A DNA stretch of 46,863 nucleotides, taken from contig JAAYLN010000019.1 in the NCBI GenBank assembly GCA_012521875.1, forward strand, positions 1-46,863, in the 5' to 3' direction. The notes beneath the pieces were generated by a model. That model saw only the letters and a list, made by a program, of their open reading frames with translations. It had not been told where the DNA came from and did not search any database. Source of the DNA: Lentisphaerota bacterium (GTDB taxonomy: Bacteria; Verrucomicrobiota; Kiritimatiellia; RFP12; JAAYLN01). The position numbers were made by a program, and so were the translations under genes. Positions 1 through 46,863 of this stretch are shown piece after piece (position 1 is the first letter of the stretch; the number at the start of each line of letters is the position of its first letter).

Positions 1-1
1 C

Positions 2-91
2 TTCGCCCTGCCGCAGGTGACACTCTCGGACCACCTGCCGCTCATCTGCGACTTCGAGCTGCCGGAGCAGGCCACCCAGGGCACACCATGA
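2..91 (+). CDS. 3' end of an endonuclease/exonuclease/phosphatase (EEP)-fold protein, truncated by the window edge
   Basis: The frame is open from the window edge and reads FALPQVTLSDHLPLICDFELPEQATQGTP*. SDHxP followed by hydrophobic residues is the C-terminal catalytic-His motif of EEP enzymes. The TGA stop (89-91) overlaps the next ATG (88-90) as ATGA. Confidence 0.4.
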   Translation, partial: FALPQVTLSDHLPLICDFELPEQATQGTP

Positions 92-996
92 AACTGCTGC
101 GCACAATCAAGCCAACAATCACGCCTTTCGAGCTGAACCCCGGTGACACGCTCGATCTGACGCTCACCACCGGCCGTCGCTGGCACATGGAGCTCGTCAA
201 CGCCACGGCCGGGGTCGTGGCGCGGGGCTTCGACCGCTACCGCTGCCGCAACCACGCCGCCGGCGACATCACGGTCTATGCCTTCACCGCCGTCGTGCGG
301 ATCAATGGCCGCGAGCACACACTGCGGCGCGAGGTCGGCTCGCAAGCCAGCTTCTACGAGCCATGGCTGATCGACGGTGTGCGCCTCTGGTTCGATGCGG
401 CCTCCTGCGCCTTCAAGGACAACGGCGGATTCATGGAGGAGAAGGACTGGCAGGGCGGACTGCTCTGCAAGCCCTTCAGGCTGACCCGCTGGGCGCTCCA
501 GCAGGAGGGGCTGCCCATCTGCCCCGAACCGCTCGGCGACTGGTATCCGAACCCCGCCGGCACGCTCGACATCCGCAACTGCTACACGGGCGAGGACTGC
601 TGGATGGGCCCCTACAACGGCGGCGCGGCCCACGGAGGACTCGATATCAACATGCCGGCCGGCACGATCCTCACGGCACCCTTCGACCTCGACGACCACT
701 TCCTCTACGACAGCCTCGCGGCCGGCGCCAACAACAACCGCTGGCTCGCCACCCGGCGCTGGGCGGATGGCGCGACATGGGAGATCCGCACCTCCCACCT
801 GATCGACATGATCACCCCGGAACGCACGCCGCTGGCGCGCGGCACCCCCTACGCCACCACGGCAGGCACCTTTGTGGGCTATCACGAGCACACGCACTTC
901 GTCTGGCGCGTATTCGAGCAGGGCGGCACCTACTTTCTTGATCCCTGGATCCTGATGCACGAGATCTGGGCACAACGCCCCACGCAAGCGGGATAG
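88..996 (+). CDS. M23 (LytM)-family metallopeptidase-like protein
   Basis: 302-aa ORF. HGGLDINMPAGTILTAPFD fits the M23 HxxxD motif, and HEHTHF near the C-terminus fits the HxH motif. It is translationally coupled to the upstream ORF through an ATGA overlap. Confidence 0.65.
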   Translation: MKLLRTIKPTITPFELNPGDTLDLTLTTGRRWHMELVNATAGVVARGFDRYRCRNHAAGDITVYAFTAVVRINGREHTLRREVGSQASFYEPWLIDGVRLWFDAASCAFKDNGGFMEEKDWQGGLLCKPFRLTRWALQQEGLPICPEPLGDWYPNPAGTLDIRNCYTGEDCWMGPYNGGAAHGGLDINMPAGTILTAPFDLDDHFLYDSLAAGANNNRWLATRRWADGATWEIRTSHLIDMITPERTPLARGTPYATTAGTFVGYHEHTHFVWRVFEQGGTYFLDPWILMHEIWAQRPTQAG

Positions 997-1008
997 GCCT
1001 GCCTTGTT

Positions 1009-1494
1009 GCGGGCGTTGCCCTGCGCTGGTATATCCCGCCCCTTCAGGGCTTTCATCAACTTTGTCGCGAGCCTTGTCGGTAACTTTGTCGAAAGCTAAA
1101 GATTAAGCTGGTGGAGTAAGCGTGCCGTTTAAGAGTGAGTTTAAGTGCGGCTGTTTTAAGTGGGTGCTTCGCGCTCACAACACCTTGTCCCCACACCTTG
1201 TCTCCACACTTTGTCTCTTTACGCTTCGTCTCCACACTTTGTCCCTACGCTTTGTCGAAAGCGAAAGAGAGCGCGCTGGAGTCTCAGTCTATTCTTTTCG
1301 TACTCAAGCCCCGGCACTGCCGATCCTGCCGGAACTGCCGGCGGAGGGCAAGCGTCGGCTTGCCCGCGCACCCTCGCAACCTCGGACGAGCAGACGCTCG
1401 TCCCTCCCGTGGCTGCGGCCTTGGCACTAAGTTTGGTGCCCCGCCGCGGCTAGCCGGGGGACGGCTTCGCCCCACCTGTGCTGGCGCGCCAGCA
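1009..1494 (+). repeat. Mosaic intergenic repeat block (modules a-b-c-d-f)
   Basis: Ordered modules: a, ggcgttgccctg..ctggtatat..ccccttcagggctttcat (1009-1056). b, TTTGTCG words (1058-1097). c, gattaagctggtggagtaagcgtgccgtttaagag..gggtgcttcgcgc (1101-1175). d, CTTGTC/TTTGTC words (1178-1262). f, hairpin chain ggcaagc-gtcg-gcttgcc, ggacgagc-agac-gctcgtcc, ggcac-taagtttg-gtgcc, gctagccggg..cttcgccccacctgtgctggcgcgc (1305-1494). The same modules recur at 5170, 13580, 17125, 27145, 37257 and 46241. Confidence 0.9.
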
Positions 1495-3651
1495 CTACCT
1501 GATCAGTATCAGCGTGCCGCCTGTTGGCAGTTGGTGGAAGCCGATATCGCAATGCCTGGTGTTGTGACTGCGGGGATTGCCGAAGAAATCGGTCTCGGCG
1601 GCCATCCAGGCCTGGTAGAGACCGGCGTCGCGGCAGGGGCTGTTCCGCTGCAGACGGAAGTCGCCGGATGCCGGATTCTTGAAACAGGGATCGTTGGTGA
1701 CGCTGTCGAAACCAAACACAACCGGAATGCAGCAGTTGAAGCAGTTGTTCGTGTAGCCGACCACGTTGTGGTCACGGCTCGCGGGATCGTCCACCCCCGC
1801 ATCGAAGTTGTCCCATACGATGCTGTTCACCAGCGAACCGGAGCGCACGGAGACGCCGCCGCATCCCTCCCTGGTCCCATGCGTGGCCGTTCCGGTGGCA
1901 TTGCTGACTACCGTGCAGTTGCGGACAGTACCACCTTCTACCAGCACACCACCGGCGCTCTTGGCCTTGTTGCCAATCACCAGCGAGTTCTCGAGAATGG
2001 CGGAACCCGAGACCACGATGCCGCCACCGCTCCCGGTGTAGGAGAAGGTCTGGTTGTTGACAATTATAGACTTGGAAACCCTGGCTCGCCAGCCCGTGAT
2101 CCACGCCCCGCCACCTGCCTGGTTAGCCAAACCCTGGCAATCAGTCACCTTGCCTTTGGTGAAGGTGCCGCCGTTGCCGTAGATGTAGAGGCCACCGCCA
2201 CGATTGTAGCCATTGGAAACGCAGACGCCTTCGACATAGGCATCGAGGCCATTGATCTCCAGTACCCTCCGGTTGCGGTTGGCATAGAAGCAGGTGGCGT
2301 CCATGCCCGCACCGATAAGCCGCTGTCCATCGCCGACAAATATCGTGCCGGTGATGCGGTAGCGCCCTTCGCCGACATGCAGCGTCACGCCCGGCCTGAG
2401 CACCCCGCTTACGGCCTCATTGATGTTGGAGGCCGCCGTGGCAGGCGTATCGTAGGGCCACTGGGCACCGGTGGAGTTGATGTTAACATAGGCCTCGGTG
2501 GGATAGACCGTGACGAAGCCGAGAGGCTCCTCACGCGTGTAGTCAACCCCGTCGTAATTCAGAACCAGCTTGACGCTGTGCCTGCCGACCCCGAAGGTCT
2601 GCTGGATGACGGTGCCCGTGCCCGCCGCCACGGATGAGCCGTCAAAGTACCAGGTGCAGGTACATTCCTCGATGGGGGCATTCTGCACGGTGGCGGTAAA
2701 GGTGAACTCGTATTCGCCGGCGACTTCATAGCAGTCCGCCACAATGCCGGGCGCCACCTTGGATACGCAGTATTCAATTGCGCCGATGTCAACCGTGTCG
2801 TTGAAGATGCGCGGCTGGCCGAGATAGTCCCTGGTCGAGACAACATGGTCGTTGCATCCCAGATCAATGCACATGGCGCTAGTGGCAGCGCTAAGCTTGT
2901 AGTACGGCAGGACATAGGGCGCAGAGGATTCTACCTGCGCGTTGGCCCCGATAGCCACCGTCGAGCAGCAGTTGCTGAAACTGGTGGCATCCGGACGCGT
3001 CGATCCGCCTTCGGATCTGAGGTTGTTTTCGCCGGACGTGGAAGTGTTGGCATAGGAGATTGTATTAAGGACATAGCCCGCATTGGCCGTCCGGTAGAGT
3101 CCCCCGCCGGAATATGCCTTATTGTCAGCTATCGTGCAGTTGACGACCTTGGCGTTTGCGATGCTCTTCGCCAGATAGACACCGCCGCCGATAGCGCCCG
3201 AGTTGTTGAGATTTCCGACTGCGTTGGAAATCACGAGGCAGTCCGCTAGCGTGCCGTAATCCATGTAAACACCAGCGCCTTTACCGGGGCCGACCGAGTT
3301 ACCGCAGTTCATGATGCAGGAATGTGTACAGAGCGCATTGTCCGAGGAGAGCCGCAACCCGCCGCCATCCGCCGAATTCGTTCCGGACTTGCTGGCGTTG
3401 ATGGTGCAGTTCGAGACCGTGCCGCCACCCCCGGCGATATAGATTCCGCCGCCCGTACGGCTAGCATAGCCACCGGTCATGAAGAGCCCGGCCACCAGAG
3501 CCTCGGCATGGCCGAGGTAGAAAAAGCGCCTGTAGCTGGCGGCCTTGACAATCGTTGCATCACGCTCTCCGGTGCCGATGATCTTGATCGCATCAACCAA
3601 GGCGTAGGAGTCGGAGAGCGTGTAGGTGCCGTTGGTGACGTAGATGGTGGA
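1495..3651 (-). CDS. C-terminal two thirds of the beta-helix / choice-of-anchor-Q-like surface protein (frameshifted fragment)
   Basis: In the frame of ORF 1495..3921, recognisable protein sequence starts at ..STIYVTNGTYTLSDSYALVDAIKIIGTGERD. It contains Gly/Asn-rich parallel beta-helix repeats (GGGIYI, GGGLRL, GGGVYL), PKD-like segments (CTWYFDGSS..GRHSVKLVL) and repeated NDPCF..P..GDFRL..SPC.DAG caps. The Pro/Arg-rich 5' extension 3658-3921 looks non-coding. Confidence 0.8.
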   Translation of the reverse strand, partial: STIYVTNGTYTLSDSYALVDAIKIIGTGERDATIVKAASYRRFFYLGHAEALVAGLFMTGGYASRTGGGIYIAGGGGTVSNCTINASKSGTNSADGGGLRLSSDNALCTHSCIMNCGNSVGPGKGAGVYMDYGTLADCLVISNAVGNLNNSGAIGGGVYLAKSIANAKVVNCTIADNKAYSGGGLYRTANAGYVLNTISYANTSTSGENNLRSEGGSTRPDATSFSNCCSTVAIGANAQVESSAPYVLPYYKLSAATSAMCIDLGCNDHVVSTRDYLGQPRIFNDTVDIGAIEYCVSKVAPGIVADCYEVAGEYEFTFTATVQNAPIEECTCTWYFDGSSVAAGTGTVIQQTFGVGRHSVKLVLNYDGVDYTREEPLGFVTVYPTEAYVNINSTGAQWPYDTPATAASNINEAVSGVLRPGVTLHVGEGRYRITGTIFVGDGQRLIGAGMDATCFYANRNRRVLEINGLDAYVEGVCVSNGYNRGGGLYIYGNGGTFTKGKVTDCQGLANQAGGGAWITGWRARVSKSIIVNNQTFSYTGSGGGIVVSGSAILENSLVIGNKAKSAGGVLVEGGTVRNCTVVSNATGTATHGTREGCGGVSVRSGSLVNSIVWDNFDAGVDDPASRDHNVVGYTNNCFNCCIPVVFGFDSVTNDPCFKNPASGDFRLQRNSPCRDAGLYQAWMAAETDFFGNPRSHNTRHCDIGFHQLPTGGTLILIR

Positions 3652-5020
3652 TGGTGGAGCCCTCGCCGGCCAGTGCAAGCGCCGCGTCAAGCGTCTGCGC
3701 GGCAGTCGCCGGTGAGGTGTATGGGGGAACCGGGTTGACGCTGTCGTCATCCACATACATGGGGCCGCTGCAACTGACGCGGATGGCATCCGGCAGCGTG
3801 CAGGTGAGGTTGGTGCCGTTGGCGAGCGCCACGCTGGCCGTGAGCGAGTAGGTGCCGAAACCGAAGGTGTGGGTAAACGAGGAACCGGTCTGCTCCAGTC
3901 CCTCCCAGGTGATGGTGGCACCGGTCAGATCGTAGCCGTTCGCCGTCAAGGTCACCGTCGCATCAAGCGCATCGCAGCCGCTATAGGCACTGGTTCTGAC
4001 ACCAAGGGCGTTCCTAGTGGCGTCGAAAGGCAGGTAGCCGAGGTCGCCGCCGTCCGTGCCGGCACCGATGCAGGGTGAACCCGGCATCAGCGAGTAGTCG
4101 CCGTTGACGGCGTCGGTGAAGCAGGGGTTGGCATTGACTGGATTGGTGCCGAACGCGCCGGTCGTGCAGAGATTGGTTACCAGGGCGCCGGCACCGATTG
4201 AGACGTTGGGGCGTCCGTCCGAAGAGTCGCGCAAGGCGACATTCCCCCACACGATCGTGTCCGTGACGATGCAGTTGGCACTGTCGGTGACATAGAGCGG
4301 GTAGTGCGAAACCGTATTCCCGGCGATGGTGCAGTTCTTCACCGTACCCTTCACGAGATAGACGACACCAAGCGTGTTGATACTATCGGCAAAATCCGAG
4401 CGATAGCAGCCGGTCACCAGCGAGTGTTCCAGCGTGCCGTTATTTATGTAAACGCCGACTGCATAATTGCCACCGGTCAGCCGCGTTGCGCAGTTCCTGA
4501 TAATGCAGCCGGTGATGCGTCCACCGCCGTTGATGTAGGCGCCGACTCCGTAAATAGCGCTGTTACCCGTGACATAGGCGGCCTCGATGATGCAGTTGGT
4601 CAGCGTGCCGCCGGAGGACATCCACACGCTACCACCCTTATTGTTGGTACAGCCGCCGCGGTAGACGCGCACGCCTGCCACAGTCGCGCCGGAGTTGCTG
4701 AATTTAAAGAGCGGTGAAGTGGCAGTCCTTTGCGCTCCATCCAGTGTGACATCCTCCGGGTTGCCGGAGAAGCCACGCACCGTGATGGCACGGGTCAAAT
4801 CAATGGTTGCCATAATATCATACGTGCCATTGGTGATGACCACCTCGTCGCCATCGTTTGTCGCCGCCGCCACGCCTTCGGCAACGGTCTTGAAGGCATT
4901 GCTCCAGGCGGAACCATCGCCCGAAGCCGCAACGCTTCCATCAACGTAATACGTGGTGGCCGCCTGCGCATTGATCGTGATTGCCACCGCCAGAACAAGA
5001 AACGCTCTAAGTTTATGCAT
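3593..5020 (-). CDS. N-terminal third of the same beta-helix surface protein (ends prematurely after the frameshift)
   Basis: ATG at 5020 gives MHKLRAFLVLAVAITINAQA, which is signal-peptide-like. It is followed by TTYYVDGS..ITNGTYDI, beta-helix repeats, a NANPCFTD..GDYSL.PGSPCIGAG cap and a PKD-like segment. After ..LALAGEGSTI (3650) the frame degenerates into HHLRHQRHLHALRLLRLG*. Confidence 0.8.
   Translation of the reverse strand: MHKLRAFLVLAVAITINAQAATTYYVDGSVAASGDGSAWSNAFKTVAEGVAAATNDGDEVVITNGTYDIMATIDLTRAITVRGFSGNPEDVTLDGAQRTATSPLFKFSNSGATVAGVRVYRGGCTNNKGGSVWMSSGGTLTNCIIEAAYVTGNSAIYGVGAYINGGGRITGCIIRNCATRLTGGNYAVGVYINNGTLEHSLVTGCYRSDFADSINTLGVVYLVKGTVKNCTIAGNTVSHYPLYVTDSANCIVTDTIVWGNVALRDSSDGRPNVSIGAGALVTNLCTTGAFGTNPVNANPCFTDAVNGDYSLMPGSPCIGAGTDGGDLGYLPFDATRNALGVRTSAYSGCDALDATVTLTANGYDLTGATITWEGLEQTGSSFTHTFGFGTYSLTASVALANGTNLTCTLPDAIRVSCSGPMYVDDDSVNPVPPYTSPATAAQTLDAALALAGEGSTIHHLRHQRHLHALRLLRLG
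3644..3657. repeat. Perfect 7-bp tandem duplication (ATGGTGG)x2 that causes the frameshift
   Basis: The plus strand reads gtag ATGGTGG ATGGTGG agcc. On the coding strand this is CCACCAT CCACCAT. Confidence 0.95.
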
Positions 5021-5169
5021 GGCTCCGTCTTCCGTTTGAAAGTGGCGGTTCAGGCAATGGTCATGCATGCGCGCCCGCATGGCGCGCAACCCAGTGGCAG
5101 CAATAACCATCAAACCGCCATTATGGGTTAAGGTAACAGATCGATAAGATAGCGTCAACAGCCGGTTTG

Positions 5170-5660
<491 letters not shown>

Positions 5661-6200
5661 GTGCGCCCAGCATGGGCATGTACTAACCAACTGAAAGGAG
5701 TTGATCGTAAGCAGTGACAGCAAACGTAGCGAACGGCAAGGCCGCGACCGCAAGGGAGCGAGCTGAAGGAAGCCGCTAGCAAAGGCACGGCCGCAGGAAC
5801 ACGAACAGGCAGCGAGGCAGTGTGCGGGCGATGAGTGTGCGAGAGAACACGAAATCCGACAGTCACCGAAAGACGCACGGTGTAGAGCCTGGCGGCGCGG
5901 GCCGGTAGTACATGCACCTTACCTGGGGAGGCCCCGGACGTGAGAGCGCCCGGGGAGTCAGCAGAAGCCATAGTAGCGTGGACGCCCGCCGAAAGGCGGG
6001 AGGAGCGAAGGGCCGAAGGACAACGAGAGTGCGATCGGTCAACCGTCTTGGAAGGACGGCGGGGAGAGCCGTGAAACAAGGGGGCGCAACAACTGCGGTA
6101 GCCACCCCCGCGGCGCGGCGGACGGTGCCGGTGGATTCCGGCACCCGTCCACAAGCGCGCGGCTCCAGTCCGACTTCCAGCGACAAGGAGACAGCAGAAG

Positions 6201-7475
6201 ATGCACAATGAAGAGAACACGGGAACGGCAACACTGGAGACGGTGCTGTCGAGCGAGAACATGCGGGAGGCCTGGCGTTCGGTGAAAGCCAACGACGGAG
6301 CCCCCGGTGTCGACGGACTGGATGCCAAGGCGACGCTGGAACACCTGCGGACGCACTGGGGCGGAATCCGTGCCAAGCTGCTGGCCGGGGAATACAAGCC
6401 CGGCGCGGTGCGTGCGGTGGACATCCCGAAGGCAAGCGGCGGCACGCGCCGTCTCGGCATCCCCAACGTACAGGACAGGCTGATTCAACAGGCCATCCAC
6501 CGGACACTGTCCCCGCTCTGGGAGGCGGAGTTCAGCGGGCACAGCCACGGCTTCAGGCCGGGGCGCAGCGCGCACGACGCCATCCGCGAGGCGCAAGGAT
6601 ACATCCGCGAAGGGAAGGTGTGGATAATCAACATCGACCTGAAAGGGTTCTTCGATGAGGTGAGCCACGACATTCTGATGCGGCTGGTCGCGCTGAAGGT
6701 GCGGGACAAGCGGCTGCTGCGGCTGATCGGCAGATACCTGCGGGCAGCGATGCAGTTCCCCGACCGGAGCAGGGAGAAGCGCACGAAGGGCACGCCGCAG
6801 GGCGGCCCGCTGTCGCCGCTCCTTGCCAACATCTACCTCGACCCGCTGGACAAGGAGATGGAGGCGCGCGGACTCTCGTTCGTGCGCTATGCGGACGACA
6901 TAGCGGTGTTCGCCTCAAGCGAGCGCTCCGCCGCCCGCATCCTTAAGCGCCTTATAAAGTGGATCGAGAAGCACCTCAAAATCCCCGTGAACCGGGACAA
7001 GAGCGGAAGCGGGCCGGTGGACGAGAGCGCGCTGCTGGGGTTCCGGCTTGGCCGGGACGGCGGCGTGTACGTCTCGCCGAAATCCATAGCGGAGCTCAAG
7101 ACCGAGGTGCGCCGGTTGTGGGACGCGCGGCAGAACCGGACGGAGGAGGGACTGGCCGCCCAATGGGGCAAGTTCATCAATGGCTGGTGGGAATACTTCA
7201 AAATCGCGGACAGCGGGTACGAACCGCGCAACCTGAGCGGCTGGATACGCCGCCACATGCGCAAGTGCTTCTGGCTGCGGTGGAGAACGCCGAAAGGGAG
7301 ACTCAACGCCCTCGCACGCCACGGAGTGAAGGGGCGCTCCCTTGGAATCGCCTACACCGGACTGGGCGCGTGGCGCGTTGCTCGATCACACGCGATGCAA
7401 CACGCGCTGAAGAACTCGACACTCAACGCGATGGGGTTGTCCATGCCGTGGGACTTCGCGAGGGCACATGTGTGA
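6201..7475 (+). CDS. Group II intron reverse transcriptase/maturase (no endonuclease domain)
   Basis: 424 aa. The N-terminus SENMREAWRSVKANDGAPGVDG is typical of intron-encoded proteins. RT motifs include PKASGGTRRLGIP, GTPQGGPLSPLLANIYL and the catalytic YADDIAVF. A maturase-like C-terminus follows (WINGWWEYF, RRHMRKCFW), with no HNH/En extension. AAGGAG lies 9 nt upstream of the ATG. Confidence 0.95.
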   Translation: MHNEENTGTATLETVLSSENMREAWRSVKANDGAPGVDGLDAKATLEHLRTHWGGIRAKLLAGEYKPGAVRAVDIPKASGGTRRLGIPNVQDRLIQQAIHRTLSPLWEAEFSGHSHGFRPGRSAHDAIREAQGYIREGKVWIINIDLKGFFDEVSHDILMRLVALKVRDKRLLRLIGRYLRAAMQFPDRSREKRTKGTPQGGPLSPLLANIYLDPLDKEMEARGLSFVRYADDIAVFASSERSAARILKRLIKWIEKHLKIPVNRDKSGSGPVDESALLGFRLGRDGGVYVSPKSIAELKTEVRRLWDARQNRTEEGLAAQWGKFINGWWEYFKIADSGYEPRNLSGWIRRHMRKCFWLRWRTPKGRLNALARHGVKGRSLGIAYTGLGAWRVARSHAMQHALKNSTLNAMGLSMPWDFARAHV

Positions 7476-7490
7476 CCCTTGCCGTGTCCA

Positions 7491-7565
7491 ACCGCCGGAT
7501 GCGGATCCGCATGTCCGGTGGTGTGGAAGGGGCGCTGGGCGCAATCCCATGCGCCCCCATCCGAT
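7491..7565 (+). ncRNA. Intron domain V and VI region
   Basis: ACCGCCGGA-UGCG-GAUC-CGCA-UG-UCCGGUGGU folds as a 9-bp lower stem containing a G-U pair, a 2-nt bulge, a 4-bp upper stem and a tetraloop. This is the standard domain V shape, with a CGC triad as in class C introns. It is followed by a GGGGCGC..GCGCCCC stem (domain VI-like) and the 3' AU. Confidence 0.6.
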
Positions 7566-7800
7566 CCGTGGCTGCGGCCTTGGCGCCAAGTTTGGTGCCC
7601 CGCGTGCGGCTAGCCCGACTTCGCCCCATCTCTGCTGGCGCTCTCGCGGAAACAGCCACCAGTGTGGCGCGGACATTCCTGTCTGCGCGGGCAGGCAGGA
7701 ATGCCTGCCCCACACTACCACGCTCCATCGCTGCGGCTAGCCGGAACGGCTTCGCCCCACCTCTGCTGGCGCTCTCGCGGAAACAGCCCAGCCACTCGCC
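7566..7800 (+). repeat. 3' continuation of the interrupted module f, plus a palindrome module and a second module-f tail
   Basis: Sequence in order: ccgtggctgcggccttggcgccaagtttggtgcc..gctagcc..cttcgccccatctctgctggcgc; then cagtgtggcgcggacattcctgtctgcgcgggcaggcaggaatgcctgccccacactaccacgctccatcgc (7660-7733); then gcggctagccggaacggcttcgccccacctctgctggcgc again. Confidence 0.85.
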
Positions 7801-7926
7801 ACCAACCCGACCATCGAGGCTGGTTTTCGACAACCTCGGCATTCTCCGCAACATGTACGGGCGGCACGCATGCCGCCCCCGCCGCCCCGGCGGCGGCACA
7901 CTGCCTACTGCAACTGCTCCCCCGCA

Positions 7927-8694
7927 TCAATACCACACCTGCCACAGGAACAGCCCCTGTGGCGGTGCGGTGGGCACGCGGGCGGTGCGGGGAGCCTTTT
8001 CGGCCAGTAGTTGCGCCACCGCCCCGGGCGGTTCGGCCCCCTGCCCTATGCGCATCAGCAGCCCCACCATGCTCCGCACCTGACGGTACAGAAACCCGCT
8101 CCCCTTGACGCGGAACTCGACGCGCTTGCCGTGGCGCCTGAACTCGCACTCCATTATCGTGCGCACGGTGCTCTCGACCGCGCGCTGGGGATTGGCCATG
8201 AAGGCCACGAAATCATGCTCGCCTACAAAGTGCGCCGCCGCCTCCTGCAGCGCATCCATATCCAGCGGCCGCCGCACGTGCAGCGCGTAGAGGCGCTTGT
8301 GCGGCGGCATCAGGTCGTCGTTCCAGACGAAGTAGCGGTACTCCTTGGCCACCGCGCTGCGGCGCGCATGGAATTGCGCATTGACCACGCGCGCGCCCAC
8401 GATGCGGATGTCGCCCGGAAGGCGCGCATTGAGCGCCAGCCGCAAGGACCGGGGTGTTATGCGCGTGCCGATATCGACATGCGCCACCTGTCCCATGGCA
8501 TGCACGCCCTGGTCGGTACGGCCGCTGCCGTGAACCTTGCAGGGATGCCCGACCACCGCCTCCATCCTGGATTCCAGCATCTCCTGGATGGTAAGGTGGT
8601 CGGGCTGTACCTGCCAGCCGGCATACGCGGTTCCGTCGTAGGCTATCTTGAGACGGAAGCGGCGCGTGGGAGGGCTAGAGGTATTTGGCGGCAT
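7927..8694 (-). CDS. truA: tRNA pseudouridine(38-40) synthase TruA
   Basis: 255 aa. Contains RLKIAYDGTAYAGWQVQP and the catalytic-Asp motif GSGRTDQGVHAMGQVAHVD. Confidence 0.9.
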   Translation of the reverse strand: MPPNTSSPPTRRFRLKIAYDGTAYAGWQVQPDHLTIQEMLESRMEAVVGHPCKVHGSGRTDQGVHAMGQVAHVDIGTRITPRSLRLALNARLPGDIRIVGARVVNAQFHARRSAVAKEYRYFVWNDDLMPPHKRLYALHVRRPLDMDALQEAAAHFVGEHDFVAFMANPQRAVESTVRTIMECEFRRHGKRVEFRVKGSGFLYRQVRSMVGLLMRIGQGAEPPGAVAQLLAEKAPRTARVPTAPPQGLFLWQVWY

Positions 8695-9760
8695 CGGGAC
8701 GGCGCGCGATCCGTTGAACCATCTGCTTCACTTCCTGCGCGCGTTCGCGGGGGCAGATCAGCGTGGCGTTATCCGACTGGATGACCACCAGATCATGCAC
8801 GCCGATGAGCGCCGTCAGGCGGTTTTCGGAGACGACGATATTGCCACCGCTGTCGATCGACTCGCTGGAGCCGATGACCACGTTGTTCTTCTCGTCGGCG
8901 GCAAAGTGTCCGGCCACCGCTGGCCATGTGCCGACATCGTCCCAGCCGAAGGCCCCATAGGCCATGATGATGTTGTCGGCCTTCTCCATGACGGCGTAGT
9001 CTATGGAGACTTTGACCAGGTTGGCGTAGGCGACCTCCAGCAGCGCCTGGAGATCGGCGCTTGACTGGGCGGAGGCGGGAATGTCGATCAGCACCTGCAG
9101 TTCGGGCACATGCTCGGCGATCGCCGCCTGCATCGTGCGCACATGCCAGATGAACATGCCGGCGTTCCAGCAGTAGTTGCCGCTGGCGACATACTGGGCG
9201 GCGCGCTGGGCGTCGGGCTTCTCGACGAAGCGTTTGGCCTTGTTGAAGCGCGTGGCGGTACGGAACTCGAGCGCCTCGCCGGCCTCGATATAGCCGAAGC
9301 CGGTCGCGGGATAGGACGGCGGGATGCCGATGGTCACGATATGCTCCCCCTGCGCGGCGGCGGTGAAGCTGTCGCGCAGTGTCTGGCGGAAGGTCTCGAT
9401 ATCGGACATGAGCTGGTCGGCAGTGAGAATGGCCGCCACGCCCTCCGGATCGCGCGCGGCGACAAGGCCGCAGGCCAGCGCGCAGGCGGCGGCGGTGTCG
9501 CGGGGCACCGGCTCGCCGATCAGGTTCTCCGGCGGCAGTTGGCGCGCGACATCGGCGGTCGCATCGAGCAGGTCTTCCGCCGTGATGATCAGCGTCCGCT
9601 CGGGCGGCACCACGCCCTCGAGGCGTTCGAGCGCCAGTGCGATCAGCGGACGGCCGCCGAAGAGCGAGATGAACTGCTTGGGACGCGCCGCCGTGCTAAG
9701 GGGCCAGAAACGCTCGCCACGGCCACCGGCGAGGATGATTGCGTAGTTGTGTGGGTTCAT
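8675..9760 (-). CDS. Mannose-1-phosphate guanylyltransferase (nucleotidyltransferase only, no cupin/PMI domain)
   Basis: MNPHNYAIILAGGRGERFWPLST is the sugar-nucleotidyltransferase G-loop, and the length is about 361 aa. I chose the ATG at 9760, which overlaps the coaX stop as ATGA. The ORF track extends to 9790. Confidence 0.8.
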   Translation of the reverse strand: MNPHNYAIILAGGRGERFWPLSTAARPKQFISLFGGRPLIALALERLEGVVPPERTLIITAEDLLDATADVARQLPPENLIGEPVPRDTAAACALACGLVAARDPEGVAAILTADQLMSDIETFRQTLRDSFTAAAQGEHIVTIGIPPSYPATGFGYIEAGEALEFRTATRFNKAKRFVEKPDAQRAAQYVASGNYCWNAGMFIWHVRTMQAAIAEHVPELQVLIDIPASAQSSADLQALLEVAYANLVKVSIDYAVMEKADNIIMAYGAFGWDDVGTWPAVAGHFAADEKNNVVIGSSESIDSGGNIVVSENRLTALIGVHDLVVIQSDNATLICPRERAQEVKQMVQRIARRPDAAKYL

Positions 9761-10527
9761 TGCTTTTCCTTCTGGTAGTCGTAAAGCCATCCGATCCCGT
9801 AGAGCGTTAGATCGGGATCGATGACGAAGTTCATGTTGAGCGGGTTGGCAAAGCGCGCGGCGAAGCCCCCCGTGGCAATCAGACGCGGCTCGCCGTCTTC
9901 AATCAGCGGCAGGAGCCGTGTCACCGTCTCGCGTAGTGTACCACAAAAGGCCGCCTCAATGCCAAACCGCATCGCCCCCTGGGTATCCTTGGGCAGGCGC
10001 GGGGCCGGCCGCAGCCACCATTTGACGTCGGGCAGCAGCGCCGTGTAGTCGTAGAGCGCGCGCGCCATGATGTCGGGCCCCGGTCCGATGACACCCGTGA
10101 AGAAGCGCCGGTCGGACGAGATCAGGTCGTAGGTCACAGCCGTGCCGATGTCGATGACCAGTGCCGGTGCCCCGTAGCGTGCTAGGGCTCCCGCGATGTC
10201 GGCCAGGCGGTCGGCACCGGTGGTTTCGGGGTGCCTGTAGTCGAGCTTCATCGGCAGGCGGATGGTGTGCGTCAGCAGCAGGGTGTCGAGTCCCGTCTCG
10301 CGCTTGACGAGCCGCTTCCACGCGTCGTTGGCCGCCGGCACGACCGAGGCCAGCATGGCACCATCGAAACGCCGCCGTCCCTCCACGACACGCCGCACGG
10401 CCGCCGCGCAGCGCACAGCATCGTTCTTGATGCCACCGCTGATCGAGGTCGCGCGCGTGATTCGTCCGTTGGCATAGCAAGCGACGGTCGTCGAGCTGTT
10501 TCCCGCATCAATGACAAGTACGGCCAT
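9757..10527 (-). CDS. coaX: Type III pantothenate kinase
   Basis: 256 aa. The N-terminus is MAVLVIDAGNSSTTVA (ASKHA phosphate-1 motif). DIGTAVTYD and ATGGFA motifs are typical of CoaX. Confidence 0.85.
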   Translation of the reverse strand: MAVLVIDAGNSSTTVACYANGRITRATSISGGIKNDAVRCAAAVRRVVEGRRRFDGAMLASVVPAANDAWKRLVKRETGLDTLLLTHTIRLPMKLDYRHPETTGADRLADIAGALARYGAPALVIDIGTAVTYDLISSDRRFFTGVIGPGPDIMARALYDYTALLPDVKWWLRPAPRLPKDTQGAMRFGIEAAFCGTLRETVTRLLPLIEDGEPRLIATGGFAARFANPLNMNFVIDPDLTLYGIGWLYDYQKEKQ

Positions 10528-10543
10528 ACGTTCCTCTCATTTC

Positions 10544-11416
10544 TCAAACCACCGACCACTCCAGCGCGAGGTCGACCGCCGGTGCCGAATGGGTCAGGCA
10601 GCCGAGCGACAGGGCGTCGACGCCCGTCGCCGCGACATCGCGCGCCCGTTCTAGAGTGATGCCGCCCGAGGCCTCGGTGAGCGATATGCCCTTGGCCAGC
10701 TTCACACACTCGGCCATCATTTCGCACGACATGTTGTCGAGCAGCACCCACTCAGGCCGGGCGCGCAGGGCGCTCTGCAGCTCCTGGATGGTCTCGACCT
10801 CGACCTCGACCACCAGGTTTGGGAAGCGCTCGCGGGCCGCCTGTACCGCGAGGTCGAGGCGGTCGGGATCGTTGCCGGCCCAGAGGCGGCGGTGGTTGTC
10901 CTTCATCAGGATGCGGTCGTAGAGCGCAAACCGGTGATTGACCCCGCCGCCGCAACGCACGCTGTACTTCTCGAAGAGGCGCAGTCCCGGCGTGGTCTTG
11001 CGCGTATCGAGCACCTGTGTGCCGAACTCCCTGACCGCCGCCACGAAGCGGCGCGTCAGGGTGGCGATGCCGCACATGCGCTGCATGAAGTTGAGCGCGG
11101 TACGCTCGCCGGTGAGGATGGCGGCGGCCGGTCCGCGGAAACGCAGGATGGGGCCGCCGATCGGCGCCTCGCAGCCATCCGGCACGATGGTCTCGCATAC
11201 AATTGATGGATCGATCCGTTTCAGCACGGCGGCAGCCACACCGCCACCCGCCACGCGGCACGCCTGGCGGGCGAGGATCTCGCCGGTCGCCTGGATGCCG
11301 GGATCGACCAGCGCTATGGTTGTGGCGTCGCCGGGACCGACATCCTCCTCGATGGCGCGGTCAATCGCCTCGTGTACACGCGGATCGGCAAGCAGATCAG
11401 GCAGCAGCATCAGCAA
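10544..11416 (-). CDS. nadC: Nicotinate-nucleotide pyrophosphorylase (carboxylating) / quinolinate phosphoribosyltransferase
   Basis: 290 aa. Contains GERTALNFMQRMCGIATLT, LDTRKTTPGLR, KDNH and SGGIT motifs. Confidence 0.9.
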   Translation of the reverse strand: MLMLLPDLLADPRVHEAIDRAIEEDVGPGDATTIALVDPGIQATGEILARQACRVAGGGVAAAVLKRIDPSIVCETIVPDGCEAPIGGPILRFRGPAAAILTGERTALNFMQRMCGIATLTRRFVAAVREFGTQVLDTRKTTPGLRLFEKYSVRCGGGVNHRFALYDRILMKDNHRRLWAGNDPDRLDLAVQAARERFPNLVVEVEVETIQELQSALRARPEWVLLDNMSCEMMAECVKLAKGISLTEASGGITLERARDVAATGVDALSLGCLTHSAPAVDLALEWSVV

Positions 11417-12621
11417 ATCCTCCAGTGGCTCTCCATCTCGACGCAGCCGTCGAAGGTCAGCCGGTTCTCCACCTCGAACGACAGCGCATGGTCGACACGG
11501 TGGTAGTGTGTTAGATGATCGGACGAATGTACCGCAAAGGAGATCAGGTAGTGGCCGCTGGCCAGTCCCAGGCGCGGCAGCTCAACCTCGATGCTCCCCT
11601 GCCCCGCGACTTCCGGCACGGCAAAGCCGGCGATCTGCGTGTTGCTGCCATGCACCTCGCGCCCCTGGCGGTCGGAGATGGCGAAGCCGAAGACCGGCGC
11701 GGCCACCGGCTGGGCGGCACTGTAGTGCAGGCGCAGGCGCAGGCCCTCGTCGGACGGCACGCAGGTGGCCGGCGTGTTGTCGAGGCGCAGCAGCTCCGTG
11801 CGCACCACGCGCACCTCGCCGCTGCCCCATTCACGCCGCGGCGGGGCGTCGGGCAGTCGCGCCGCATCCTGGCGCTGGTAGGCCGAGACCATCTCATCGG
11901 GAGTACCGAGCCCCTTCACCTCGCCATGGTCGAGCAGCAGGATGCGATCCGACACCGAGCGGATCGTGTGCATATCGTGCGAGATGATCAGCAGGGTCTT
12001 GCCGGCGTTGCGGAAGGCGCGCATCTTGTCGAGGCACTTGCGCTGGAAGGCGGCATCGCCGACCGCCAGCACCTCGTCCACCAGCAGGATGTCGGGATCG
12101 ACCTCGACGGCCACGGCAAAGCCGAGGCGCACGTACATGCCCGACGAGTAGTACTTGACCGGCTGATCCATGAAGTCGCCGATACCGGCGAAGGCCGCCA
12201 CGGCATCAAAGCGTTCCGCCATGCGGCGGCGCGGTATGCCCATGATCGCGCCGTATAGAAAGACGTTCTCGCGGCCCGTCAGGTCGGGGTGGAAGCCCGC
12301 GCCAAGTTCCAGCAGCGAGGCCACCGTGCCATAGGTGCGCACGGTGCCGCGGCTGGGGCGCAGCGTGCCGGCCACAATGCCCAGCAGCGTGCTCTTGCCG
12401 GCGCCGTTGGCACCGATGATGCCCAGCGTCTCGCCGCGGTTCACGGTAAAGGAGACATTCCGCAACGCATGAAAGGGCGGCGCGCGACGGCTGGGACGCA
12501 GGGCGTCCAGCACAGTCGATTTTAGTGTGCGTCCGGGACCGTGCATCCTGAAGCGCTTGTCGACGCCCTCGACGATGATCGCCGGCGTGCCGGCCTTTCC
12601 GGTATGGGGGGCGCGGTTCAT
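11410..12621 (-). CDS. Polysaccharide/teichoic-acid-type ABC exporter ATPase (Wzt/TagH-like) with a C-terminal extra domain
   Basis: Walker A GANGAGKST, signature YSSGMYVRLGFA and Walker B ILLVDE are present. An additional C-terminal domain of about 150 aa resembles the one in Wzt proteins. The stop overlaps the nadC start, and the start overlaps the permease stop (ATGA). Confidence 0.85.
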   Translation of the reverse strand: MNRAPHTGKAGTPAIIVEGVDKRFRMHGPGRTLKSTVLDALRPSRRAPPFHALRNVSFTVNRGETLGIIGANGAGKSTLLGIVAGTLRPSRGTVRTYGTVASLLELGAGFHPDLTGRENVFLYGAIMGIPRRRMAERFDAVAAFAGIGDFMDQPVKYYSSGMYVRLGFAVAVEVDPDILLVDEVLAVGDAAFQRKCLDKMRAFRNAGKTLLIISHDMHTIRSVSDRILLLDHGEVKGLGTPDEMVSAYQRQDAARLPDAPPRREWGSGEVRVVRTELLRLDNTPATCVPSDEGLRLRLHYSAAQPVAAPVFGFAISDRQGREVHGSNTQIAGFAVPEVAGQGSIEVELPRLGLASGHYLISFAVHSSDHLTHYHRVDHALSFEVENRLTFDGCVEMESHWRIC

Positions 12622-13430
12622 AGCACGTCTCCGAAGTTACCCTCAGACGACTGGAAGAGGGCCAGTCCAGCTACCAGCACACATACGGACACCGCCGCCG
12701 AGATGGCAAAACCACCCGCCGCCGGTGCCAGTCCCAGGAAAAAGGCGCGGTAGGCGCCCAGGATGCCGGTCATCGGATTGAGATAGACCAGCCACGGGGC
12801 TAAGTCGTAGGCGGCCAGGAACTCGATCTGGCGCGACGCCGGGTAGAAGACCGGCGTCAGGAAGAACCAGGCCATCGAGGCCACGCCGATGATGTGCTCC
12901 GTATCGCGGAAGAAGACGTTGGAGGTGGCGATCAGCAGCGCCAGGCCGAGGCAGAGCGCCGTCTGCGCCAGCAGGGCCAGCGGCAGCCAGCCGACCGGGC
13001 CGAAGGCCGGACGGGTGAAGGCCAGATAGGCCAGCAGCACCAGCAGTGTCAGCAGGAAGTTGAAGGCGTTGGCCAGCACCATCGCCAGCGGCAGCAGCAG
13101 CCTCGGGAAGCGGGCCTTCTTGATGAGGTTGGAGTTGCCCGTGATGGCGTGCAGGGCATCGTTGAAGCAGGTCGCGGTATACTGCCATACGATGATGCCC
13201 GTGATCAGGTAGGGCATGAAGTCGAACGTCTCCCCGCCGATCATGCTGGTGCGGATGCCCAGTATGCCGGCGAAGATGGCATAGATGGCGATGAAGCAGA
13301 TGGGCGTCAGCAGCGACCAGAAGAAGCCCAGCACCGAATTCTTGTAACGGATCTTGACGTTGCGGACGACCAGCATCAGCAACAGCTCGTGCCGTTCAAG
13401 CCATGATGTACCCGAAAAGGACATGGTCAT
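12618..13430 (-). CDS. ABC-2 type polysaccharide exporter permease (Wzm/TagG-like)
   Basis: 270 aa with about six hydrophobic segments. The N-terminal LLMLVVRNVKIRYKNSVLGFFWSLL is the typical ABC-2 permease signature. It is first in the operon. Confidence 0.85.
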   Translation of the reverse strand: MTMSFSGTSWLERHELLLMLVVRNVKIRYKNSVLGFFWSLLTPICFIAIYAIFAGILGIRTSMIGGETFDFMPYLITGIIVWQYTATCFNDALHAITGNSNLIKKARFPRLLLPLAMVLANAFNFLLTLLVLLAYLAFTRPAFGPVGWLPLALLAQTALCLGLALLIATSNVFFRDTEHIIGVASMAWFFLTPVFYPASRQIEFLAAYDLAPWLVYLNPMTGILGAYRAFFLGLAPAAGGFAISAAVSVCVLVAGLALFQSSEGNFGDVL

Positions 13431-13435
13431 ATTAG

Positions 13436-13465
13436 ACTATAAAACCCCGCCGGGGGATAGTTCAA
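13436..13465 (-). promoter_or_regulatory. Candidate sigma70-like promoter placing the transcription start at or next to the permease ATG (leaderless candidate)
   Basis: The minus strand reads TTGAAC-18nt-TATAGT-ctaat-ATG. No Shine-Dalgarno motif is present. Confidence 0.3.
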
Positions 13466-13497
13466 AAAACAAGGGCGTGTTGGAAGGGCGAGAAACA

Positions 13498-14364
13498 GGG
13501 TTCGGGGTTCAGGGTTCAGGGTTCAGGGTTCAGTAACGCCGACCGCCCCTGCGGGGCGGTTGGAACAGGCCAGAGACGCCACTATGTCGCGAGCTTTGTC
13601 GGTAATTTTGTCGCCTTTGTCGAAAGCGGCTTTTTTCCTCACGGAGGCACGGAGACACAGAGGCGCGGAGAGGGGGTGGGAGAGAACCGTTTGCGACACA
13701 ACTCAGTTGTATCGCAGAAGAGGGTAAAAATGTTCCAAAGTTATGGGCCGGCGCCTGTACCGAACCACCCCGCACGCCGCACCGGCACAGGCTCACGGTA
13801 CGGCAACCGAGAGGTAGGGCGAGCCGTCCACGTCACGCCGCTACGCGGTGTGACCGGCGAGCCGCACAAAGGCGATGAACCGCCAAGACGCCAAGAGCGC
13901 CAAGTGAATTTCGTAATTTTACATTTGTGATTTGCGATTGGAGAGCTCGCGCTCGTTCTCGTCCTCGAGCCCCGGTACTGCCGGTATTGCCGGCGGTGGC
14001 AAGCGTCTGCTTGCCCGCGAAACCGAGGACGCGCAGACGCTCGTCCCTCCCGTGGCTGCGGCCCCGGCGTTTTGTCTGATGCCCTGCGTGCGGCTAGCCG
14101 GGACGGCTTCGCCCTACCTGTGCTGGCGCGCTTCTGCATGAGCGCCTCCCTCAGTGTGGCGCGGACATTCCTGTCGTGGAAGACAAGGTGTAGGAGACAA
14201 GATGCAAGCGCGGAGCACACACTCTAAACCCTCTCTTAAACTCACTCTTAAACTCATTCTTAATCGGCACGCTTACTCCACCCGCTTAATCTTTAGCTTT
14301 TGACAAAGTGTGGGGACAAGGTGTGGAGACAAAGTGTTGGGACAAGGTGTGGAGACAAGGTGTA
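13498..14364 (+). repeat. Mosaic intergenic repeat block
   Basis: Modules in order: (GGGTTCR)x5 (13498-13532). Hairpin gaccgcccc-tgc-ggggcggt. Module b (13580-13627). cacggaggcacggagacacagaggcgcggag words. Module ggtagggcgagccgtccacgtcacgccgctacgcggtgtgaccggcgagccgc..aaccgccaagacgccaagagcgccaag (13813-13904). Reverse cacaaat words. Module f (13966-14135). The left half of the palindrome module (14152-14176). Modules c and d in reverse orientation (14208-14364). Confidence 0.9.
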
Positions 14365-14476
14365 TTGTTTACCCCTGTCACTAGCCGGTTAAGTGCCGCC
14401 ATGCCGCGGGATTGACCCGCCCCGCCAAACCAAGTACGATTGCCCCCGATTGGCGTATGCTGGCGGGAAAAACAAG

Positions 14477-16372
14477 ATGAAGAGAGACAATGTTGAGCTT
14501 GCGGAACGGAATGGACCCTGGCCGAGGGAAAAGGCCTGGGCGTGGCATGACGCGCAGCCTTGGTATCGCGGCTGCAACTACATGCCGGCGAGCGCGGCGA
14601 ACCGCGTCGACCAGTGGCAGTCGCACGGCAGCGGGGCGCGCTTCGCCGAGGTGGAACGCGAGTTCGCGCTCGCCCGCGAGGTCGGTTTCAATGCGATGCG
14701 GCTCATCATCGAGTGGCAGGGTTTTGCCGTCTGGCTGCAGGAGCCGGACGCCTTCCGCGCGAACTTCGAGCGCTATCTCACGTTGCTTGATACGTACGGG
14801 ATGCGCGCGTTCGTCGTCCTGGGCAACGACTGCTCGCGTCCGAAGTACATGTGGTCAATGCCGCAGCTTGGCGAGCAGTCATACGACATCGGGTACCACG
14901 GCGGGCGCAAGAGGACGCAGCATGGCAGCTTCAGCGAACCCGGCTACCTGATGGTGGACGAGCCCGGCTACCGTGAGAAGTTCTTCGCCTTCTGCCGCGA
15001 GCTCGTCGGCAAGTACGCGCACGACCGCCGCGTCGCGATGTGGGAGATGTGGAACGAGCCGGGGGCCAGCAACCGCGGCATGATGTCCGCGCAGCTCCTG
15101 AAGGATCTCTTCGCGCTCTGCTGGAAGATCGATCCCGACCAACCGCTTGCGGCCAATCTCTGGAGCTCGGGCACCCGGCAGGTGGCGAACGGCGGGGAAC
15201 CGCCCGAGATACAGCGCCTGGCGCTCGACCTTTCGGACGTCATCGCCTATCACGGCTATCACGACGCGGCGCTTCAGGAGAAGCTCGCGGACGCCTTGTC
15301 AAGGCGCTGGGGACGTCCCCTCTACAACACGGAATGGCTCCAGAGGATGGGCGGCTGCGAGTTCCCCGACAACTACGCGTTCATGGCCCGCCGCAAGATC
15401 GGCGCGTTCAACTGGGGTCTGGTCAACGGCAAGTACCAGACGCACGAGCCGTACGAGCCGATGTGGAAGACCAAGTTCGACTTCCGGGGCGGCGATCCGA
15501 CGCGCTGGTTCCACGACCTCTTCCGCATCTCGCACCATCCGTACGATCCCTACGAGATCGCCGTGGCGCGCAACATCAACGCCTGGGCGGATCTCGACAG
15601 CAAGGGCGAGTCGCTGCGCGCGAAGATCGCGCGGTCATGCAAGATCACGGACGAGGACATGTGGTACGGCTACCGGCGCACGAAGTTCGACTTCGGCGGA
15701 CGCGGGGCGTGGATCGTCGAGCCCTCGACCTTTGCCGCCGGGGGGATGCCCTGGACCTGGACGATGCAGTGGGCCGAGGCTTTCGTCGACCGCACGGGCG
15801 TGCTTGATCTTCTCAAGCGCGGCTACCACCACGTGACGATCGACCTTTTCGATACGCGCATGGACGGGAACGGCCTCGAGGCGGCGGCCGCGTACCAGGC
15901 GTTTCTCGTGAAGGAACTCGGCTTCGCGCCGAAGGCCAATCTCGTGGGAATGAGCTGGGGCGGCTTCTTCTCGACGCGCTATGCGGCGGCCTATCCGGAG
16001 AACGTGCGCAGGATCTGTCTTGACGCGCCGCTCCTCAACTTCGACGGCTTCGCCAATCCCGACTACGGGCGCATCGGTATCTGGGCGCACCGCAGGCCGG
16101 CGGACGGCGTGTGGTCGCAAGACCCCGAATTGCCCATCAACAAGGCGGAGGAGATCGCGGCCGCCGGGATACCCGTCCTGCTCGTCTACGGCGGCGCGGA
16201 TACCGTTGTTCCGCCCGCGCATAACTGCCTGCCTTTCGCGGAGCGCTTCAAGGCGGCGGGCGGCACGCTCACGGAAATCCCGCGTGATCTCTTCGGACAC
16301 CATCCGCACGGGCTCGACCCGGACAAGCTGAAGCCCATCGTCGACTTCCTCGGGCCGGATGAGCAGGCGTAG
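14477..16372 (+). CDS. Clan GH-A (GH5-like) glycoside hydrolase fused to a C-terminal alpha/beta-hydrolase (esterase) domain
   Basis: The N-terminal half has a TIM-barrel glycosidase signature: GFNAMRL, and VAMWEMWNEPG containing the NEP acid/base motif. The C-terminal half has the nucleophile elbow GMSWGG, then VLLVYGGADTVV and a terminal GHHPHG (Ser-Asp-His type). I chose the ATG at 14477. The ORF track extends to 14393. Confidence 0.7.
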   Translation: MKRDNVELAERNGPWPREKAWAWHDAQPWYRGCNYMPASAANRVDQWQSHGSGARFAEVEREFALAREVGFNAMRLIIEWQGFAVWLQEPDAFRANFERYLTLLDTYGMRAFVVLGNDCSRPKYMWSMPQLGEQSYDIGYHGGRKRTQHGSFSEPGYLMVDEPGYREKFFAFCRELVGKYAHDRRVAMWEMWNEPGASNRGMMSAQLLKDLFALCWKIDPDQPLAANLWSSGTRQVANGGEPPEIQRLALDLSDVIAYHGYHDAALQEKLADALSRRWGRPLYNTEWLQRMGGCEFPDNYAFMARRKIGAFNWGLVNGKYQTHEPYEPMWKTKFDFRGGDPTRWFHDLFRISHHPYDPYEIAVARNINAWADLDSKGESLRAKIARSCKITDEDMWYGYRRTKFDFGGRGAWIVEPSTFAAGGMPWTWTMQWAEAFVDRTGVLDLLKRGYHHVTIDLFDTRMDGNGLEAAAAYQAFLVKELGFAPKANLVGMSWGGFFSTRYAAAYPENVRRICLDAPLLNFDGFANPDYGRIGIWAHRRPADGVWSQDPELPINKAEEIAAAGIPVLLVYGGADTVVPPAHNCLPFAERFKAAGGTLTEIPRDLFGHHPHGLDPDKLKPIVDFLGPDEQA

Positions 16373-16373
16373 C

Positions 16374-16390
16374 ACGGGCATCCTGCCCGT
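16374..16390 (+). terminator. Hairpin ACGGGCA-TCC-TGCCCGT, 2 nt after the stop codon (possible terminator, no U tract)
   Basis: A 7-bp perfect stem follows the TAG (16370-16372) directly. The following sequence is attccgg, which is not T-rich. Confidence 0.25.
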
Positions 16391-16448
16391 ATTCCGGGGC
16401 GGGACGCCCATGCCACGGGGGAACCTGCAAAGGCGCAAGGAACGCCAA

Positions 16449-16840
16449 GGTAAGCGGTGTGACCGGCGAACCGGACAGTTGATAAACCGCCAAGACGCCA
16501 ATAGCGCCAAGTTTAAGTCAATATTCCGACTAGCCGCCCCGGCCAGAGTACCGCCTTCAGGCGGAAGTGGTTCAGGGGCTTCAGCCCCGTTCCCATGCCC
16601 TTTTTTCAAGAAAAAAGGGCTTCGCGGGTCTGAAGGCCCTTGTTGACTTCCGGCTGAAGGGGGTGTTGACTTATTGCAAATCCCTGCTGCATTTTTATCA
16701 GGAACTCATGAAATCAGGAATTTGTTTGTGGATACCGCGCATTCTTGCACTTATCTTGAGTTCTTGAGTTCCTGATTAATCCGCGCGGACAATAAATCAA
16801 CAGTCCCTGAAGCCGGTACTCCGACGCGACTGCGGCACCC
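16449..16840 (+). repeat. Mosaic repeat: ccaagacgccaa words plus a chain of TTCAG/TGAAG-loop hairpins, interrupted by a MITE
   Basis: The chain ccgcc-ttcag-gcgg, ggggc-ttca-gcccc, gccctttttt-caag-aaaaaagggc, gggtc-tgaag-gccc, ccgg-ctgaag-ccgg spans 16537-16659 and resumes at 16813. A near-identical, uninterrupted copy lies at 46644-46795. Confidence 0.9.
16660..16806. mobile_element. MITE-like 147-bp AT-rich insertion with 17-bp imperfect terminal inverted repeats and a 6-bp duplication
   Basis: The TIRs are GGGGTGTTGACTTATTG (16660-16676) and CAATAAATCAACAGTCC (16790-16806), matching at 14 of 17 positions. The element is flanked by CTGAAG (16654-16659 and 16807-16812). The paralogue at 46757-46775 reads ccggctgaagccggcactccg with nothing inserted. 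Confidence 0.7.
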
Positions 16841-16998
16841 ACGTAGATACTGTACCGTCAGCCGCGCAAGACCAACCACAAAGGCAGCACGGTACGGCGG
16901 GCACGCGGCGGGGACGCCGCGTCTACCACGCTGCCCCTTCAGCCTTACCCACCGCCCCGCGTCCCCTCACCCTTTTACACTCTCCTTTTACACTCTTC

Positions 16999-17023
16999 GA
17001 TCATACGACTAGGTCGTATGATC
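16999..17023. promoter_or_regulatory. Perfect palindrome GATCATACGAC-TAG-GTCGTATGATC (possible operator or protein-binding site)
   Basis: Perfect 11-bp arms with a 3-bp spacer. The sequence is unique in the window and unlike the recurrent modules. It lies about 470 bp upstream of the MmeI-like gene. Confidence 0.3.
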
Positions 17024-17076
17024 AACAAGCGCGACAAACGACGACAGGCGACAACGGCTTGCATCCGGCAAACAAC

Positions 17077-17388
17077 CCTTCTTCCCCAGCACTATATCCC
17101 GCCCCTACAGGGCTAGTCGTTTTTAGCCCCATTACCCAGGGCGTTGCCCTGGGCTGGTATATTTCGCCCCTTCAGGGCTTTCATCAACTTTGTCGCGAGA
17201 GCTTTGTCGGTAACTTTGTCGCCTTTGTCGAAGGCAACAGGAAAGCTCACGCGAAGGCGCGAAGCCGGGCCAAGAGCAAGCGGGTGGATGAAGCGTGCCG
17301 ATTAAGAGTGGGATTAAGAGAGGGTTTGGAGTGGGTGCTTCGCACTACACCTTGTCCCCACGCCTTGTCTCCTACACCATGTCCCCCA
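17077..17388 (+). repeat. Mosaic intergenic repeat block (a-a'-b-c-d)
   Basis: Modules in order: two module-a variants, including the hairpin cccagggc-gtt-gccctggg; module b (17184-17234); gcgaaggcgcgaag words; module c (17279-17346); module d (17347-17388). Confidence 0.9.
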
Positions 17389-17495
17389 CCCGTTTCCATC
17401 CCGTTTCCCTCCTTGCCCAACGCCCCCTGTCGTGCTAACTTGTTGTTAATCTCCGTGTCTACGCCACGGTCGCCATGGAACCATAGGACTACCGC

Positions 17496-20462
17496 ATGCC
17501 GCTCAGTTGGAATGAAATCCGCCAGAATGCCATCCGCTTCTCGCGCGAATGGGCTGAAGAAGGCCGCGAGGTGGCCGAGGCCAAATCCTTCTGGGATGAG
17601 TTCTTCGGCGTCTTCGGTGTCCGCCGCCGTCTTCTGGCGACCTTCGAGGAACCCGTCCGCAAGATCAGCGGCCAGTACGGCTACATCGATCTCTTCTGGC
17701 CCGGCACCATGCTCGCCGAGCACAAGAGCCGCGGCAAATCCCTCGACGAGGCCGAGTCCCAGGCCTTCAGCTACATTCGTGATCTAGCCCGCGAGCAGCG
17801 CATCGAGGAACTTCCCCGTTTCGTCATCCTCTCCGATTTCGAGCGCATCGCGCTGTACGATCTCGAGCCCGAGGATCAACCCAACCTGACGCCCTTCGAA
17901 CCCCGCCATTACTATAAGAATGAGTTTCCGCTAAAGGAACTCCATAAGCACCTCCACGACTTCGCCTTCATCGCCGGCTACCGGCAGCACCGCCTGCGCG
18001 ACGAGGATCCCATCAACATCCGGGCCGTCGAGATACTAGGCGATCTCCATGACGCGCTGGCTGCCGGCGGCTACACAGGCCATGACCTTGAGCGCTTTCT
18101 TGTCCGTATCCTTTTCTGCCTTTTCGCCGATGATACCGGCCTTTTCGAGCCCGACAGCTTCAAGCTCTTCATCGAGAACCGCACCGCTGCCGACGGCTCC
18201 GACCTGGGGCTGCACCTGGCGCAGCTCTTCGAGGTGCTGAACACCCCGATCAAGAACCGCCAGGCGCATCTCGACGAAATGCTGGCCGCCTTCCCGTACG
18301 TCAACGGCGAGCTTTTCAAGGAGCGTCTCGCCTTTGCCGCCTTCAACCGCGCCATGCGCGACGCGCTGATGCGATGCACGGAGTTCGACTGGTCAGCCAT
18401 CTCGCCTGCCATCTTCGGCTCGCTCTTCCAGGGCGTGATGGATCCCGCGGAACGCCGCCAGACCGGCGGACACTACACGTCCGAACGCGACATCCTCAAG
18501 GTCGTCAACGCGCTCTTCATGGACGACTTGCGCAAGGAATTCGAGTTCGCCCGGCGCAGCAAGTCCCTGCTCAGGCAGTTCCACCGCAAAATCGGCACCC
18601 TCCGCTTCCTCGATCCGGCGTGCGGCTGCGGCAACTTCCTGGTCATCACCTACCGCGAACTGCGCCTGCTGGAAATTGAAGTCCTCCAAGCGCTGTTCGG
18701 GGATGAGGTACAACAGGAACTGGACATACAGGTGCTTTCACAGGTGGACGTCGACGCCTTCACCGGCATCGAGATTCAGGAGTGGCCCGCTCGCATCGCC
18801 GAAGTCGCCATGTGGCTAATGGACCACCAGATGAACATCCGCCTTTCGGAAGCGTTCGGCCAGTACTTCGTCCGCCTGCCCCTCCGCAAATCCGCCAACA
18901 TCGTTCTCGGCAACGCCCTGCGGCTCGACTGGAAGGCGGTTCTGCCCCCCGAACAATGTTCCTACGTGCTCGGCAACCCGCCCTTCATCGGCAAACAGTT
19001 TCAAGATGTCTCGCAAAAGGCGGATATGAAGTTGGTCTGGGGCAAGGTCAAAGGCGCGGGCGTACTCGACTATGTCACCTGCTGGTATGCGAAGGCAGCC
19101 GACTATATACAGGACTCCGCGATCTGCGTCGGGTTCGTTTCGACCAACTCCATTTCCCAGGGTGAACAGGTCGGTGTGCTTTGGAACACGCTTTTCCAAC
19201 AGAACGTCAAGATTCATTTTGCTTACAGAACCTTCGCGTGGGCAAGCGAAGCACGTGGCAAAGCGCATGTGCATGTGGTGATCATCGGGTTCGGCTGTTT
19301 CAACCCGATGCGGAAACGGATTTACGAATGTGACGGCGACAAGGTCACTTGCGAAGAGGTTGAAAATATCAACCCGTACTTGGTCGAAGGCAACGATGTG
19401 TTCCCCGTGTCACGAAGTGTGCCGCTGTGCCCTGTACCCAATATGATGTTCGGCAGTATGCCGAACGACGGGGGAAACCTGTTGCTGTCAGATAAAGAAG
19501 CTGCCGCACTTGAGAAGGCTTATCCTGCTGCTGCCAAGTGGATACGTCCCTTTATCGGTTCAGAAGAGTTGATTAACGGTTGTCCGCGTGCCTGCTTGTG
19601 GCTTGTAGATGTTTCTCCCCACGAGATACGCAATTGTTCCGGCGTGCTAAAACGTGTAGAAGCGGTGCGCGATAAGCGAAGCATCAGCACAAGGGCGGAA
19701 ACGCAAGCCTTGGCAAAGACACCCGCTTTATTCGGAGAGATACGGCAACCAACCACCCGGTATCTTGCCATCCCAAAAACATCGTCGGAAAGACGGGCTT
19801 TTATTCCCATCGCATTTCTTGGCCCTGATGTGATCGCAAGCACTGAGATATTCACCATCCCCGACGCCACGCTGTACCACTTCGGCATATTGACCTCCAC
19901 CATGCACATGGCATGGATGCGGCAGGTGTGCGGACGTCTGAAATCCGATTACCGTTACTCAGCGGGGCTGGTCTACAATAACTTCCCATGGCCGCGACTC
20001 GACCTGCCGCTTCAGGAGGGTGACGTCCGCGTCCGGGAAGCAGCGTCACGGATCTATTGGTCCTCCTATCATGAAGGCGGGGAAGACGAAAACGCCTTCC
20101 GCCCACAACCGAAGCCCCCGACCGTCCGCCTGATCGGCGATGCGCGGAAAATAGCGGCAGTTGAGGCCAAGGCAAAGGCCGTGCTCGATGTGCGGGCGCG
20201 GCATCCGCTCGCGACGCTGGCCGACCTCTACGACCCGCTGACCATGCCGCCGGATCTGGTCAAGGCGCATGCCGACCTCGACCGCGCGGTGGACCGCTGC
20301 TACCGTACCGCACCCTTTACCTCCGAACGCCAGCGCGTGGAGTTCCTCTTCGCCCTCTACGAGCACTACACCTCGCCGCTTCTGCCAGCCACCGAAACAA
20401 GGCGCAAGCGCTCAAAGGCACGAGCAGTTTCGTCACCATCCCGCAAAGGCAAGAGGTTTTGA
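17496..20462 (+). CDS. MmeI-family Type IIL (IIG) single-chain restriction endonuclease / N6-adenine DNA methyltransferase
   Basis: 988 aa. The N-terminus MPLSWNEIRQNAIRFSREWAEE..AEAKSFWDEFFGVFGV..IDLFWPGTMLAEHKSRGKSLD parallels the MmeI N-terminal nuclease domain, including D-x9-E-x-K. SAM motif I is FLDPACGCGNFL and motif IV is VLGNPPFIG. The C-terminus LADLYDPLTMPPDLVKAHADLDRAVDRCY is typical of the family. Confidence 0.85.
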   Translation: MPLSWNEIRQNAIRFSREWAEEGREVAEAKSFWDEFFGVFGVRRRLLATFEEPVRKISGQYGYIDLFWPGTMLAEHKSRGKSLDEAESQAFSYIRDLAREQRIEELPRFVILSDFERIALYDLEPEDQPNLTPFEPRHYYKNEFPLKELHKHLHDFAFIAGYRQHRLRDEDPINIRAVEILGDLHDALAAGGYTGHDLERFLVRILFCLFADDTGLFEPDSFKLFIENRTAADGSDLGLHLAQLFEVLNTPIKNRQAHLDEMLAAFPYVNGELFKERLAFAAFNRAMRDALMRCTEFDWSAISPAIFGSLFQGVMDPAERRQTGGHYTSERDILKVVNALFMDDLRKEFEFARRSKSLLRQFHRKIGTLRFLDPACGCGNFLVITYRELRLLEIEVLQALFGDEVQQELDIQVLSQVDVDAFTGIEIQEWPARIAEVAMWLMDHQMNIRLSEAFGQYFVRLPLRKSANIVLGNALRLDWKAVLPPEQCSYVLGNPPFIGKQFQDVSQKADMKLVWGKVKGAGVLDYVTCWYAKAADYIQDSAICVGFVSTNSISQGEQVGVLWNTLFQQNVKIHFAYRTFAWASEARGKAHVHVVIIGFGCFNPMRKRIYECDGDKVTCEEVENINPYLVEGNDVFPVSRSVPLCPVPNMMFGSMPNDGGNLLLSDKEAAALEKAYPAAAKWIRPFIGSEELINGCPRACLWLVDVSPHEIRNCSGVLKRVEAVRDKRSISTRAETQALAKTPALFGEIRQPTTRYLAIPKTSSERRAFIPIAFLGPDVIASTEIFTIPDATLYHFGILTSTMHMAWMRQVCGRLKSDYRYSAGLVYNNFPWPRLDLPLQEGDVRVREAASRIYWSSYHEGGEDENAFRPQPKPPTVRLIGDARKIAAVEAKAKAVLDVRARHPLATLADLYDPLTMPPDLVKAHADLDRAVDRCYRTAPFTSERQRVEFLFALYEHYTSPLLPATETRRKRSKARAVSSPSRKGKRF

Positions 20463-20569
20463 AAGAGTGTGATTACCGTCTCGCCGGACATTCCCCTTGC
20501 CGTTTGCGCGCTTCTCATGCATACTATGACTTTTCACAGGCCCAGACGGGTTTTGAGGAGAAGGACGAC

Positions 20570-21847
20570 ATGCAGAAGACTTTGGCTTTGCGACTCTACG
20601 GCGAGAACGACCTCCGGCTCGAGCGGTTCGAGCTGCCGGAGATTGCCGACAATGAAATCCTGGCGGAAGTAATCTCCAACAGCATCTGCATGTCGGATCA
20701 CAAGGCGGCCGCGCAGGGCGGACGGCACAAGCGCGTGCCGGCAGATTGCGCCACCAACCCCATCATCCTCGGCCACGAGTTCTGCGGAACGCTGCTGAAG
20801 GTCGGCCCGGCGTGGCGTGACCGCTTCCAGCCCGGCCAGAAGTTCGCCATCCAGCCGGCGCTCAGCATGAAGGGGCGCGAGCACATGGCCCCCGGCTACT
20901 CCTACCCGCATATCGGCGGACACGCCACGCACGTCATCATCCCCAACGACGTGATGGAGCACAACTGCCTGCTGCCCTACGATGGCGACGCCTTCTTCAA
21001 GGCCTCGCTGGCCGAGCCGGTCTCGTGCATCGTCGGTGCCTACAAGAGCAGCTACCACTACACCCCCGGCACCTACGTCCACCAGATGGGCGTGCGCCGC
21101 GGCGGCTGCATGGCCGTGCTGGCGGGCGCGGGCCCCATGGGACTCAGCGCGATCGACCTAGCCCTGCATGACGAGACCTACCGCCCCGCCGTGCTGGTCA
21201 TCACCGACATCGACCAGACGCGCCTAGACCGGGCAGCCGCAATCTTCTCGCCGGCCGAGGCCGCGAAGTGCGGCGTGAAACTGCACTACGTCAACACCAC
21301 CGCCCACGACGACCCCGTCGCCGCGCTGAAGGCGCTGACGCCCGGCGGCCAGGGCTATGACGATGTCATGGTCTTCGCGCCGGTGGCCGCGCTGGTCGAG
21401 CAGGCCTCCGACATCCTGGGCCTCAACGGCTGCCTCAACTTCTTCGCGGGTCCCACCAAGACCGACTTCAAGGCGAAGATGAACTTCTACGATGTTCACT
21501 ACATGGGTCACCATGTCGTCGGTTCGTCGGGGGGCAACAAGGAGGATCTGCAGGACTCACTGAACCTGATGAGCGCCGGCAAGATCGACCCTGCCGTGAT
21601 GGTCACACACGTCGGCGGCATCGACTCCGCAGCCGAGACGACCATCAACCTGCCCTCGATCCCCGGCGGCAAGAAGCTGGTCTATACGCACATCTCGATG
21701 CCGATGACCGCCATCAGCGACTTCGCCGCCAAGGGCAAGGACAATCCGCTCCTCGCCGGACTGGCGGAAATCTGCGAGCGAAACCGCGGGCTGTGGTCGC
21801 TTGAGGCCGAGCAGTTCCTGCTGAAGAACGCCAACGTGATTGGCTAA
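20570..21847 (+). CDS. MDR-family zinc-dependent polyol/sugar-phosphate dehydrogenase (possibly sorbose-1-phosphate-reductase-like)
   Basis: MQKTLALRLYGENDLRLERFELPE..ISNSICMSDHK resembles a GroES-like fold with a Zn ligand region. VLAGAGPMGLSAIDLA is a Rossmann GxGxxG motif. I chose the ATG at 20570, preceded by GAGGAGAAGG. The upstream extension of the ORF track looks non-coding. Confidence 0.7.
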   Translation: MQKTLALRLYGENDLRLERFELPEIADNEILAEVISNSICMSDHKAAAQGGRHKRVPADCATNPIILGHEFCGTLLKVGPAWRDRFQPGQKFAIQPALSMKGREHMAPGYSYPHIGGHATHVIIPNDVMEHNCLLPYDGDAFFKASLAEPVSCIVGAYKSSYHYTPGTYVHQMGVRRGGCMAVLAGAGPMGLSAIDLALHDETYRPAVLVITDIDQTRLDRAAAIFSPAEAAKCGVKLHYVNTTAHDDPVAALKALTPGGQGYDDVMVFAPVAALVEQASDILGLNGCLNFFAGPTKTDFKAKMNFYDVHYMGHHVVGSSGGNKEDLQDSLNLMSAGKIDPAVMVTHVGGIDSAAETTINLPSIPGGKKLVYTHISMPMTAISDFAAKGKDNPLLAGLAEICERNRGLWSLEAEQFLLKNANVIG

Positions 21848-21853
21848 CGCGCG

Positions 21854-22016
21854 GGGTGCGCTTCACAATTGTGGATGCGCACCCGGAATCCAGTAGCCAG
21901 AATCCAGAATTCTGAATGTAACGCTACTCCTTTCGCGTTCCATTTAGTGCCTATGCACCGGTACAAGATTCTGGATTCTGAATTCTGAATTCTGCGATTC
22001 AACCTTGTTGAATCGC
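21854..22016 (+). repeat. Hairpin-bounded element A (H1, CCAGAAT words, core, ATTCTGG words, H2) between convergent genes
   Basis: H1 is gggtgcgc-ttcacaattgtggat-gcgcaccc (21854-21884). H2 is gcgattcaac-ctt-gttgaatcgc (21994-22016), 1 nt from the nifS stop. Internal gaatccagaattc / gattctggattctgaattc words flank a core of about 55 bp. A related copy lies in the opposite orientation at 38719-38929. Confidence 0.8.
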
Positions 22017-22017
22017 A

Positions 22018-23178
22018 CTAACGCACAAACGGCGACATCGCGCGCAGCTTGGCCACGATGCGGGGCATGTGCTCCAGCACGTAGTCAATCTCGCGCGCGG
22101 TGGTATAGCGGCTGAGGCTGAAACGGATCGAGCCGTGAGCCGCCGTGAAGGGTATGCCCATGGCGCGGATCACATGCGATGGCTCCAGCGAGCCCGACGA
22201 GCAGGCCGAACCCGACGAGGCGCAGATGCCCAGATCGCTGAGGTGGTAGAGGATCGCCTCCCCCTCGATCAGCGCGAAGCTGATGTTGGTGGTGTTCGGC
22301 ACCCGGTGCGCGCGGTCACCGTTGACGCTTGTATCGGGACAGCTCTCCAGCAAGCCTTTCTCAAGACGATCACGCAGGATCGCCACGGTATCGCTCTCCG
22401 CCAGATGTTCGCGCGCCAGGTCGCAGGCGCGGGCCAGGCCGGCGATGTAGGGCACGTTCTCAGTACCGCCGCGGCGTCCGTGCTCCTGGTGTCCGCCCAC
22501 CATGTAGGTCTTCAGGCGTGTACCGCGGCGGATGTAGAGCACGCCGATGCCCTTGGGCGCATGCAGCTTGTGGCCGGCGAAGGAGAGCAGATCCACCGGC
22601 ACGCGGCGCACGTCGATCGGCACCTTGCCGGCAGCCTGTACCGCGTCGGTATGCAGCACGGCACCGGCGGCCTTGACCATGCGGGCGATCTCCTCCATCG
22701 GAAAGAGCACCCCCGTCTCGTTGTTGGCCCACATGAGCGAAACCAGGGCCGGGCCGGATTGCAGCTCGCGGCGCAGATGGTCGAGATCGAGCAGCCCGCC
22801 ACCGTCGACGCCGATCTCGACGACGCGGTAGCCGTGGTCGTCGTGGAAGTGGCGGCAGGGCCCCAGCACGGCGGGATGCTCGACCCGCGAAGTGATGATC
22901 GTGGCGGCAGGACCGAGGATCTCGGCGGCACCGTAGATCGCCATGTTGTTGCTCTCGGTACCGCAGCTCGTGAAGACAATCTCCGAGGGATCGGCGTTGA
23001 TCAGCGCCGCGACGCGCGCACGCGCCTCCTCGACATCACGCATCACCTCGCCGCCAAAGCGGTGCATGCTCGACGGATTGCCCCACTTGGTGGTGAAGTA
23101 GGGCTGCATGGCCGCGATGACCTCCGGCGCGACGGCGGTCGTGGCGTTGTTGTCCAGATAGACGAGCGGCGTGGACAT
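22018..23178 (-). CDS. nifS: Cysteine desulfurase NifS (class I, NIF-type)
   Basis: Contains MSTPLVYLDNNATT, the PLP-Lys region SFAGHKLHAPKGIG and the active-site Cys loop SSGSACSSGS. I chose the ATG at 23178, 1 nt after the nifU stop. The ORF track extends to 23247. Confidence 0.9.
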   Translation of the reverse strand: MSTPLVYLDNNATTAVAPEVIAAMQPYFTTKWGNPSSMHRFGGEVMRDVEEARARVAALINADPSEIVFTSCGTESNNMAIYGAAEILGPAATIITSRVEHPAVLGPCRHFHDDHGYRVVEIGVDGGGLLDLDHLRRELQSGPALVSLMWANNETGVLFPMEEIARMVKAAGAVLHTDAVQAAGKVPIDVRRVPVDLLSFAGHKLHAPKGIGVLYIRRGTRLKTYMVGGHQEHGRRGGTENVPYIAGLARACDLAREHLAESDTVAILRDRLEKGLLESCPDTSVNGDRAHRVPNTTNISFALIEGEAILYHLSDLGICASSGSACSSGSLEPSHVIRAMGIPFTAAHGSIRFSLSRYTTAREIDYVLEHMPRIVAKLRAMSPFVR

Positions 23179-23179
23179 G

Positions 23180-24025
23180 TCAGCGCTCCTCCTCGACGAC
23201 GATGTCGCTGGAGACGAGCTCGCGCAGCTTGGCCTCGACAAGACCACTGCGGGTCAGCTCGGCACTCTGGCAGCCGGCGCACATGCCGCGGAAGGCGATG
23301 ATCACGCGCGGGCCGTCGATGTCCACCAGCTCGATGTCGCCCTGGTCGCGGCGCAGCACGGGGCGGATCTCGCGCTCGATGACATCCTGGATCATCTGTA
23401 TGCGCTGCAGATTGGTCAGCTTGCGCTCGGGTCTGGGCGCGCTCTTGCGCGCCTGCCGGTCGGCCAGCTCCTGGTCGAGCAGCGCCTGCAGGTCGGGCTT
23501 GCACTGGCCGCAGCCGCCGCCGGCCTTGCAGAAGTTGGTGATCTGCTCGACACTCGTCAGGTTGTTCTCCCGCACCACGCGCAGCACCTCCTGCTCCGAG
23601 ACGCCGAAGCAGGCGCAGATGATCTTCTCGTCGTGCAGGTCGCGCACCACCGTCTCGCCCGTGCGGTAGTTGTGGATGGCGGCCTCGAGCGCCTCGCGCC
23701 CCATCACGGAGCAGTGCATCTTCTGCTCCGGCAGGCCGCCCAGATAGTCGGCGATCTGCTGGTTGGTGATCTGCTCCGCCTCCTCGATGGTCTTGCCGAG
23801 CACCATCTCGGTCAGCGCCGAGGAGGAGGCGATGGCGCTGGCGCAGCCGAAGGTCTTGAACTTGACCTCGGCGATCCGCTTGTCCGGCCCCAGCTTGAAC
23901 ATCAGCGTCAGCGCATCGCCGCAGGCGAGCGAGCCGACGGTGCCGACGCCATCCGGGTTTTCAATCGTGCCGACGTTCCGCGGATTGCGGAAGTGATCCA
24001 GAATCTTTTCCGTATAGTCCCACAT
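23180..24025 (-). CDS. nifU: Fe-S cluster assembly scaffold NifU (three-domain)
   Basis: 281 aa. The IscU-like N-terminus is MWDYTEKILDHFRNPRNVGTIENPDGVGTVGSLACGDALTL. The central region (CACFGVSE..CKAGGGCGQC) is BFD-like [2Fe-2S]. The C-terminal Nfu domain has GMCAGC. Confidence 0.9.
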   Translation of the reverse strand: MWDYTEKILDHFRNPRNVGTIENPDGVGTVGSLACGDALTLMFKLGPDKRIAEVKFKTFGCASAIASSSALTEMVLGKTIEEAEQITNQQIADYLGGLPEQKMHCSVMGREALEAAIHNYRTGETVVRDLHDEKIICACFGVSEQEVLRVVRENNLTSVEQITNFCKAGGGCGQCKPDLQALLDQELADRQARKSAPRPERKLTNLQRIQMIQDVIEREIRPVLRRDQGDIELVDIDGPRVIIAFRGMCAGCQSAELTRSGLVEAKLRELVSSDIVVEEER

Positions 24026-24059
24026 GTCTAGCTCCCCTCGCCCATCGCCGCGGCGCGGC

Positions 24060-25313
24060 TCAATGCTTGAAACTGCGCTGCCCGGTGAAGACCATCGCCA
24101 CGCCGGCCTCGTTGCAGCAGTCGATCACGTCCCAGTCGCGCAGCGAGCCGCCCGGCTGGACAATGGCCGACACCCCTTCGCGGATGCCGACCTCGACTCC
24201 GTCACGGAACGGGAAGAAGGCGTCGGAGACCATGCAGCTCCCCTCCAGGCCGCCGTGGCAGGCGGCGACCTCCTCGTCCAGTTCGGCGCGGCGCGCGGCG
24301 TCCGGCAGCTCGTTGTAGGGCTTGCCGAAGCGCTCGAATGAGAGCCAGTCGGCCAGCTTGCGGTAGGCCTTGTCGCGCGCGATCTCGGCCACGCCGACGC
24401 GGTCCTGCTCGCCGGTACCGATGCCCACCGTGACGCCGTCCTTGACGTAGAGCACGGAGTTGCTGGTCACGCCGGCCTCGACCAGCCAGCCGAAGAGCAG
24501 GTCGTCGAGCTCCCGCGCCGTCGGTGTGCGCCTGATCTCGTGCGTGACGCCCTGATACGTAGCCGCCGCAGGCAGGAAACCGGCCGTTGTGCGCACGGTC
24601 GGCATGAAGGACCACTGGGCCACCAGGCCACCGTCGATCAGCGACTTGAAGTCAACGAAGCGCTCCGCCGCGAAGCTCTCGAGACGCGCGATATTGTCGA
24701 TGCGCATCACACGCAGGTTCTTCCTGGCGGCGAGGATATCCATCACACCCGGCGCGAAATCGGGTGCCAGCACCACCTCGGCGTAGTTTTGCGCGATCTG
24801 CCGCGCGGTCTCGATGTCGCACGTGCGGTTGAGCGCGATGCAGCCGCCGAAGGCCGCCAGACGGTCGGCCTTGTTGGCGCGGTAGTAGGCATCGGCCAGC
24901 GAGCCGGCCTTGGCGACGCCGCAGGGGTTGTTGTGCTTGACGATCACCGCGCAGGGTGTGTCAGCGAGGTAGCGCAGGATGTTGAGGGCATTGTCGGCAT
25001 CGGTCAGGTTGATCTTGCCGGGGTGCTTGCCGAACTGGAGCAGTTCCGGATCCGAGGCCAGGTAGCGCCCTGGCTGGATGGAGACCACATCGGCCAGCGC
25101 CAGGTTGCCGTTGATAAGCTTGTACATGGCCGCCGGCTGGTCGGGGTTCTCGCCGTAGCGCAGTCCGCGCACCTCGTCGCCGATCTTCCAGACCACCTTC
25201 TCATAGCGCAGAGTCTGGCGTTCGGAACCCGTACCGAAGCTGATCTCCAGCTCGGGCGGGAACGGGTCGTCGAGGATGGTGCGGTAGGCGGCTTTAAGGT
25301 CTTTGTTCGGCAT
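24060..25313 (-). CDS. AICAR formyltransferase-domain protein (PurH-like, lacking the MGS/IMP-cyclohydrolase domain)
   Basis: VIVKHNNPCGVA, GGCIALNR, SDAFFPFRDG and IVQPGGSLRD are the AICARFT signatures of PurH. There is no N-terminal MGS-like domain. I chose the ATG at 25313. The ORF track extends to 25415. Confidence 0.75.
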   Translation of the reverse strand: MPNKDLKAAYRTILDDPFPPELEISFGTGSERQTLRYEKVVWKIGDEVRGLRYGENPDQPAAMYKLINGNLALADVVSIQPGRYLASDPELLQFGKHPGKINLTDADNALNILRYLADTPCAVIVKHNNPCGVAKAGSLADAYYRANKADRLAAFGGCIALNRTCDIETARQIAQNYAEVVLAPDFAPGVMDILAARKNLRVMRIDNIARLESFAAERFVDFKSLIDGGLVAQWSFMPTVRTTAGFLPAAATYQGVTHEIRRTPTARELDDLLFGWLVEAGVTSNSVLYVKDGVTVGIGTGEQDRVGVAEIARDKAYRKLADWLSFERFGKPYNELPDAARRAELDEEVAACHGGLEGSCMVSDAFFPFRDGVEVGIREGVSAIVQPGGSLRDWDVIDCCNEAGVAMVFTGQRSFKH

Positions 25314-25438
25314 GGGTCTTTCCTGTCGGGTAAGGCTAAGGGACATCAAACGAGGTATTATGCCCCAAACTGACCGATTTGGCAAGAGAGAGGTTGGGGG
25401 GTTGGGTAAGCTCACTTAAACACTTAAACGCATTGTGG

Positions 25439-25466
25439 TTGCATAAGAATGATCCGCGCGTATACT
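25439..25466 (+). promoter_or_regulatory. Candidate sigma70-like promoter TTGCAT-16nt-TATACT, 6 nt upstream of the ATG at 25473 (leaderless candidate)
   Basis: The sequence reads ttgcat aagaatgatccgcgcg tatact gtatcc ATG. No Shine-Dalgarno motif is present. If real, it excludes the ATG at 25449 as the start. Confidence 0.3.
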
Positions 25467-25472
25467 GTATCC

Positions 25473-27104
25473 ATGCCAGTTCACCACCCTCCGAACCTTG
25501 TTGCGCGCTGGCGTTGCACCGTCATGGCCGCCCTGCTAGTCGCTGCCGGAGCCGCGCTAGCCGCGCCCGCGTTCCGCGGCGCCCAGAATCTGCCCGGCCT
25601 CGGGCTGCGCCTGCGTCCGCTGGCCGGTGGCACCGCCGAGCCGTTGCCGCAGCCGAAGGCCTATACCTACACCTTCAGGCGCAACGGGCACGAGGAGCAG
25701 CGCGTGTTGCATGATCCGCATGAACTCTGGTATGCCACGCAGCACGGTGCCCAGTGGCGCGACGCGCATGGCAATATGCTGGTTATCGGGCATGTGAAGC
25801 GCCGGCTACCGCGCATTGAGAGCGAGCTCCCGCATATACCGCATGAGGCGTTCGAGGCGGCCATGGAGACCGGGGAAGCGCGTCTTGATCCGGATAACAA
25901 CGAGCATCTCGCCTGCTGGGTGGCGGCCTTCGGGGGCTTCCCACCCAGCCCCCCCGAGAACCTGCGGACAGGCAACAATCTGGCCCAGGCACGCTACTAT
26001 CCTACCGGTCGTCGTGATACGCTGGCGTATCTTTTCCGTGTGCGTCCGCGCTCGCTCGCGGCGCAGGCCGCTTCCGTCCCCTGGTTCTGCGCCATAGTGC
26101 GTATTGGCGACAACACGCCTCCCGCAAAGGTGCGGCAGGCTTTCGAGACGCAGTTCCTCCCCACGGTCGCGGCATTGCCTTCCGCATCGCAGAGCGGTGA
26201 ACGCGAACTGCGCTCGCGGACGCTGCCAACCCGCGGGGCGGGAGCGCCCAGGTCGTCGCCCGCCCGCGAGGCCGCGCGCAAGAGCATTGCCAACCTCAAG
26301 GATTGGTGGGTGGCCGAGACCCCGGAATATGTGATCCTCTCCGACATCCGCAGCTCCACCGGACGCGCGCTCATCCGCGAACTGCAGGAGACCCTGCCGG
26401 TGCTGCGCGCCGCCTACGCGCAACTGGTGCCGCCCGACCGCGATGCCGAGGAGTTCGGCGTCGTGCGTATCTTCGAGGATCCCGAGGCCTACCGCAGCTA
26501 CGTCGGCCCCGCCCACGCGTGGAGCAGCGGAATCTGGGATCCGCAGCGCCGCGAGCTGGTGATCCAGGCACAGGAGCGCGCCCGCGACGTGACGATGGAG
26601 ATCATCCGCCATGAGGGTTTCCACCAATACCTGCATCAGGCGATGCCCGGGGTCGAGCATGCCGTCTGGTTCAACGAGGGGCACGCCTGCTTCGTCGAGT
26701 CGGCGCGCATCGGCGGCGGCCGGCGGGTCACCTTTCCCGAGAACCAGCGGGTGGATGAGCTTTTGAAGCATCTGCCGGAGGTCGCGGCCCGCATCCCGGT
26801 CATCCTGCGGGCGGATATAGCCGCCTTCTATGCCGGCGACGACCGTGTGCGCTCGCTTAACTACACCACGGCGTGGGGGCTGGTCTATTTCCTACGCAAG
26901 GGCGCACCATCGCGGCGCATGCGGGACTACGAACAGATTCCTGACGCCTACCTGAAGCATCTGGCAGATGGAAAAGATGCCGCTGCGGCGACTGCCGCAG
27001 CCTTCGCGGGGATCGACATGGAACGTTTCCAGCAGGATTTCGCCGAGTTCTGGCGGCGCCACCGCGGCGCGGCGCGCCAGTATGATCCGCTGCGCGGGCG
27101 GTAG
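25473..27104 (+). CDS. Secreted hypothetical protein with an HExxH...E zinc-peptidase-like motif (resembles the DUF1570-type proteins of PVC bacteria)
   Basis: The signal-like N-terminus is VMAALLVAAGAALAAPA. IIRHEGFHQYLH followed by WFNEGHACFVE fits the gluzincin pattern. The start is uncertain (25449 or 25473). Confidence 0.55.
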   Translation: MPVHHPPNLVARWRCTVMAALLVAAGAALAAPAFRGAQNLPGLGLRLRPLAGGTAEPLPQPKAYTYTFRRNGHEEQRVLHDPHELWYATQHGAQWRDAHGNMLVIGHVKRRLPRIESELPHIPHEAFEAAMETGEARLDPDNNEHLACWVAAFGGFPPSPPENLRTGNNLAQARYYPTGRRDTLAYLFRVRPRSLAAQAASVPWFCAIVRIGDNTPPAKVRQAFETQFLPTVAALPSASQSGERELRSRTLPTRGAGAPRSSPAREAARKSIANLKDWWVAETPEYVILSDIRSSTGRALIRELQETLPVLRAAYAQLVPPDRDAEEFGVVRIFEDPEAYRSYVGPAHAWSSGIWDPQRRELVIQAQERARDVTMEIIRHEGFHQYLHQAMPGVEHAVWFNEGHACFVESARIGGGRRVTFPENQRVDELLKHLPEVAARIPVILRADIAAFYAGDDRVRSLNYTTAWGLVYFLRKGAPSRRMRDYEQIPDAYLKHLADGKDAAAATAAAFAGIDMERFQQDFAEFWRRHRGAARQYDPLRGR

Positions 27105-27144
27105 CCGCCGCCTGCGGCGGGGAGGTTGGAAAGGGCGAAAAACG

Positions 27145-27917
27145 CCACTTTGTCGCGAGCTTTGTCGGTAACTTTGTCGAAAGCAACAGGAAAAGCCCAG
27201 ACAAAGCGCGAAGGCGCGAAGGATTTTAACCGCAGATGTCCTGCTTCGCAGGCACATGTGCGCAGATTTCCGCAGATTGGAATGCGGTGCCTCAGACTAG
27301 TGGGGGCACCGCCCAGCGGGGCGGTGGTAGTAGCAGTAGGCAGTGGCAGTGGGCAGTGGCGGGGACGATTATTGCGACCACACAGTGGCTCGCAATCTAG
27401 AGGGTAAAAGGGGAGCCTAACTTTGTCGCGCTTTGTCGGTAACTTTGTCGCCTTCGTCGAAACCAGTTGGTGGTCTCTCACGGAGGCACGGAGGCGCGAA
27501 GGCGCTGGGAAACGGAACCGCGAATGCACGCGAATTGATGGTGTTTTTTTTAACCGCGAAAAACGCGAAAAGCGCGAAAGGTGAGCCGCGAATGGACGAA
27601 TGCACACAAATGCACACAAATATGGATTAGGCGGGTGGATGAAGCGTTGCCGATTAAGAGTGAGATTAAGAGAGGGTTTAAGTGAGTGCTTCGCGCTTGC
27701 ACCTTGTCTACGCACATCTTCGTCCCATTCGTCCCATTCGTCCCATCATTGTCGCAAGCGAAAGAGTAAGCGGGTGGAGCGTGCCGATTAAGAGTGGGTT
27801 TAAGAGTGGGTTTAAGAGTGGGTGCTCCGCGCTAACACCTTGTCTCCACACCTTGTCCCCACGCTTTGTCGGCTACGCTTCGTCCCTGCACTTCGTCACT
27901 ACGCTTTGTCGAAAGCT
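27145..27917 (+). repeat. Mosaic intergenic repeat block (b ... b ... c-d'-c-d)
   Basis: Module b at 27145-27184 and 27418-27464. Word runs include gcgaaggcgcgaagg, ccgcagatttccgcagatt, ggcagtggcagtgggcagtggc, cacggaggcacggaggcgcgaagg, cgcgaaaaacgcgaaaagcgcgaaagg, atgcacacaaatgcacacaaat and (ttcgtcccat)x3. Module c at 27624-27697 and 27764-27833. Module d at 27835-27916. Confidence 0.9.
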
Positions 27918-27947
27918 GAAGATGGGCAGTTGGAACAGGCGGGAGAC

Positions 27948-28106
27948 ACACTTAGTCTCCACACTTAGTCTCCACGCTTAGTCGCTTTAACACTTAGTCG
28001 CTGCACTTAGTCTTCCCTTACTCCCTGCATTTCGACTAAGTGTCTGGACTAAGTGTATCCGACTAAGCGTAGGGACTAAGCGTAGGGACTAAGCGTAGGG
28101 ACTAAG
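27948..28106. repeat. Long imperfect palindrome made of five (A/G)CTTAGTC words facing six GACTAAG(T/C)G words
   Basis: The left arm (27948-28012) has acttagtc/gcttagtc five times. The right arm (28034-28106) has gactaag six times, including gactaagcgtagg three times in tandem. The centre is near 28023. The right arm ends 7 nt from the stop of the minus-strand gene 28114..29742. Confidence 0.85.
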
Positions 28107-28113
28107 TGCGCCG

Positions 28114-29742
28114 CTACAGGTTAATATCCACCTTGATATCGTCGCGATCCTCGGCGGTCGCGGCGACCTCCTCGGGGACACTGACGGACTTGAAGGTGGG
28201 CAGGTAGCGGTAGTACACCATGAGCTGGAGCGCGGCGAGGCAGGTGTCCATCACGGGGCGGTCGCTGTGATTGTCGGAGTTCACCCACCAGCCGATGTCC
28301 TGCATCACACCGTTGTGGTCGGCAATGGCCTTCTCCTCGACGAACTGGGTCTTGACATACTCCCGCCACATCTCGGCGTTCCACTTGTCCCAGGTGGAGC
28401 CGCCAACCTGGAACTTGGCCTGCGTGGCGTAATAGAAGTAGTACTGCGAGCTGCCGCCCGGGGGGACACCTTCAGCAGAGGCGTTCGGCGGCTTCTCGTT
28501 GTTGCCCAGCTTGAGCGCCGGCGTGTTCCCGACCCACACCGGCTTCCAGGTCTCCATCAGTTCCAATGCCTTCTTCACCTCGGGGTAGTGACCGGCGAAA
28601 TGGAACTGCATGCCGAGTGTGCCGACGCTGGTGAGCCCGCCGCGTGCCGGACTGGTATAGCCAAAGCCACCGTTGGGATGGGCGTTCTTCTGGAAGCCCT
28701 TGACCGAGAGCTTGCTGGCGCGGTTCAGCGCCTCGGGATCGCTGTAGAAGTCGGCCATCATGGCGGCCTTGAGCGCCTGCGCGGCCCATCCCATGACCGA
28801 GGTGTCGTCACGGTCGTTCTGCTTCAGGGCGTAGTCCCAGCCGCCCGAGGGGTGCTGGCCATCAATAATCAGCTTGACCGCGCGATCAATGGCTGACTTG
28901 ACATTGGGGTTCATCGTCATGCCGTAGGCCTCGCAGAGCGCGTAGGTGACGATGTAGTGCTCGTAGTTGCCGGGCCACTGGCCGCTGGAGGGCTGCGAAT
29001 TCAGCAGGTACTCGATTGCGCGCTGGACGGTATCGCCGAATTCCGGCGAGGAGCCCGGCTTCTCGCCGTGGGCCAGATAGCAGAGTATCGCGAGGGCGGT
29101 CATGGCGTTCTTGTTATTGCGCCAGTAGCCGTCGGGGTGCTGGTTCTTCTTCAGCCAGCGCAGGGCGCGCATGACGGCGGCCTCGGTGGACTTGTTGCCG
29201 CCGCCGCTGGCAATCAACTGTCCGCGCATGCCGGCGTTGCGTGTGGAGCCGTAGATGTTGCGCAGGATCACGGGGCTCTTGACCTGCAGGACGGCATCGA
29301 AGGCCTGCGGCTGCGGGCTCATGGGCGCATTCGGGGCGTTAACTGCAGACACCGGCGAAATCATGTTTGCCATGTCCGGCGTGAAAGACATGTCGGTCAT
29401 CGGCTCGAAATCATCCGGCAGCGGTTCGTTCTCGACGATATCCTCCAGCTCTTCAATCTCCTCGACCTGCTTGATCTCGGTCTCGATGATCACCTCATCC
29501 TTGACCGTGGCATCGGCCAGAAGCGCGAGCAGGACTATTGAGATCACAGGTATTAGTATAGCCGCCGCGGGAGCCAACTGGCGTTGCAGCTCAATCCGCG
29601 CCATCTTGTATGCACGGCTGTCGCGGGGTTCACCGAGCCCTGCGAACATCTCCTTGAGGCGCTGCCAGTAGTTCGGCTCCTCAAAGAGCGCCATCATGTC
29701 CAGGAAGGCCTGATCCTGGAGCGGAGAAGCACCCTGGTTCAT
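28114..29742 (-). CDS. TonB-topology membrane-anchored protein with a periplasmic prenyltransferase/terpene-cyclase-like alpha-alpha toroid domain
   Basis: 542 aa. It has an N-terminal cytoplasmic segment of about 55 aa, one TM helix (AAAILIPVISIVLLALLA) and an acidic/Pro-rich linker (EEIEELEDIVENEPLPDDFEPM..PNAPMSPQPQ). QW-type repeats follow: LKKNQHPDGYW, LLNSQPSSGQWPG, IIDGQHPSGGWDY, QKNAHPNGGFGY. It is the last gene of the exbB-exbD-exbD operon. I recognised no TonB C-terminal domain. Confidence 0.65.
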   Translation of the reverse strand: MNQGASPLQDQAFLDMMALFEEPNYWQRLKEMFAGLGEPRDSRAYKMARIELQRQLAPAAAILIPVISIVLLALLADATVKDEVIIETEIKQVEEIEELEDIVENEPLPDDFEPMTDMSFTPDMANMISPVSAVNAPNAPMSPQPQAFDAVLQVKSPVILRNIYGSTRNAGMRGQLIASGGGNKSTEAAVMRALRWLKKNQHPDGYWRNNKNAMTALAILCYLAHGEKPGSSPEFGDTVQRAIEYLLNSQPSSGQWPGNYEHYIVTYALCEAYGMTMNPNVKSAIDRAVKLIIDGQHPSGGWDYALKQNDRDDTSVMGWAAQALKAAMMADFYSDPEALNRASKLSVKGFQKNAHPNGGFGYTSPARGGLTSVGTLGMQFHFAGHYPEVKKALELMETWKPVWVGNTPALKLGNNEKPPNASAEGVPPGGSSQYYFYYATQAKFQVGGSTWDKWNAEMWREYVKTQFVEEKAIADHNGVMQDIGWWVNSDNHSDRPVMDTCLAALQLMVYYRYLPTFKSVSVPEEVAATAEDRDDIKVDINL

Positions 29743-29767
29743 TGGCGTTGCCTCCGGTTGGTTGGTG

Positions 29768-30172
29768 CTACATGCTGAAGATCGACAGGTTCACCATACC
29801 GTGCTTGTTACAGATGTCGAGCGCCTGCACAAGGTAGCGGTGGGGCGAGTCCTTGGTACAGCGGATGATGACGTTGGCCGTCTTGCTCAGCGTGGCATAA
29901 CGCTGGACCTGCCGGTCGAGGCCCTCGTAGGTCACCGGCGTGCCGCGCAGGATGAATCCGCCGCGGTGGACGGTGATGTTGATCAGGTCGGGCTGCTTCT
30001 CCGGTCTGGCATGCGGATCCGCCGCCGGCCGCGTGGCCACCAGACGCGACATGATGTCTTCCTGCTTGAGCGTGACAATGAAGAAGATCAGCAACTGGAA
30101 GACGACGTCGATCATCGCCGTCATGTCAAGCGTGGGGTTTTCACTCTCTCTTCTTTGCCGTTTCATCGCCAT
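29768..30172 (-). CDS. exbD: Biopolymer transport protein ExbD/TolR
   Basis: 134 aa. LDMTAMIDVVFQLLIFFIVT is the ExbD TM signature. Confidence 0.85.
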   Translation of the reverse strand: MAMKRQRRESENPTLDMTAMIDVVFQLLIFFIVTLKQEDIMSRLVATRPAADPHARPEKQPDLINITVHRGGFILRGTPVTYEGLDRQVQRYATLSKTANVIIRCTKDSPHRYLVQALDICNKHGMVNLSIFSM

Positions 30173-30190
30173 GGCGGCTCCTAACTCTTC

Positions 30191-30640
30191 TTATTTCGGT
30201 CGTGGGGCATTCTTGACCTTGCGTTCCTGGACAGCGAGAAAACCGACCCTCCAGACACCGTTGCGCGTGCAGACATCCATGACCCGCCTGACGTAGTCGT
30301 GGGGCGTGCGGTAGTCCGCGCGGATCATGACGGGGAATGAGCCGTACCGGCTGTAGCGGTACTTGACCAGTTCCTCAAGCCGGGCCATGGTACACGTGGC
30401 GTTGTTGATCGAGACCCGCCCCTTGTGGCTGACCTCGATCGTGAATGTCTGCTTGGACTGGTTCTCGGCGGTGATGATCTCGCCGTGCTTGCCATCCTCG
30501 AGAACGATGTCGGGATTGGCGTTCTCGGTAAACTTGATGGTGACCACGAAGAAGATGATGAGCTGGAACGTGACGTCGATCATCGGCGTCATGTCCATTT
30601 CGCATCCCTCGTTCGGCCGTCTGCGTTTGCTCTTGCTCAT
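30191..30640 (-). CDS. exbD: Biopolymer transport protein ExbD/TolR (second paralogue)
   Basis: 149 aa. MDMTPMIDVTFQLIIFFVVT is the ExbD TM signature. Confidence 0.85.
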   Translation of the reverse strand: MSKSKRRRPNEGCEMDMTPMIDVTFQLIIFFVVTIKFTENANPDIVLEDGKHGEIITAENQSKQTFTIEVSHKGRVSINNATCTMARLEELVKYRYSRYGSFPVMIRADYRTPHDYVRRVMDVCTRNGVWRVGFLAVQERKVKNAPRPK

Positions 30641-30669
30641 CGTCGTGTCCCTTCCTGCGTCATCCGGGG

Positions 30670-31518
30670 CTACTCGACGACTTCGACGTTGCGCAGATCC
30701 TTGATGAGCTCGAAGGTCATGGCCTCCATGCGGAGGATCACCCGGTTGGCGTTGTTGCGGAGAGCATAGAAGAAGGTCACGGCGGGGATGGCAACCGAGA
30801 GACCGGCCGCGGTCGTCCAGAGCGCCTGCGAGATGGCCAGCGCGAGGGCGCCGACGTCGGGCGCGCCCGTGGCAAGGCTATCGAAGCACATGATCATGCC
30901 CTGCACCGTGCCGAGAAGGCCGAGCATGGGGGAGATGTTGGCCATGACGGAGATCCAGTTGAGACGCTGCATGATGCGCTCGGTCTCGATGTCGGCGGCC
31001 GTGCCGATGGCCTCCTGGATGATGTCGAACCCCTCCTCGACGTGGCTGAAGCCGGAGACAAGGATGTTGGCCAGAGGCCCGGGCTCGCTCTCGCAGGCCT
31101 TTAGCGCCTTGAGCACGTCGCCCTCGGCCATGGCGGCGGTGACCTTGTCGATCAGCGACTGCGGCATCATCTTCTGGGGCTTGATCAGGATGCTGCAGTC
31201 CACGATGAAGTAGATCGCGGCGGCGGCGGCGGCGAAGAGTCCCATCCAGAGGATGAAGCCGATCGGCCCGGAACCGAAAACGACCTGGGCAAACACATTT
31301 GGCTTCTTGGCTGGAGCGGCTTCGGGGTTCTCGGCCAGACCGGTGCCAACCGGCGCGTCATCTGCCGCGGCAGGAGCCGCAGCGGCGGCTGGCGCGGCGG
31401 CCTCGGCAGCAAAGTCCGGCACCGCCGGTGCGGCGGCCTCGTCCTGGGCACGCGCGGCACCTGCATGTGCGAGGAGCAGGCCGGCACTGATCATGGCAAT
31501 TCGGAGCATCTGTTTCAT
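30670..31518 (-). CDS. exbB: MotA/TolQ/ExbB proton-channel protein with a signal peptide and an Ala-rich periplasmic N-extension
   Basis: MKQMLRIAMISAGLLLAHAGAARA is the signal peptide, followed by an Ala/Pro-rich tract and three TM helices. The signature ISPMLGLLGTVQGMI..ALWTTAAGL is present. I chose the ATG at 31518. The ORF track extends to 31740. Confidence 0.85.
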   Translation of the reverse strand: MKQMLRIAMISAGLLLAHAGAARAQDEAAAPAVPDFAAEAAAPAAAAAPAAADDAPVGTGLAENPEAAPAKKPNVFAQVVFGSGPIGFILWMGLFAAAAAAIYFIVDCSILIKPQKMMPQSLIDKVTAAMAEGDVLKALKACESEPGPLANILVSGFSHVEEGFDIIQEAIGTAADIETERIMQRLNWISVMANISPMLGLLGTVQGMIMCFDSLATGAPDVGALALAISQALWTTAAGLSVAIPAVTFFYALRNNANRVILRMEAMTFELIKDLRNVEVVE

Positions 31519-31600
31519 CGGGTCTTCACCTTCGTTAGTTAACTGTTCCCTAGTAACTCTCGTTCTCAGTTTGGCAACGGCCCCGGGCCGACGCCGTTCC

Positions 31601-32425
31601 TCAAATCTTCCTCGCGTACTCACTCGAGGCATACTTCGTCCGCAGGATGGAGCGCATCTTCTCCGCATTCGGGTTCTGGTGGATGGCCTCGAAGGCCTTG
31701 GCGGCCTTGTAGAGTGCTTCCGGCTGCACCGAACGGACATTCTCGTAGAGGATCACCACCCGCAGGTAGCCATCCTTGAGCGCGTCGCGCGGCTGCTTGC
31801 TTTCCATTAGCATGTCGCCCCGCATGATCAGGGCGCTGGCGGAGGCTTCGCGGCCACCCTTGGCGATGGCATCCTTCAGAAGTGCCTCCAGTTTAGCAGA
31901 ACGGTTGGCTTTGAGCAAGGCCTGCCAGTAAACCACGGCCATATCACCCTTGTAGGCGGCCTCGGGCCTGATGGCGATCACCCGCTCGCAGGCCTTGATC
32001 GCGGCATCGGGCTTGCCGACGGCCAGTTGCGCCTCGGCCAGCACACGCGCGGCGGGCTCGTCCCACTGCATCATGGTGTAGTCGATGATGATCTTCTCAA
32101 GCACGGGAATGGCGCCGGCGATATTCGAGCCGGAGCGCACGGCCTGGATGGCGGGGCCAAGCTCGCGCGGCTGGGGCACCTGTATGTCGGCCACCTGATC
32201 TGCCGTCAACTGCACCTCGATCGTGGCCTGCGTACCGGGACGGGTTGACATCACGATGTATTTCTTCTGGCTGTTCAGCCAGCGGATCTGGCCCGAGACC
32301 GTCTTCCCATCGGTGGTCTTGATGGTGCCCCTGATCTGGGCGGCGGCCGTGCCGGCCAGCATCACGACGGCCAGAACGGCCGGCAGCAGGCGGCACAGTG
32401 GAAGGACGCGGATTGTATGTTTCAT
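31601..32425 (-). CDS. Secreted TPR-like helical repeat protein
   Basis: MKHTIRVLPLCRLLPAVLAVVMLAGTAAA is a signal peptide. A short beta-rich domain is followed by an Ala/Leu-rich TPR-like C-terminal half. The ATG at 32425 is preceded by GAGGAG. Confidence 0.65.
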   Translation of the reverse strand: MKHTIRVLPLCRLLPAVLAVVMLAGTAAAQIRGTIKTTDGKTVSGQIRWLNSQKKYIVMSTRPGTQATIEVQLTADQVADIQVPQPRELGPAIQAVRSGSNIAGAIPVLEKIIIDYTMMQWDEPAARVLAEAQLAVGKPDAAIKACERVIAIRPEAAYKGDMAVVYWQALLKANRSAKLEALLKDAIAKGGREASASALIMRGDMLMESKQPRDALKDGYLRVVILYENVRSVQPEALYKAAKAFEAIHQNPNAEKMRSILRTKYASSEYARKI

Positions 32426-32460
32426 AATGGTCTCCTCGCAGTATGCGGCATGGTGGATGA

Positions 32461-35400
32461 TCAGGGTGCGGCGGCACCGCCGGATGCCCCTGCGACGGGA
32501 CTGGGGGCAGGTGAGGCTGCGCCCCCGCCTTTCGGCCCCGTGCCCAGTTCGATATGCGCCTGGTTGAGCCAGGAACGCATCTGCCCAAGATAGCGCCCGC
32601 GCGGGAAGCTCTGCAGGTAGGCCTCGCAGTTCTCGGCGGCCATGAGCCACTGGCGGTGCGCCAGCAGCAGCGGAACACTCTCGTAATAGGCCGTCTCAAG
32701 CAACGGGGCGAGTGCCAGATTGGCGGGATCCGTGGTGTCAATGAAGGTCTGGTAGGAGATGAGCGCCTTGCCGCGGCTCTCATCGGCGGCCCTCGGCTTG
32801 TTGAACGCCACCTCGGCCTCCGCCTTGCGCGCCATGATCCGCCCGACCTCGATATCACTGCGGGCCATATCAACCTGGTTGGTACGGCGCTGGCGCACGG
32901 CCTTCTGCGCCTCGATGGCCTCGTTGAAGAGATCCTTGCGCTTCTCGTCGTCCTGCTCAAGCTTGCCCGCCTCGCTGGCCGCATCGCTCAAAAGCACGTT
33001 GGCATCCAGCATCAGGGCATAGCCCGAAAATTCATTGATAAAGGCCTTCAGCGCATCGACAGCCTCCGCGTACCGGCCACGCTTGAGCAGCAGGTTGCCC
33101 TGGGCCAGCCGTGCCGGCACGACGACGCTGGGATCCTTGGCACGCCCCAGCACCCGGTCAAGCCCCTGCTGGGCCAGTTCATATTCCCCCGCCTCGGTCA
33201 GGGCCTGCGCCGCGCGCAGCAGGTCGAGATCGCCGTACTTGCTGCCGGTTTCGGCGAACATGTCGCGGTAGCGCGCGACCGCCTCCGCACGCATGCCGAG
33301 CTTCATGAGGTTGTCGGCGATCAGCGGCAGGGCGCTGCGCGCCTCGGGCGAGTCGGGATAATCCTTCAGCAGGCGCGAGAGCGTGGCCTCGGCCTTTTCG
33401 GCGTCGCGCATGATCGTCCAGAGCGAGCCGACCTGGATCAGGGCGGTAGGTGCCAGCGGCGACTTCGGGAAGGCCGTGACCAACCCCTCGTAGGCCTCGA
33501 TGGCCCGCTTGCGGATGGCCGGCAGGTTGGCCTCCGGCTGCGTGACCTGCGAGAGGCAGTAGGCCATGTTGTAGAGCGCCGCCTCGAGCAGGGAGGCGTT
33601 GGCCTTGCGCTCCTTCTCGTTGGCTTGATAGGGATTATCGGACTTCTTGAGGATGCCGGCGAGCTGGTTGTAGGCCACCGCCGCGCGGGCGATCCACTGG
33701 TTGCCGAGCGCCTGCTCGGCCGCGTTGGTCGAAGCGTTCCTGAGCAGAGAGATGCCATAGTCCTTGTAGGCCGAGGCCTGGCGGTAGCGCGCATTCATCA
33801 GCTCCTGGCTGGGCTTGTCGCTGGCTGCAAGCCGATCAACGTAGTGTGTAATGGCCGCGAGCTGGTTGGTGATGTCCCCAGTCTCCTCGTGGATGGTGGC
33901 GATGCGGTTGAGCGCGGCGAAGGCGACGGCGGTGTTTGAATAGTTGTTTGCCACCTGCCGGAAGTAGCTCAGGGCCGCCGGATAGTCCTGCTCCTTGTAG
34001 TGGCGCTCGCCGAAGGAGAGCATGTAGTTGGGCGCCATGGCATGGTCGGGGCAGTTCTCGAAGAAGAGGTCGTACACCGCCGAACGCTTGTCGGCGCGTC
34101 CGGTAGCCTCGAGCCAGTACTCGGCGAGGCGCACAAGCTCGTCGCCCGTAGTCCCCCGCGTCTCGGGGTTCTGGCTGAAGCGTTCCGCCAGATGGCCGGC
34201 CACGGTGTCGGCATAGAGTTCCGCGGCGGGATCCTCCTCGATCCCCTGCACATAGCAGCGCATCAGGTCGCCGAGGGCCGGCACGCACTCGGGGGCGTCG
34301 GGAAACTGGTTCAGCACGCGCAGCAGGCTCTCGGTGGCGTTCTTGATCTGCCCCTGCGAGAAGAGCATGCGCGCGTCGCGGAACTGGAGCGTGCGCACCC
34401 GCGCGATGTCCTCGGGCTTGATCTGGATGGCGATGTTGCCGCCGAAGACCTCGGTAATGATCAGGCGCACCTGCTCCGCCCGCTCGCCGGCCTGCGCCGC
34501 CCAGGCGCTCTCGGGATACTTGAAGAAGACATTGATGAAGTGCTGGTAGGCGCCGTTGCCCTGGCGCTTGCCGTCCTTGCCGCGGGTACCGACCAGCAAC
34601 GAGAGCACGGCCTCCTTGTCGTAGCCCGGCTCCTTCATGAGCCGGTCGGCCTCCTCCTGCAGCATCACGGCCAGCAGGTAGCGGCACTCGGACATCGGGC
34701 TGACGCGCGTCAGGGGGTCGCCAGTCTCGGCCTCCAGCTCGACCAGGGCCTGGTGGATGGTCTGCAGCGTCGACATGTAGTCGTCGACCAGCTTCTTGGC
34801 CTCGTCAGGCTTGCCGCGCAGCATGGCTACATGCGCCTTGATGACGATCGCCTTGCCGAACCAGATGTCCTGCACCCAGAGCAGCTTGTCGGCCCACGAC
34901 TCGATGTCCTTGAGCAGATTCTCCCGCTCCTTGGCGTCCTTGATATCCGCGACCACCCGCAGGGCCACGTCGGCCATCTCGGCCCGGCACTGGCGCTCGA
35001 CGTGCTGCTCCAGCTTGCCGTCAAGCACGCGCCGGTAGGCCGCGAGAGCCTCCTTGTCCTTCTTGAGGTATAGCAGCATCTGCGCATACTTGTAGGCCGA
35101 CTCATTATAGAAGGACTGCAGGGCGGCGGGGGTCTCCTTGGCAAACCGCTTGAAGAAGTCCTCGTAGTACCCCATGGCCTCGGGGTATTTGGTATAGGCG
35201 TAGTAGGCGTCGGCCAGCGCCAGTTTCATGGCCCACGCCTCGGCACCATCCTGATCCTTCATGGCCGCGATGCGCTGCTTCACGGCGTCGAACTGCCCCG
35301 TGCCGAGCTCGCCCCGGATGCGACGCACGGCAAGCTTCGCCTTGGCCTCCGGGTATTCACGCTCCACGACGGCCATGACCTCGTCGGCCAGGTCCATCAG

Positions 35401-35556
35401 ATAGAGCTTCTGCAGGCCATCGACATAGCGCAGCTCCTCTTCCAGCTTATCGCCTGCCGAGCCGGCCTGCTGGGCACAGACGGCGGTCGCCAATAGTGCG
35501 AACACCAGGGCTGCCCTGCGGCAAATCGGGCCCAGGGACACGAATCCACGTTCCAT
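32461..35556 (-). CDS. Giant secreted tetratricopeptide-repeat protein (about 1,030 aa)
   Basis: The signal-like N-terminus is RRAALVFALLATAVCAQQ. TPR-type A/Y/L helical repeats run throughout (for example YYAYTKYPEAMGYYEDF, YKEQDYPAALSYFRQV, GRYAEAVDALKAF). It is first in the ExbBD operon. The start is either the ATG at 35556 or the GTG at 35595. Confidence 0.75.
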   Translation of the reverse strand: MERGFVSLGPICRRAALVFALLATAVCAQQAGSAGDKLEEELRYVDGLQKLYLMDLADEVMAVVEREYPEAKAKLAVRRIRGELGTGQFDAVKQRIAAMKDQDGAEAWAMKLALADAYYAYTKYPEAMGYYEDFFKRFAKETPAALQSFYNESAYKYAQMLLYLKKDKEALAAYRRVLDGKLEQHVERQCRAEMADVALRVVADIKDAKERENLLKDIESWADKLLWVQDIWFGKAIVIKAHVAMLRGKPDEAKKLVDDYMSTLQTIHQALVELEAETGDPLTRVSPMSECRYLLAVMLQEEADRLMKEPGYDKEAVLSLLVGTRGKDGKRQGNGAYQHFINVFFKYPESAWAAQAGERAEQVRLIITEVFGGNIAIQIKPEDIARVRTLQFRDARMLFSQGQIKNATESLLRVLNQFPDAPECVPALGDLMRCYVQGIEEDPAAELYADTVAGHLAERFSQNPETRGTTGDELVRLAEYWLEATGRADKRSAVYDLFFENCPDHAMAPNYMLSFGERHYKEQDYPAALSYFRQVANNYSNTAVAFAALNRIATIHEETGDITNQLAAITHYVDRLAASDKPSQELMNARYRQASAYKDYGISLLRNASTNAAEQALGNQWIARAAVAYNQLAGILKKSDNPYQANEKERKANASLLEAALYNMAYCLSQVTQPEANLPAIRKRAIEAYEGLVTAFPKSPLAPTALIQVGSLWTIMRDAEKAEATLSRLLKDYPDSPEARSALPLIADNLMKLGMRAEAVARYRDMFAETGSKYGDLDLLRAAQALTEAGEYELAQQGLDRVLGRAKDPSVVVPARLAQGNLLLKRGRYAEAVDALKAFINEFSGYALMLDANVLLSDAASEAGKLEQDDEKRKDLFNEAIEAQKAVRQRRTNQVDMARSDIEVGRIMARKAEAEVAFNKPRAADESRGKALISYQTFIDTTDPANLALAPLLETAYYESVPLLLAHRQWLMAAENCEAYLQSFPRGRYLGQMRSWLNQAHIELGTGPKGGGAASPAPSPVAGASGGAAAP

Positions 35557-35688
35557 GCCGCCTTTATACTCTTTTTTGGGGACGGGGGTCAACACTCTTT
35601 CGTCCCTTACCCCTTAAAAAAATGAAATCGGTGCTCCGCCGGCTTTTCCGCGTTGTCGCCGCCGCCCGGATCGGCTACCCTCTCCGGC

Positions 35689-36462
35689 ATGTCCCGGATG
35701 AACGCTTTTCGCATCGTACTAATCGAGCCCTTATATAGTGGTAACGTGGGCGCAATCTGCCGCGCCATGGCCAACATGGGGTTTTCAGACCTCACGCTGG
35801 TCGCCCCCCGCATTGTCGACGGCTGGGAGGAGGGCGGGAAACTGGCGGTACACGCGGGCGGCCTGCTGCAGCGCCGCCGCGAGGTGGCCACCCTGGACGA
35901 GGCCGTGGCCGACTGCACCGCCGTGGTCGGGACGACGGCGCGCCTGGGCCTCTACCGCCAGCATGTGCGCACGCCGCGCGAGTGGGCGCCGGAACTGCTG
36001 CAGACCGCCACCCGGGGGCGCGTGGCGCTGGTCTTCGGCCGCGAGGACAACGGACTGGAGAACGACGAGGTGGCGCGCTGCACCCACCTGATCCGCATTC
36101 CCACCAGTACGGACTACGTCTCCATCAACCTGGCCCAGGCCGTGATGATCTGCTGCTACGAGCTCTTCGTGGCCGGGGGCGTATTCGAGGTGCCCGGGGA
36201 GAAGTCGCCCCCCGCCCCCGCCGCGCAGCGCAACCGCCTGCTGACGCTCTGGCGGCAGGCCATGCTGGCCATCGGCTTCATGCACGAGGAGAAGGCCGAC
36301 CACATGATGCAGGGCTTCCAGCGCATCTTCTCGCGTGGCGTGAAGAGCGAGGATGATGCGCACATCATGATGGGCGTCGCGCGGCAGTCCCTGTGGGCCG
36401 CCGGGCACAATACACGCTGGAGACCGCCGGAACCGCCCGGCGGTTCCGGCGTGATCGGTTAG
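35689..36462 (+). CDS. trmJ: SpoU/TrmH-class RNA 2'-O-methyltransferase, TrmJ-like
   Basis: The N-terminus FRIVLIEPLYSGNVGAICRAMANMGF is characteristic of TrmJ. Also present are ALVFGREDNGL and IPTSTDYVSINLAQAV (SPOUT knot motifs). The start is ATG 35689 or 35698. Confidence 0.75.
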   Translation: MSRMNAFRIVLIEPLYSGNVGAICRAMANMGFSDLTLVAPRIVDGWEEGGKLAVHAGGLLQRRREVATLDEAVADCTAVVGTTARLGLYRQHVRTPREWAPELLQTATRGRVALVFGREDNGLENDEVARCTHLIRIPTSTDYVSINLAQAVMICCYELFVAGGVFEVPGEKSPPAPAAQRNRLLTLWRQAMLAIGFMHEEKADHMMQGFQRIFSRGVKSEDDAHIMMGVARQSLWAAGHNTRWRPPEPPGGSGVIG

Positions 36463-36507
36463 CGGCAGAGGGTGCGGGAAGCGGAAAGGACGCGAATCAC
36501 ATTCGGC

Positions 36508-37062
36508 CTATTTCACCCACGCATCAAAAGCGGCAACACCTCTGCTGCCCACCTCGTTGCGGGCGCTTGTGCTGACCGTCTCGCCCTTGGCATTGACGAT
36601 AATCAGGGCGGGGACACCGCGAACACCGAACTTCCGCTTAAGTTCCGCAACCTTGGGCGAACCATAGGGCACGGCGAGCCACGGCATCCCGGCATACTGC
36701 ATGTAGCTCATCATCGCCTTCTCGCCCAGATCGCTACTGACAAAGACGATCTCGAAGGGCTTGCCTGCGCCAGTGACAGCCTTGTGGAACTCCACTAGCC
36801 TGGGCGTGAAGACGCGGCAGGGAGGGCATCTGTAGGCCGCGAAATATATGCCGACCAGCTTGCCGTCAAGCTTGTCCACTGCCACCTTCTCCCCCTTGGC
36901 GTTGCGCAGTTCCTGCCCGAACAGCGCGGCCATGACCGACCCTGCCGGCTTGGTTGCTGCCTCCGGCGCCGCTTCCTCGCCCTTTTGCCTGATAATGAGC
37001 ATGCCAAGCAAAAGCCCGAACACCAGAACCGGGGCGATCCATAGCTTGCGTGTTATCTTCAT
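36508..37062 (-). CDS. Membrane-anchored/secreted thioredoxin-fold protein (TlpA/nucleoredoxin-like, CPPC active site)
   Basis: MKITRKLWIAPVLVFGLLLGMLII is a signal anchor. GKLVGIYFAAYRCPPCRVFTP is a thioredoxin CxxC motif. VRGVPALIIV is the cis-Pro loop region. Confidence 0.75.
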   Translation of the reverse strand: MKITRKLWIAPVLVFGLLLGMLIIRQKGEEAAPEAATKPAGSVMAALFGQELRNAKGEKVAVDKLDGKLVGIYFAAYRCPPCRVFTPRLVEFHKAVTGAGKPFEIVFVSSDLGEKAMMSYMQYAGMPWLAVPYGSPKVAELKRKFGVRGVPALIIVNAKGETVSTSARNEVGSRGVAAFDAWVK

Positions 37063-37256
37063 TCTGTTCTCTCTCGCATGTCCTGGCCCATCTGTCCGAA
37101 ACAGAAAGCCATCCAGTCCCCTCAAGCTTGCAAAAAGCGATCATGAACTTACAAAACCATAAAGCATCCAGACCTGTGCGGCAATCCTATTCCCTGCAAT
37201 CGGTTAGCCACAGGGGGCGTGCGGAGGGCTCACGAAAGGTGGGCGGTGCGGCTCCC

Positions 37257-37949
37257 CCACTTTGTCGCAAGCTTTGTCGGTAACTTTGTCGCCTTCGTCG
37301 AACGTGGAAGATTAAGCTGGTGGAGTAAGCGTGCCGTTGAAGAGTGAGTTTAAGTGCGGAGTTTAAGTGGGTGCTCCGCTCCAACACTTTGTCTCCACAC
37401 CTTGTCCCCACGCTTGGTCGGCTACGCTTCGTCTCCACACTTTGTCCCTACGCTTTGTCGAAAGCAACAGGAGAGCTGATGGGTGGCTTTTCGTCCTCGT
37501 CCTCGTCCTCGTCCTCGTTCTCGAGCCCCGGTACTGCCGGTACTGCCGGTACTGCCGACGGGTGGCGACAGGTATCGACAGGTGGCGACAGGATCGATGG
37601 CCAGCGACAAATGCCGCCCAGAGTGGCGCGGACATTCCTGTCTGCGCGCGTCCACGAGGGCAGACAGGAATGTCTGCCCCACACTATCACGCTCCATCGC
37701 AGCGGCTAGCCGGGACGGCGTCGCCCCACCTGTGCTGGCGCGCCTTTGCGGAAGCACACCAAACACTCGACCCCCATCGACCACAGCCACCCCCGGCGAC
37801 CCCCGTCGAGGCTGGCTGTCGACGGTGCCGACAAGCTATGACAAACGGGGCTTGCTATCGACGGGGCGACACTGCCTACTGCCTACTGCCTACTGCCCCT
37901 GCCTACTGCTACTCCCCCACCCTTCCTGCCTTCCTGATTTCCTGATTTG
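37257..37949 (+). repeat. Mosaic intergenic repeat block (b-c-d-(CGTCCT)n-f'-palindrome-f tail-word runs)
   Basis: Modules in order: b (37257-37304); c (37310-37380); d (37382-37465); (tcgtcc)x5; gagccccggtactgccggtactgccggtactgccg; ggtggcgacaggtatcgacaggtggcgacagg; the palindrome module (37619-37700); gcggctagccgggacggcgtcgccccacctgtgctggcgcgcc; (ctactgc)n; ccttcctgccttcctgatttcctgatttg. Confidence 0.9.
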
Positions 37950-37953
37950 AAAA

Positions 37954-38716
37954 ACCAGTCGCAGCCACCGCACCGCGCCTGTTTCCGCGCACAGCACCGC
38001 CCAATAACAAATCTAAAATCTCCCCTCCCACATCCCTCCCACCGCCAAAATCATGGCAATCCTGAAATCCTGTCAAAATTACCAGTCGCCGCCACCGCAC
38101 CGCGCCTGCTTCCGCGCCAATCCGCGACATCCGTAGCTAAAAAACCAGTCGCCGCCACCGCACCGCGCCTGTTTCCGTGCGCAGCCCCCCCCTCCGCCAC
38201 GCGCCAAAACCAGAACCCTCCCCGGCATTACCGCCAACCAAAACAATCATGCAATCCTGAAATCCTGTCAAAAATACCAGTCGCAGCCACCGCACCGCGC
38301 CTGTTTCCGCGCGCAGCACCACCAATCACAAATCACAAATCGCAAATCTAAAATTCCCCCTCCCCGCGCACCGCCAAAATCATGGCAATCCTGAAATCCT
38401 GTCAAAAATACCAGTCGCAGCCACCGCACCGCGCCTGACCCAGCGCAAATCCGCGAAATCCGTAGCTAAAACACCAGTCGCCGCCACCGCATCGTGCCTG
38501 CTTCAGCGCGCAGCTCCCCCCCACTCACAAATCGCAAATCTAAAATTCCCGCGCCTCTGCGCCTCCGTGCCTCCGTGAGAGACTTCCCCGCAGCCACCGC
38601 ACCGCGCCTGCCTCAGCGCGCAGCTCCCCAATCACAGTCTAAAATCACAAATCTAAAATTCCCGCACCTCCGTGCCTCCGTGCCTCCGTGAGGGACTCCC
38701 CCGCCGCCACCGCGGG
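37954..38716 (+). repeat. Higher-order tandem array of a 28-nt unit ACCAGTCGC(A/C)GCCACCGCACCGCGCCTG (six full copies, two partial); not a CRISPR
   Basis: Full copies start at 37954, 38081, 38144, 38276, 38410 and 38473. Truncated copies lie at 38589 and about 38700. Spacings alternate between about 63 and about 127-134 nt. The inter-unit segments are themselves repeated (ccgccaaaatcatggcaatcctgaaatcctgtcaaaa; aatccgcgacatccgtagctaaaa; cacaaatcgcaaatctaaaattccc; ctccgtgcctccgtgag). Confidence 0.9.
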
Positions 38717-38718
38717 GT

Positions 38719-38929
38719 GCGAGTCAACTTGGTTGAATCGCACAGAATCCGGTATCCAGAATATTGCAAGGCAGCAATTTGAGTGTTTTGGCGTCCATTC
38801 AGGATGTGTGTCCCAATTGCATGGACACAAAAAGGGAAGCAAAAGGAGGCGCTTTTTCATTCTGAATTCTGGATTCTGGATTCTGGATTCTGGATTCTGG
38901 GTGCGCATCCACTATTGTGGCGCGCACCC
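38719..38929 (-). repeat. Hairpin-bounded element B, a related copy of element A in the opposite orientation
   Basis: The H2-like hairpin is gcgagtcaac-ttg-gttgaatcgc (38719-38741). The H1-like hairpin is gggtgcgc-atccactattgtggc-gcgcaccc (38899-38929). Internal words are cagaatccggtatccagaat and (attctgg)n. The core is partly alignable to the core of element A. Confidence 0.8.
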
Positions 38930-38956
38930 CGCACCGCGCCGCGCTGCAACTGCCGT

Positions 38957-38985
38957 TTGACACAATCAGCGAAATCCTCCATAGT
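38957..38985 (+). promoter_or_regulatory. Candidate promoter TTGACA-17nt-CATAGT upstream of the VTC/DUF4956/CotH operon
   Basis: The sequence reads ttgaca caatcagcgaaatcctc catagt. It lies 33 to 81 nt upstream of the two candidate ATGs (39018, 39066). Confidence 0.25.
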
Positions 38986-39065
38986 AATCAGTTCCGTCCG
39001 GTCTGGGCTCGGGCGGAATGACAAGTGTTTCATCTAGCCGCCCGCACCGTGGGCTCCATAACCGA

Positions 39066-39836
39066 ATGCAGTTGCCATTTCCAGTCGCCGCCGAACCGTA
39101 CCCTCGCGGGGGACGGGATAAGGCTTTCGTCCGCGAGAACAAGTTCGTGGCGTCCGGCACCATGACCGCGGCCGCACTCGACGTGCTGAGGCTCCACTGC
39201 CTGCCGGATCCCAGGTACCCCGAAGGCTGGATCGAGTCGATCTACTTCGATACACCACTGCTTACCGCCTACCGGGAGAAGGCCAACGGCGACAACCTGA
39301 AGCGCAAAATCCGTGTGCGCTGGTACCCGGACACCGATCCCGCCACCGCGCCGCGTCCGCATCCAGAAATCCCCGGCACCACCATCCCGGCCTTCTTCGA
39401 GGTCAAGGACCGCATGGGGGCGGCGCGCGATAAGCTCCATACCGGCTTCCGCATGGATGGCACCATGCTGCAGTATGCCCCCCTTACCGACTCCGATCTG
39501 CTAAGGGCAATCCGGCAACAGGCACAAGCCATGAACGTGGCCATGGCGGAGATGATCGTGCCGACGATCTCCATCCGCTACTACCGCTACCGCCTTGTCT
39601 GCCCCATCACACGGACCCGCATCAGTCTCGACACGCGGCTCGTCTCGGACCGTTGCAACCCCGACCTGATGCCAGGGACGGAGCCGCGGCACATCCCGCA
39701 GATCGTCTGCGAGGCCAAATCCCCCATGCACCGCCACTGGCCGTGGAGCGAGACGCTCTTCCGCCTCGGCTTCCGGTCGTGCAGTTTCTCGAAATACGGC
39801 GAGTTCATCAACCAGCGGATACAAGGAGGACGCTAG
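39066..39836 (+). CDS. VTC-domain (polyphosphate-polymerase-like, triphosphate-tunnel fold) protein
   Basis: RENKFVAS..IESIYFDTPLLTAYREK..LKRKIRVRWY..FFEVKDR..ISIRYYRYRL..RISLDTRL..IVCEAKS..FSKYGEF follows the alternating charged beta-strand pattern of bacterial VTC-domain proteins. The start is ATG 39066 or 39018. Confidence 0.65.
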   Translation: MQLPFPVAAEPYPRGGRDKAFVRENKFVASGTMTAAALDVLRLHCLPDPRYPEGWIESIYFDTPLLTAYREKANGDNLKRKIRVRWYPDTDPATAPRPHPEIPGTTIPAFFEVKDRMGAARDKLHTGFRMDGTMLQYAPLTDSDLLRAIRQQAQAMNVAMAEMIVPTISIRYYRYRLVCPITRTRISLDTRLVSDRCNPDLMPGTEPRHIPQIVCEAKSPMHRHWPWSETLFRLGFRSCSFSKYGEFINQRIQGGR

Positions 39837-39841
39837 CACTC

Positions 39842-40537
39842 ATGAAACACCTCAGCATTCTCGAAGCCCTGGAGGCCTACGAGCAGACCTCCGCGCACCT
39901 TGGACTGGAGCGCTTCGCCGCCGCGCTGGCCGTCTCGCTGGTGGCTGCATTCGTCACGGCGGGCCTCTACCGCCTCTTCTACGAGAACCGCGGCACCGGC
40001 AGCCAGATTTCGCGCTCCTTCGCACTGCTCTCCCTGGCGATCACAACGCTCTTCGTCTGCATCCAGGTGTCGATTCCCCTCTCGCTGGGCCTCATGGGCT
40101 CGCTCTCGATCATCCGCTTCCGCACCCCCATCAAGGAACCCGAGGAGGTGGGCTTCCTGCTGCTGGTGATCGCCTCCTCGGTGGCGGCGGCAACCTACAA
40201 CTTCGCCTTTCTCGTCATCCTCTACATCTTCGCCATCATCAGCCTGCTGATCATGCGGCGGGTGCGCTTCGCCCGCTTCTTCAAGCGCGACGGACTGCTC
40301 GTCATGACACTGCCGGATACCGCCATCGGCAACATGGAGAAGGTCACTGCCGTCCTCGACCGTCACCTGACCCGCCATAGCGTCCAGAGCGCCGCCTCCC
40401 GCGAGGAGAATACAAGTCTCCAGGTGACCTTCTCCGGACTCAAGACCGACGTGGGGCAGCTCCAGGACGATCTGCGGCGGTCGCTGGCGGTCACCTCCGT
40501 CCAAACCTATCTGGATCGTCCCGGCGGCCTGCACTAG
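39842..40537 (+). CDS. DUF4956-family integral membrane protein
   Basis: 231 aa. It has three or four TM helices (FAAALAVSLVAAFVTAGLY, SFALLSLAITTLFVCI, LGLMGSLSIIRFRTPIKEPEEVGFLLLVIASS..). IIRFRT..K.P....F is characteristic of DUF4956. The ATG at 39842 lies 3 nt after the VTC stop. Confidence 0.65.
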   Translation: MKHLSILEALEAYEQTSAHLGLERFAAALAVSLVAAFVTAGLYRLFYENRGTGSQISRSFALLSLAITTLFVCIQVSIPLSLGLMGSLSIIRFRTPIKEPEEVGFLLLVIASSVAAATYNFAFLVILYIFAIISLLIMRRVRFARFFKRDGLLVMTLPDTAIGNMEKVTAVLDRHLTRHSVQSAASREENTSLQVTFSGLKTDVGQLQDDLRRSLAVTSVQTYLDRPGGLH

Positions 40538-40538
40538 C

Positions 40539-43500
40539 ATGAAGAAGCGGCTGCTCAAAGCCACGCTCGTTCTTGCAGGCCCGGGGCTGATCATCGCCCT
40601 GCTGATCAACGCCACCCCATGGCTGATTGATCACCCGCAGGCGCAACTCGACCATGCCATCGCCTCCATCCGGCGCGACCTCTCGCAGCAAGGTCGCCTG
40701 ATCGGGCTCCTGACGTTCGACGAGCCCGTACCGCGCGAGTGGGCAACCGGCAGGCATCTGGTTCAGGCGCCGGGCACGGTCTGTGTGCCGACGCGCTGCG
40801 GTGCCGGACGCAAGTTCGACGGACGCGAGCGCACACATATAGACACAACACTGCGCTGGCATACGCTCGGCAGCAACTACACCATCGCTCTGCGTCTCAC
40901 CATCCGGCCAGGCTCCCATACCCAGGACATCCTCTGCGGTAGCGGCGGCAACCGCCTGACAGGCTTCCGGCTGATAGACGGCAAGATGACCTTCGACGTG
41001 CCCGCCGACAACCGGCAAGCCGCCGCCTATCCCTTCCAGAGCTACGGCAAGCCGATCTGCCTGGCTGCCACGGTCGACAGCCACAACCGGACACTCCGCC
41101 TCTATGAGGATGGACGGCTCATGGCCTCGAACACGGTTGAAACCGTGAGTTGGTCACACTACAACATCTCCTTCGGCAAGCCGCTCTGGTACAGCGCGCA
41201 GCATCCCTTCCACGGGATCATCGACGAGGCGGTCTTCATGACGGGTGTCCTCTCCCCCGCCGGGATACGGCGTCTGACTCAAAGCCGCCGGGGATTTCTA
41301 AGGCACTTCACCGCACCGCGCCGCTACGCCCGGTGGCGGTATGCCCGGAATGCGGCCGATGCCGCAGCCCTGCTGCACCGGCTGATCGACGCCTTCAAGG
41401 CACCCGTGCTCCGCCTCGGGTTGCCACGAAGCGCCACGCCGCCCCTGCCCGTGCTCGGGCTCCACTTATCTGGCGCGGATCAGCGTCACTTCCTGCGCGC
41501 GCACCAGCGCAGCCGCCTCTCGGGACGCCGCACCCAGCCCGCGGCACGGTCACGACGCATACATGCCCGCTTCGGCGGGCGCGTCAGCGAGGCACGGCTC
41601 TTCCTCGACGGCAGCGACATCGCCTACGGCACCTCGCCACGCCCCTCTTTCATGCTCGAACTTCCGGACACCGCCCCCTGTTTCGGCACCACGCGGCTGC
41701 GCCTGCAACCCCCTGAGACGGCGGGCCACACCACCCCCTTCCTGCTCGACCAGCTCCGCCGGCGCTGCGGCCTGCCGACGGCCACCAACGGCTTCTGCCG
41801 CCTGATGCTCAATGGCAACGACTACGGATGCTACATTTTCGAGGATTTCACACGCGACGGTGTCCTGCCCGGCGACACCCCCGATATCGCCAGCGGCAAC
41901 GTCCGCAGGATCGCCGACTTCGGTTCAATCTTCACGGCCGTCGCCACCAGCCGCACCGACCGGCTGATCCACCAGCATCCCTGGCCGCTGACGCGCGCGG
42001 AACTGCTGGCGCTGCACGACGAAGTGGCGGACGAGGTTATCCCCCTGATCGCGGGCGACACACTCTATCCCGAAAGCCTCGATCTCCTGCAAAGGCATTT
42101 GCAGGAGGAACGGCGGCGCGTGGCTGAAACGTGGCCTGCGGCCGATCCCGCCCTGCCGCCGGCACAGCGCTGGGCGCGGTTCCTCAATCCCTTCATGTTC
42201 CTCGGCCGCAACCTCTCGCCCGACCGCCTGACGGAACCACTAAACCTGCATCTGCCCGCCATCCCCGGCATGCAGGTGACCTGGCACAGCTCGCAACCGG
42301 ATGTCATTGACCCGCACACCGGCCATATCACGCGGCCAGACGATAATTCCCCCGTATTGGTCGAGTTGACAGCAGAGGTGGACGACGGCACGAACCGCGC
42401 CACGCGGATCCTCTCCCTGCGTGTCATGCCGCGCCACATCCCCCTGCCAACTGTGGCCCTCCACATCCGCGATGCCGTGGTCAAGACGCGGCGGGTCGAT
42501 GCCATCATCGAGATTTGCGACACCGGTGAAGACCAACCCTCGCGGCGCCTGCATGCCACCCAGGGAGGGCGCGGCGGCGTAAACCACCGCGGCAACACCA
42601 GCTACTGGTACGCAAAAAAACTCCTCACCCTGAAGTTCGACGAACCGCACCAGCTCTTCGGCGACAATGCACGTCTGACTGCACGAACCATCAATTCCAT
42701 GCAGGATCCCGGCTTTCAGAACAACATGCTCGCCTTCGACCTCTTCCGGGCCTTCGGCACACCGGAGGCGCCGCGCTATGCACCGCATGTCCTCCATGCG
42801 GAGTTCTACGTGAACGGTGCCTACCAGGGGCTCTTCGAACTCTGCACGCGGCTCGACGAGGAGCTGATACCCGGCAAGGGGTTGATCGTCTACCGCCACG
42901 AGAATCTCAAGCCGCGCCTTATGCCCTTCCGCGCCGCGCGCCCACCCCGCCGCGACGGCGACTTCATGGCACCATTCCTTGAACTGCAGCAGACCGTGGA
43001 TACAACACCCCCGGGCGATTGGATCAACCAGATCGGCCGGCACATCGATTTCGCCAGCGTCATTGACTACCAACTGCTGCTGAATGTCATGCAGAACCAC
43101 AACGGAGAACCCTTCAAGTTCTGGTTCCACGACGCCCTCATATATCAACCCGGCAGCCAGCCGCCCTTCGCGCACGTGCCATGGGACTTCGATAGAGGCC
43201 TCAACGCACGCCCCTGGTCCTGGATCGAGAACGACCTGATGCGGCGCATGGCTACCGATCTGCCCGGCTACAGGCAAAGATGCGCGGCACGCTGGCGCCT
43301 CCTGCGCGCAGGCCCGCTGGCCGACGAAGCCGTTGATGAGCGACTCGCCAGACAAGCCGCCATACTGGTTCCCTACATCGCGCATGATCACCGGCGCTGG
43401 AACTACGGCTATCCCGACGCCGTGGCGGCGGCACTGGAAGGAAAACGCACCGTGGTACTCCGCAACCTGCACGAGATCGACCGGTTGATGGACACGGCAG

Positions 43501-43544
43501 AAGAGGCAGCGGAAGCTCACGCTAAGGCGCGAAGCGGCGAATGA
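40539..43544 (+). CDS. Membrane-anchored LamG-domain / CotH-family atypical kinase-like protein
   Basis: 1,001 aa. The signal anchor is LKATLVLAGPGLIIALLI. A concanavalin/LamG-like segment follows (LRLYEDGRLMASN..FHGIIDEAVFMTGVLSPAGIRRL). The C-terminal CotH-like region has NNMLAFDLFRAFG..HAEFYVNGAYQGLFEL and NHNGEPFKFWFHDA..PWDFDRGL. The ATG lies 1 nt after the DUF4956 stop. Confidence 0.7.
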   Translation: MKKRLLKATLVLAGPGLIIALLINATPWLIDHPQAQLDHAIASIRRDLSQQGRLIGLLTFDEPVPREWATGRHLVQAPGTVCVPTRCGAGRKFDGRERTHIDTTLRWHTLGSNYTIALRLTIRPGSHTQDILCGSGGNRLTGFRLIDGKMTFDVPADNRQAAAYPFQSYGKPICLAATVDSHNRTLRLYEDGRLMASNTVETVSWSHYNISFGKPLWYSAQHPFHGIIDEAVFMTGVLSPAGIRRLTQSRRGFLRHFTAPRRYARWRYARNAADAAALLHRLIDAFKAPVLRLGLPRSATPPLPVLGLHLSGADQRHFLRAHQRSRLSGRRTQPAARSRRIHARFGGRVSEARLFLDGSDIAYGTSPRPSFMLELPDTAPCFGTTRLRLQPPETAGHTTPFLLDQLRRRCGLPTATNGFCRLMLNGNDYGCYIFEDFTRDGVLPGDTPDIASGNVRRIADFGSIFTAVATSRTDRLIHQHPWPLTRAELLALHDEVADEVIPLIAGDTLYPESLDLLQRHLQEERRRVAETWPAADPALPPAQRWARFLNPFMFLGRNLSPDRLTEPLNLHLPAIPGMQVTWHSSQPDVIDPHTGHITRPDDNSPVLVELTAEVDDGTNRATRILSLRVMPRHIPLPTVALHIRDAVVKTRRVDAIIEICDTGEDQPSRRLHATQGGRGGVNHRGNTSYWYAKKLLTLKFDEPHQLFGDNARLTARTINSMQDPGFQNNMLAFDLFRAFGTPEAPRYAPHVLHAEFYVNGAYQGLFELCTRLDEELIPGKGLIVYRHENLKPRLMPFRAARPPRRDGDFMAPFLELQQTVDTTPPGDWINQIGRHIDFASVIDYQLLLNVMQNHNGEPFKFWFHDALIYQPGSQPPFAHVPWDFDRGLNARPWSWIENDLMRRMATDLPGYRQRCAARWRLLRAGPLADEAVDERLARQAAILVPYIAHDHRRWNYGYPDAVAAALEGKRTVVLRNLHEIDRLMDTAEEAAEAHAKARSGE

Positions 43545-43552
43545 AGGGGACA

Positions 43553-43928
43553 GGGGGCAGCAACCGAAAGGTAGGGCGAGCCGTCCCCGTCACGCCGCTA
43601 CGCGGTGTGACCGGCGAGCCGCGCACCGGCTTTGTACCGCCACCCCCGCCCATTCCGCCACCTATCCGCCATTGCGGGAACTGCCCCGGAGTGGCGCGGA
43701 CATTCCTGTCTGCGCACGTCCACGAGGGCAGACAGGAATGTCTGCCCCACACTAGTCTGGGACACCACCAACCGTCCCATCTCTAGCTTTCGACAAAGCT
43801 TAGAGACAAAGTGAAGAGACGAAGTGTATCCGACAAAGTGTGGAGACAATGTGCGAGGGCAAAGTGTTCGAGCGAAGCACAACACAATCACAAATCACAA
43901 ATCACAAATCACAAATCTAAAATTCCCC
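43553..43928 (+). repeat. Mosaic intergenic repeat block
   Basis: Modules in order: ggtagggcgagccgtccccgtcacgccgctacgcggtgtgaccggcgagccgc (43570-43624); the palindrome module (43688-43753); module d in reverse orientation (43786-43880); (cacaaat)x4-ctaaaattcccc (43885-43928). Confidence 0.9.
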
Positions 43929-43979
43929 AAAGCCCCATTCCTCATTGCAACCTTTCGGCAACCCCGCTAACATATCCCC

Positions 43980-44834
43980 ATGAAAACAATCCGCCTGCTG
44001 ACCATCGGTAACAGTTTTTCTGAAAACGCCATTACCTACCTGCCGCAGCTTGCCGAGGCCGACGGTACCGTCGCCTTCGACATCCATCGCGCCAGCCTCG
44101 GCGGATGCTCGCTGGAGAAGCACTGGAATCTCGCGGAATACACCCGCCGGGAGCCCGCCTACAAACCCTACCGCCTGAAGGACGACGAGGCGTCGGCCGC
44201 CACCCTGCAGGAGGCGCTCGCCGCACAGCCCTGGGACTTCGTCACCCTCCAGCAGGTCAGCCACAAGAGCTGGATCCGCGCCACGTTCGAGCCGTTTCTC
44301 AGCAACCTGCTCCGCGAGGTGCGCACACTTGCCCCCGGCGCGGAACCGCTCCTGCACCAGACCTGGGCCTACCGCAGCGACGCCGGCTTCCTCGCCGACA
44401 AGGGCATCACCCAGCGCTACATGTTCGACCGTATCCGCGAGAACTACGACCACTTCAGCGCCGTCCACAAGCTCCGGCTGCTGCGCTCGGGGACGGCGGT
44501 ACAGACCGCGCGCGAGACCCCCGGCCACGCCTTCATCTGGCCCGACCCCGCCTTCGACTACGCCCACCCCGCCCCGCCCACCCTGCCCGACCAGACCCAC
44601 TCGCTGATCGTCGGCTGGCGCTGGAACATCAACGGCACCGCCGACGGCAAACCCGAGTTGACCAAGGACGTTATCCACCTCAACCGCGCCGGCTGCTTCC
44701 TGAGCGGCTGCCTCTGGTTCGAGCGCATGACGGGACGCAGCGTCATCGGCAACTCATTCAAGCCGCTCAACATGGAAGACGAGACGGCCGCCTTCCTGCG
44801 CGGTGTCGCCCATGCCGTCGCGCAGGAGCCCTGA
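43980..44834 (+). CDS. DUF4886-family SGNH/GDSL-like hydrolase-fold protein
   Basis: 284 aa. MKTIRLLTIGNSFSENAITYLPQLA is the GNSF block I. WDFVTLQQVS, and DVIHLNRAGCFL near the C-terminus, follow the DUF4886 pattern. Confidence 0.65.
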   Translation: MKTIRLLTIGNSFSENAITYLPQLAEADGTVAFDIHRASLGGCSLEKHWNLAEYTRREPAYKPYRLKDDEASAATLQEALAAQPWDFVTLQQVSHKSWIRATFEPFLSNLLREVRTLAPGAEPLLHQTWAYRSDAGFLADKGITQRYMFDRIRENYDHFSAVHKLRLLRSGTAVQTARETPGHAFIWPDPAFDYAHPAPPTLPDQTHSLIVGWRWNINGTADGKPELTKDVIHLNRAGCFLSGCLWFERMTGRSVIGNSFKPLNMEDETAAFLRGVAHAVAQEP

Positions 44835-44861
44835 CGCACAGCGTCTCCAAATACTATACGC

Positions 44862-46229
44862 ATGAAGTTCCTCTCGCTCGACAGCGTCGGCGGCGCCAGC
44901 GGCGACATGCTCCTCGGCACACTCGTCGACCTTGGTGCCGATCTCGATCGCATCACAAAGCTAATCGAGGCGGTTGTTCCGGAGCCGCTGGCCATCACCC
45001 GCGAGGCGGCCGGCGATGCCGGTCTGCACGGCACACGCATCCGCATTACGCCCGAAGCGCCGACCGTCTGGATCGCACAGCAGGCGGCAGCGGCGGCACC
45101 CCACCACGCTCATGCTCATGACCACCCGCACGATCACGTACACGGCCATGATCACGATCGCGCACATGGGCACCCGCATGACCACGGGCATGACCACGGG
45201 CACGCACATGATCACGGGCACACGCACAGCCCAAGTGCGGGTGAGGGAGCTTCCAAACCGCACGCGCCGCACCGCGGGCTGAACGATATTCTGGCGCTCA
45301 TCGGCGCAGTGGAGATGCCGGCGCGCACACGTCACTTGGCCGAGGCGACCTTCCGGCGCCTGGCCGAGGCCGAGGCGCGCATCCACAACACCACCCCCGA
45401 GACCATCCACTTCCACGAGGTCGGCGCCGCCGATGCCATCGCCGACATTGTCGGCTGCTGCTACGCCCTGGAACTGCTCGGAGTCGAGGCGCTCCGCGTC
45501 GGCCCCCTGCCGGCCGGTTGCGGTACAATCCGCTGCGCGCATGGCGAGATGCCTAATCCCGCCCCCGCCACGCAGGTGCTGCTGCACGACTTCGTCGTGA
45601 CGCAGACCGACGAGCCCTTCGAGCTGGTCACCCCCACCGGTGCCGCCCTGCTGGCCACGTGGCGGGCCGAGCTCAAGCCGGCGCCCGCGACAGGGCGCAT
45701 TCTCGCCTCGGGCATGGGCTTCGGTACATGGAAACTGAAGCAGCGCCCCAATGTGCTGCGCGCGACGCTGCTGGAGGCAGCTTCCGAACCCGGCGACCGC
45801 GAAACGCTGACCGTGCTCGAGACCAACCTCGACGATGCCAATCCGCAGTGGGTCGGCGATCTGATCGGGTGCCTGCTGAAGGCCGGCGCGCGGGATGCCT
45901 GGGCTGTGCCGATAGTCATGAAGAAGGGGCGTCCGGCCCTGAAGCTCGGCGTGCTCTGCGCGCCAGACGATGCCGCCTCGCTGCGGCGGCTGATCTTCCA
46001 GGCCACCCCCACCTTCGGTATCCGCGAATGGAGCGTGGCGCGCACGGCACTGGCCCGGCACCACGAGACCGTCGAGACCCCCTACGGCCCCGTGCGCGTC
46101 AAGGTGGGCGAGCTCGAGGGCCGCCCGATCTCCCGCACCCCCGAGTTCGACGACTGCGCCACACGCGCCCGCGAGGCGGGCGTCACCCCCCGCCAGGTCG
46201 CCGAGGCGGCCACTGCGAGGCCATTGTAA
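44862..46229 (+). CDS. larC: Nickel-pincer cofactor biosynthesis protein LarC (nickel insertion)
   Basis: 455 aa. The N-terminus MKFLSLDSVGGASGDMLLGTLVDLGADL is typical of LarC/DUF111. A long His/Asp-rich tract is present (HHAHAHDHPHDHVHGHDHDRAHGHPHDHGHDHGHAHDHGHTH). Also present are HFHEVGAADAIADIVG and the C-terminal YGPVRVKVG. Confidence 0.9.
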   Translation: MKFLSLDSVGGASGDMLLGTLVDLGADLDRITKLIEAVVPEPLAITREAAGDAGLHGTRIRITPEAPTVWIAQQAAAAAPHHAHAHDHPHDHVHGHDHDRAHGHPHDHGHDHGHAHDHGHTHSPSAGEGASKPHAPHRGLNDILALIGAVEMPARTRHLAEATFRRLAEAEARIHNTTPETIHFHEVGAADAIADIVGCCYALELLGVEALRVGPLPAGCGTIRCAHGEMPNPAPATQVLLHDFVVTQTDEPFELVTPTGAALLATWRAELKPAPATGRILASGMGFGTWKLKQRPNVLRATLLEAASEPGDRETLTVLETNLDDANPQWVGDLIGCLLKAGARDAWAVPIVMKKGRPALKLGVLCAPDDAASLRRLIFQATPTFGIREWSVARTALARHHETVETPYGPVRVKVGELEGRPISRTPEFDDCATRAREAGVTPRQVAEAATARPL

Positions 46230-46240
46230 GGGGCGGATCC

Positions 46241-46795
46241 CCACTTTGTCGCGGGCTTTGTCGGTAACTTTGTCGAAAGACTCGATAGAGTCGATGGATT
46301 CGATGGATTCGAATGATTCGATTCGCTCGACCACCCCCACCTCGCGACGCCGTCGCCACTGCCCCTGCCTCCTGTCTCCTGTCTCCTGTCCCCCGCCTGT
46401 ACCGAACCTCCCCACCCGCAGCCCCCGCACAAGCTCGCGGTACAGCAAACGGAAGGTAGGGCGAGCCGTCCCCGTCACGCCGCTACGCGGTGTGACCGGC
46501 GAGCCGCACACAGGTGATGAACCGCCAAGACGCCAAGGCCGCCAAGGAGTGCCGCAGTGATGGAGCGATGGAGCGATGGAGCGAAAAAGCGCCAACGGCG
46601 CGCTCTGTCGGACAACAGAGAGACGGCTATGTGTAAAGATTATCCCCGGCCGGAGTACCGCCTTCAGGCGGAAGTGGTTCAGGGGCTTCAGCCCCGCTCC
46701 CATGCCCCCTTTTCCCAAAGGAAAAAGGGCTTTGCGGGCCTGAAGGCCCTTATTGACTTCCGGCTGAAGCCGGCACTCCGACGCGACTGCGACCC
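46241..46795 (+). repeat. Mosaic intergenic repeat block
   Basis: Modules in order: module b (46241-46279), 12 nt after the larC stop; cgatggattcgatggattcgaatgattcgattcg words; cctgtctcctgtctcctgtc words; module ggtagggcgagccgtcc..aaccgccaagacgccaaggccgccaagg (46456-46547); (gatggagc)x3; the uninterrupted hairpin chain (46644-46795). Confidence 0.9.
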
Positions 46796-46863
46796 TCATG
46801 CAAAACAGTGGCAATTACAGACAAGGGCTGAAAGCCCAGCCTATCATCTTGCAGAAAACCTTC

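Follow-up and report, generated by a model that had tools for sequence, protein, structure and literature searches.

Ordered mosaic repeat arrays in the long intergenic regions of a Kiritimatiellia genome

What fills the long intergenic regions of this genome, and why are they so much alike? In the window, i.e. the whole stretch of 46,863 nucleotides analysed here, a preliminary description had noted about 7.9 kb of gene-free DNA, every long region of which was said to consist almost entirely of recurrent hairpin and short-word modules. With intergenic regions defined by a GC3-based gene map, cross-checked against Pfam, we find ten of them (997-1494, 5159-5660, 7566-7926, 13431-14392, 16373-17495, 21848-22017, 27105-28113, 37126-39017, 43545-43979 and 46230-46863), which sum to 7,586 nt with an intron left out, close to the first estimate. 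The recurrence of the modules is confirmed by self-BLAST, by copy counts and by independent assemblies: 54% of the intergenic bases belong to sequence that recurs within the window at a distance of more than 200 nt, as opposed to 0.18% of the remaining, mostly coding, bases. Since only 54% recur there, both "every" long region and "almost all" were overstatements for the window alone; local tandem arrays raise the repeat content above this figure. The word CYTTGTC occurs 65 times as compared to 8.8 +/- 2.9 in shuffled sequences. The counts given earlier for modules b (7 copies), c (7) and d (7-8) were recovered, as were all the listed tandem words at their places, while of the four reported copies of module g three are full and the fourth is only partial.

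The sequence of the window is 99.7-99.98% identical in independent ENA, JGI, NCBI and Logan assemblies, so an assembly artefact is ruled out. The same modules are found at at least 88 other, non-syntenic loci, which together with the agreement of the assemblies refutes the notion of a local segmental duplication or artefact limited to this locus; we found no point in its favour and give it practically no probability.

The hairpin modules, i.e. hp1, hp2, h, f, g, the two small hairpins of module AL1 and a chain of hairpins with TGAAG loops, are GC-rich. Hairpins hp1 and hp2 and each unit of h consist of an 8-bp stem with a tetraloop and contain no unpaired GTAG; CGTC is present but lies within the stems. 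Module h is a doublet of two inverted 20-nt palindromic units, its subfamilies are distinguished by a compensatory pair, and the copy at 7660-7717 folds at -42.6 kcal/mol (z = -6.2). Modules f and g are inverted partners that carry GGTAGG at the outer end and bracket 210-250 nt as inverted repeats. The hairpin chain at 1345-1494 has a folding z of -3.2 and the hairpin of inverted 13-nt arrays at 27947-28108 one of -8.7, whereas c and c+d fold no better than shuffled sequences.

The word segments (b, c, d, e, i and many others) are unstructured and make up about half of each island. Word arrays are built from 6-13-nt units iterated in tandem, with sharp peaks of word spacing at 13 and 12 nt; d consists of 13-nt CYTTGTC words, e of CCGGNACTG words and g2 of CGCCAAGA words. 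Large indels among 99.9%-identical strains comprise whole 13-nt units only, e.g. the unit at 14341-14353 is missing from two other assemblies and that at 28061-28073 from L018, i.e. word arrays gain and lose whole units between strains. The core of b is a 33-nt triple iteron, three CTTTGTCG at 12-nt spacing; over 53 copies nearly all of its positions are at least 95% invariant, and it has sharp edges. It is 94-100% identical in MAGs of Lentisphaerota (Victivallales, Lentisphaeria), Kiritimatiellota (Kiritimatiellia) and Verrucomicrobiota (Verrucomicrobia), and in other PVC MAGs b takes the form of palindromes or inverted triple-iteron pairs. Such identity across three PVC phyla, together with the sharp edges, argues for a sequence-specific constraint on b, for which a purely neutral reading does not account.

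The modules are arranged in islands. The first (1008-1494, plus strand) is a complete composite unit that fills the gap between two convergent genes and consists of AL1 (1008-1056), b (1059-1098), c (1101-1175), d (1180-1262), e (1298-1341), hp1 (1346-1368), hp2 (1384-1420) and f (1446-1489). A composite unit without b (5168-5660, plus strand) contains an AL1-like segment (5168-5213), c (5317-5389), d (5390-5487), (CTCGTC)5.7 (5532-5565), e (5550-5600), hp1 (5607-5629) and hp2 (5638-5660) and is cut by the intron at 5660/5661; its continuation (7566-7800, plus strand) holds the remainder of hp2/f (7566-7649), a long hairpin h (7660-7717) and f (7733-7772). The island at 13496-14363, between divergent genes, carries on the plus strand (CAGGGTT)5.4 (13496-13533), b (13581-13626), (CACGGAGG)n (13640-13671), g (13812-13872), g2 (13879-13904), e (13952-13996), hp1 (13998-14019), hp2 (14027-14063), f (14090-14131) and half of h (14152-14175), and on the minus strand c (14208-14292) and d (14296-14363). 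Upstream of an MmeI-type gene, the plus-strand island 16451-17397 comprises a partial g with g2 (16451-16511), the TTCAG/TGAAG-loop hairpin chain (16540-16660), a long-form AL1 (17060-17184), b (17187-17232), c (17274-17346) and d (17347-17397).

Two further regions lie between convergent genes. One consists of two heptamer arrays in inverted orientation, (GAATCCA)3.6 and (GATTCTG)4.7, at 21886-22000; the other (27147-28108) has two copies of b (27147-27184 and 27418-27459), c (27625-27697), (TTCGTCCCA)3 (27719-27746), a second c (27760-27832), d (27834-27916) and a terminal long hairpin in which (ACACTTAGTCTCC)n (27947-28012) is inverted with respect to (GACTAAGCGTAGG)n (28033-28108). The largest island (37259-38900, plus strand) contains b (37259-37302), c (37310-37382), d (37383-37465), e (37491-37557), (CGACAGGT)n (37556-37597), h (37618-37686), f (37702-37743), seven copies of module i in tandem units of 113-134 nt (37929-38720) and (ATTCTGG)6 (38859-38900). 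The island 43570-43923 has g (43570-43622) and h (43686-43754) on the plus strand, inverted d words (43786-43868) on the minus strand, and (AATCACA)4.6 (43886-43923). The last one (46243-46863, plus strand) consists of b (46243-46279), TCGAWKGAT words (46272-46325), (CCTGTCT)n (46364-46398), g (46455-46507), g2 (46521-46547), (GATGGAGC)3.2 (46559-46584), a hairpin chain (46640-46780) and the start of a long-form AL1 (46820-46863) that is cut by the end of the window. The seven copies of b start at 1059, 13585, 17187, 27147, 27420, 37259 and 46243.

The order b to c to d to (CTCGTC)n to f, previously reported for four places, is complete at two of them (1058-1494 and 37257-37750); b is absent from the unit at 5316-5660, which resumes past the intron at 7566, and the unit at 17184-17400 is truncated past d. 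At 27418-27916 the order is partly kept, as had been said. Outside the window, the modules were found in digester metagenomes, where 115 stretches fall into 88 clusters, none of them syntenic with the window, and in one Kiritimatiellia MAG (L011, L016). The order in the metagenome loci is AL1, b, c, d, e, hp1/hp2 or h, and f: about 171 adjacencies are consistent with it and about 9 are reversed (b to c 48 vs. 2, c to d 44 vs. 4, AL1 to b 17 vs. 0, d to e 11 vs. 0), and neighbouring modules are co-oriented in 225 cases as opposed to 15. Thus neither confinement to this locus nor random order, the two outcomes that were to speak against an organised mosaic, is seen, and the likeness to BIME/REP-type mosaics, in which hairpins and other motifs follow a conserved order, is supported. 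The "syntax", however, is better understood as the outcome of colinear descent, in which a master arrangement of about 0.5-1.3 kb was copied block by block: blocks of 130-685 nt align at 84-92% between unrelated loci (e.g. 16692-17346 matches a block of the non-syntenic locus L074 with 84.5% identity). AL1 has three alternative successors, i.e. mosaic joints, and the truncation points of the units are variable. The copies within the window genome are fairly diverged (64-92% identity for c), so that no recent burst of copying has taken place. The taxonomic distribution is patchy: in relatives with 50-55% protein identity the intergenic regions are compact and free of modules, and many Kiritimatiellia have none of the modules.

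One of the hairpins is occupied by a mobile element. A group II intron, running from GTGCG to CCGAT on the plus strand (5661-7565), is inserted between ...GCTCGTCCCTC and CCGTGGCTGCGG, and the uninterrupted counterpart of this site is the hp2/f junction at 1398-1422 and 14041-14063. The intron matches Rfam D1-D4-3 with 90.7 bits (5744-5916) and Intron_gpII with 38.2 bits (7490-7565), just below the cut-off of 40, and it encodes a reverse transcriptase/maturase of 424 aa (6201-7475, plus strand) with RVT_1 and GIIM domains only. As class C (IIC) we count introns whose protein lacks an endonuclease domain and which are inserted directly past a stem-loop with a 3-4-nt exon-binding match; both features are found here, and the intron is class-C-like by domain content and insertion site. 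Its relatives (69-82% identity) sit at about eight other distinct sites, each after a GC-rich hairpin plus CTC or CTA, and related introns occupy hp1-type hairpins. Class-C-type introns reportedly home to terminator-like stem-loops (Robart, Seo and Zimmerly 2007). Hairpins hp1 and hp2 are homing sites for a class-C-like intron, and the earlier suggestion of "landing pads for mobile elements" is directly supported in this one case.

We consider it rather probable that the long intergenic regions are arrays of lineage-specific, non-coding mosaic repeats comparable to the BIMEs of E. coli and the NIMEs of Neisseria, largely selfish or tolerated. The building blocks are of two kinds, REP/REPIN-like hairpin elements that fold in single-stranded nucleic acid and unstructured word segments that expand and contract through replication slippage. 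All go back to one colinear master (g, g2, hairpin chain, AL1, b, c, d, e, hp1, hp2 or h, f), multi-module blocks of which were copied between intergenic regions with deletions and alternative joints. Blocks persist only at the boundaries of transcription units; in the metagenome loci only 14 of 525 module matches (2.7%) fall inside genes, although 71% of this DNA is coding. Their orientation weakly follows the compositional strand asymmetry of the chromosome, not the direction of genes: relative to module orientation, the genes beside the modules have a negative residual GC skew in 35 of 46 contigs (p = 0.0004-0.0008, contigs being partly interdependent) and likewise in the window, and islands sharing a contig are co-oriented in 34 cases vs. 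17, but the skew association is small. Recombination or gene conversion among copies may account for the spread, as may, alone or in addition, a hairpin-dependent single-strand transposition in trans by a putative enzyme, and b may be the recognition site of some putative protein; such a system would be largely selfish or tolerated and not a designed regulatory syntax. In about 0.9 Mb of module-bearing loci we found no RAYT, IS200-type or other transposase, and tblastn with IS200 TnpA and E. coli RAYT queries (approximate sequences) gave nothing below E = 0.35. The genes that recur beside the modules are housekeeping genes. Target-site duplications and clean element ends, which along with terminal inverted repeats would mark a MITE, were not found among the module loci because modules abut other modules, and no pair of empty and filled sites was found.

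Could the arrays instead be the host's transcription punctuation, with hairpins as bidirectional terminators, insulators or stabilisers of mRNA 3' ends and word arrays as spacers? All ten islands of the window lie at transcription-unit boundaries and none inside tight operons, convergent flanks outnumber divergent ones 12 to 5 in the metagenome loci, and class-C-type introns, which reportedly home to terminator-like stem-loops, here use hp1 and hp2. However, the module hairpins have no T-runs: terminator-like sites (a GC-rich hairpin plus T-run) number 8 as opposed to 11.9 +/- 4.0 in shuffles (900-18000), none of them at module hairpins, and a simple consensus scan gave no excess of sigma-70-type promoters. 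Islands also lie between divergent genes (13431-14392, 37126-39017), unstructured words make up about half of each, and relatives of the same class do without modules. Furthermore, module orientation is independent of gene direction (upstream gene on the same strand 36, opposite 27; downstream gene 26 and 38). Punctuation as the main explanation therefore appears unlikely to us. Nor do we find a good case for a multi-copy non-coding RNA gene, in which AL1 would head a transcript extending over b, c and d as far as the hairpins of f. AL1 belongs to Rfam RF01687, Acido-Lenti-1 (45.2 bits at 17135-17179, gathering cut-off 37), with 18 further matches of 37.4-45.2 bits in 20 related loci and only 22.7 bits for the copy at 1008-1051; the authors of the family reported covariation between phyla (PMC2864571, supplement). 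AL1 also contains TGGTATAT, which may resemble an extended -10 element, and adjacent modules are co-oriented. Against this, no sigma-70-type promoter was called at AL1, its TATAT stretch is not conserved among the Rfam seed sequences, c and c+d fold no better than shuffled sequences, and the units have variable truncation points and alternative successors, so that we hold this reading to be very improbable.

A different possibility is that the arrays are strand-polar sites for a chromosomal protein (nucleoid-associated, segregation or translocase-guiding), with the b iterons and the 13-nt CYTTGTC arrays as the code. The near-invariant, sharp-edged b core, its identity among the MAGs of different PVC classes and the spacing peaks at 13 and 12 nt would fit, as would the link of orientation to GC skew rather than genes. 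Yet the polarity reaches only about 76%, the 12-13-nt spacing does not match the helical repeat, b is not polar in other PVC genomes because it occurs there as a palindrome, many Kiritimatiellia have no modules and no candidate protein is known. We regard it as quite improbable. Somewhat more open, although still doubtful, is a PVC-wide, replication-polar recognition code (b, 12-13-nt CYTTGTC arrays, GTAG hairpins) read by a putative ssDNA-acting enzyme or chromosomal protein, which would play the part that RAYT plays for REP, or Ssn for the Neisseria NTS repeat. If true, the modules would be more than tolerated junk, the arrays would be organised to serve recombination, repair or the handling of the chromosome, and Acido-Lenti-1 would be a DNA element, not an RNA element.

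We return to the mosaic-repeat reading and its known counterparts. Mosaic arrays of this type are not described for this bacterial group; nevertheless, described relatives exist, as one module is Acido-Lenti-1 and BIMEs and NIMEs are close analogues. Acido-Lenti-1 is filed in Rfam as an sRNA, and the co-occurrence of this motif with group II introns that was remarked on in 2010 is seen in the window too; here AL1 is one module of a dispersed mosaic repeat and not a stand-alone sRNA gene, and the range now includes Kiritimatiellia. The association exists because motif and intron reside in one repeat unit with hairpins at which the intron inserts, so that an orphan "sRNA" is re-read as a repeat module and its unexplained intron link is accounted for. 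The window also offers a natural case of repeat hairpins to which a class-C-like intron homes. With its near-invariant iteron, b offers a concrete bait for the putative protein that reads it, and the arrays explain assembly breaks at intergenic regions in these organisms.

Pneumococcal BOX elements are intergenic and consist of three modules, boxA-boxB(n)-boxC. As in the present arrays, the order of their modules is fixed while internal tandem modules vary in number, but the sequences are unrelated, there are more than 12 modules here, and BOX is not known to have a cross-phylum module. Cyanobacterial intergenic DNA is reported to contain STRR heptamer arrays and small dispersed repeats (Mazel 1990; Elhai 2008), and the tandem heptamer words and repeats nested in repeats are similar; the words are different, and here they are set in a fixed order with hairpin elements. 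The likeness to BIME/REP (E. coli and Pseudomonas, with GTAG- and CGTC-tagged REPs) lies in short (20-40 nt), numerous extragenic imperfect palindromes mixed with other motifs, between and not within transcription units, and in h, whose two 20-nt palindromic units are inverted as in a REPIN; the outer GGTAGG of f and g may correspond to the tag of GTAG-tagged REPs (PMC3733652). The units here are longer and far more diverse, however, the composite reaching 0.5-1.3 kb, with large unstructured word segments and no RAYT gene in the loci searched. In NIMEs (neisserial intergenic mosaic elements), dRS3 hairpins flank RS elements, and the arrays were proposed as recombination substrates and targets of a mobile-element recombinase (PMC1797815; PMC11893778); such arrays had not been seen outside Neisseria according to the paper of 2007. 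Both systems form long intergenic arrays of many 20-150-nt repeat families, punctuated by short hairpin-forming inverted repeats and variable between strains. Unlike NIMEs, the present arrays belong to a PVC bacterium, have no single separator motif and no dRS3 (ATTCCC-N8-GGGAAT gave 0 matches in the window with up to one mismatch), and show a far more fixed module order with prominent tandem 6-13-nt words. Mosaic arrays of such density and regularity had been treated as oddities known as BIME and NIME in a handful of proteobacteria. That Kiritimatiellia have an independent third system, more ordered than these and with modules across PVC phyla, suggests that this architecture arises repeatedly, and since digester metagenomes are full of these arrays, they provide a new, abundant data set on how such arrays spread.

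The window has a G+C content of about 63%, and its genes are of ordinary chromosomal kinds (pseudouridine synthase, pantothenate kinase, ABC transporter, NifS/NifU, PurH, ExbBD, SpoU methylase, LarC and others); the gene map, which is GC3-based, is consistent with these identifications and with how public assemblies call the genes. Judged by its protein relatives and by identical contigs, the organism belongs to the Kiritimatiellia of anaerobic digesters and wastewater. Operon genes abut or overlap, and all ten long junctions (170-1,892 nt) lie at a strand change or where apparently unrelated, non-abutting genes meet. The modules and tandem words listed in the preliminary description were all recovered in place by repeat search and TRF, and a consensus-based map gives seven copies each of b, c and i, seven to eight of d, five of f, three of g plus one partial, three of h plus one half, and three each of hp1 and hp2. 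Of the 7,586 intergenic bases, 54% recur in the window at a distance of over 200 nt, as opposed to 0.18% of the other 39,277 bases; "almost all" was too strong for the window alone. The heptamer CYTTGTC occurs 65 times, against 8.8 expected. An assembly artefact was rejected, as the ENA, JGI, NCBI and Logan assemblies of the region are 99.7-99.98% identical.

Two of the neighbouring gene regions deserve mention. A 988-aa MmeI-family type IIG restriction-modification enzyme is encoded directly downstream of a module island (17496-20462, + strand; MmeI_N, hel, Mtase, TRD and C domains by public annotation). On the - strand at 1495-5158 there are two large ORFs, 1495-3921 and 3593-5158, that overlap by about 330 nt and are called as 701 and 505 aa in some public assemblies and as 727 and 491 aa in others; either their start sites are uncertain, or there may be a frameshift.

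The islands contain hairpin elements and segments made of short words. AL1 is the Rfam family Acido-Lenti-1 (45.2 bits at 17135-17179, cut-off 37), with 18 further matches above the cut-off in 20 related loci; of the other modules, none has an Rfam match in the window (E <= 1) or in 136 kb of related loci. The family was described from 89 representatives in Acidobacteria and Lentisphaerae (PMC2864571 supplement). The reverse strand of AL1 (1011-1056, 17139-17184; also 1194-1823 of the comparison stretch L080) reads ATG AAA GCC CTG AAG GGG... (MKALKGR.IPAQGNALG), which ORF callers stretch into spurious proteins and which has neither a Shine-Dalgarno sequence nor a coding signal. Module h folds into a long hairpin (about 60 nt, z about -6) from two palindromic units of 20 nt in inverted orientation; what distinguishes its two subfamilies is a compensatory change in the unit on the right, GGCAG[G/A]CA...TG[C/T]CTGCC. 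The elements f and g form an inverted pair, each with GGTAGG at its outer end and g with a small nested hairpin; between them lies either h or the e-hp1-hp2 segment, and in a Victivallales MAG both halves are united as one hairpin. The elements hp1 and hp2 have 8-bp stems with tetraloops.

The word segments are b, c, d, e and i, with word spacing peaking at 13 nt (304 cases), 12 (132), 6 (69), 14 (65) and 9 (44). Word arrays also occur in inverted pairs that form long hairpins, e.g. at 27947-28108, where the variant word CTTAGTC is present in both arms (z = -8.7). A structured RNA in c or c+d was rejected, since folding (z about 0) is no better than that of shuffled sequences. The (GGGTTCA)5 array at 13496-13533 adjoins the start of an ABC-2 transporter operon and, having five G3 tracts with 4-nt loops, could form a G-quadruplex. 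The heptamers (AATCACA)4.6 at 43886-43917 (also 38320-38348) fit WATCACW, the heptad to which the omega repressor of inc18 plasmids binds; the fit is probably a coincidence, as the lexicon is rich in heptamers.

The module order claimed in the preliminary description holds well beyond the window. Among module pairs at most 150 nt apart in 88 representative loci, about 171 adjacencies follow the order and about 9 reverse it; the loci were chosen for having c, so that counts involving c are inflated; the order among the other modules is unaffected. Thus b precedes c in 48 cases and follows it in 2, c precedes d in 44 and follows it in 4, and no reversal accompanies AL1 to b (17) or d to e (11). 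For the other pairs only the consistent cases were counted: h1 to h2 (15), AL1 to c (7), h2 to f (6), e to h1 (5), e to hp1 (4), hp1 to hp2 (4), hp2 to f (3) and the wrap-around f to AL1 (5). Adjacent modules are co-oriented in 225 cases and not in 15. Combining the islands of the window yields a super-order of about 1.3 kb, namely g, g2, a chain of TGAAG-loop hairpins, a long AL1, b, c, d, e, hp1, hp2 (or h) and f. Unrelated loci share whole blocks of 130-685 nt alignable at 84-92%, and there are true alternative joints, with three different successors after AL1. Given this super-order, the block copies and the alternative joints, the "syntax" is best explained by a master arrangement from which the islands descend colinearly, modified by deletions, by internal expansion and by some recombination.

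According to the preliminary description, confinement to this locus would speak against an organised mosaic, and the modules turned out not to be so confined: a 20-nt core of c, scanned against metagenome contigs, matched in 115 stretches (658 kb) that fall into 88 clusters at 95% identity, none of them syntenic with the window. When species-representative genomes were scanned for the core of b, matches came from Victivallales, Lentisphaeria, Kiritimatiellia and Verrucomicrobia MAGs; one of them, a Kiritimatiellia MAG (stretches L011 and L016), shares many modules with the window, at other loci. Module matches are absent in those Kiritimatiellia whose DUF1570 protein is 50-55% identical to that of the window, and the intergenic regions of these relatives are compact (at most about 370 nt by public gene calls). 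The modules are therefore dispersed within one sub-lineage, and their distribution at a larger scale is patchy. A phage origin was rejected, as the core patterns of b and c have no match in IMG/VR. In a Victivallales MAG (L002, L004, L012, L013, L014) and a Verrucomicrobia MAG (L009), b is the centre of a palindrome inside a local lexicon of their own, which includes a GCGGGCTGTCACCCGC hairpin, inverted GATTAA/GATTAC hexamer arrays, CTGACTC heptamers and an f+g hairpin; judged from such sequences, comparable mosaic systems are suggested in other PVC phyla.

The 33-nt core of module b, ACTTTGTCGCGAGCTTTGTCGGTAACTTTGTCG, has three CTTTGTCG spaced at 12 nt and is at least 95% invariant at nearly all positions (53 copies), with an abrupt drop of conservation at either edge. 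In MAGs of three PVC phyla the core is 94-100% identical, usually as a palindrome or as two triple iterons in inverted orientation with a short spacer between them. The matches outside PVC (Ruminococcus, Kofleriaceae and a gammaproteobacterial MAG) were rejected as chance, since they lie in coding-like sequence and about one chance match is expected. Such conservation in a non-coding 33-mer would make b a recognition site for either a transposase or a host protein, and by this constraint some of the system, at the least, would be read in a sequence-specific manner.

A group II intron lies at 5661-7565 (GTGCG to CCGAT), with Rfam scores of 90.7 bits for D1-D4-3 and 38.2 bits for domains V/VI, the latter slightly below the cut-off of 40; its protein has RT and maturase domains only. 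Joining the intron flanks restores exactly the hp2/f junction that 1398-1422 and 14041-14063 show uninterrupted. At about eight other distinct sites, introns with proteins of 69-82% identity are always preceded by a GC-rich stem-loop and CTC/CTA, and several of the target hairpins are of the hp1 type (GGGCAAGCAGACGCTTGCCC). No further copies of the window's intron were found in module-bearing loci. The intron is class-C-like in behaviour, and the repeat hairpins are its landing pads; landing pads for mobile elements were one of the candidate functions in the preliminary description. This explains why Acido-Lenti-1 had been observed near group II introns in Lentisphaerae, an association that its authors left unexplained (PMC2864571 supplement). 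Two further occurrences were noted: in L164 (2209-5360) two intron reverse-transcriptase genes stand back to back on one contig, suggesting nested or tandem introns, and in L020 (2080-2700) a maturase remnant lies immediately downstream of a 75%-identical DUF1570 relative, a position occupied in the window by a 1-kb module island.

With regard to genes, only 14 of 525 module matches lie inside called genes, in DNA of which as much as 71% is coding. How c is oriented does not depend on the flanking genes (upstream gene on the same strand in 36 cases and on the opposite in 27, p = 0.31; downstream gene 26 and 38, respectively, p = 0.17). Flanks are convergent in 12 cases and divergent in 5, and a consensus scan found no excess of sigma-70-type promoters or T-run terminators. 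Nearly all modules of the window are on the + strand, regardless of gene direction, and islands sharing a contig are co-oriented in 34 cases as opposed to 17 (p = 0.024). Relative to module orientation, the coding-strand-corrected GC skew of flanking genes is negative in 35 of 46 contigs, with a mean of -0.024 (t-test p = 0.0008, Wilcoxon p = 0.0004; -0.025 in the window), a small effect in contigs that are not fully independent and in a lineage whose leading-strand sign is not established. A per-island polarity of about 76% would give the observed 2:1 co-orientation. These data point to a link between the modules and replication strand asymmetry, of the kind known from single-strand transposons and from other processes that depend on hairpins. 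Strand preference by folding energy was uninformative, its outcome being dominated by G/C content.

Among 99.9%-identical strains, indels longer than 2 nt involve only whole 13-nt units (14341-14353 is missing in two assemblies, 28061-28073 in one), and there is a GA dinucleotide indel within b. Other redundant loci showed no unit slippage beyond the two arrays of the window, and no suitable orthologous pairs were found for comparing empty and filled sites. In one assembly, substitutions cluster in a repeat (13710-13772), as if it had been converted by another copy or mixed up in assembly. A stretch from strain GCA_046128275.1 (L170; 1-1376 and 3617-3741 compared with the window at 25438 and 27677) has a background identical to the window, and departs from it inside module c at 27677. 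Upstream of its DUF1570 gene there is a module island exceeding 1.3 kb, whereas in the window purH lies there at a distance of 33 nt; either the repeats have undergone a real rearrangement or the contig is chimeric. The two differ by 1 mismatch in 573 intergenic nt and by 52 in 1,656 nt of gene, and this contrast was rejected as a sign of purifying selection on the intergenic DNA, as the gene mismatches lie in three recombination-like patches in an otherwise identical background. Public contig ends often fall within islands.

As to a mobilising enzyme, tblastn found no IS200/RAYT transposase in module-bearing loci, and clustering of 338 flanking proteins gave only housekeeping families as recurrent ones and no linked transposase. 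Inverted composites enclose an ABC ATPase gene and a short ORF, which we read as a putative HAD-type hydrolase. The AAA_14/DUF4143 ATPase is the only protein family that recurs in five distinct module-bearing loci (L074 439-1794 and four others); it is probably a common paralogous family.

The observations of the preliminary description were confirmed, and its interpretation was borne out in part. We propose a mosaic repeat system, largely selfish or tolerated, in which repeats are copied in blocks between the borders of transcription units and diversify by slippage and recombination, and in which the hairpins fold in single-stranded DNA. The islands might also serve as transcription punctuation, as binding arrays or as RNA genes; these functions are compatible with a selfish or tolerated system, and the readings are not mutually exclusive.

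It is instructive to compare this mosaic repeat system with known ones. By sequence it belongs to none of the NIMEs, BIME/REP/REPIN elements, BOX elements and cyanobacterial heptamer arrays: dRS3 is a feature of NIMEs and the window is without it, and REP/REPIN elements have their RAYT whereas none was found for these modules. The closest systems are nevertheless NIMEs (PMC1797815) and BIME/REP/REPIN elements (PMC3733652), BOX and the cyanobacterial heptamer arrays being looser parallels, and module h shares with REPINs the same architecture of inverted palindromic units.

Follow-up and report, generated by a model that had tools for sequence, protein, structure and literature searches.

An RT/maturase gene lies in intergenic repeat DNA on contig JAAYLN010000019.1 of a Lentisphaerota bacterium (GCA_012521875.1), raising the question of what kind of element carries it and how that element reached its site. 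We analyzed a window of 46,863 nt (positions 1 to 46,863 of the contig), in which an earlier note, made from the letters alone, had described a class C-like group II intron. We find that the stretch from 5661 to 7565 is very probably a bacterial group II intron retroelement of class C (IIC), still intact, that would have arrived by reverse splicing three bases past a DNA stem-loop. The anatomy of the intron, its exact boundaries, the features that mark its class, the covariation of EBS1 with IBS1 and the rule of insertion behind hairpins across its relatives are direct observations; the coordinates are collected in Table 1.

Table 1. Coordinates of the intron, its parts and its insertion sites in the window.
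Feature	Position	Strand	Details
Complete group II intron, very probably class C (IIC)	5661-7565	+	1,905 nt, GUGCG...AU (sequence, Rfam matches, empty-site comparison)
Target DNA hairpin, 5' exon	5638-5657	+	GGACGAGC-AGAC-GCTCGTCC; 8-bp stem, 4-nt loop AGAC; dispersed-repeat module
IBS1 (CUC), last three 5'-exon bases	5658-5660	+	Covaries with 5841-5843 in 58 distinct relatives
Domain I	5666-5927	+	RNAalifold consensus of 56 distinct sequences; RF02001 match
Unpaired 11-nt stretch AGCUGAAGGAA (epsilon' region)	5761-5771	+	AGGAA at 5767-5771; 11 unpaired RF02001 columns
EBS1 (GAG)	5841-5843	+	Terminal loop 5839-5846 of hairpin 5835-5838/5847-5850 (consensus fold)
Domain II (short)	5928-5959	+	Consensus fold; RF01998 match begins
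Domain III	5966-6014	+	Consensus fold, 4/4 outer pairs changed on both sides; RF01998 match to 6013
RT/maturase ORF in domain IV	6201-7475	+	424 aa; YADD, residues 230-233; En domain absent
Domain V	7491-7522	+	Triad C7493-G7494-C7495; G7494-U7519 wobble; 2-nt bulge 7512-7513; stem 7501-7503/7508-7510; loop GAUC 7504-7507
Domain VI	7524-7563	+	Bulged C7558-A7559; MFE fold z -4.3; 34-sequence consensus fold
First 3'-exon base (C), presumed IBS3	7566	+	C in 33/34 distinct sequences, G in L013
Unoccupied paralogous site	1384-1425	+	Same sequence as the joined flanks
Another empty paralogous site in the window	14027-14069	+	3 substitutions in 43 nt

The window itself holds the empty site against which the ends of the intron can be read. 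The intron starts with GTGCG at 5661 and ends in ...CCAUCCGAU at 7565, and the 3' exon CCGTGGCTG follows from 7566. When 5638-5660 and 7566-7584 were joined in a script comparison, they matched the empty copy (1384-1425) in all 42 positions, so the base-exact ends given in the earlier note hold base for base and its figure for the intron's size is borne out. The boundary cannot slide, since 5660 is C but 7565 is T, and 5661 is G but 7566 is C. Related introns with both ends placed are mostly about 1,880-1,950 nt long, with outliers of 1,300, 1,690 and 2,038 nt. The intron occupies an intergenic region, 5159-7926, between two minus-strand ORFs and is antisense to both; as had been proposed, the host genes are therefore independent of its splicing. 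A scan with a sigma-70-type consensus only found no sigma-70-like promoter upstream of the intron.

Insertion just past a stem-loop had also been claimed. Indeed, the 8-bp hairpin of the 5' exon (DNA fold -9.4 kcal/mol, z -3.6) is followed by CTC at 5658-5660 and then by the intron. Allowing at most one mismatch, the hairpin 24-mer occurs in 50 copies in the genome (0 for a control pattern), 40 of which are perfect empty sites, and the repeat was found in none of the 13 other genomes of the family. Judged from these sequence counts, the target hairpin forms a module within a dispersed repeat that is specific to the species. A terminator scan found no T-run after it, so it is not a canonical intrinsic terminator. 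Among the targets of IIC introns, PMC1702495 already describes 'other inverted repeats', and the repeat hairpin falls under this description. The same habit runs through the relatives: 44 of 55 distinct related sites have a perfect hairpin, with 6 bp or more, that ends 1-6 nt upstream of the intron, compared to 60 of 2,750 control positions (2.2%), showing clade-wide insertion behind hairpins and not into long homing sites. Landing behind a hairpin in this way is the usual behavior of class C introns, and the finding is correct but ordinary. Our literature search on IIC introns in REP-type repeats returned IIC papers, none of them on exactly that subject, and we make no claim as to whether it is in print. 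One paralogue of the site retains just the last 7 bases of the intron.

Despite the 40 perfect empty sites, only one hairpin copy is occupied by the intron in this assembly. The genome-wide copy count called for in the earlier note was run with blastn (whole intron) and blastn-short (four pieces) and yielded the window copy alone; no further copies or fragments were found, only chance-level matches of 14-19 nt. The distribution among relatives is patchy: a full-length relative is present in one of 30 related genomes (G008, 81% nucleotide identity) and in none of the six of the same genus, while the remaining matches in the 30 genomes are short ones, in which other introns share domains V-VI or the RT motif. 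The closest relative found lies in a Kiritimatiellae MAG.

The occupied site is present in contigs of public runs from four studies. In the metatranscriptome run X18 we found pieces of the intron, including a contig (7401-7595) whose last 30 letters lie in the 3' exon; it falls one letter below the bridging rule and is not counted as expression or precursor RNA. Another X18 contig begins at 7566. In X5, one flank contig ends at 5660 and the next begins at 7566, both with roughly double the depth of the intron contig (a comparison of contigs, not reads). These breaks may hint at an empty allele or, in RNA, at ligated exons; the joint 5660 to 7566 is absent among the 15 joints listed of 32.

The covariance-model search that had been suggested recovered the ribozyme on both sides of the ORF. 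RF02001 matches at 5744-5916 with 90.7 bits (E 4e-17), RF01998 matches with 35.5 bits from domain II to 6013, and RF00029 matches with 38.2 bits (E 2e-5 in a 2.2-kb search), 1.8 under its gathering score of 40, with a match that ends exactly at 7565; together these cover parts of domains I-III and domains V-VI. With the TIGR04416 match of the encoded protein, these matches show that the group II identity is more than chance. The element has GUGCG...GAU ends, as expected for a group II intron (GUGYG...AY), the folds of D1-D3 and D5-D6, and a bulged A7559. Consensus folds of related sequences support domains I-III and V-VI within 5661-7565 with many compensatory pairs. In the 56-sequence consensus of domain I, most helices include pairs in which both bases have changed, with pairing in 88-100% of cells. 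No private changes occur in D1-D3 at columns that are at least 95% conserved. A7559 in domain VI, the seventh base from the 3' end, is conserved in the consensus and is likely the branch point.

The EBS1-IBS1 pairing could be fixed by covariation. EBS1 and IBS1 form three pairs (G5841-A5842-G5843 with C5658-U5659-C5660), two of which covary. Across 58 sequences, exon position -1 and 5841 read C-G in 18, A-U in 34, C-U in 5 and A-A in 1, and exon position -2 and 5842 read U-A in 42, C-G in 11, G-C in 2, U-G in 2 and A-A in 1; the third exon base of IBS1 is C in 57 of the 58. A fourth position (5844 with 5657) is paired in part of the sequences and reads A-C here. In the predicted consensus fold, the D1 d-arm ends in a lone hairpin that carries EBS1, an EBS2 arm is lacking, and exon positions -4 to -23, the place of IBS2, are taken up by the hairpin. 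Among 34 sequences, in which the first 3'-exon base varies little, no EBS3 partner was found by covariation. The unpaired AGGAA stretch in the epsilon' region, the covarying 3-bp EBS1-IBS1 pairing and the absence of an EBS2 arm are class C features beyond the four that the earlier note had listed; the 11-nt unpaired motif with its conserved AGGAA is named as IIC-specific in PMC1702495.

Domain V was found where the earlier note placed it, with the CGC triad and the G-U pair. C7493-G7494-C7495 align to the AGC columns of RF00029, and the relatives listed read CCGCC or UCGCC, keeping the CGC. According to PMC1702495, the basal stem of IIC domain V reads CGC and not AGC, and the distal stem is 2 bp shorter than in IIA and IIB introns. 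Here the distal stem is 3 bp and the domain 30 nt, compared to 4 bp and mostly 32 nt in relatives and 5 bp and 34 nt in the RF00029 consensus. In each of the 33 other distinct sequences the loop is longer by 2 nt than the GAUC loop here, which is also absent from all 78 loci with a D5 match, 53 of which read CGGAAAACCGC. The 2-nt deletion and an A-to-U change in this loop are the only three private changes in conserved RNA columns. Contigs of the public runs X1, X5, X10 and X18 cover the short loop without gaps; it is therefore real and not an assembly slip. In X1 and X10 there is also a minor contig in which AA is inserted behind 7504, giving a 4-nt loop.

The domain V tetraloop has a role in the zeta-zeta' contact, and a loop shorter by 2 nt could weaken the docking of domain V. 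This opens a reading in which the intron is class C by descent and this copy is crippled, with the deletion and the A-to-U change impairing docking and leaving splicing and mobility poor. Such a defect would explain why the intron sits in only one of some 41 perfect sites, and it fits the uniqueness of the loop, its confirmation in the run contigs, its place as the only set of private changes in conserved RNA columns and the single intron copy in the genome. However, everything else about the intron is intact, and a 3-bp stem closed by a 4-nt loop adds up to the 30-nt length that PMC1702495 implies for IIC introns, so that the domain may work. In addition, published IIC splicing depends strongly on protein (PMC10190682) and the maturase may compensate, while a single copy could just as well mean that the intron arrived recently, that it is little transcribed or that repeats were collapsed in the draft assembly. 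We regard a crippled copy as possible though rather unlikely, and prefer the reading of an intact intron.

The ORF for the encoded protein sits between D3, which ends at 6014, and D5, which starts at 7491. As the earlier note had it, the product is a 424-aa RT/maturase with YADD and no En domain: RVT_1 matches at 75-281 (E 7.5e-38) and GIIM at 297-367 (E 2e-8), TIGR04416 scores 348 bits (cut-off 300), and a Pfam search gave no HNH/En match. Among protein columns with conservation of 95% or more, one carries a private change, L374H. The best solved relative, aligned along the whole protein, is the GsI-IIC RT (6ar1; 372 bits, E 3.7e-110, residues 10-414), and the top four, which include it and the E. 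rectale IIC maturase, score 237-372 bits; LtrA (118.6 bits) and the 6me0 maturase (102.3 bits) fall far below the IIC RTs. We take 6me0 to be the T.el4h IIB maturase, and 5hhl and 5hhj to be RT-domain crystals of R. intestinalis and E. rectale IIC. A study on the proliferation of GsI-IIC reportedly exists. The 7uim match (289.5 bits, residues 11-418) has the same sequence as 7uin, and the latter code appears in the paper on the E. rectale IIC intron (PMC10190682).

All four hallmarks on which the earlier note based class C are therefore present, although one of them carries less weight than assigned to it: absence of En is common to classes C, D, E and F (PMC4424553), so a missing En domain alone does not point to class C. 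The shared absence leaves room for an endonuclease-less intron of class D, E or F, or of a novel class, that merely resembles class C. The class C assignment is based on RNA features and the ranking of solved structures: every RNA feature that PMC1702495 names as IIC-specific is present, IIC RTs are among the top four solved relatives (237-372 bits against 102-119 for LtrA and 6me0), and the clade inserts after hairpins and not into long homing sites. We consider membership in another class very improbable. That a non-intron RT element (a retron, defence RT or diversity-generating element) lies by chance between the repeat halves, as weak sub-threshold retron and Drt model matches might suggest, is refuted by the Rfam domains flanking the ORF on both sides, the passing TIGR04416 score and the exact empty site, the retron and Drt matches being far under their cut-offs (e.g. 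76 against 235 bits).

How, then, did the class C intron reach its site? By analogy with published IIC work, the RNA-protein particle of the intron would reverse splice into single-stranded DNA at a point three bases past a stem-loop, on its downstream side. Hairpin shape and the 3-bp EBS1-IBS1 pairing (GAG with CUC) would select the site, probably with a single EBS3-IBS3 pair of the kind used by IIB introns. Since the protein carries no nuclease, the nascent strand at a replication fork would prime the cDNA. With the hairpin in a species-specific dispersed repeat, the genome would offer about 40 identical further landing sites. From the same published work, this copy may still splice and move.

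A bolder reading is that this IIC lineage, with IBS1 CUC or CUA and hairpins lacking a T-run, shifted from terminators to repeat hairpins. The 24-nt module, strictly conserved and with its 40 perfect empty copies and its absence from 13 related genomes, would then be a safe landing pad, whose lone resident is partly disabled by the loss of 2 nt from the domain V loop. Cited alongside it are traces of turnover, namely the paralogue with the 7-base remnant and the run contigs whose breaks coincide with the borders of the intron, a hint of strains with empty sites. We offer this as speculation and hold it to be unlikely.

The locus adds a cleanly delimited and apparently intact IIC intron from an uncultured anaerobic-digester lineage, for which a natural empty site is at hand and the EBS1-IBS1 pairing is fixed by covariation. 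It is one more example of IIC introns using hairpins of dispersed repeats besides terminators. Because its class, target rule and mechanism are established, current understanding is unchanged.

Among known systems, the intron is closest in kind to the terminator-homing IIC introns B.h.I1 of Bacillus halodurans (PMC1702495) and GsI-IIC of Geobacillus stearothermophilus (6ar1). Like them, it has a compact ribozyme with the CGC triad, a shortened domain V, AGGAA and no EBS2, an EBS1-IBS1 pairing of 3-4 bp and an RT/maturase without En, and it is inserted a few bases past a stem-loop outside genes. Unlike them, it follows a hairpin without a T-run, its IBS1 is CUC and not a U run, and the hairpin belongs to a 50-copy species-specific repeat and not to a gene terminator, with the intron antisense to both neighboring ORFs. 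The E. rectale IIC intron and its maturase on a DNA stem-loop (PMC10190682; 7uim/7uin) share the protein architecture and the layout of stem-loop, short spacer, IBS1 and insertion site. In contrast to CUC here, IBS1 is dT-rich there; the identity lies, by score, in the range of 42% or lower, and our comparison is made at the level of sequence. Finally, the intron resembles IIC-attC introns such as S.ma.I2 (PMC4424553) in landing on a repeated, imperfectly palindromic element that is not a terminator, but no integron, integrase or attC array lies near the site, and the hairpin here has a perfect, unbulged 8-bp stem.

Joining the sequences that flank the element (5638-5660 and the bases after 7565) reproduces the uninterrupted copy at 1384-1425, with a script finding 42/42 positions identical. 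The intron terminates in ...CCAUCCGAU at 7565 and CCGTGGCTG runs from 7566 on; because the junction-side bases differ at both ends, the boundary is fixed to a single base. These non-slidable junctions confirm what the earlier note had read from the sequence: base-exact boundaries, an empty site within the window, and the element's size.

Features of the intron and its insertion site
Feature	Position	Strand	Basis
Target hairpin, 8-bp stem and 4-nt loop	5638-5657	+	sequence
CTC between hairpin and intron	5658-5660	+	sequence
Intron, 1,905 nt, GTGCG at 5' end	5661-7565	+	sequence
11-nt unpaired stretch AGCUGAAGGAA	5761-5771	+	RF02001 alignment
Domain V triad, wobble G7494-U7519	C7493-G7494-C7495	+	Rfam alignment and fold
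Domain V terminal loop GAUC	7504-7507	+	comparison with relatives

The element is a group II intron. The covariance-model search that the earlier note had proposed gives two matches in the window at Rfam gathering thresholds, RF02001 (group-II-D1D4-3; 5744-5916, 90.7 bits) and RF01998 (5932-6013, 35.5 bits). With permissive settings, Rfam also matches RF00029 (domains V-VI) to 7490-7565 when 5500-7700 is searched; this match scores 38.2 bits (E 2e-5), 1.8 bits below the model's gathering score, and stops exactly at the proposed 3' end. The sole long ORF suitably placed, 6201-7475, encodes 424 aa; Pfam RVT_1 (residues 75-281) and GIIM, the group II maturase domain (297-367), are its only domain matches, and the protein exceeds the cut-off of NCBIfam TIGR04416 (group II intron RT/maturase; 348 bits vs 300). 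Retron and Drt models score far under their cut-offs, and we rejected these identities for the RT.

Relatives are encoded in 118 stretches detected by scanning one genome per species, and our comparisons use the best 80 of the 118. Among these, the nearest relative comes from a Kiritimatiellae MAG (76% protein identity), and the remainder are mostly from Verrucomicrobiota, with some from Gammaproteobacteria and Acidobacteriota. Intron ends were placed by nhmmer using 540 nt before the ORF and 90 nt after it, which worked for most loci; the relatives' introns start with GTGYGC except in three rows (L016, ATG; L046, GCG; L083, CAG). Between 5661 and 7565 the domains are predicted to fold as in these relatives: 56 distinct 5' parts give a consensus D1 (5666-5927), D2 (5928-5959), and D3 (5966-6014), with several pairs changed on both sides in most helices and 88-100% of cells paired. 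For the 3' side, 34 distinct sequences yield domain V and a domain VI whose bulged A is conserved; in this intron it is A7559, seven bases from the end.

When the final exon bases were compared with all intron columns by mutual information, columns 5841-5844 stood out. Exon position -1 and 5841 form C-G in 18 sequences, A-U in 34, C-U in 5, and A-A in 1; position -2 and 5842 form U-A in 42, C-G in 11, G-C in 2, U-G in 2, and A-A in 1. Position -3 is C in 57/58 sequences, and position -4 pairs only partially with 5844. The four columns sit in the hairpin loop 5839-5846, the hairpin itself being supported by covariation; together, covariation and loop position identify G5841-A5842-G5843 as EBS1, pairing with C5658-U5659-C5660 as IBS1.

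The earlier note placed the insertion just after a stem-loop in intergenic repeat DNA, and both points hold. Where 40 nt or more of upstream sequence was available, 44/55 distinct related sites have a perfect Watson-Crick hairpin of at least 6 bp ending 1-6 nt before the intron, compared with 60/2,750 positions drawn at random from these loci (2.2%); the 11 failing sites include imperfect stems (e.g. L017, L074). Of eight relatives in a single Bryobacterales genome, all seven with a placed 5' end follow hairpins of one kind (L063, L065-L070), a precedent within the clade for a repeat as landing site. In the source genome, a 3.96-Mb draft, the 24-mer made up of the hairpin, CTC, and one further C is present in 50 copies at no more than 1 mismatch, including the one at 5638-5661, and 40 of the 50 are exact, with varied flanks; a control pattern gave 0 copies. 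Searches of 13 further genomes from the family, six of them congeneric, gave no copy; since these genomes are 55-96% complete, the 24-mer counts as not found rather than absent. The strictly conserved 24-nt module is a species-specific REP-like repeat. Both ORFs flanking the plus-strand intron are encoded on the minus strand. The hairpin lacks a downstream T-run, and scanning 5100-6250 revealed neither terminator-like nor sigma-70-like sites. Some 70 nt before the hairpin (5530-5566), CTCGTC/CTCGTCC units, similar to its 3' arm, are repeated in a short tandem array. Elsewhere in the window, the Rfam Acido-Lenti-1 sRNA matches at 17135-17179 (+; 45.2 bits vs a gathering score of 37).

Counted genome-wide, as the earlier note had suggested, the intron has one copy in the assembly, where this is the only occupied hairpin site. 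Five other RF00029 matches (C197:1893-1971, C156:11320-11398, C240:9663-9737, C199:79-155, C27:79-155) and two other group II RT genes (C240:9934-10995, C126:109-849; 35-38% identity to the intron RT) belong to different introns, so several more group II introns are present in this genome. Contigs C199 and C27, matched at identical coordinates, may be duplicate contigs.

The stretch is contained in 20 rows of public sequencing runs from 12 studies (anaerobic digesters, bioreactors, landfill, wastewater). One contig of run X1 spans 5555-7688 with two differing letters, and contigs of X10 cross both junctions. In X5, contigs for 5555-5660 and 7566-7688 break exactly at the intron borders, and in X18, a metatranscriptome, the 7566-7688 contig begins exactly at the border. 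Depth in X5 is roughly double on the flank contigs (28.1 and 26.8) compared with the intron contig (14.1), and the left flank contig carries 4 extra letters not fitting the intron. These breaks hint that an empty allele may exist in some of the population.

On another contig of the genome (C409, minus strand, about 1470-1510), a repeat paralogue reads hairpin, TG, ATCCGAT, then CCGTGGCTG; it lacks CTC, and the intron's last 7 bases precede the 3' exon. The same form recurs in three runs as a joint of 5657 to 7559. A lost or 5'-truncated copy of the intron may have left this scar, because a given 7-mer is expected by chance only about 0.004 times at one of some 60 hairpin copies by our arithmetic; the alternative is a local duplication of ATCCG.

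At columns conserved to at least 95% among relatives, no change in D1-D3 is private to this copy (56 sequences), and the protein has a single one, L374H (55 sequences). Its domain V ends distally in GCGG-AU-CCGC, with a loop 2 nt shorter than in all 33 other distinct sequences. Among the 78 of 80 loci with a D5 match, this form occurs in none and CGGAAAACCGC in 53. The short loop is real, since contigs from four public runs in four studies span it gap-free, and the environment also harbours a longer-loop variant, as a minor contig in two runs has AA inserted behind 7504. That the shortened loop has crippled this copy, through a putative effect on activity, seems to us rather unlikely.

As to class, the best solved-structure match of the RT is 6ar1 (chain named GsI-IIC RT; 372 bits, E 3.7e-110; residues 10-414 of 424 vs 2-408 of 428). 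Second is 7uim (289.5 bits), identical in sequence to 7uin, a code that occurs in the E. rectale IIC paper PMC10190682; two RT-domain chains follow at 237-242 bits, with LtrA (118.6 bits) and the 6me0 maturase (102.3 bits) ranked lower. The earlier note had counted the missing En domain as a class C hallmark. The domain is indeed missing, but this is a weaker argument than implied because En-less proteins are also common to classes D, E, and F, according to PMC4424553. PMC1702495 distinguishes IIC by a CGC triad, a short domain V, an AGGAA-type unpaired stretch, a short EBS1-IBS1, and no EBS2. All features in that list are found here, including the triad with its G-U pair that had been noted, a short distal stem in domain V, and an EBS1-IBS1 of 3 bp; the consensus fold has no second arm for EBS2, and the hairpin stands at the IBS2 position. 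The repeat-hairpin target likewise fits the "other inverted repeats" mentioned there. The earlier observation and its class C-like interpretation thus both hold: the class assignment draws on the RNA features and the structure ranking, and the element belongs to a well-described class and behaves like that class.
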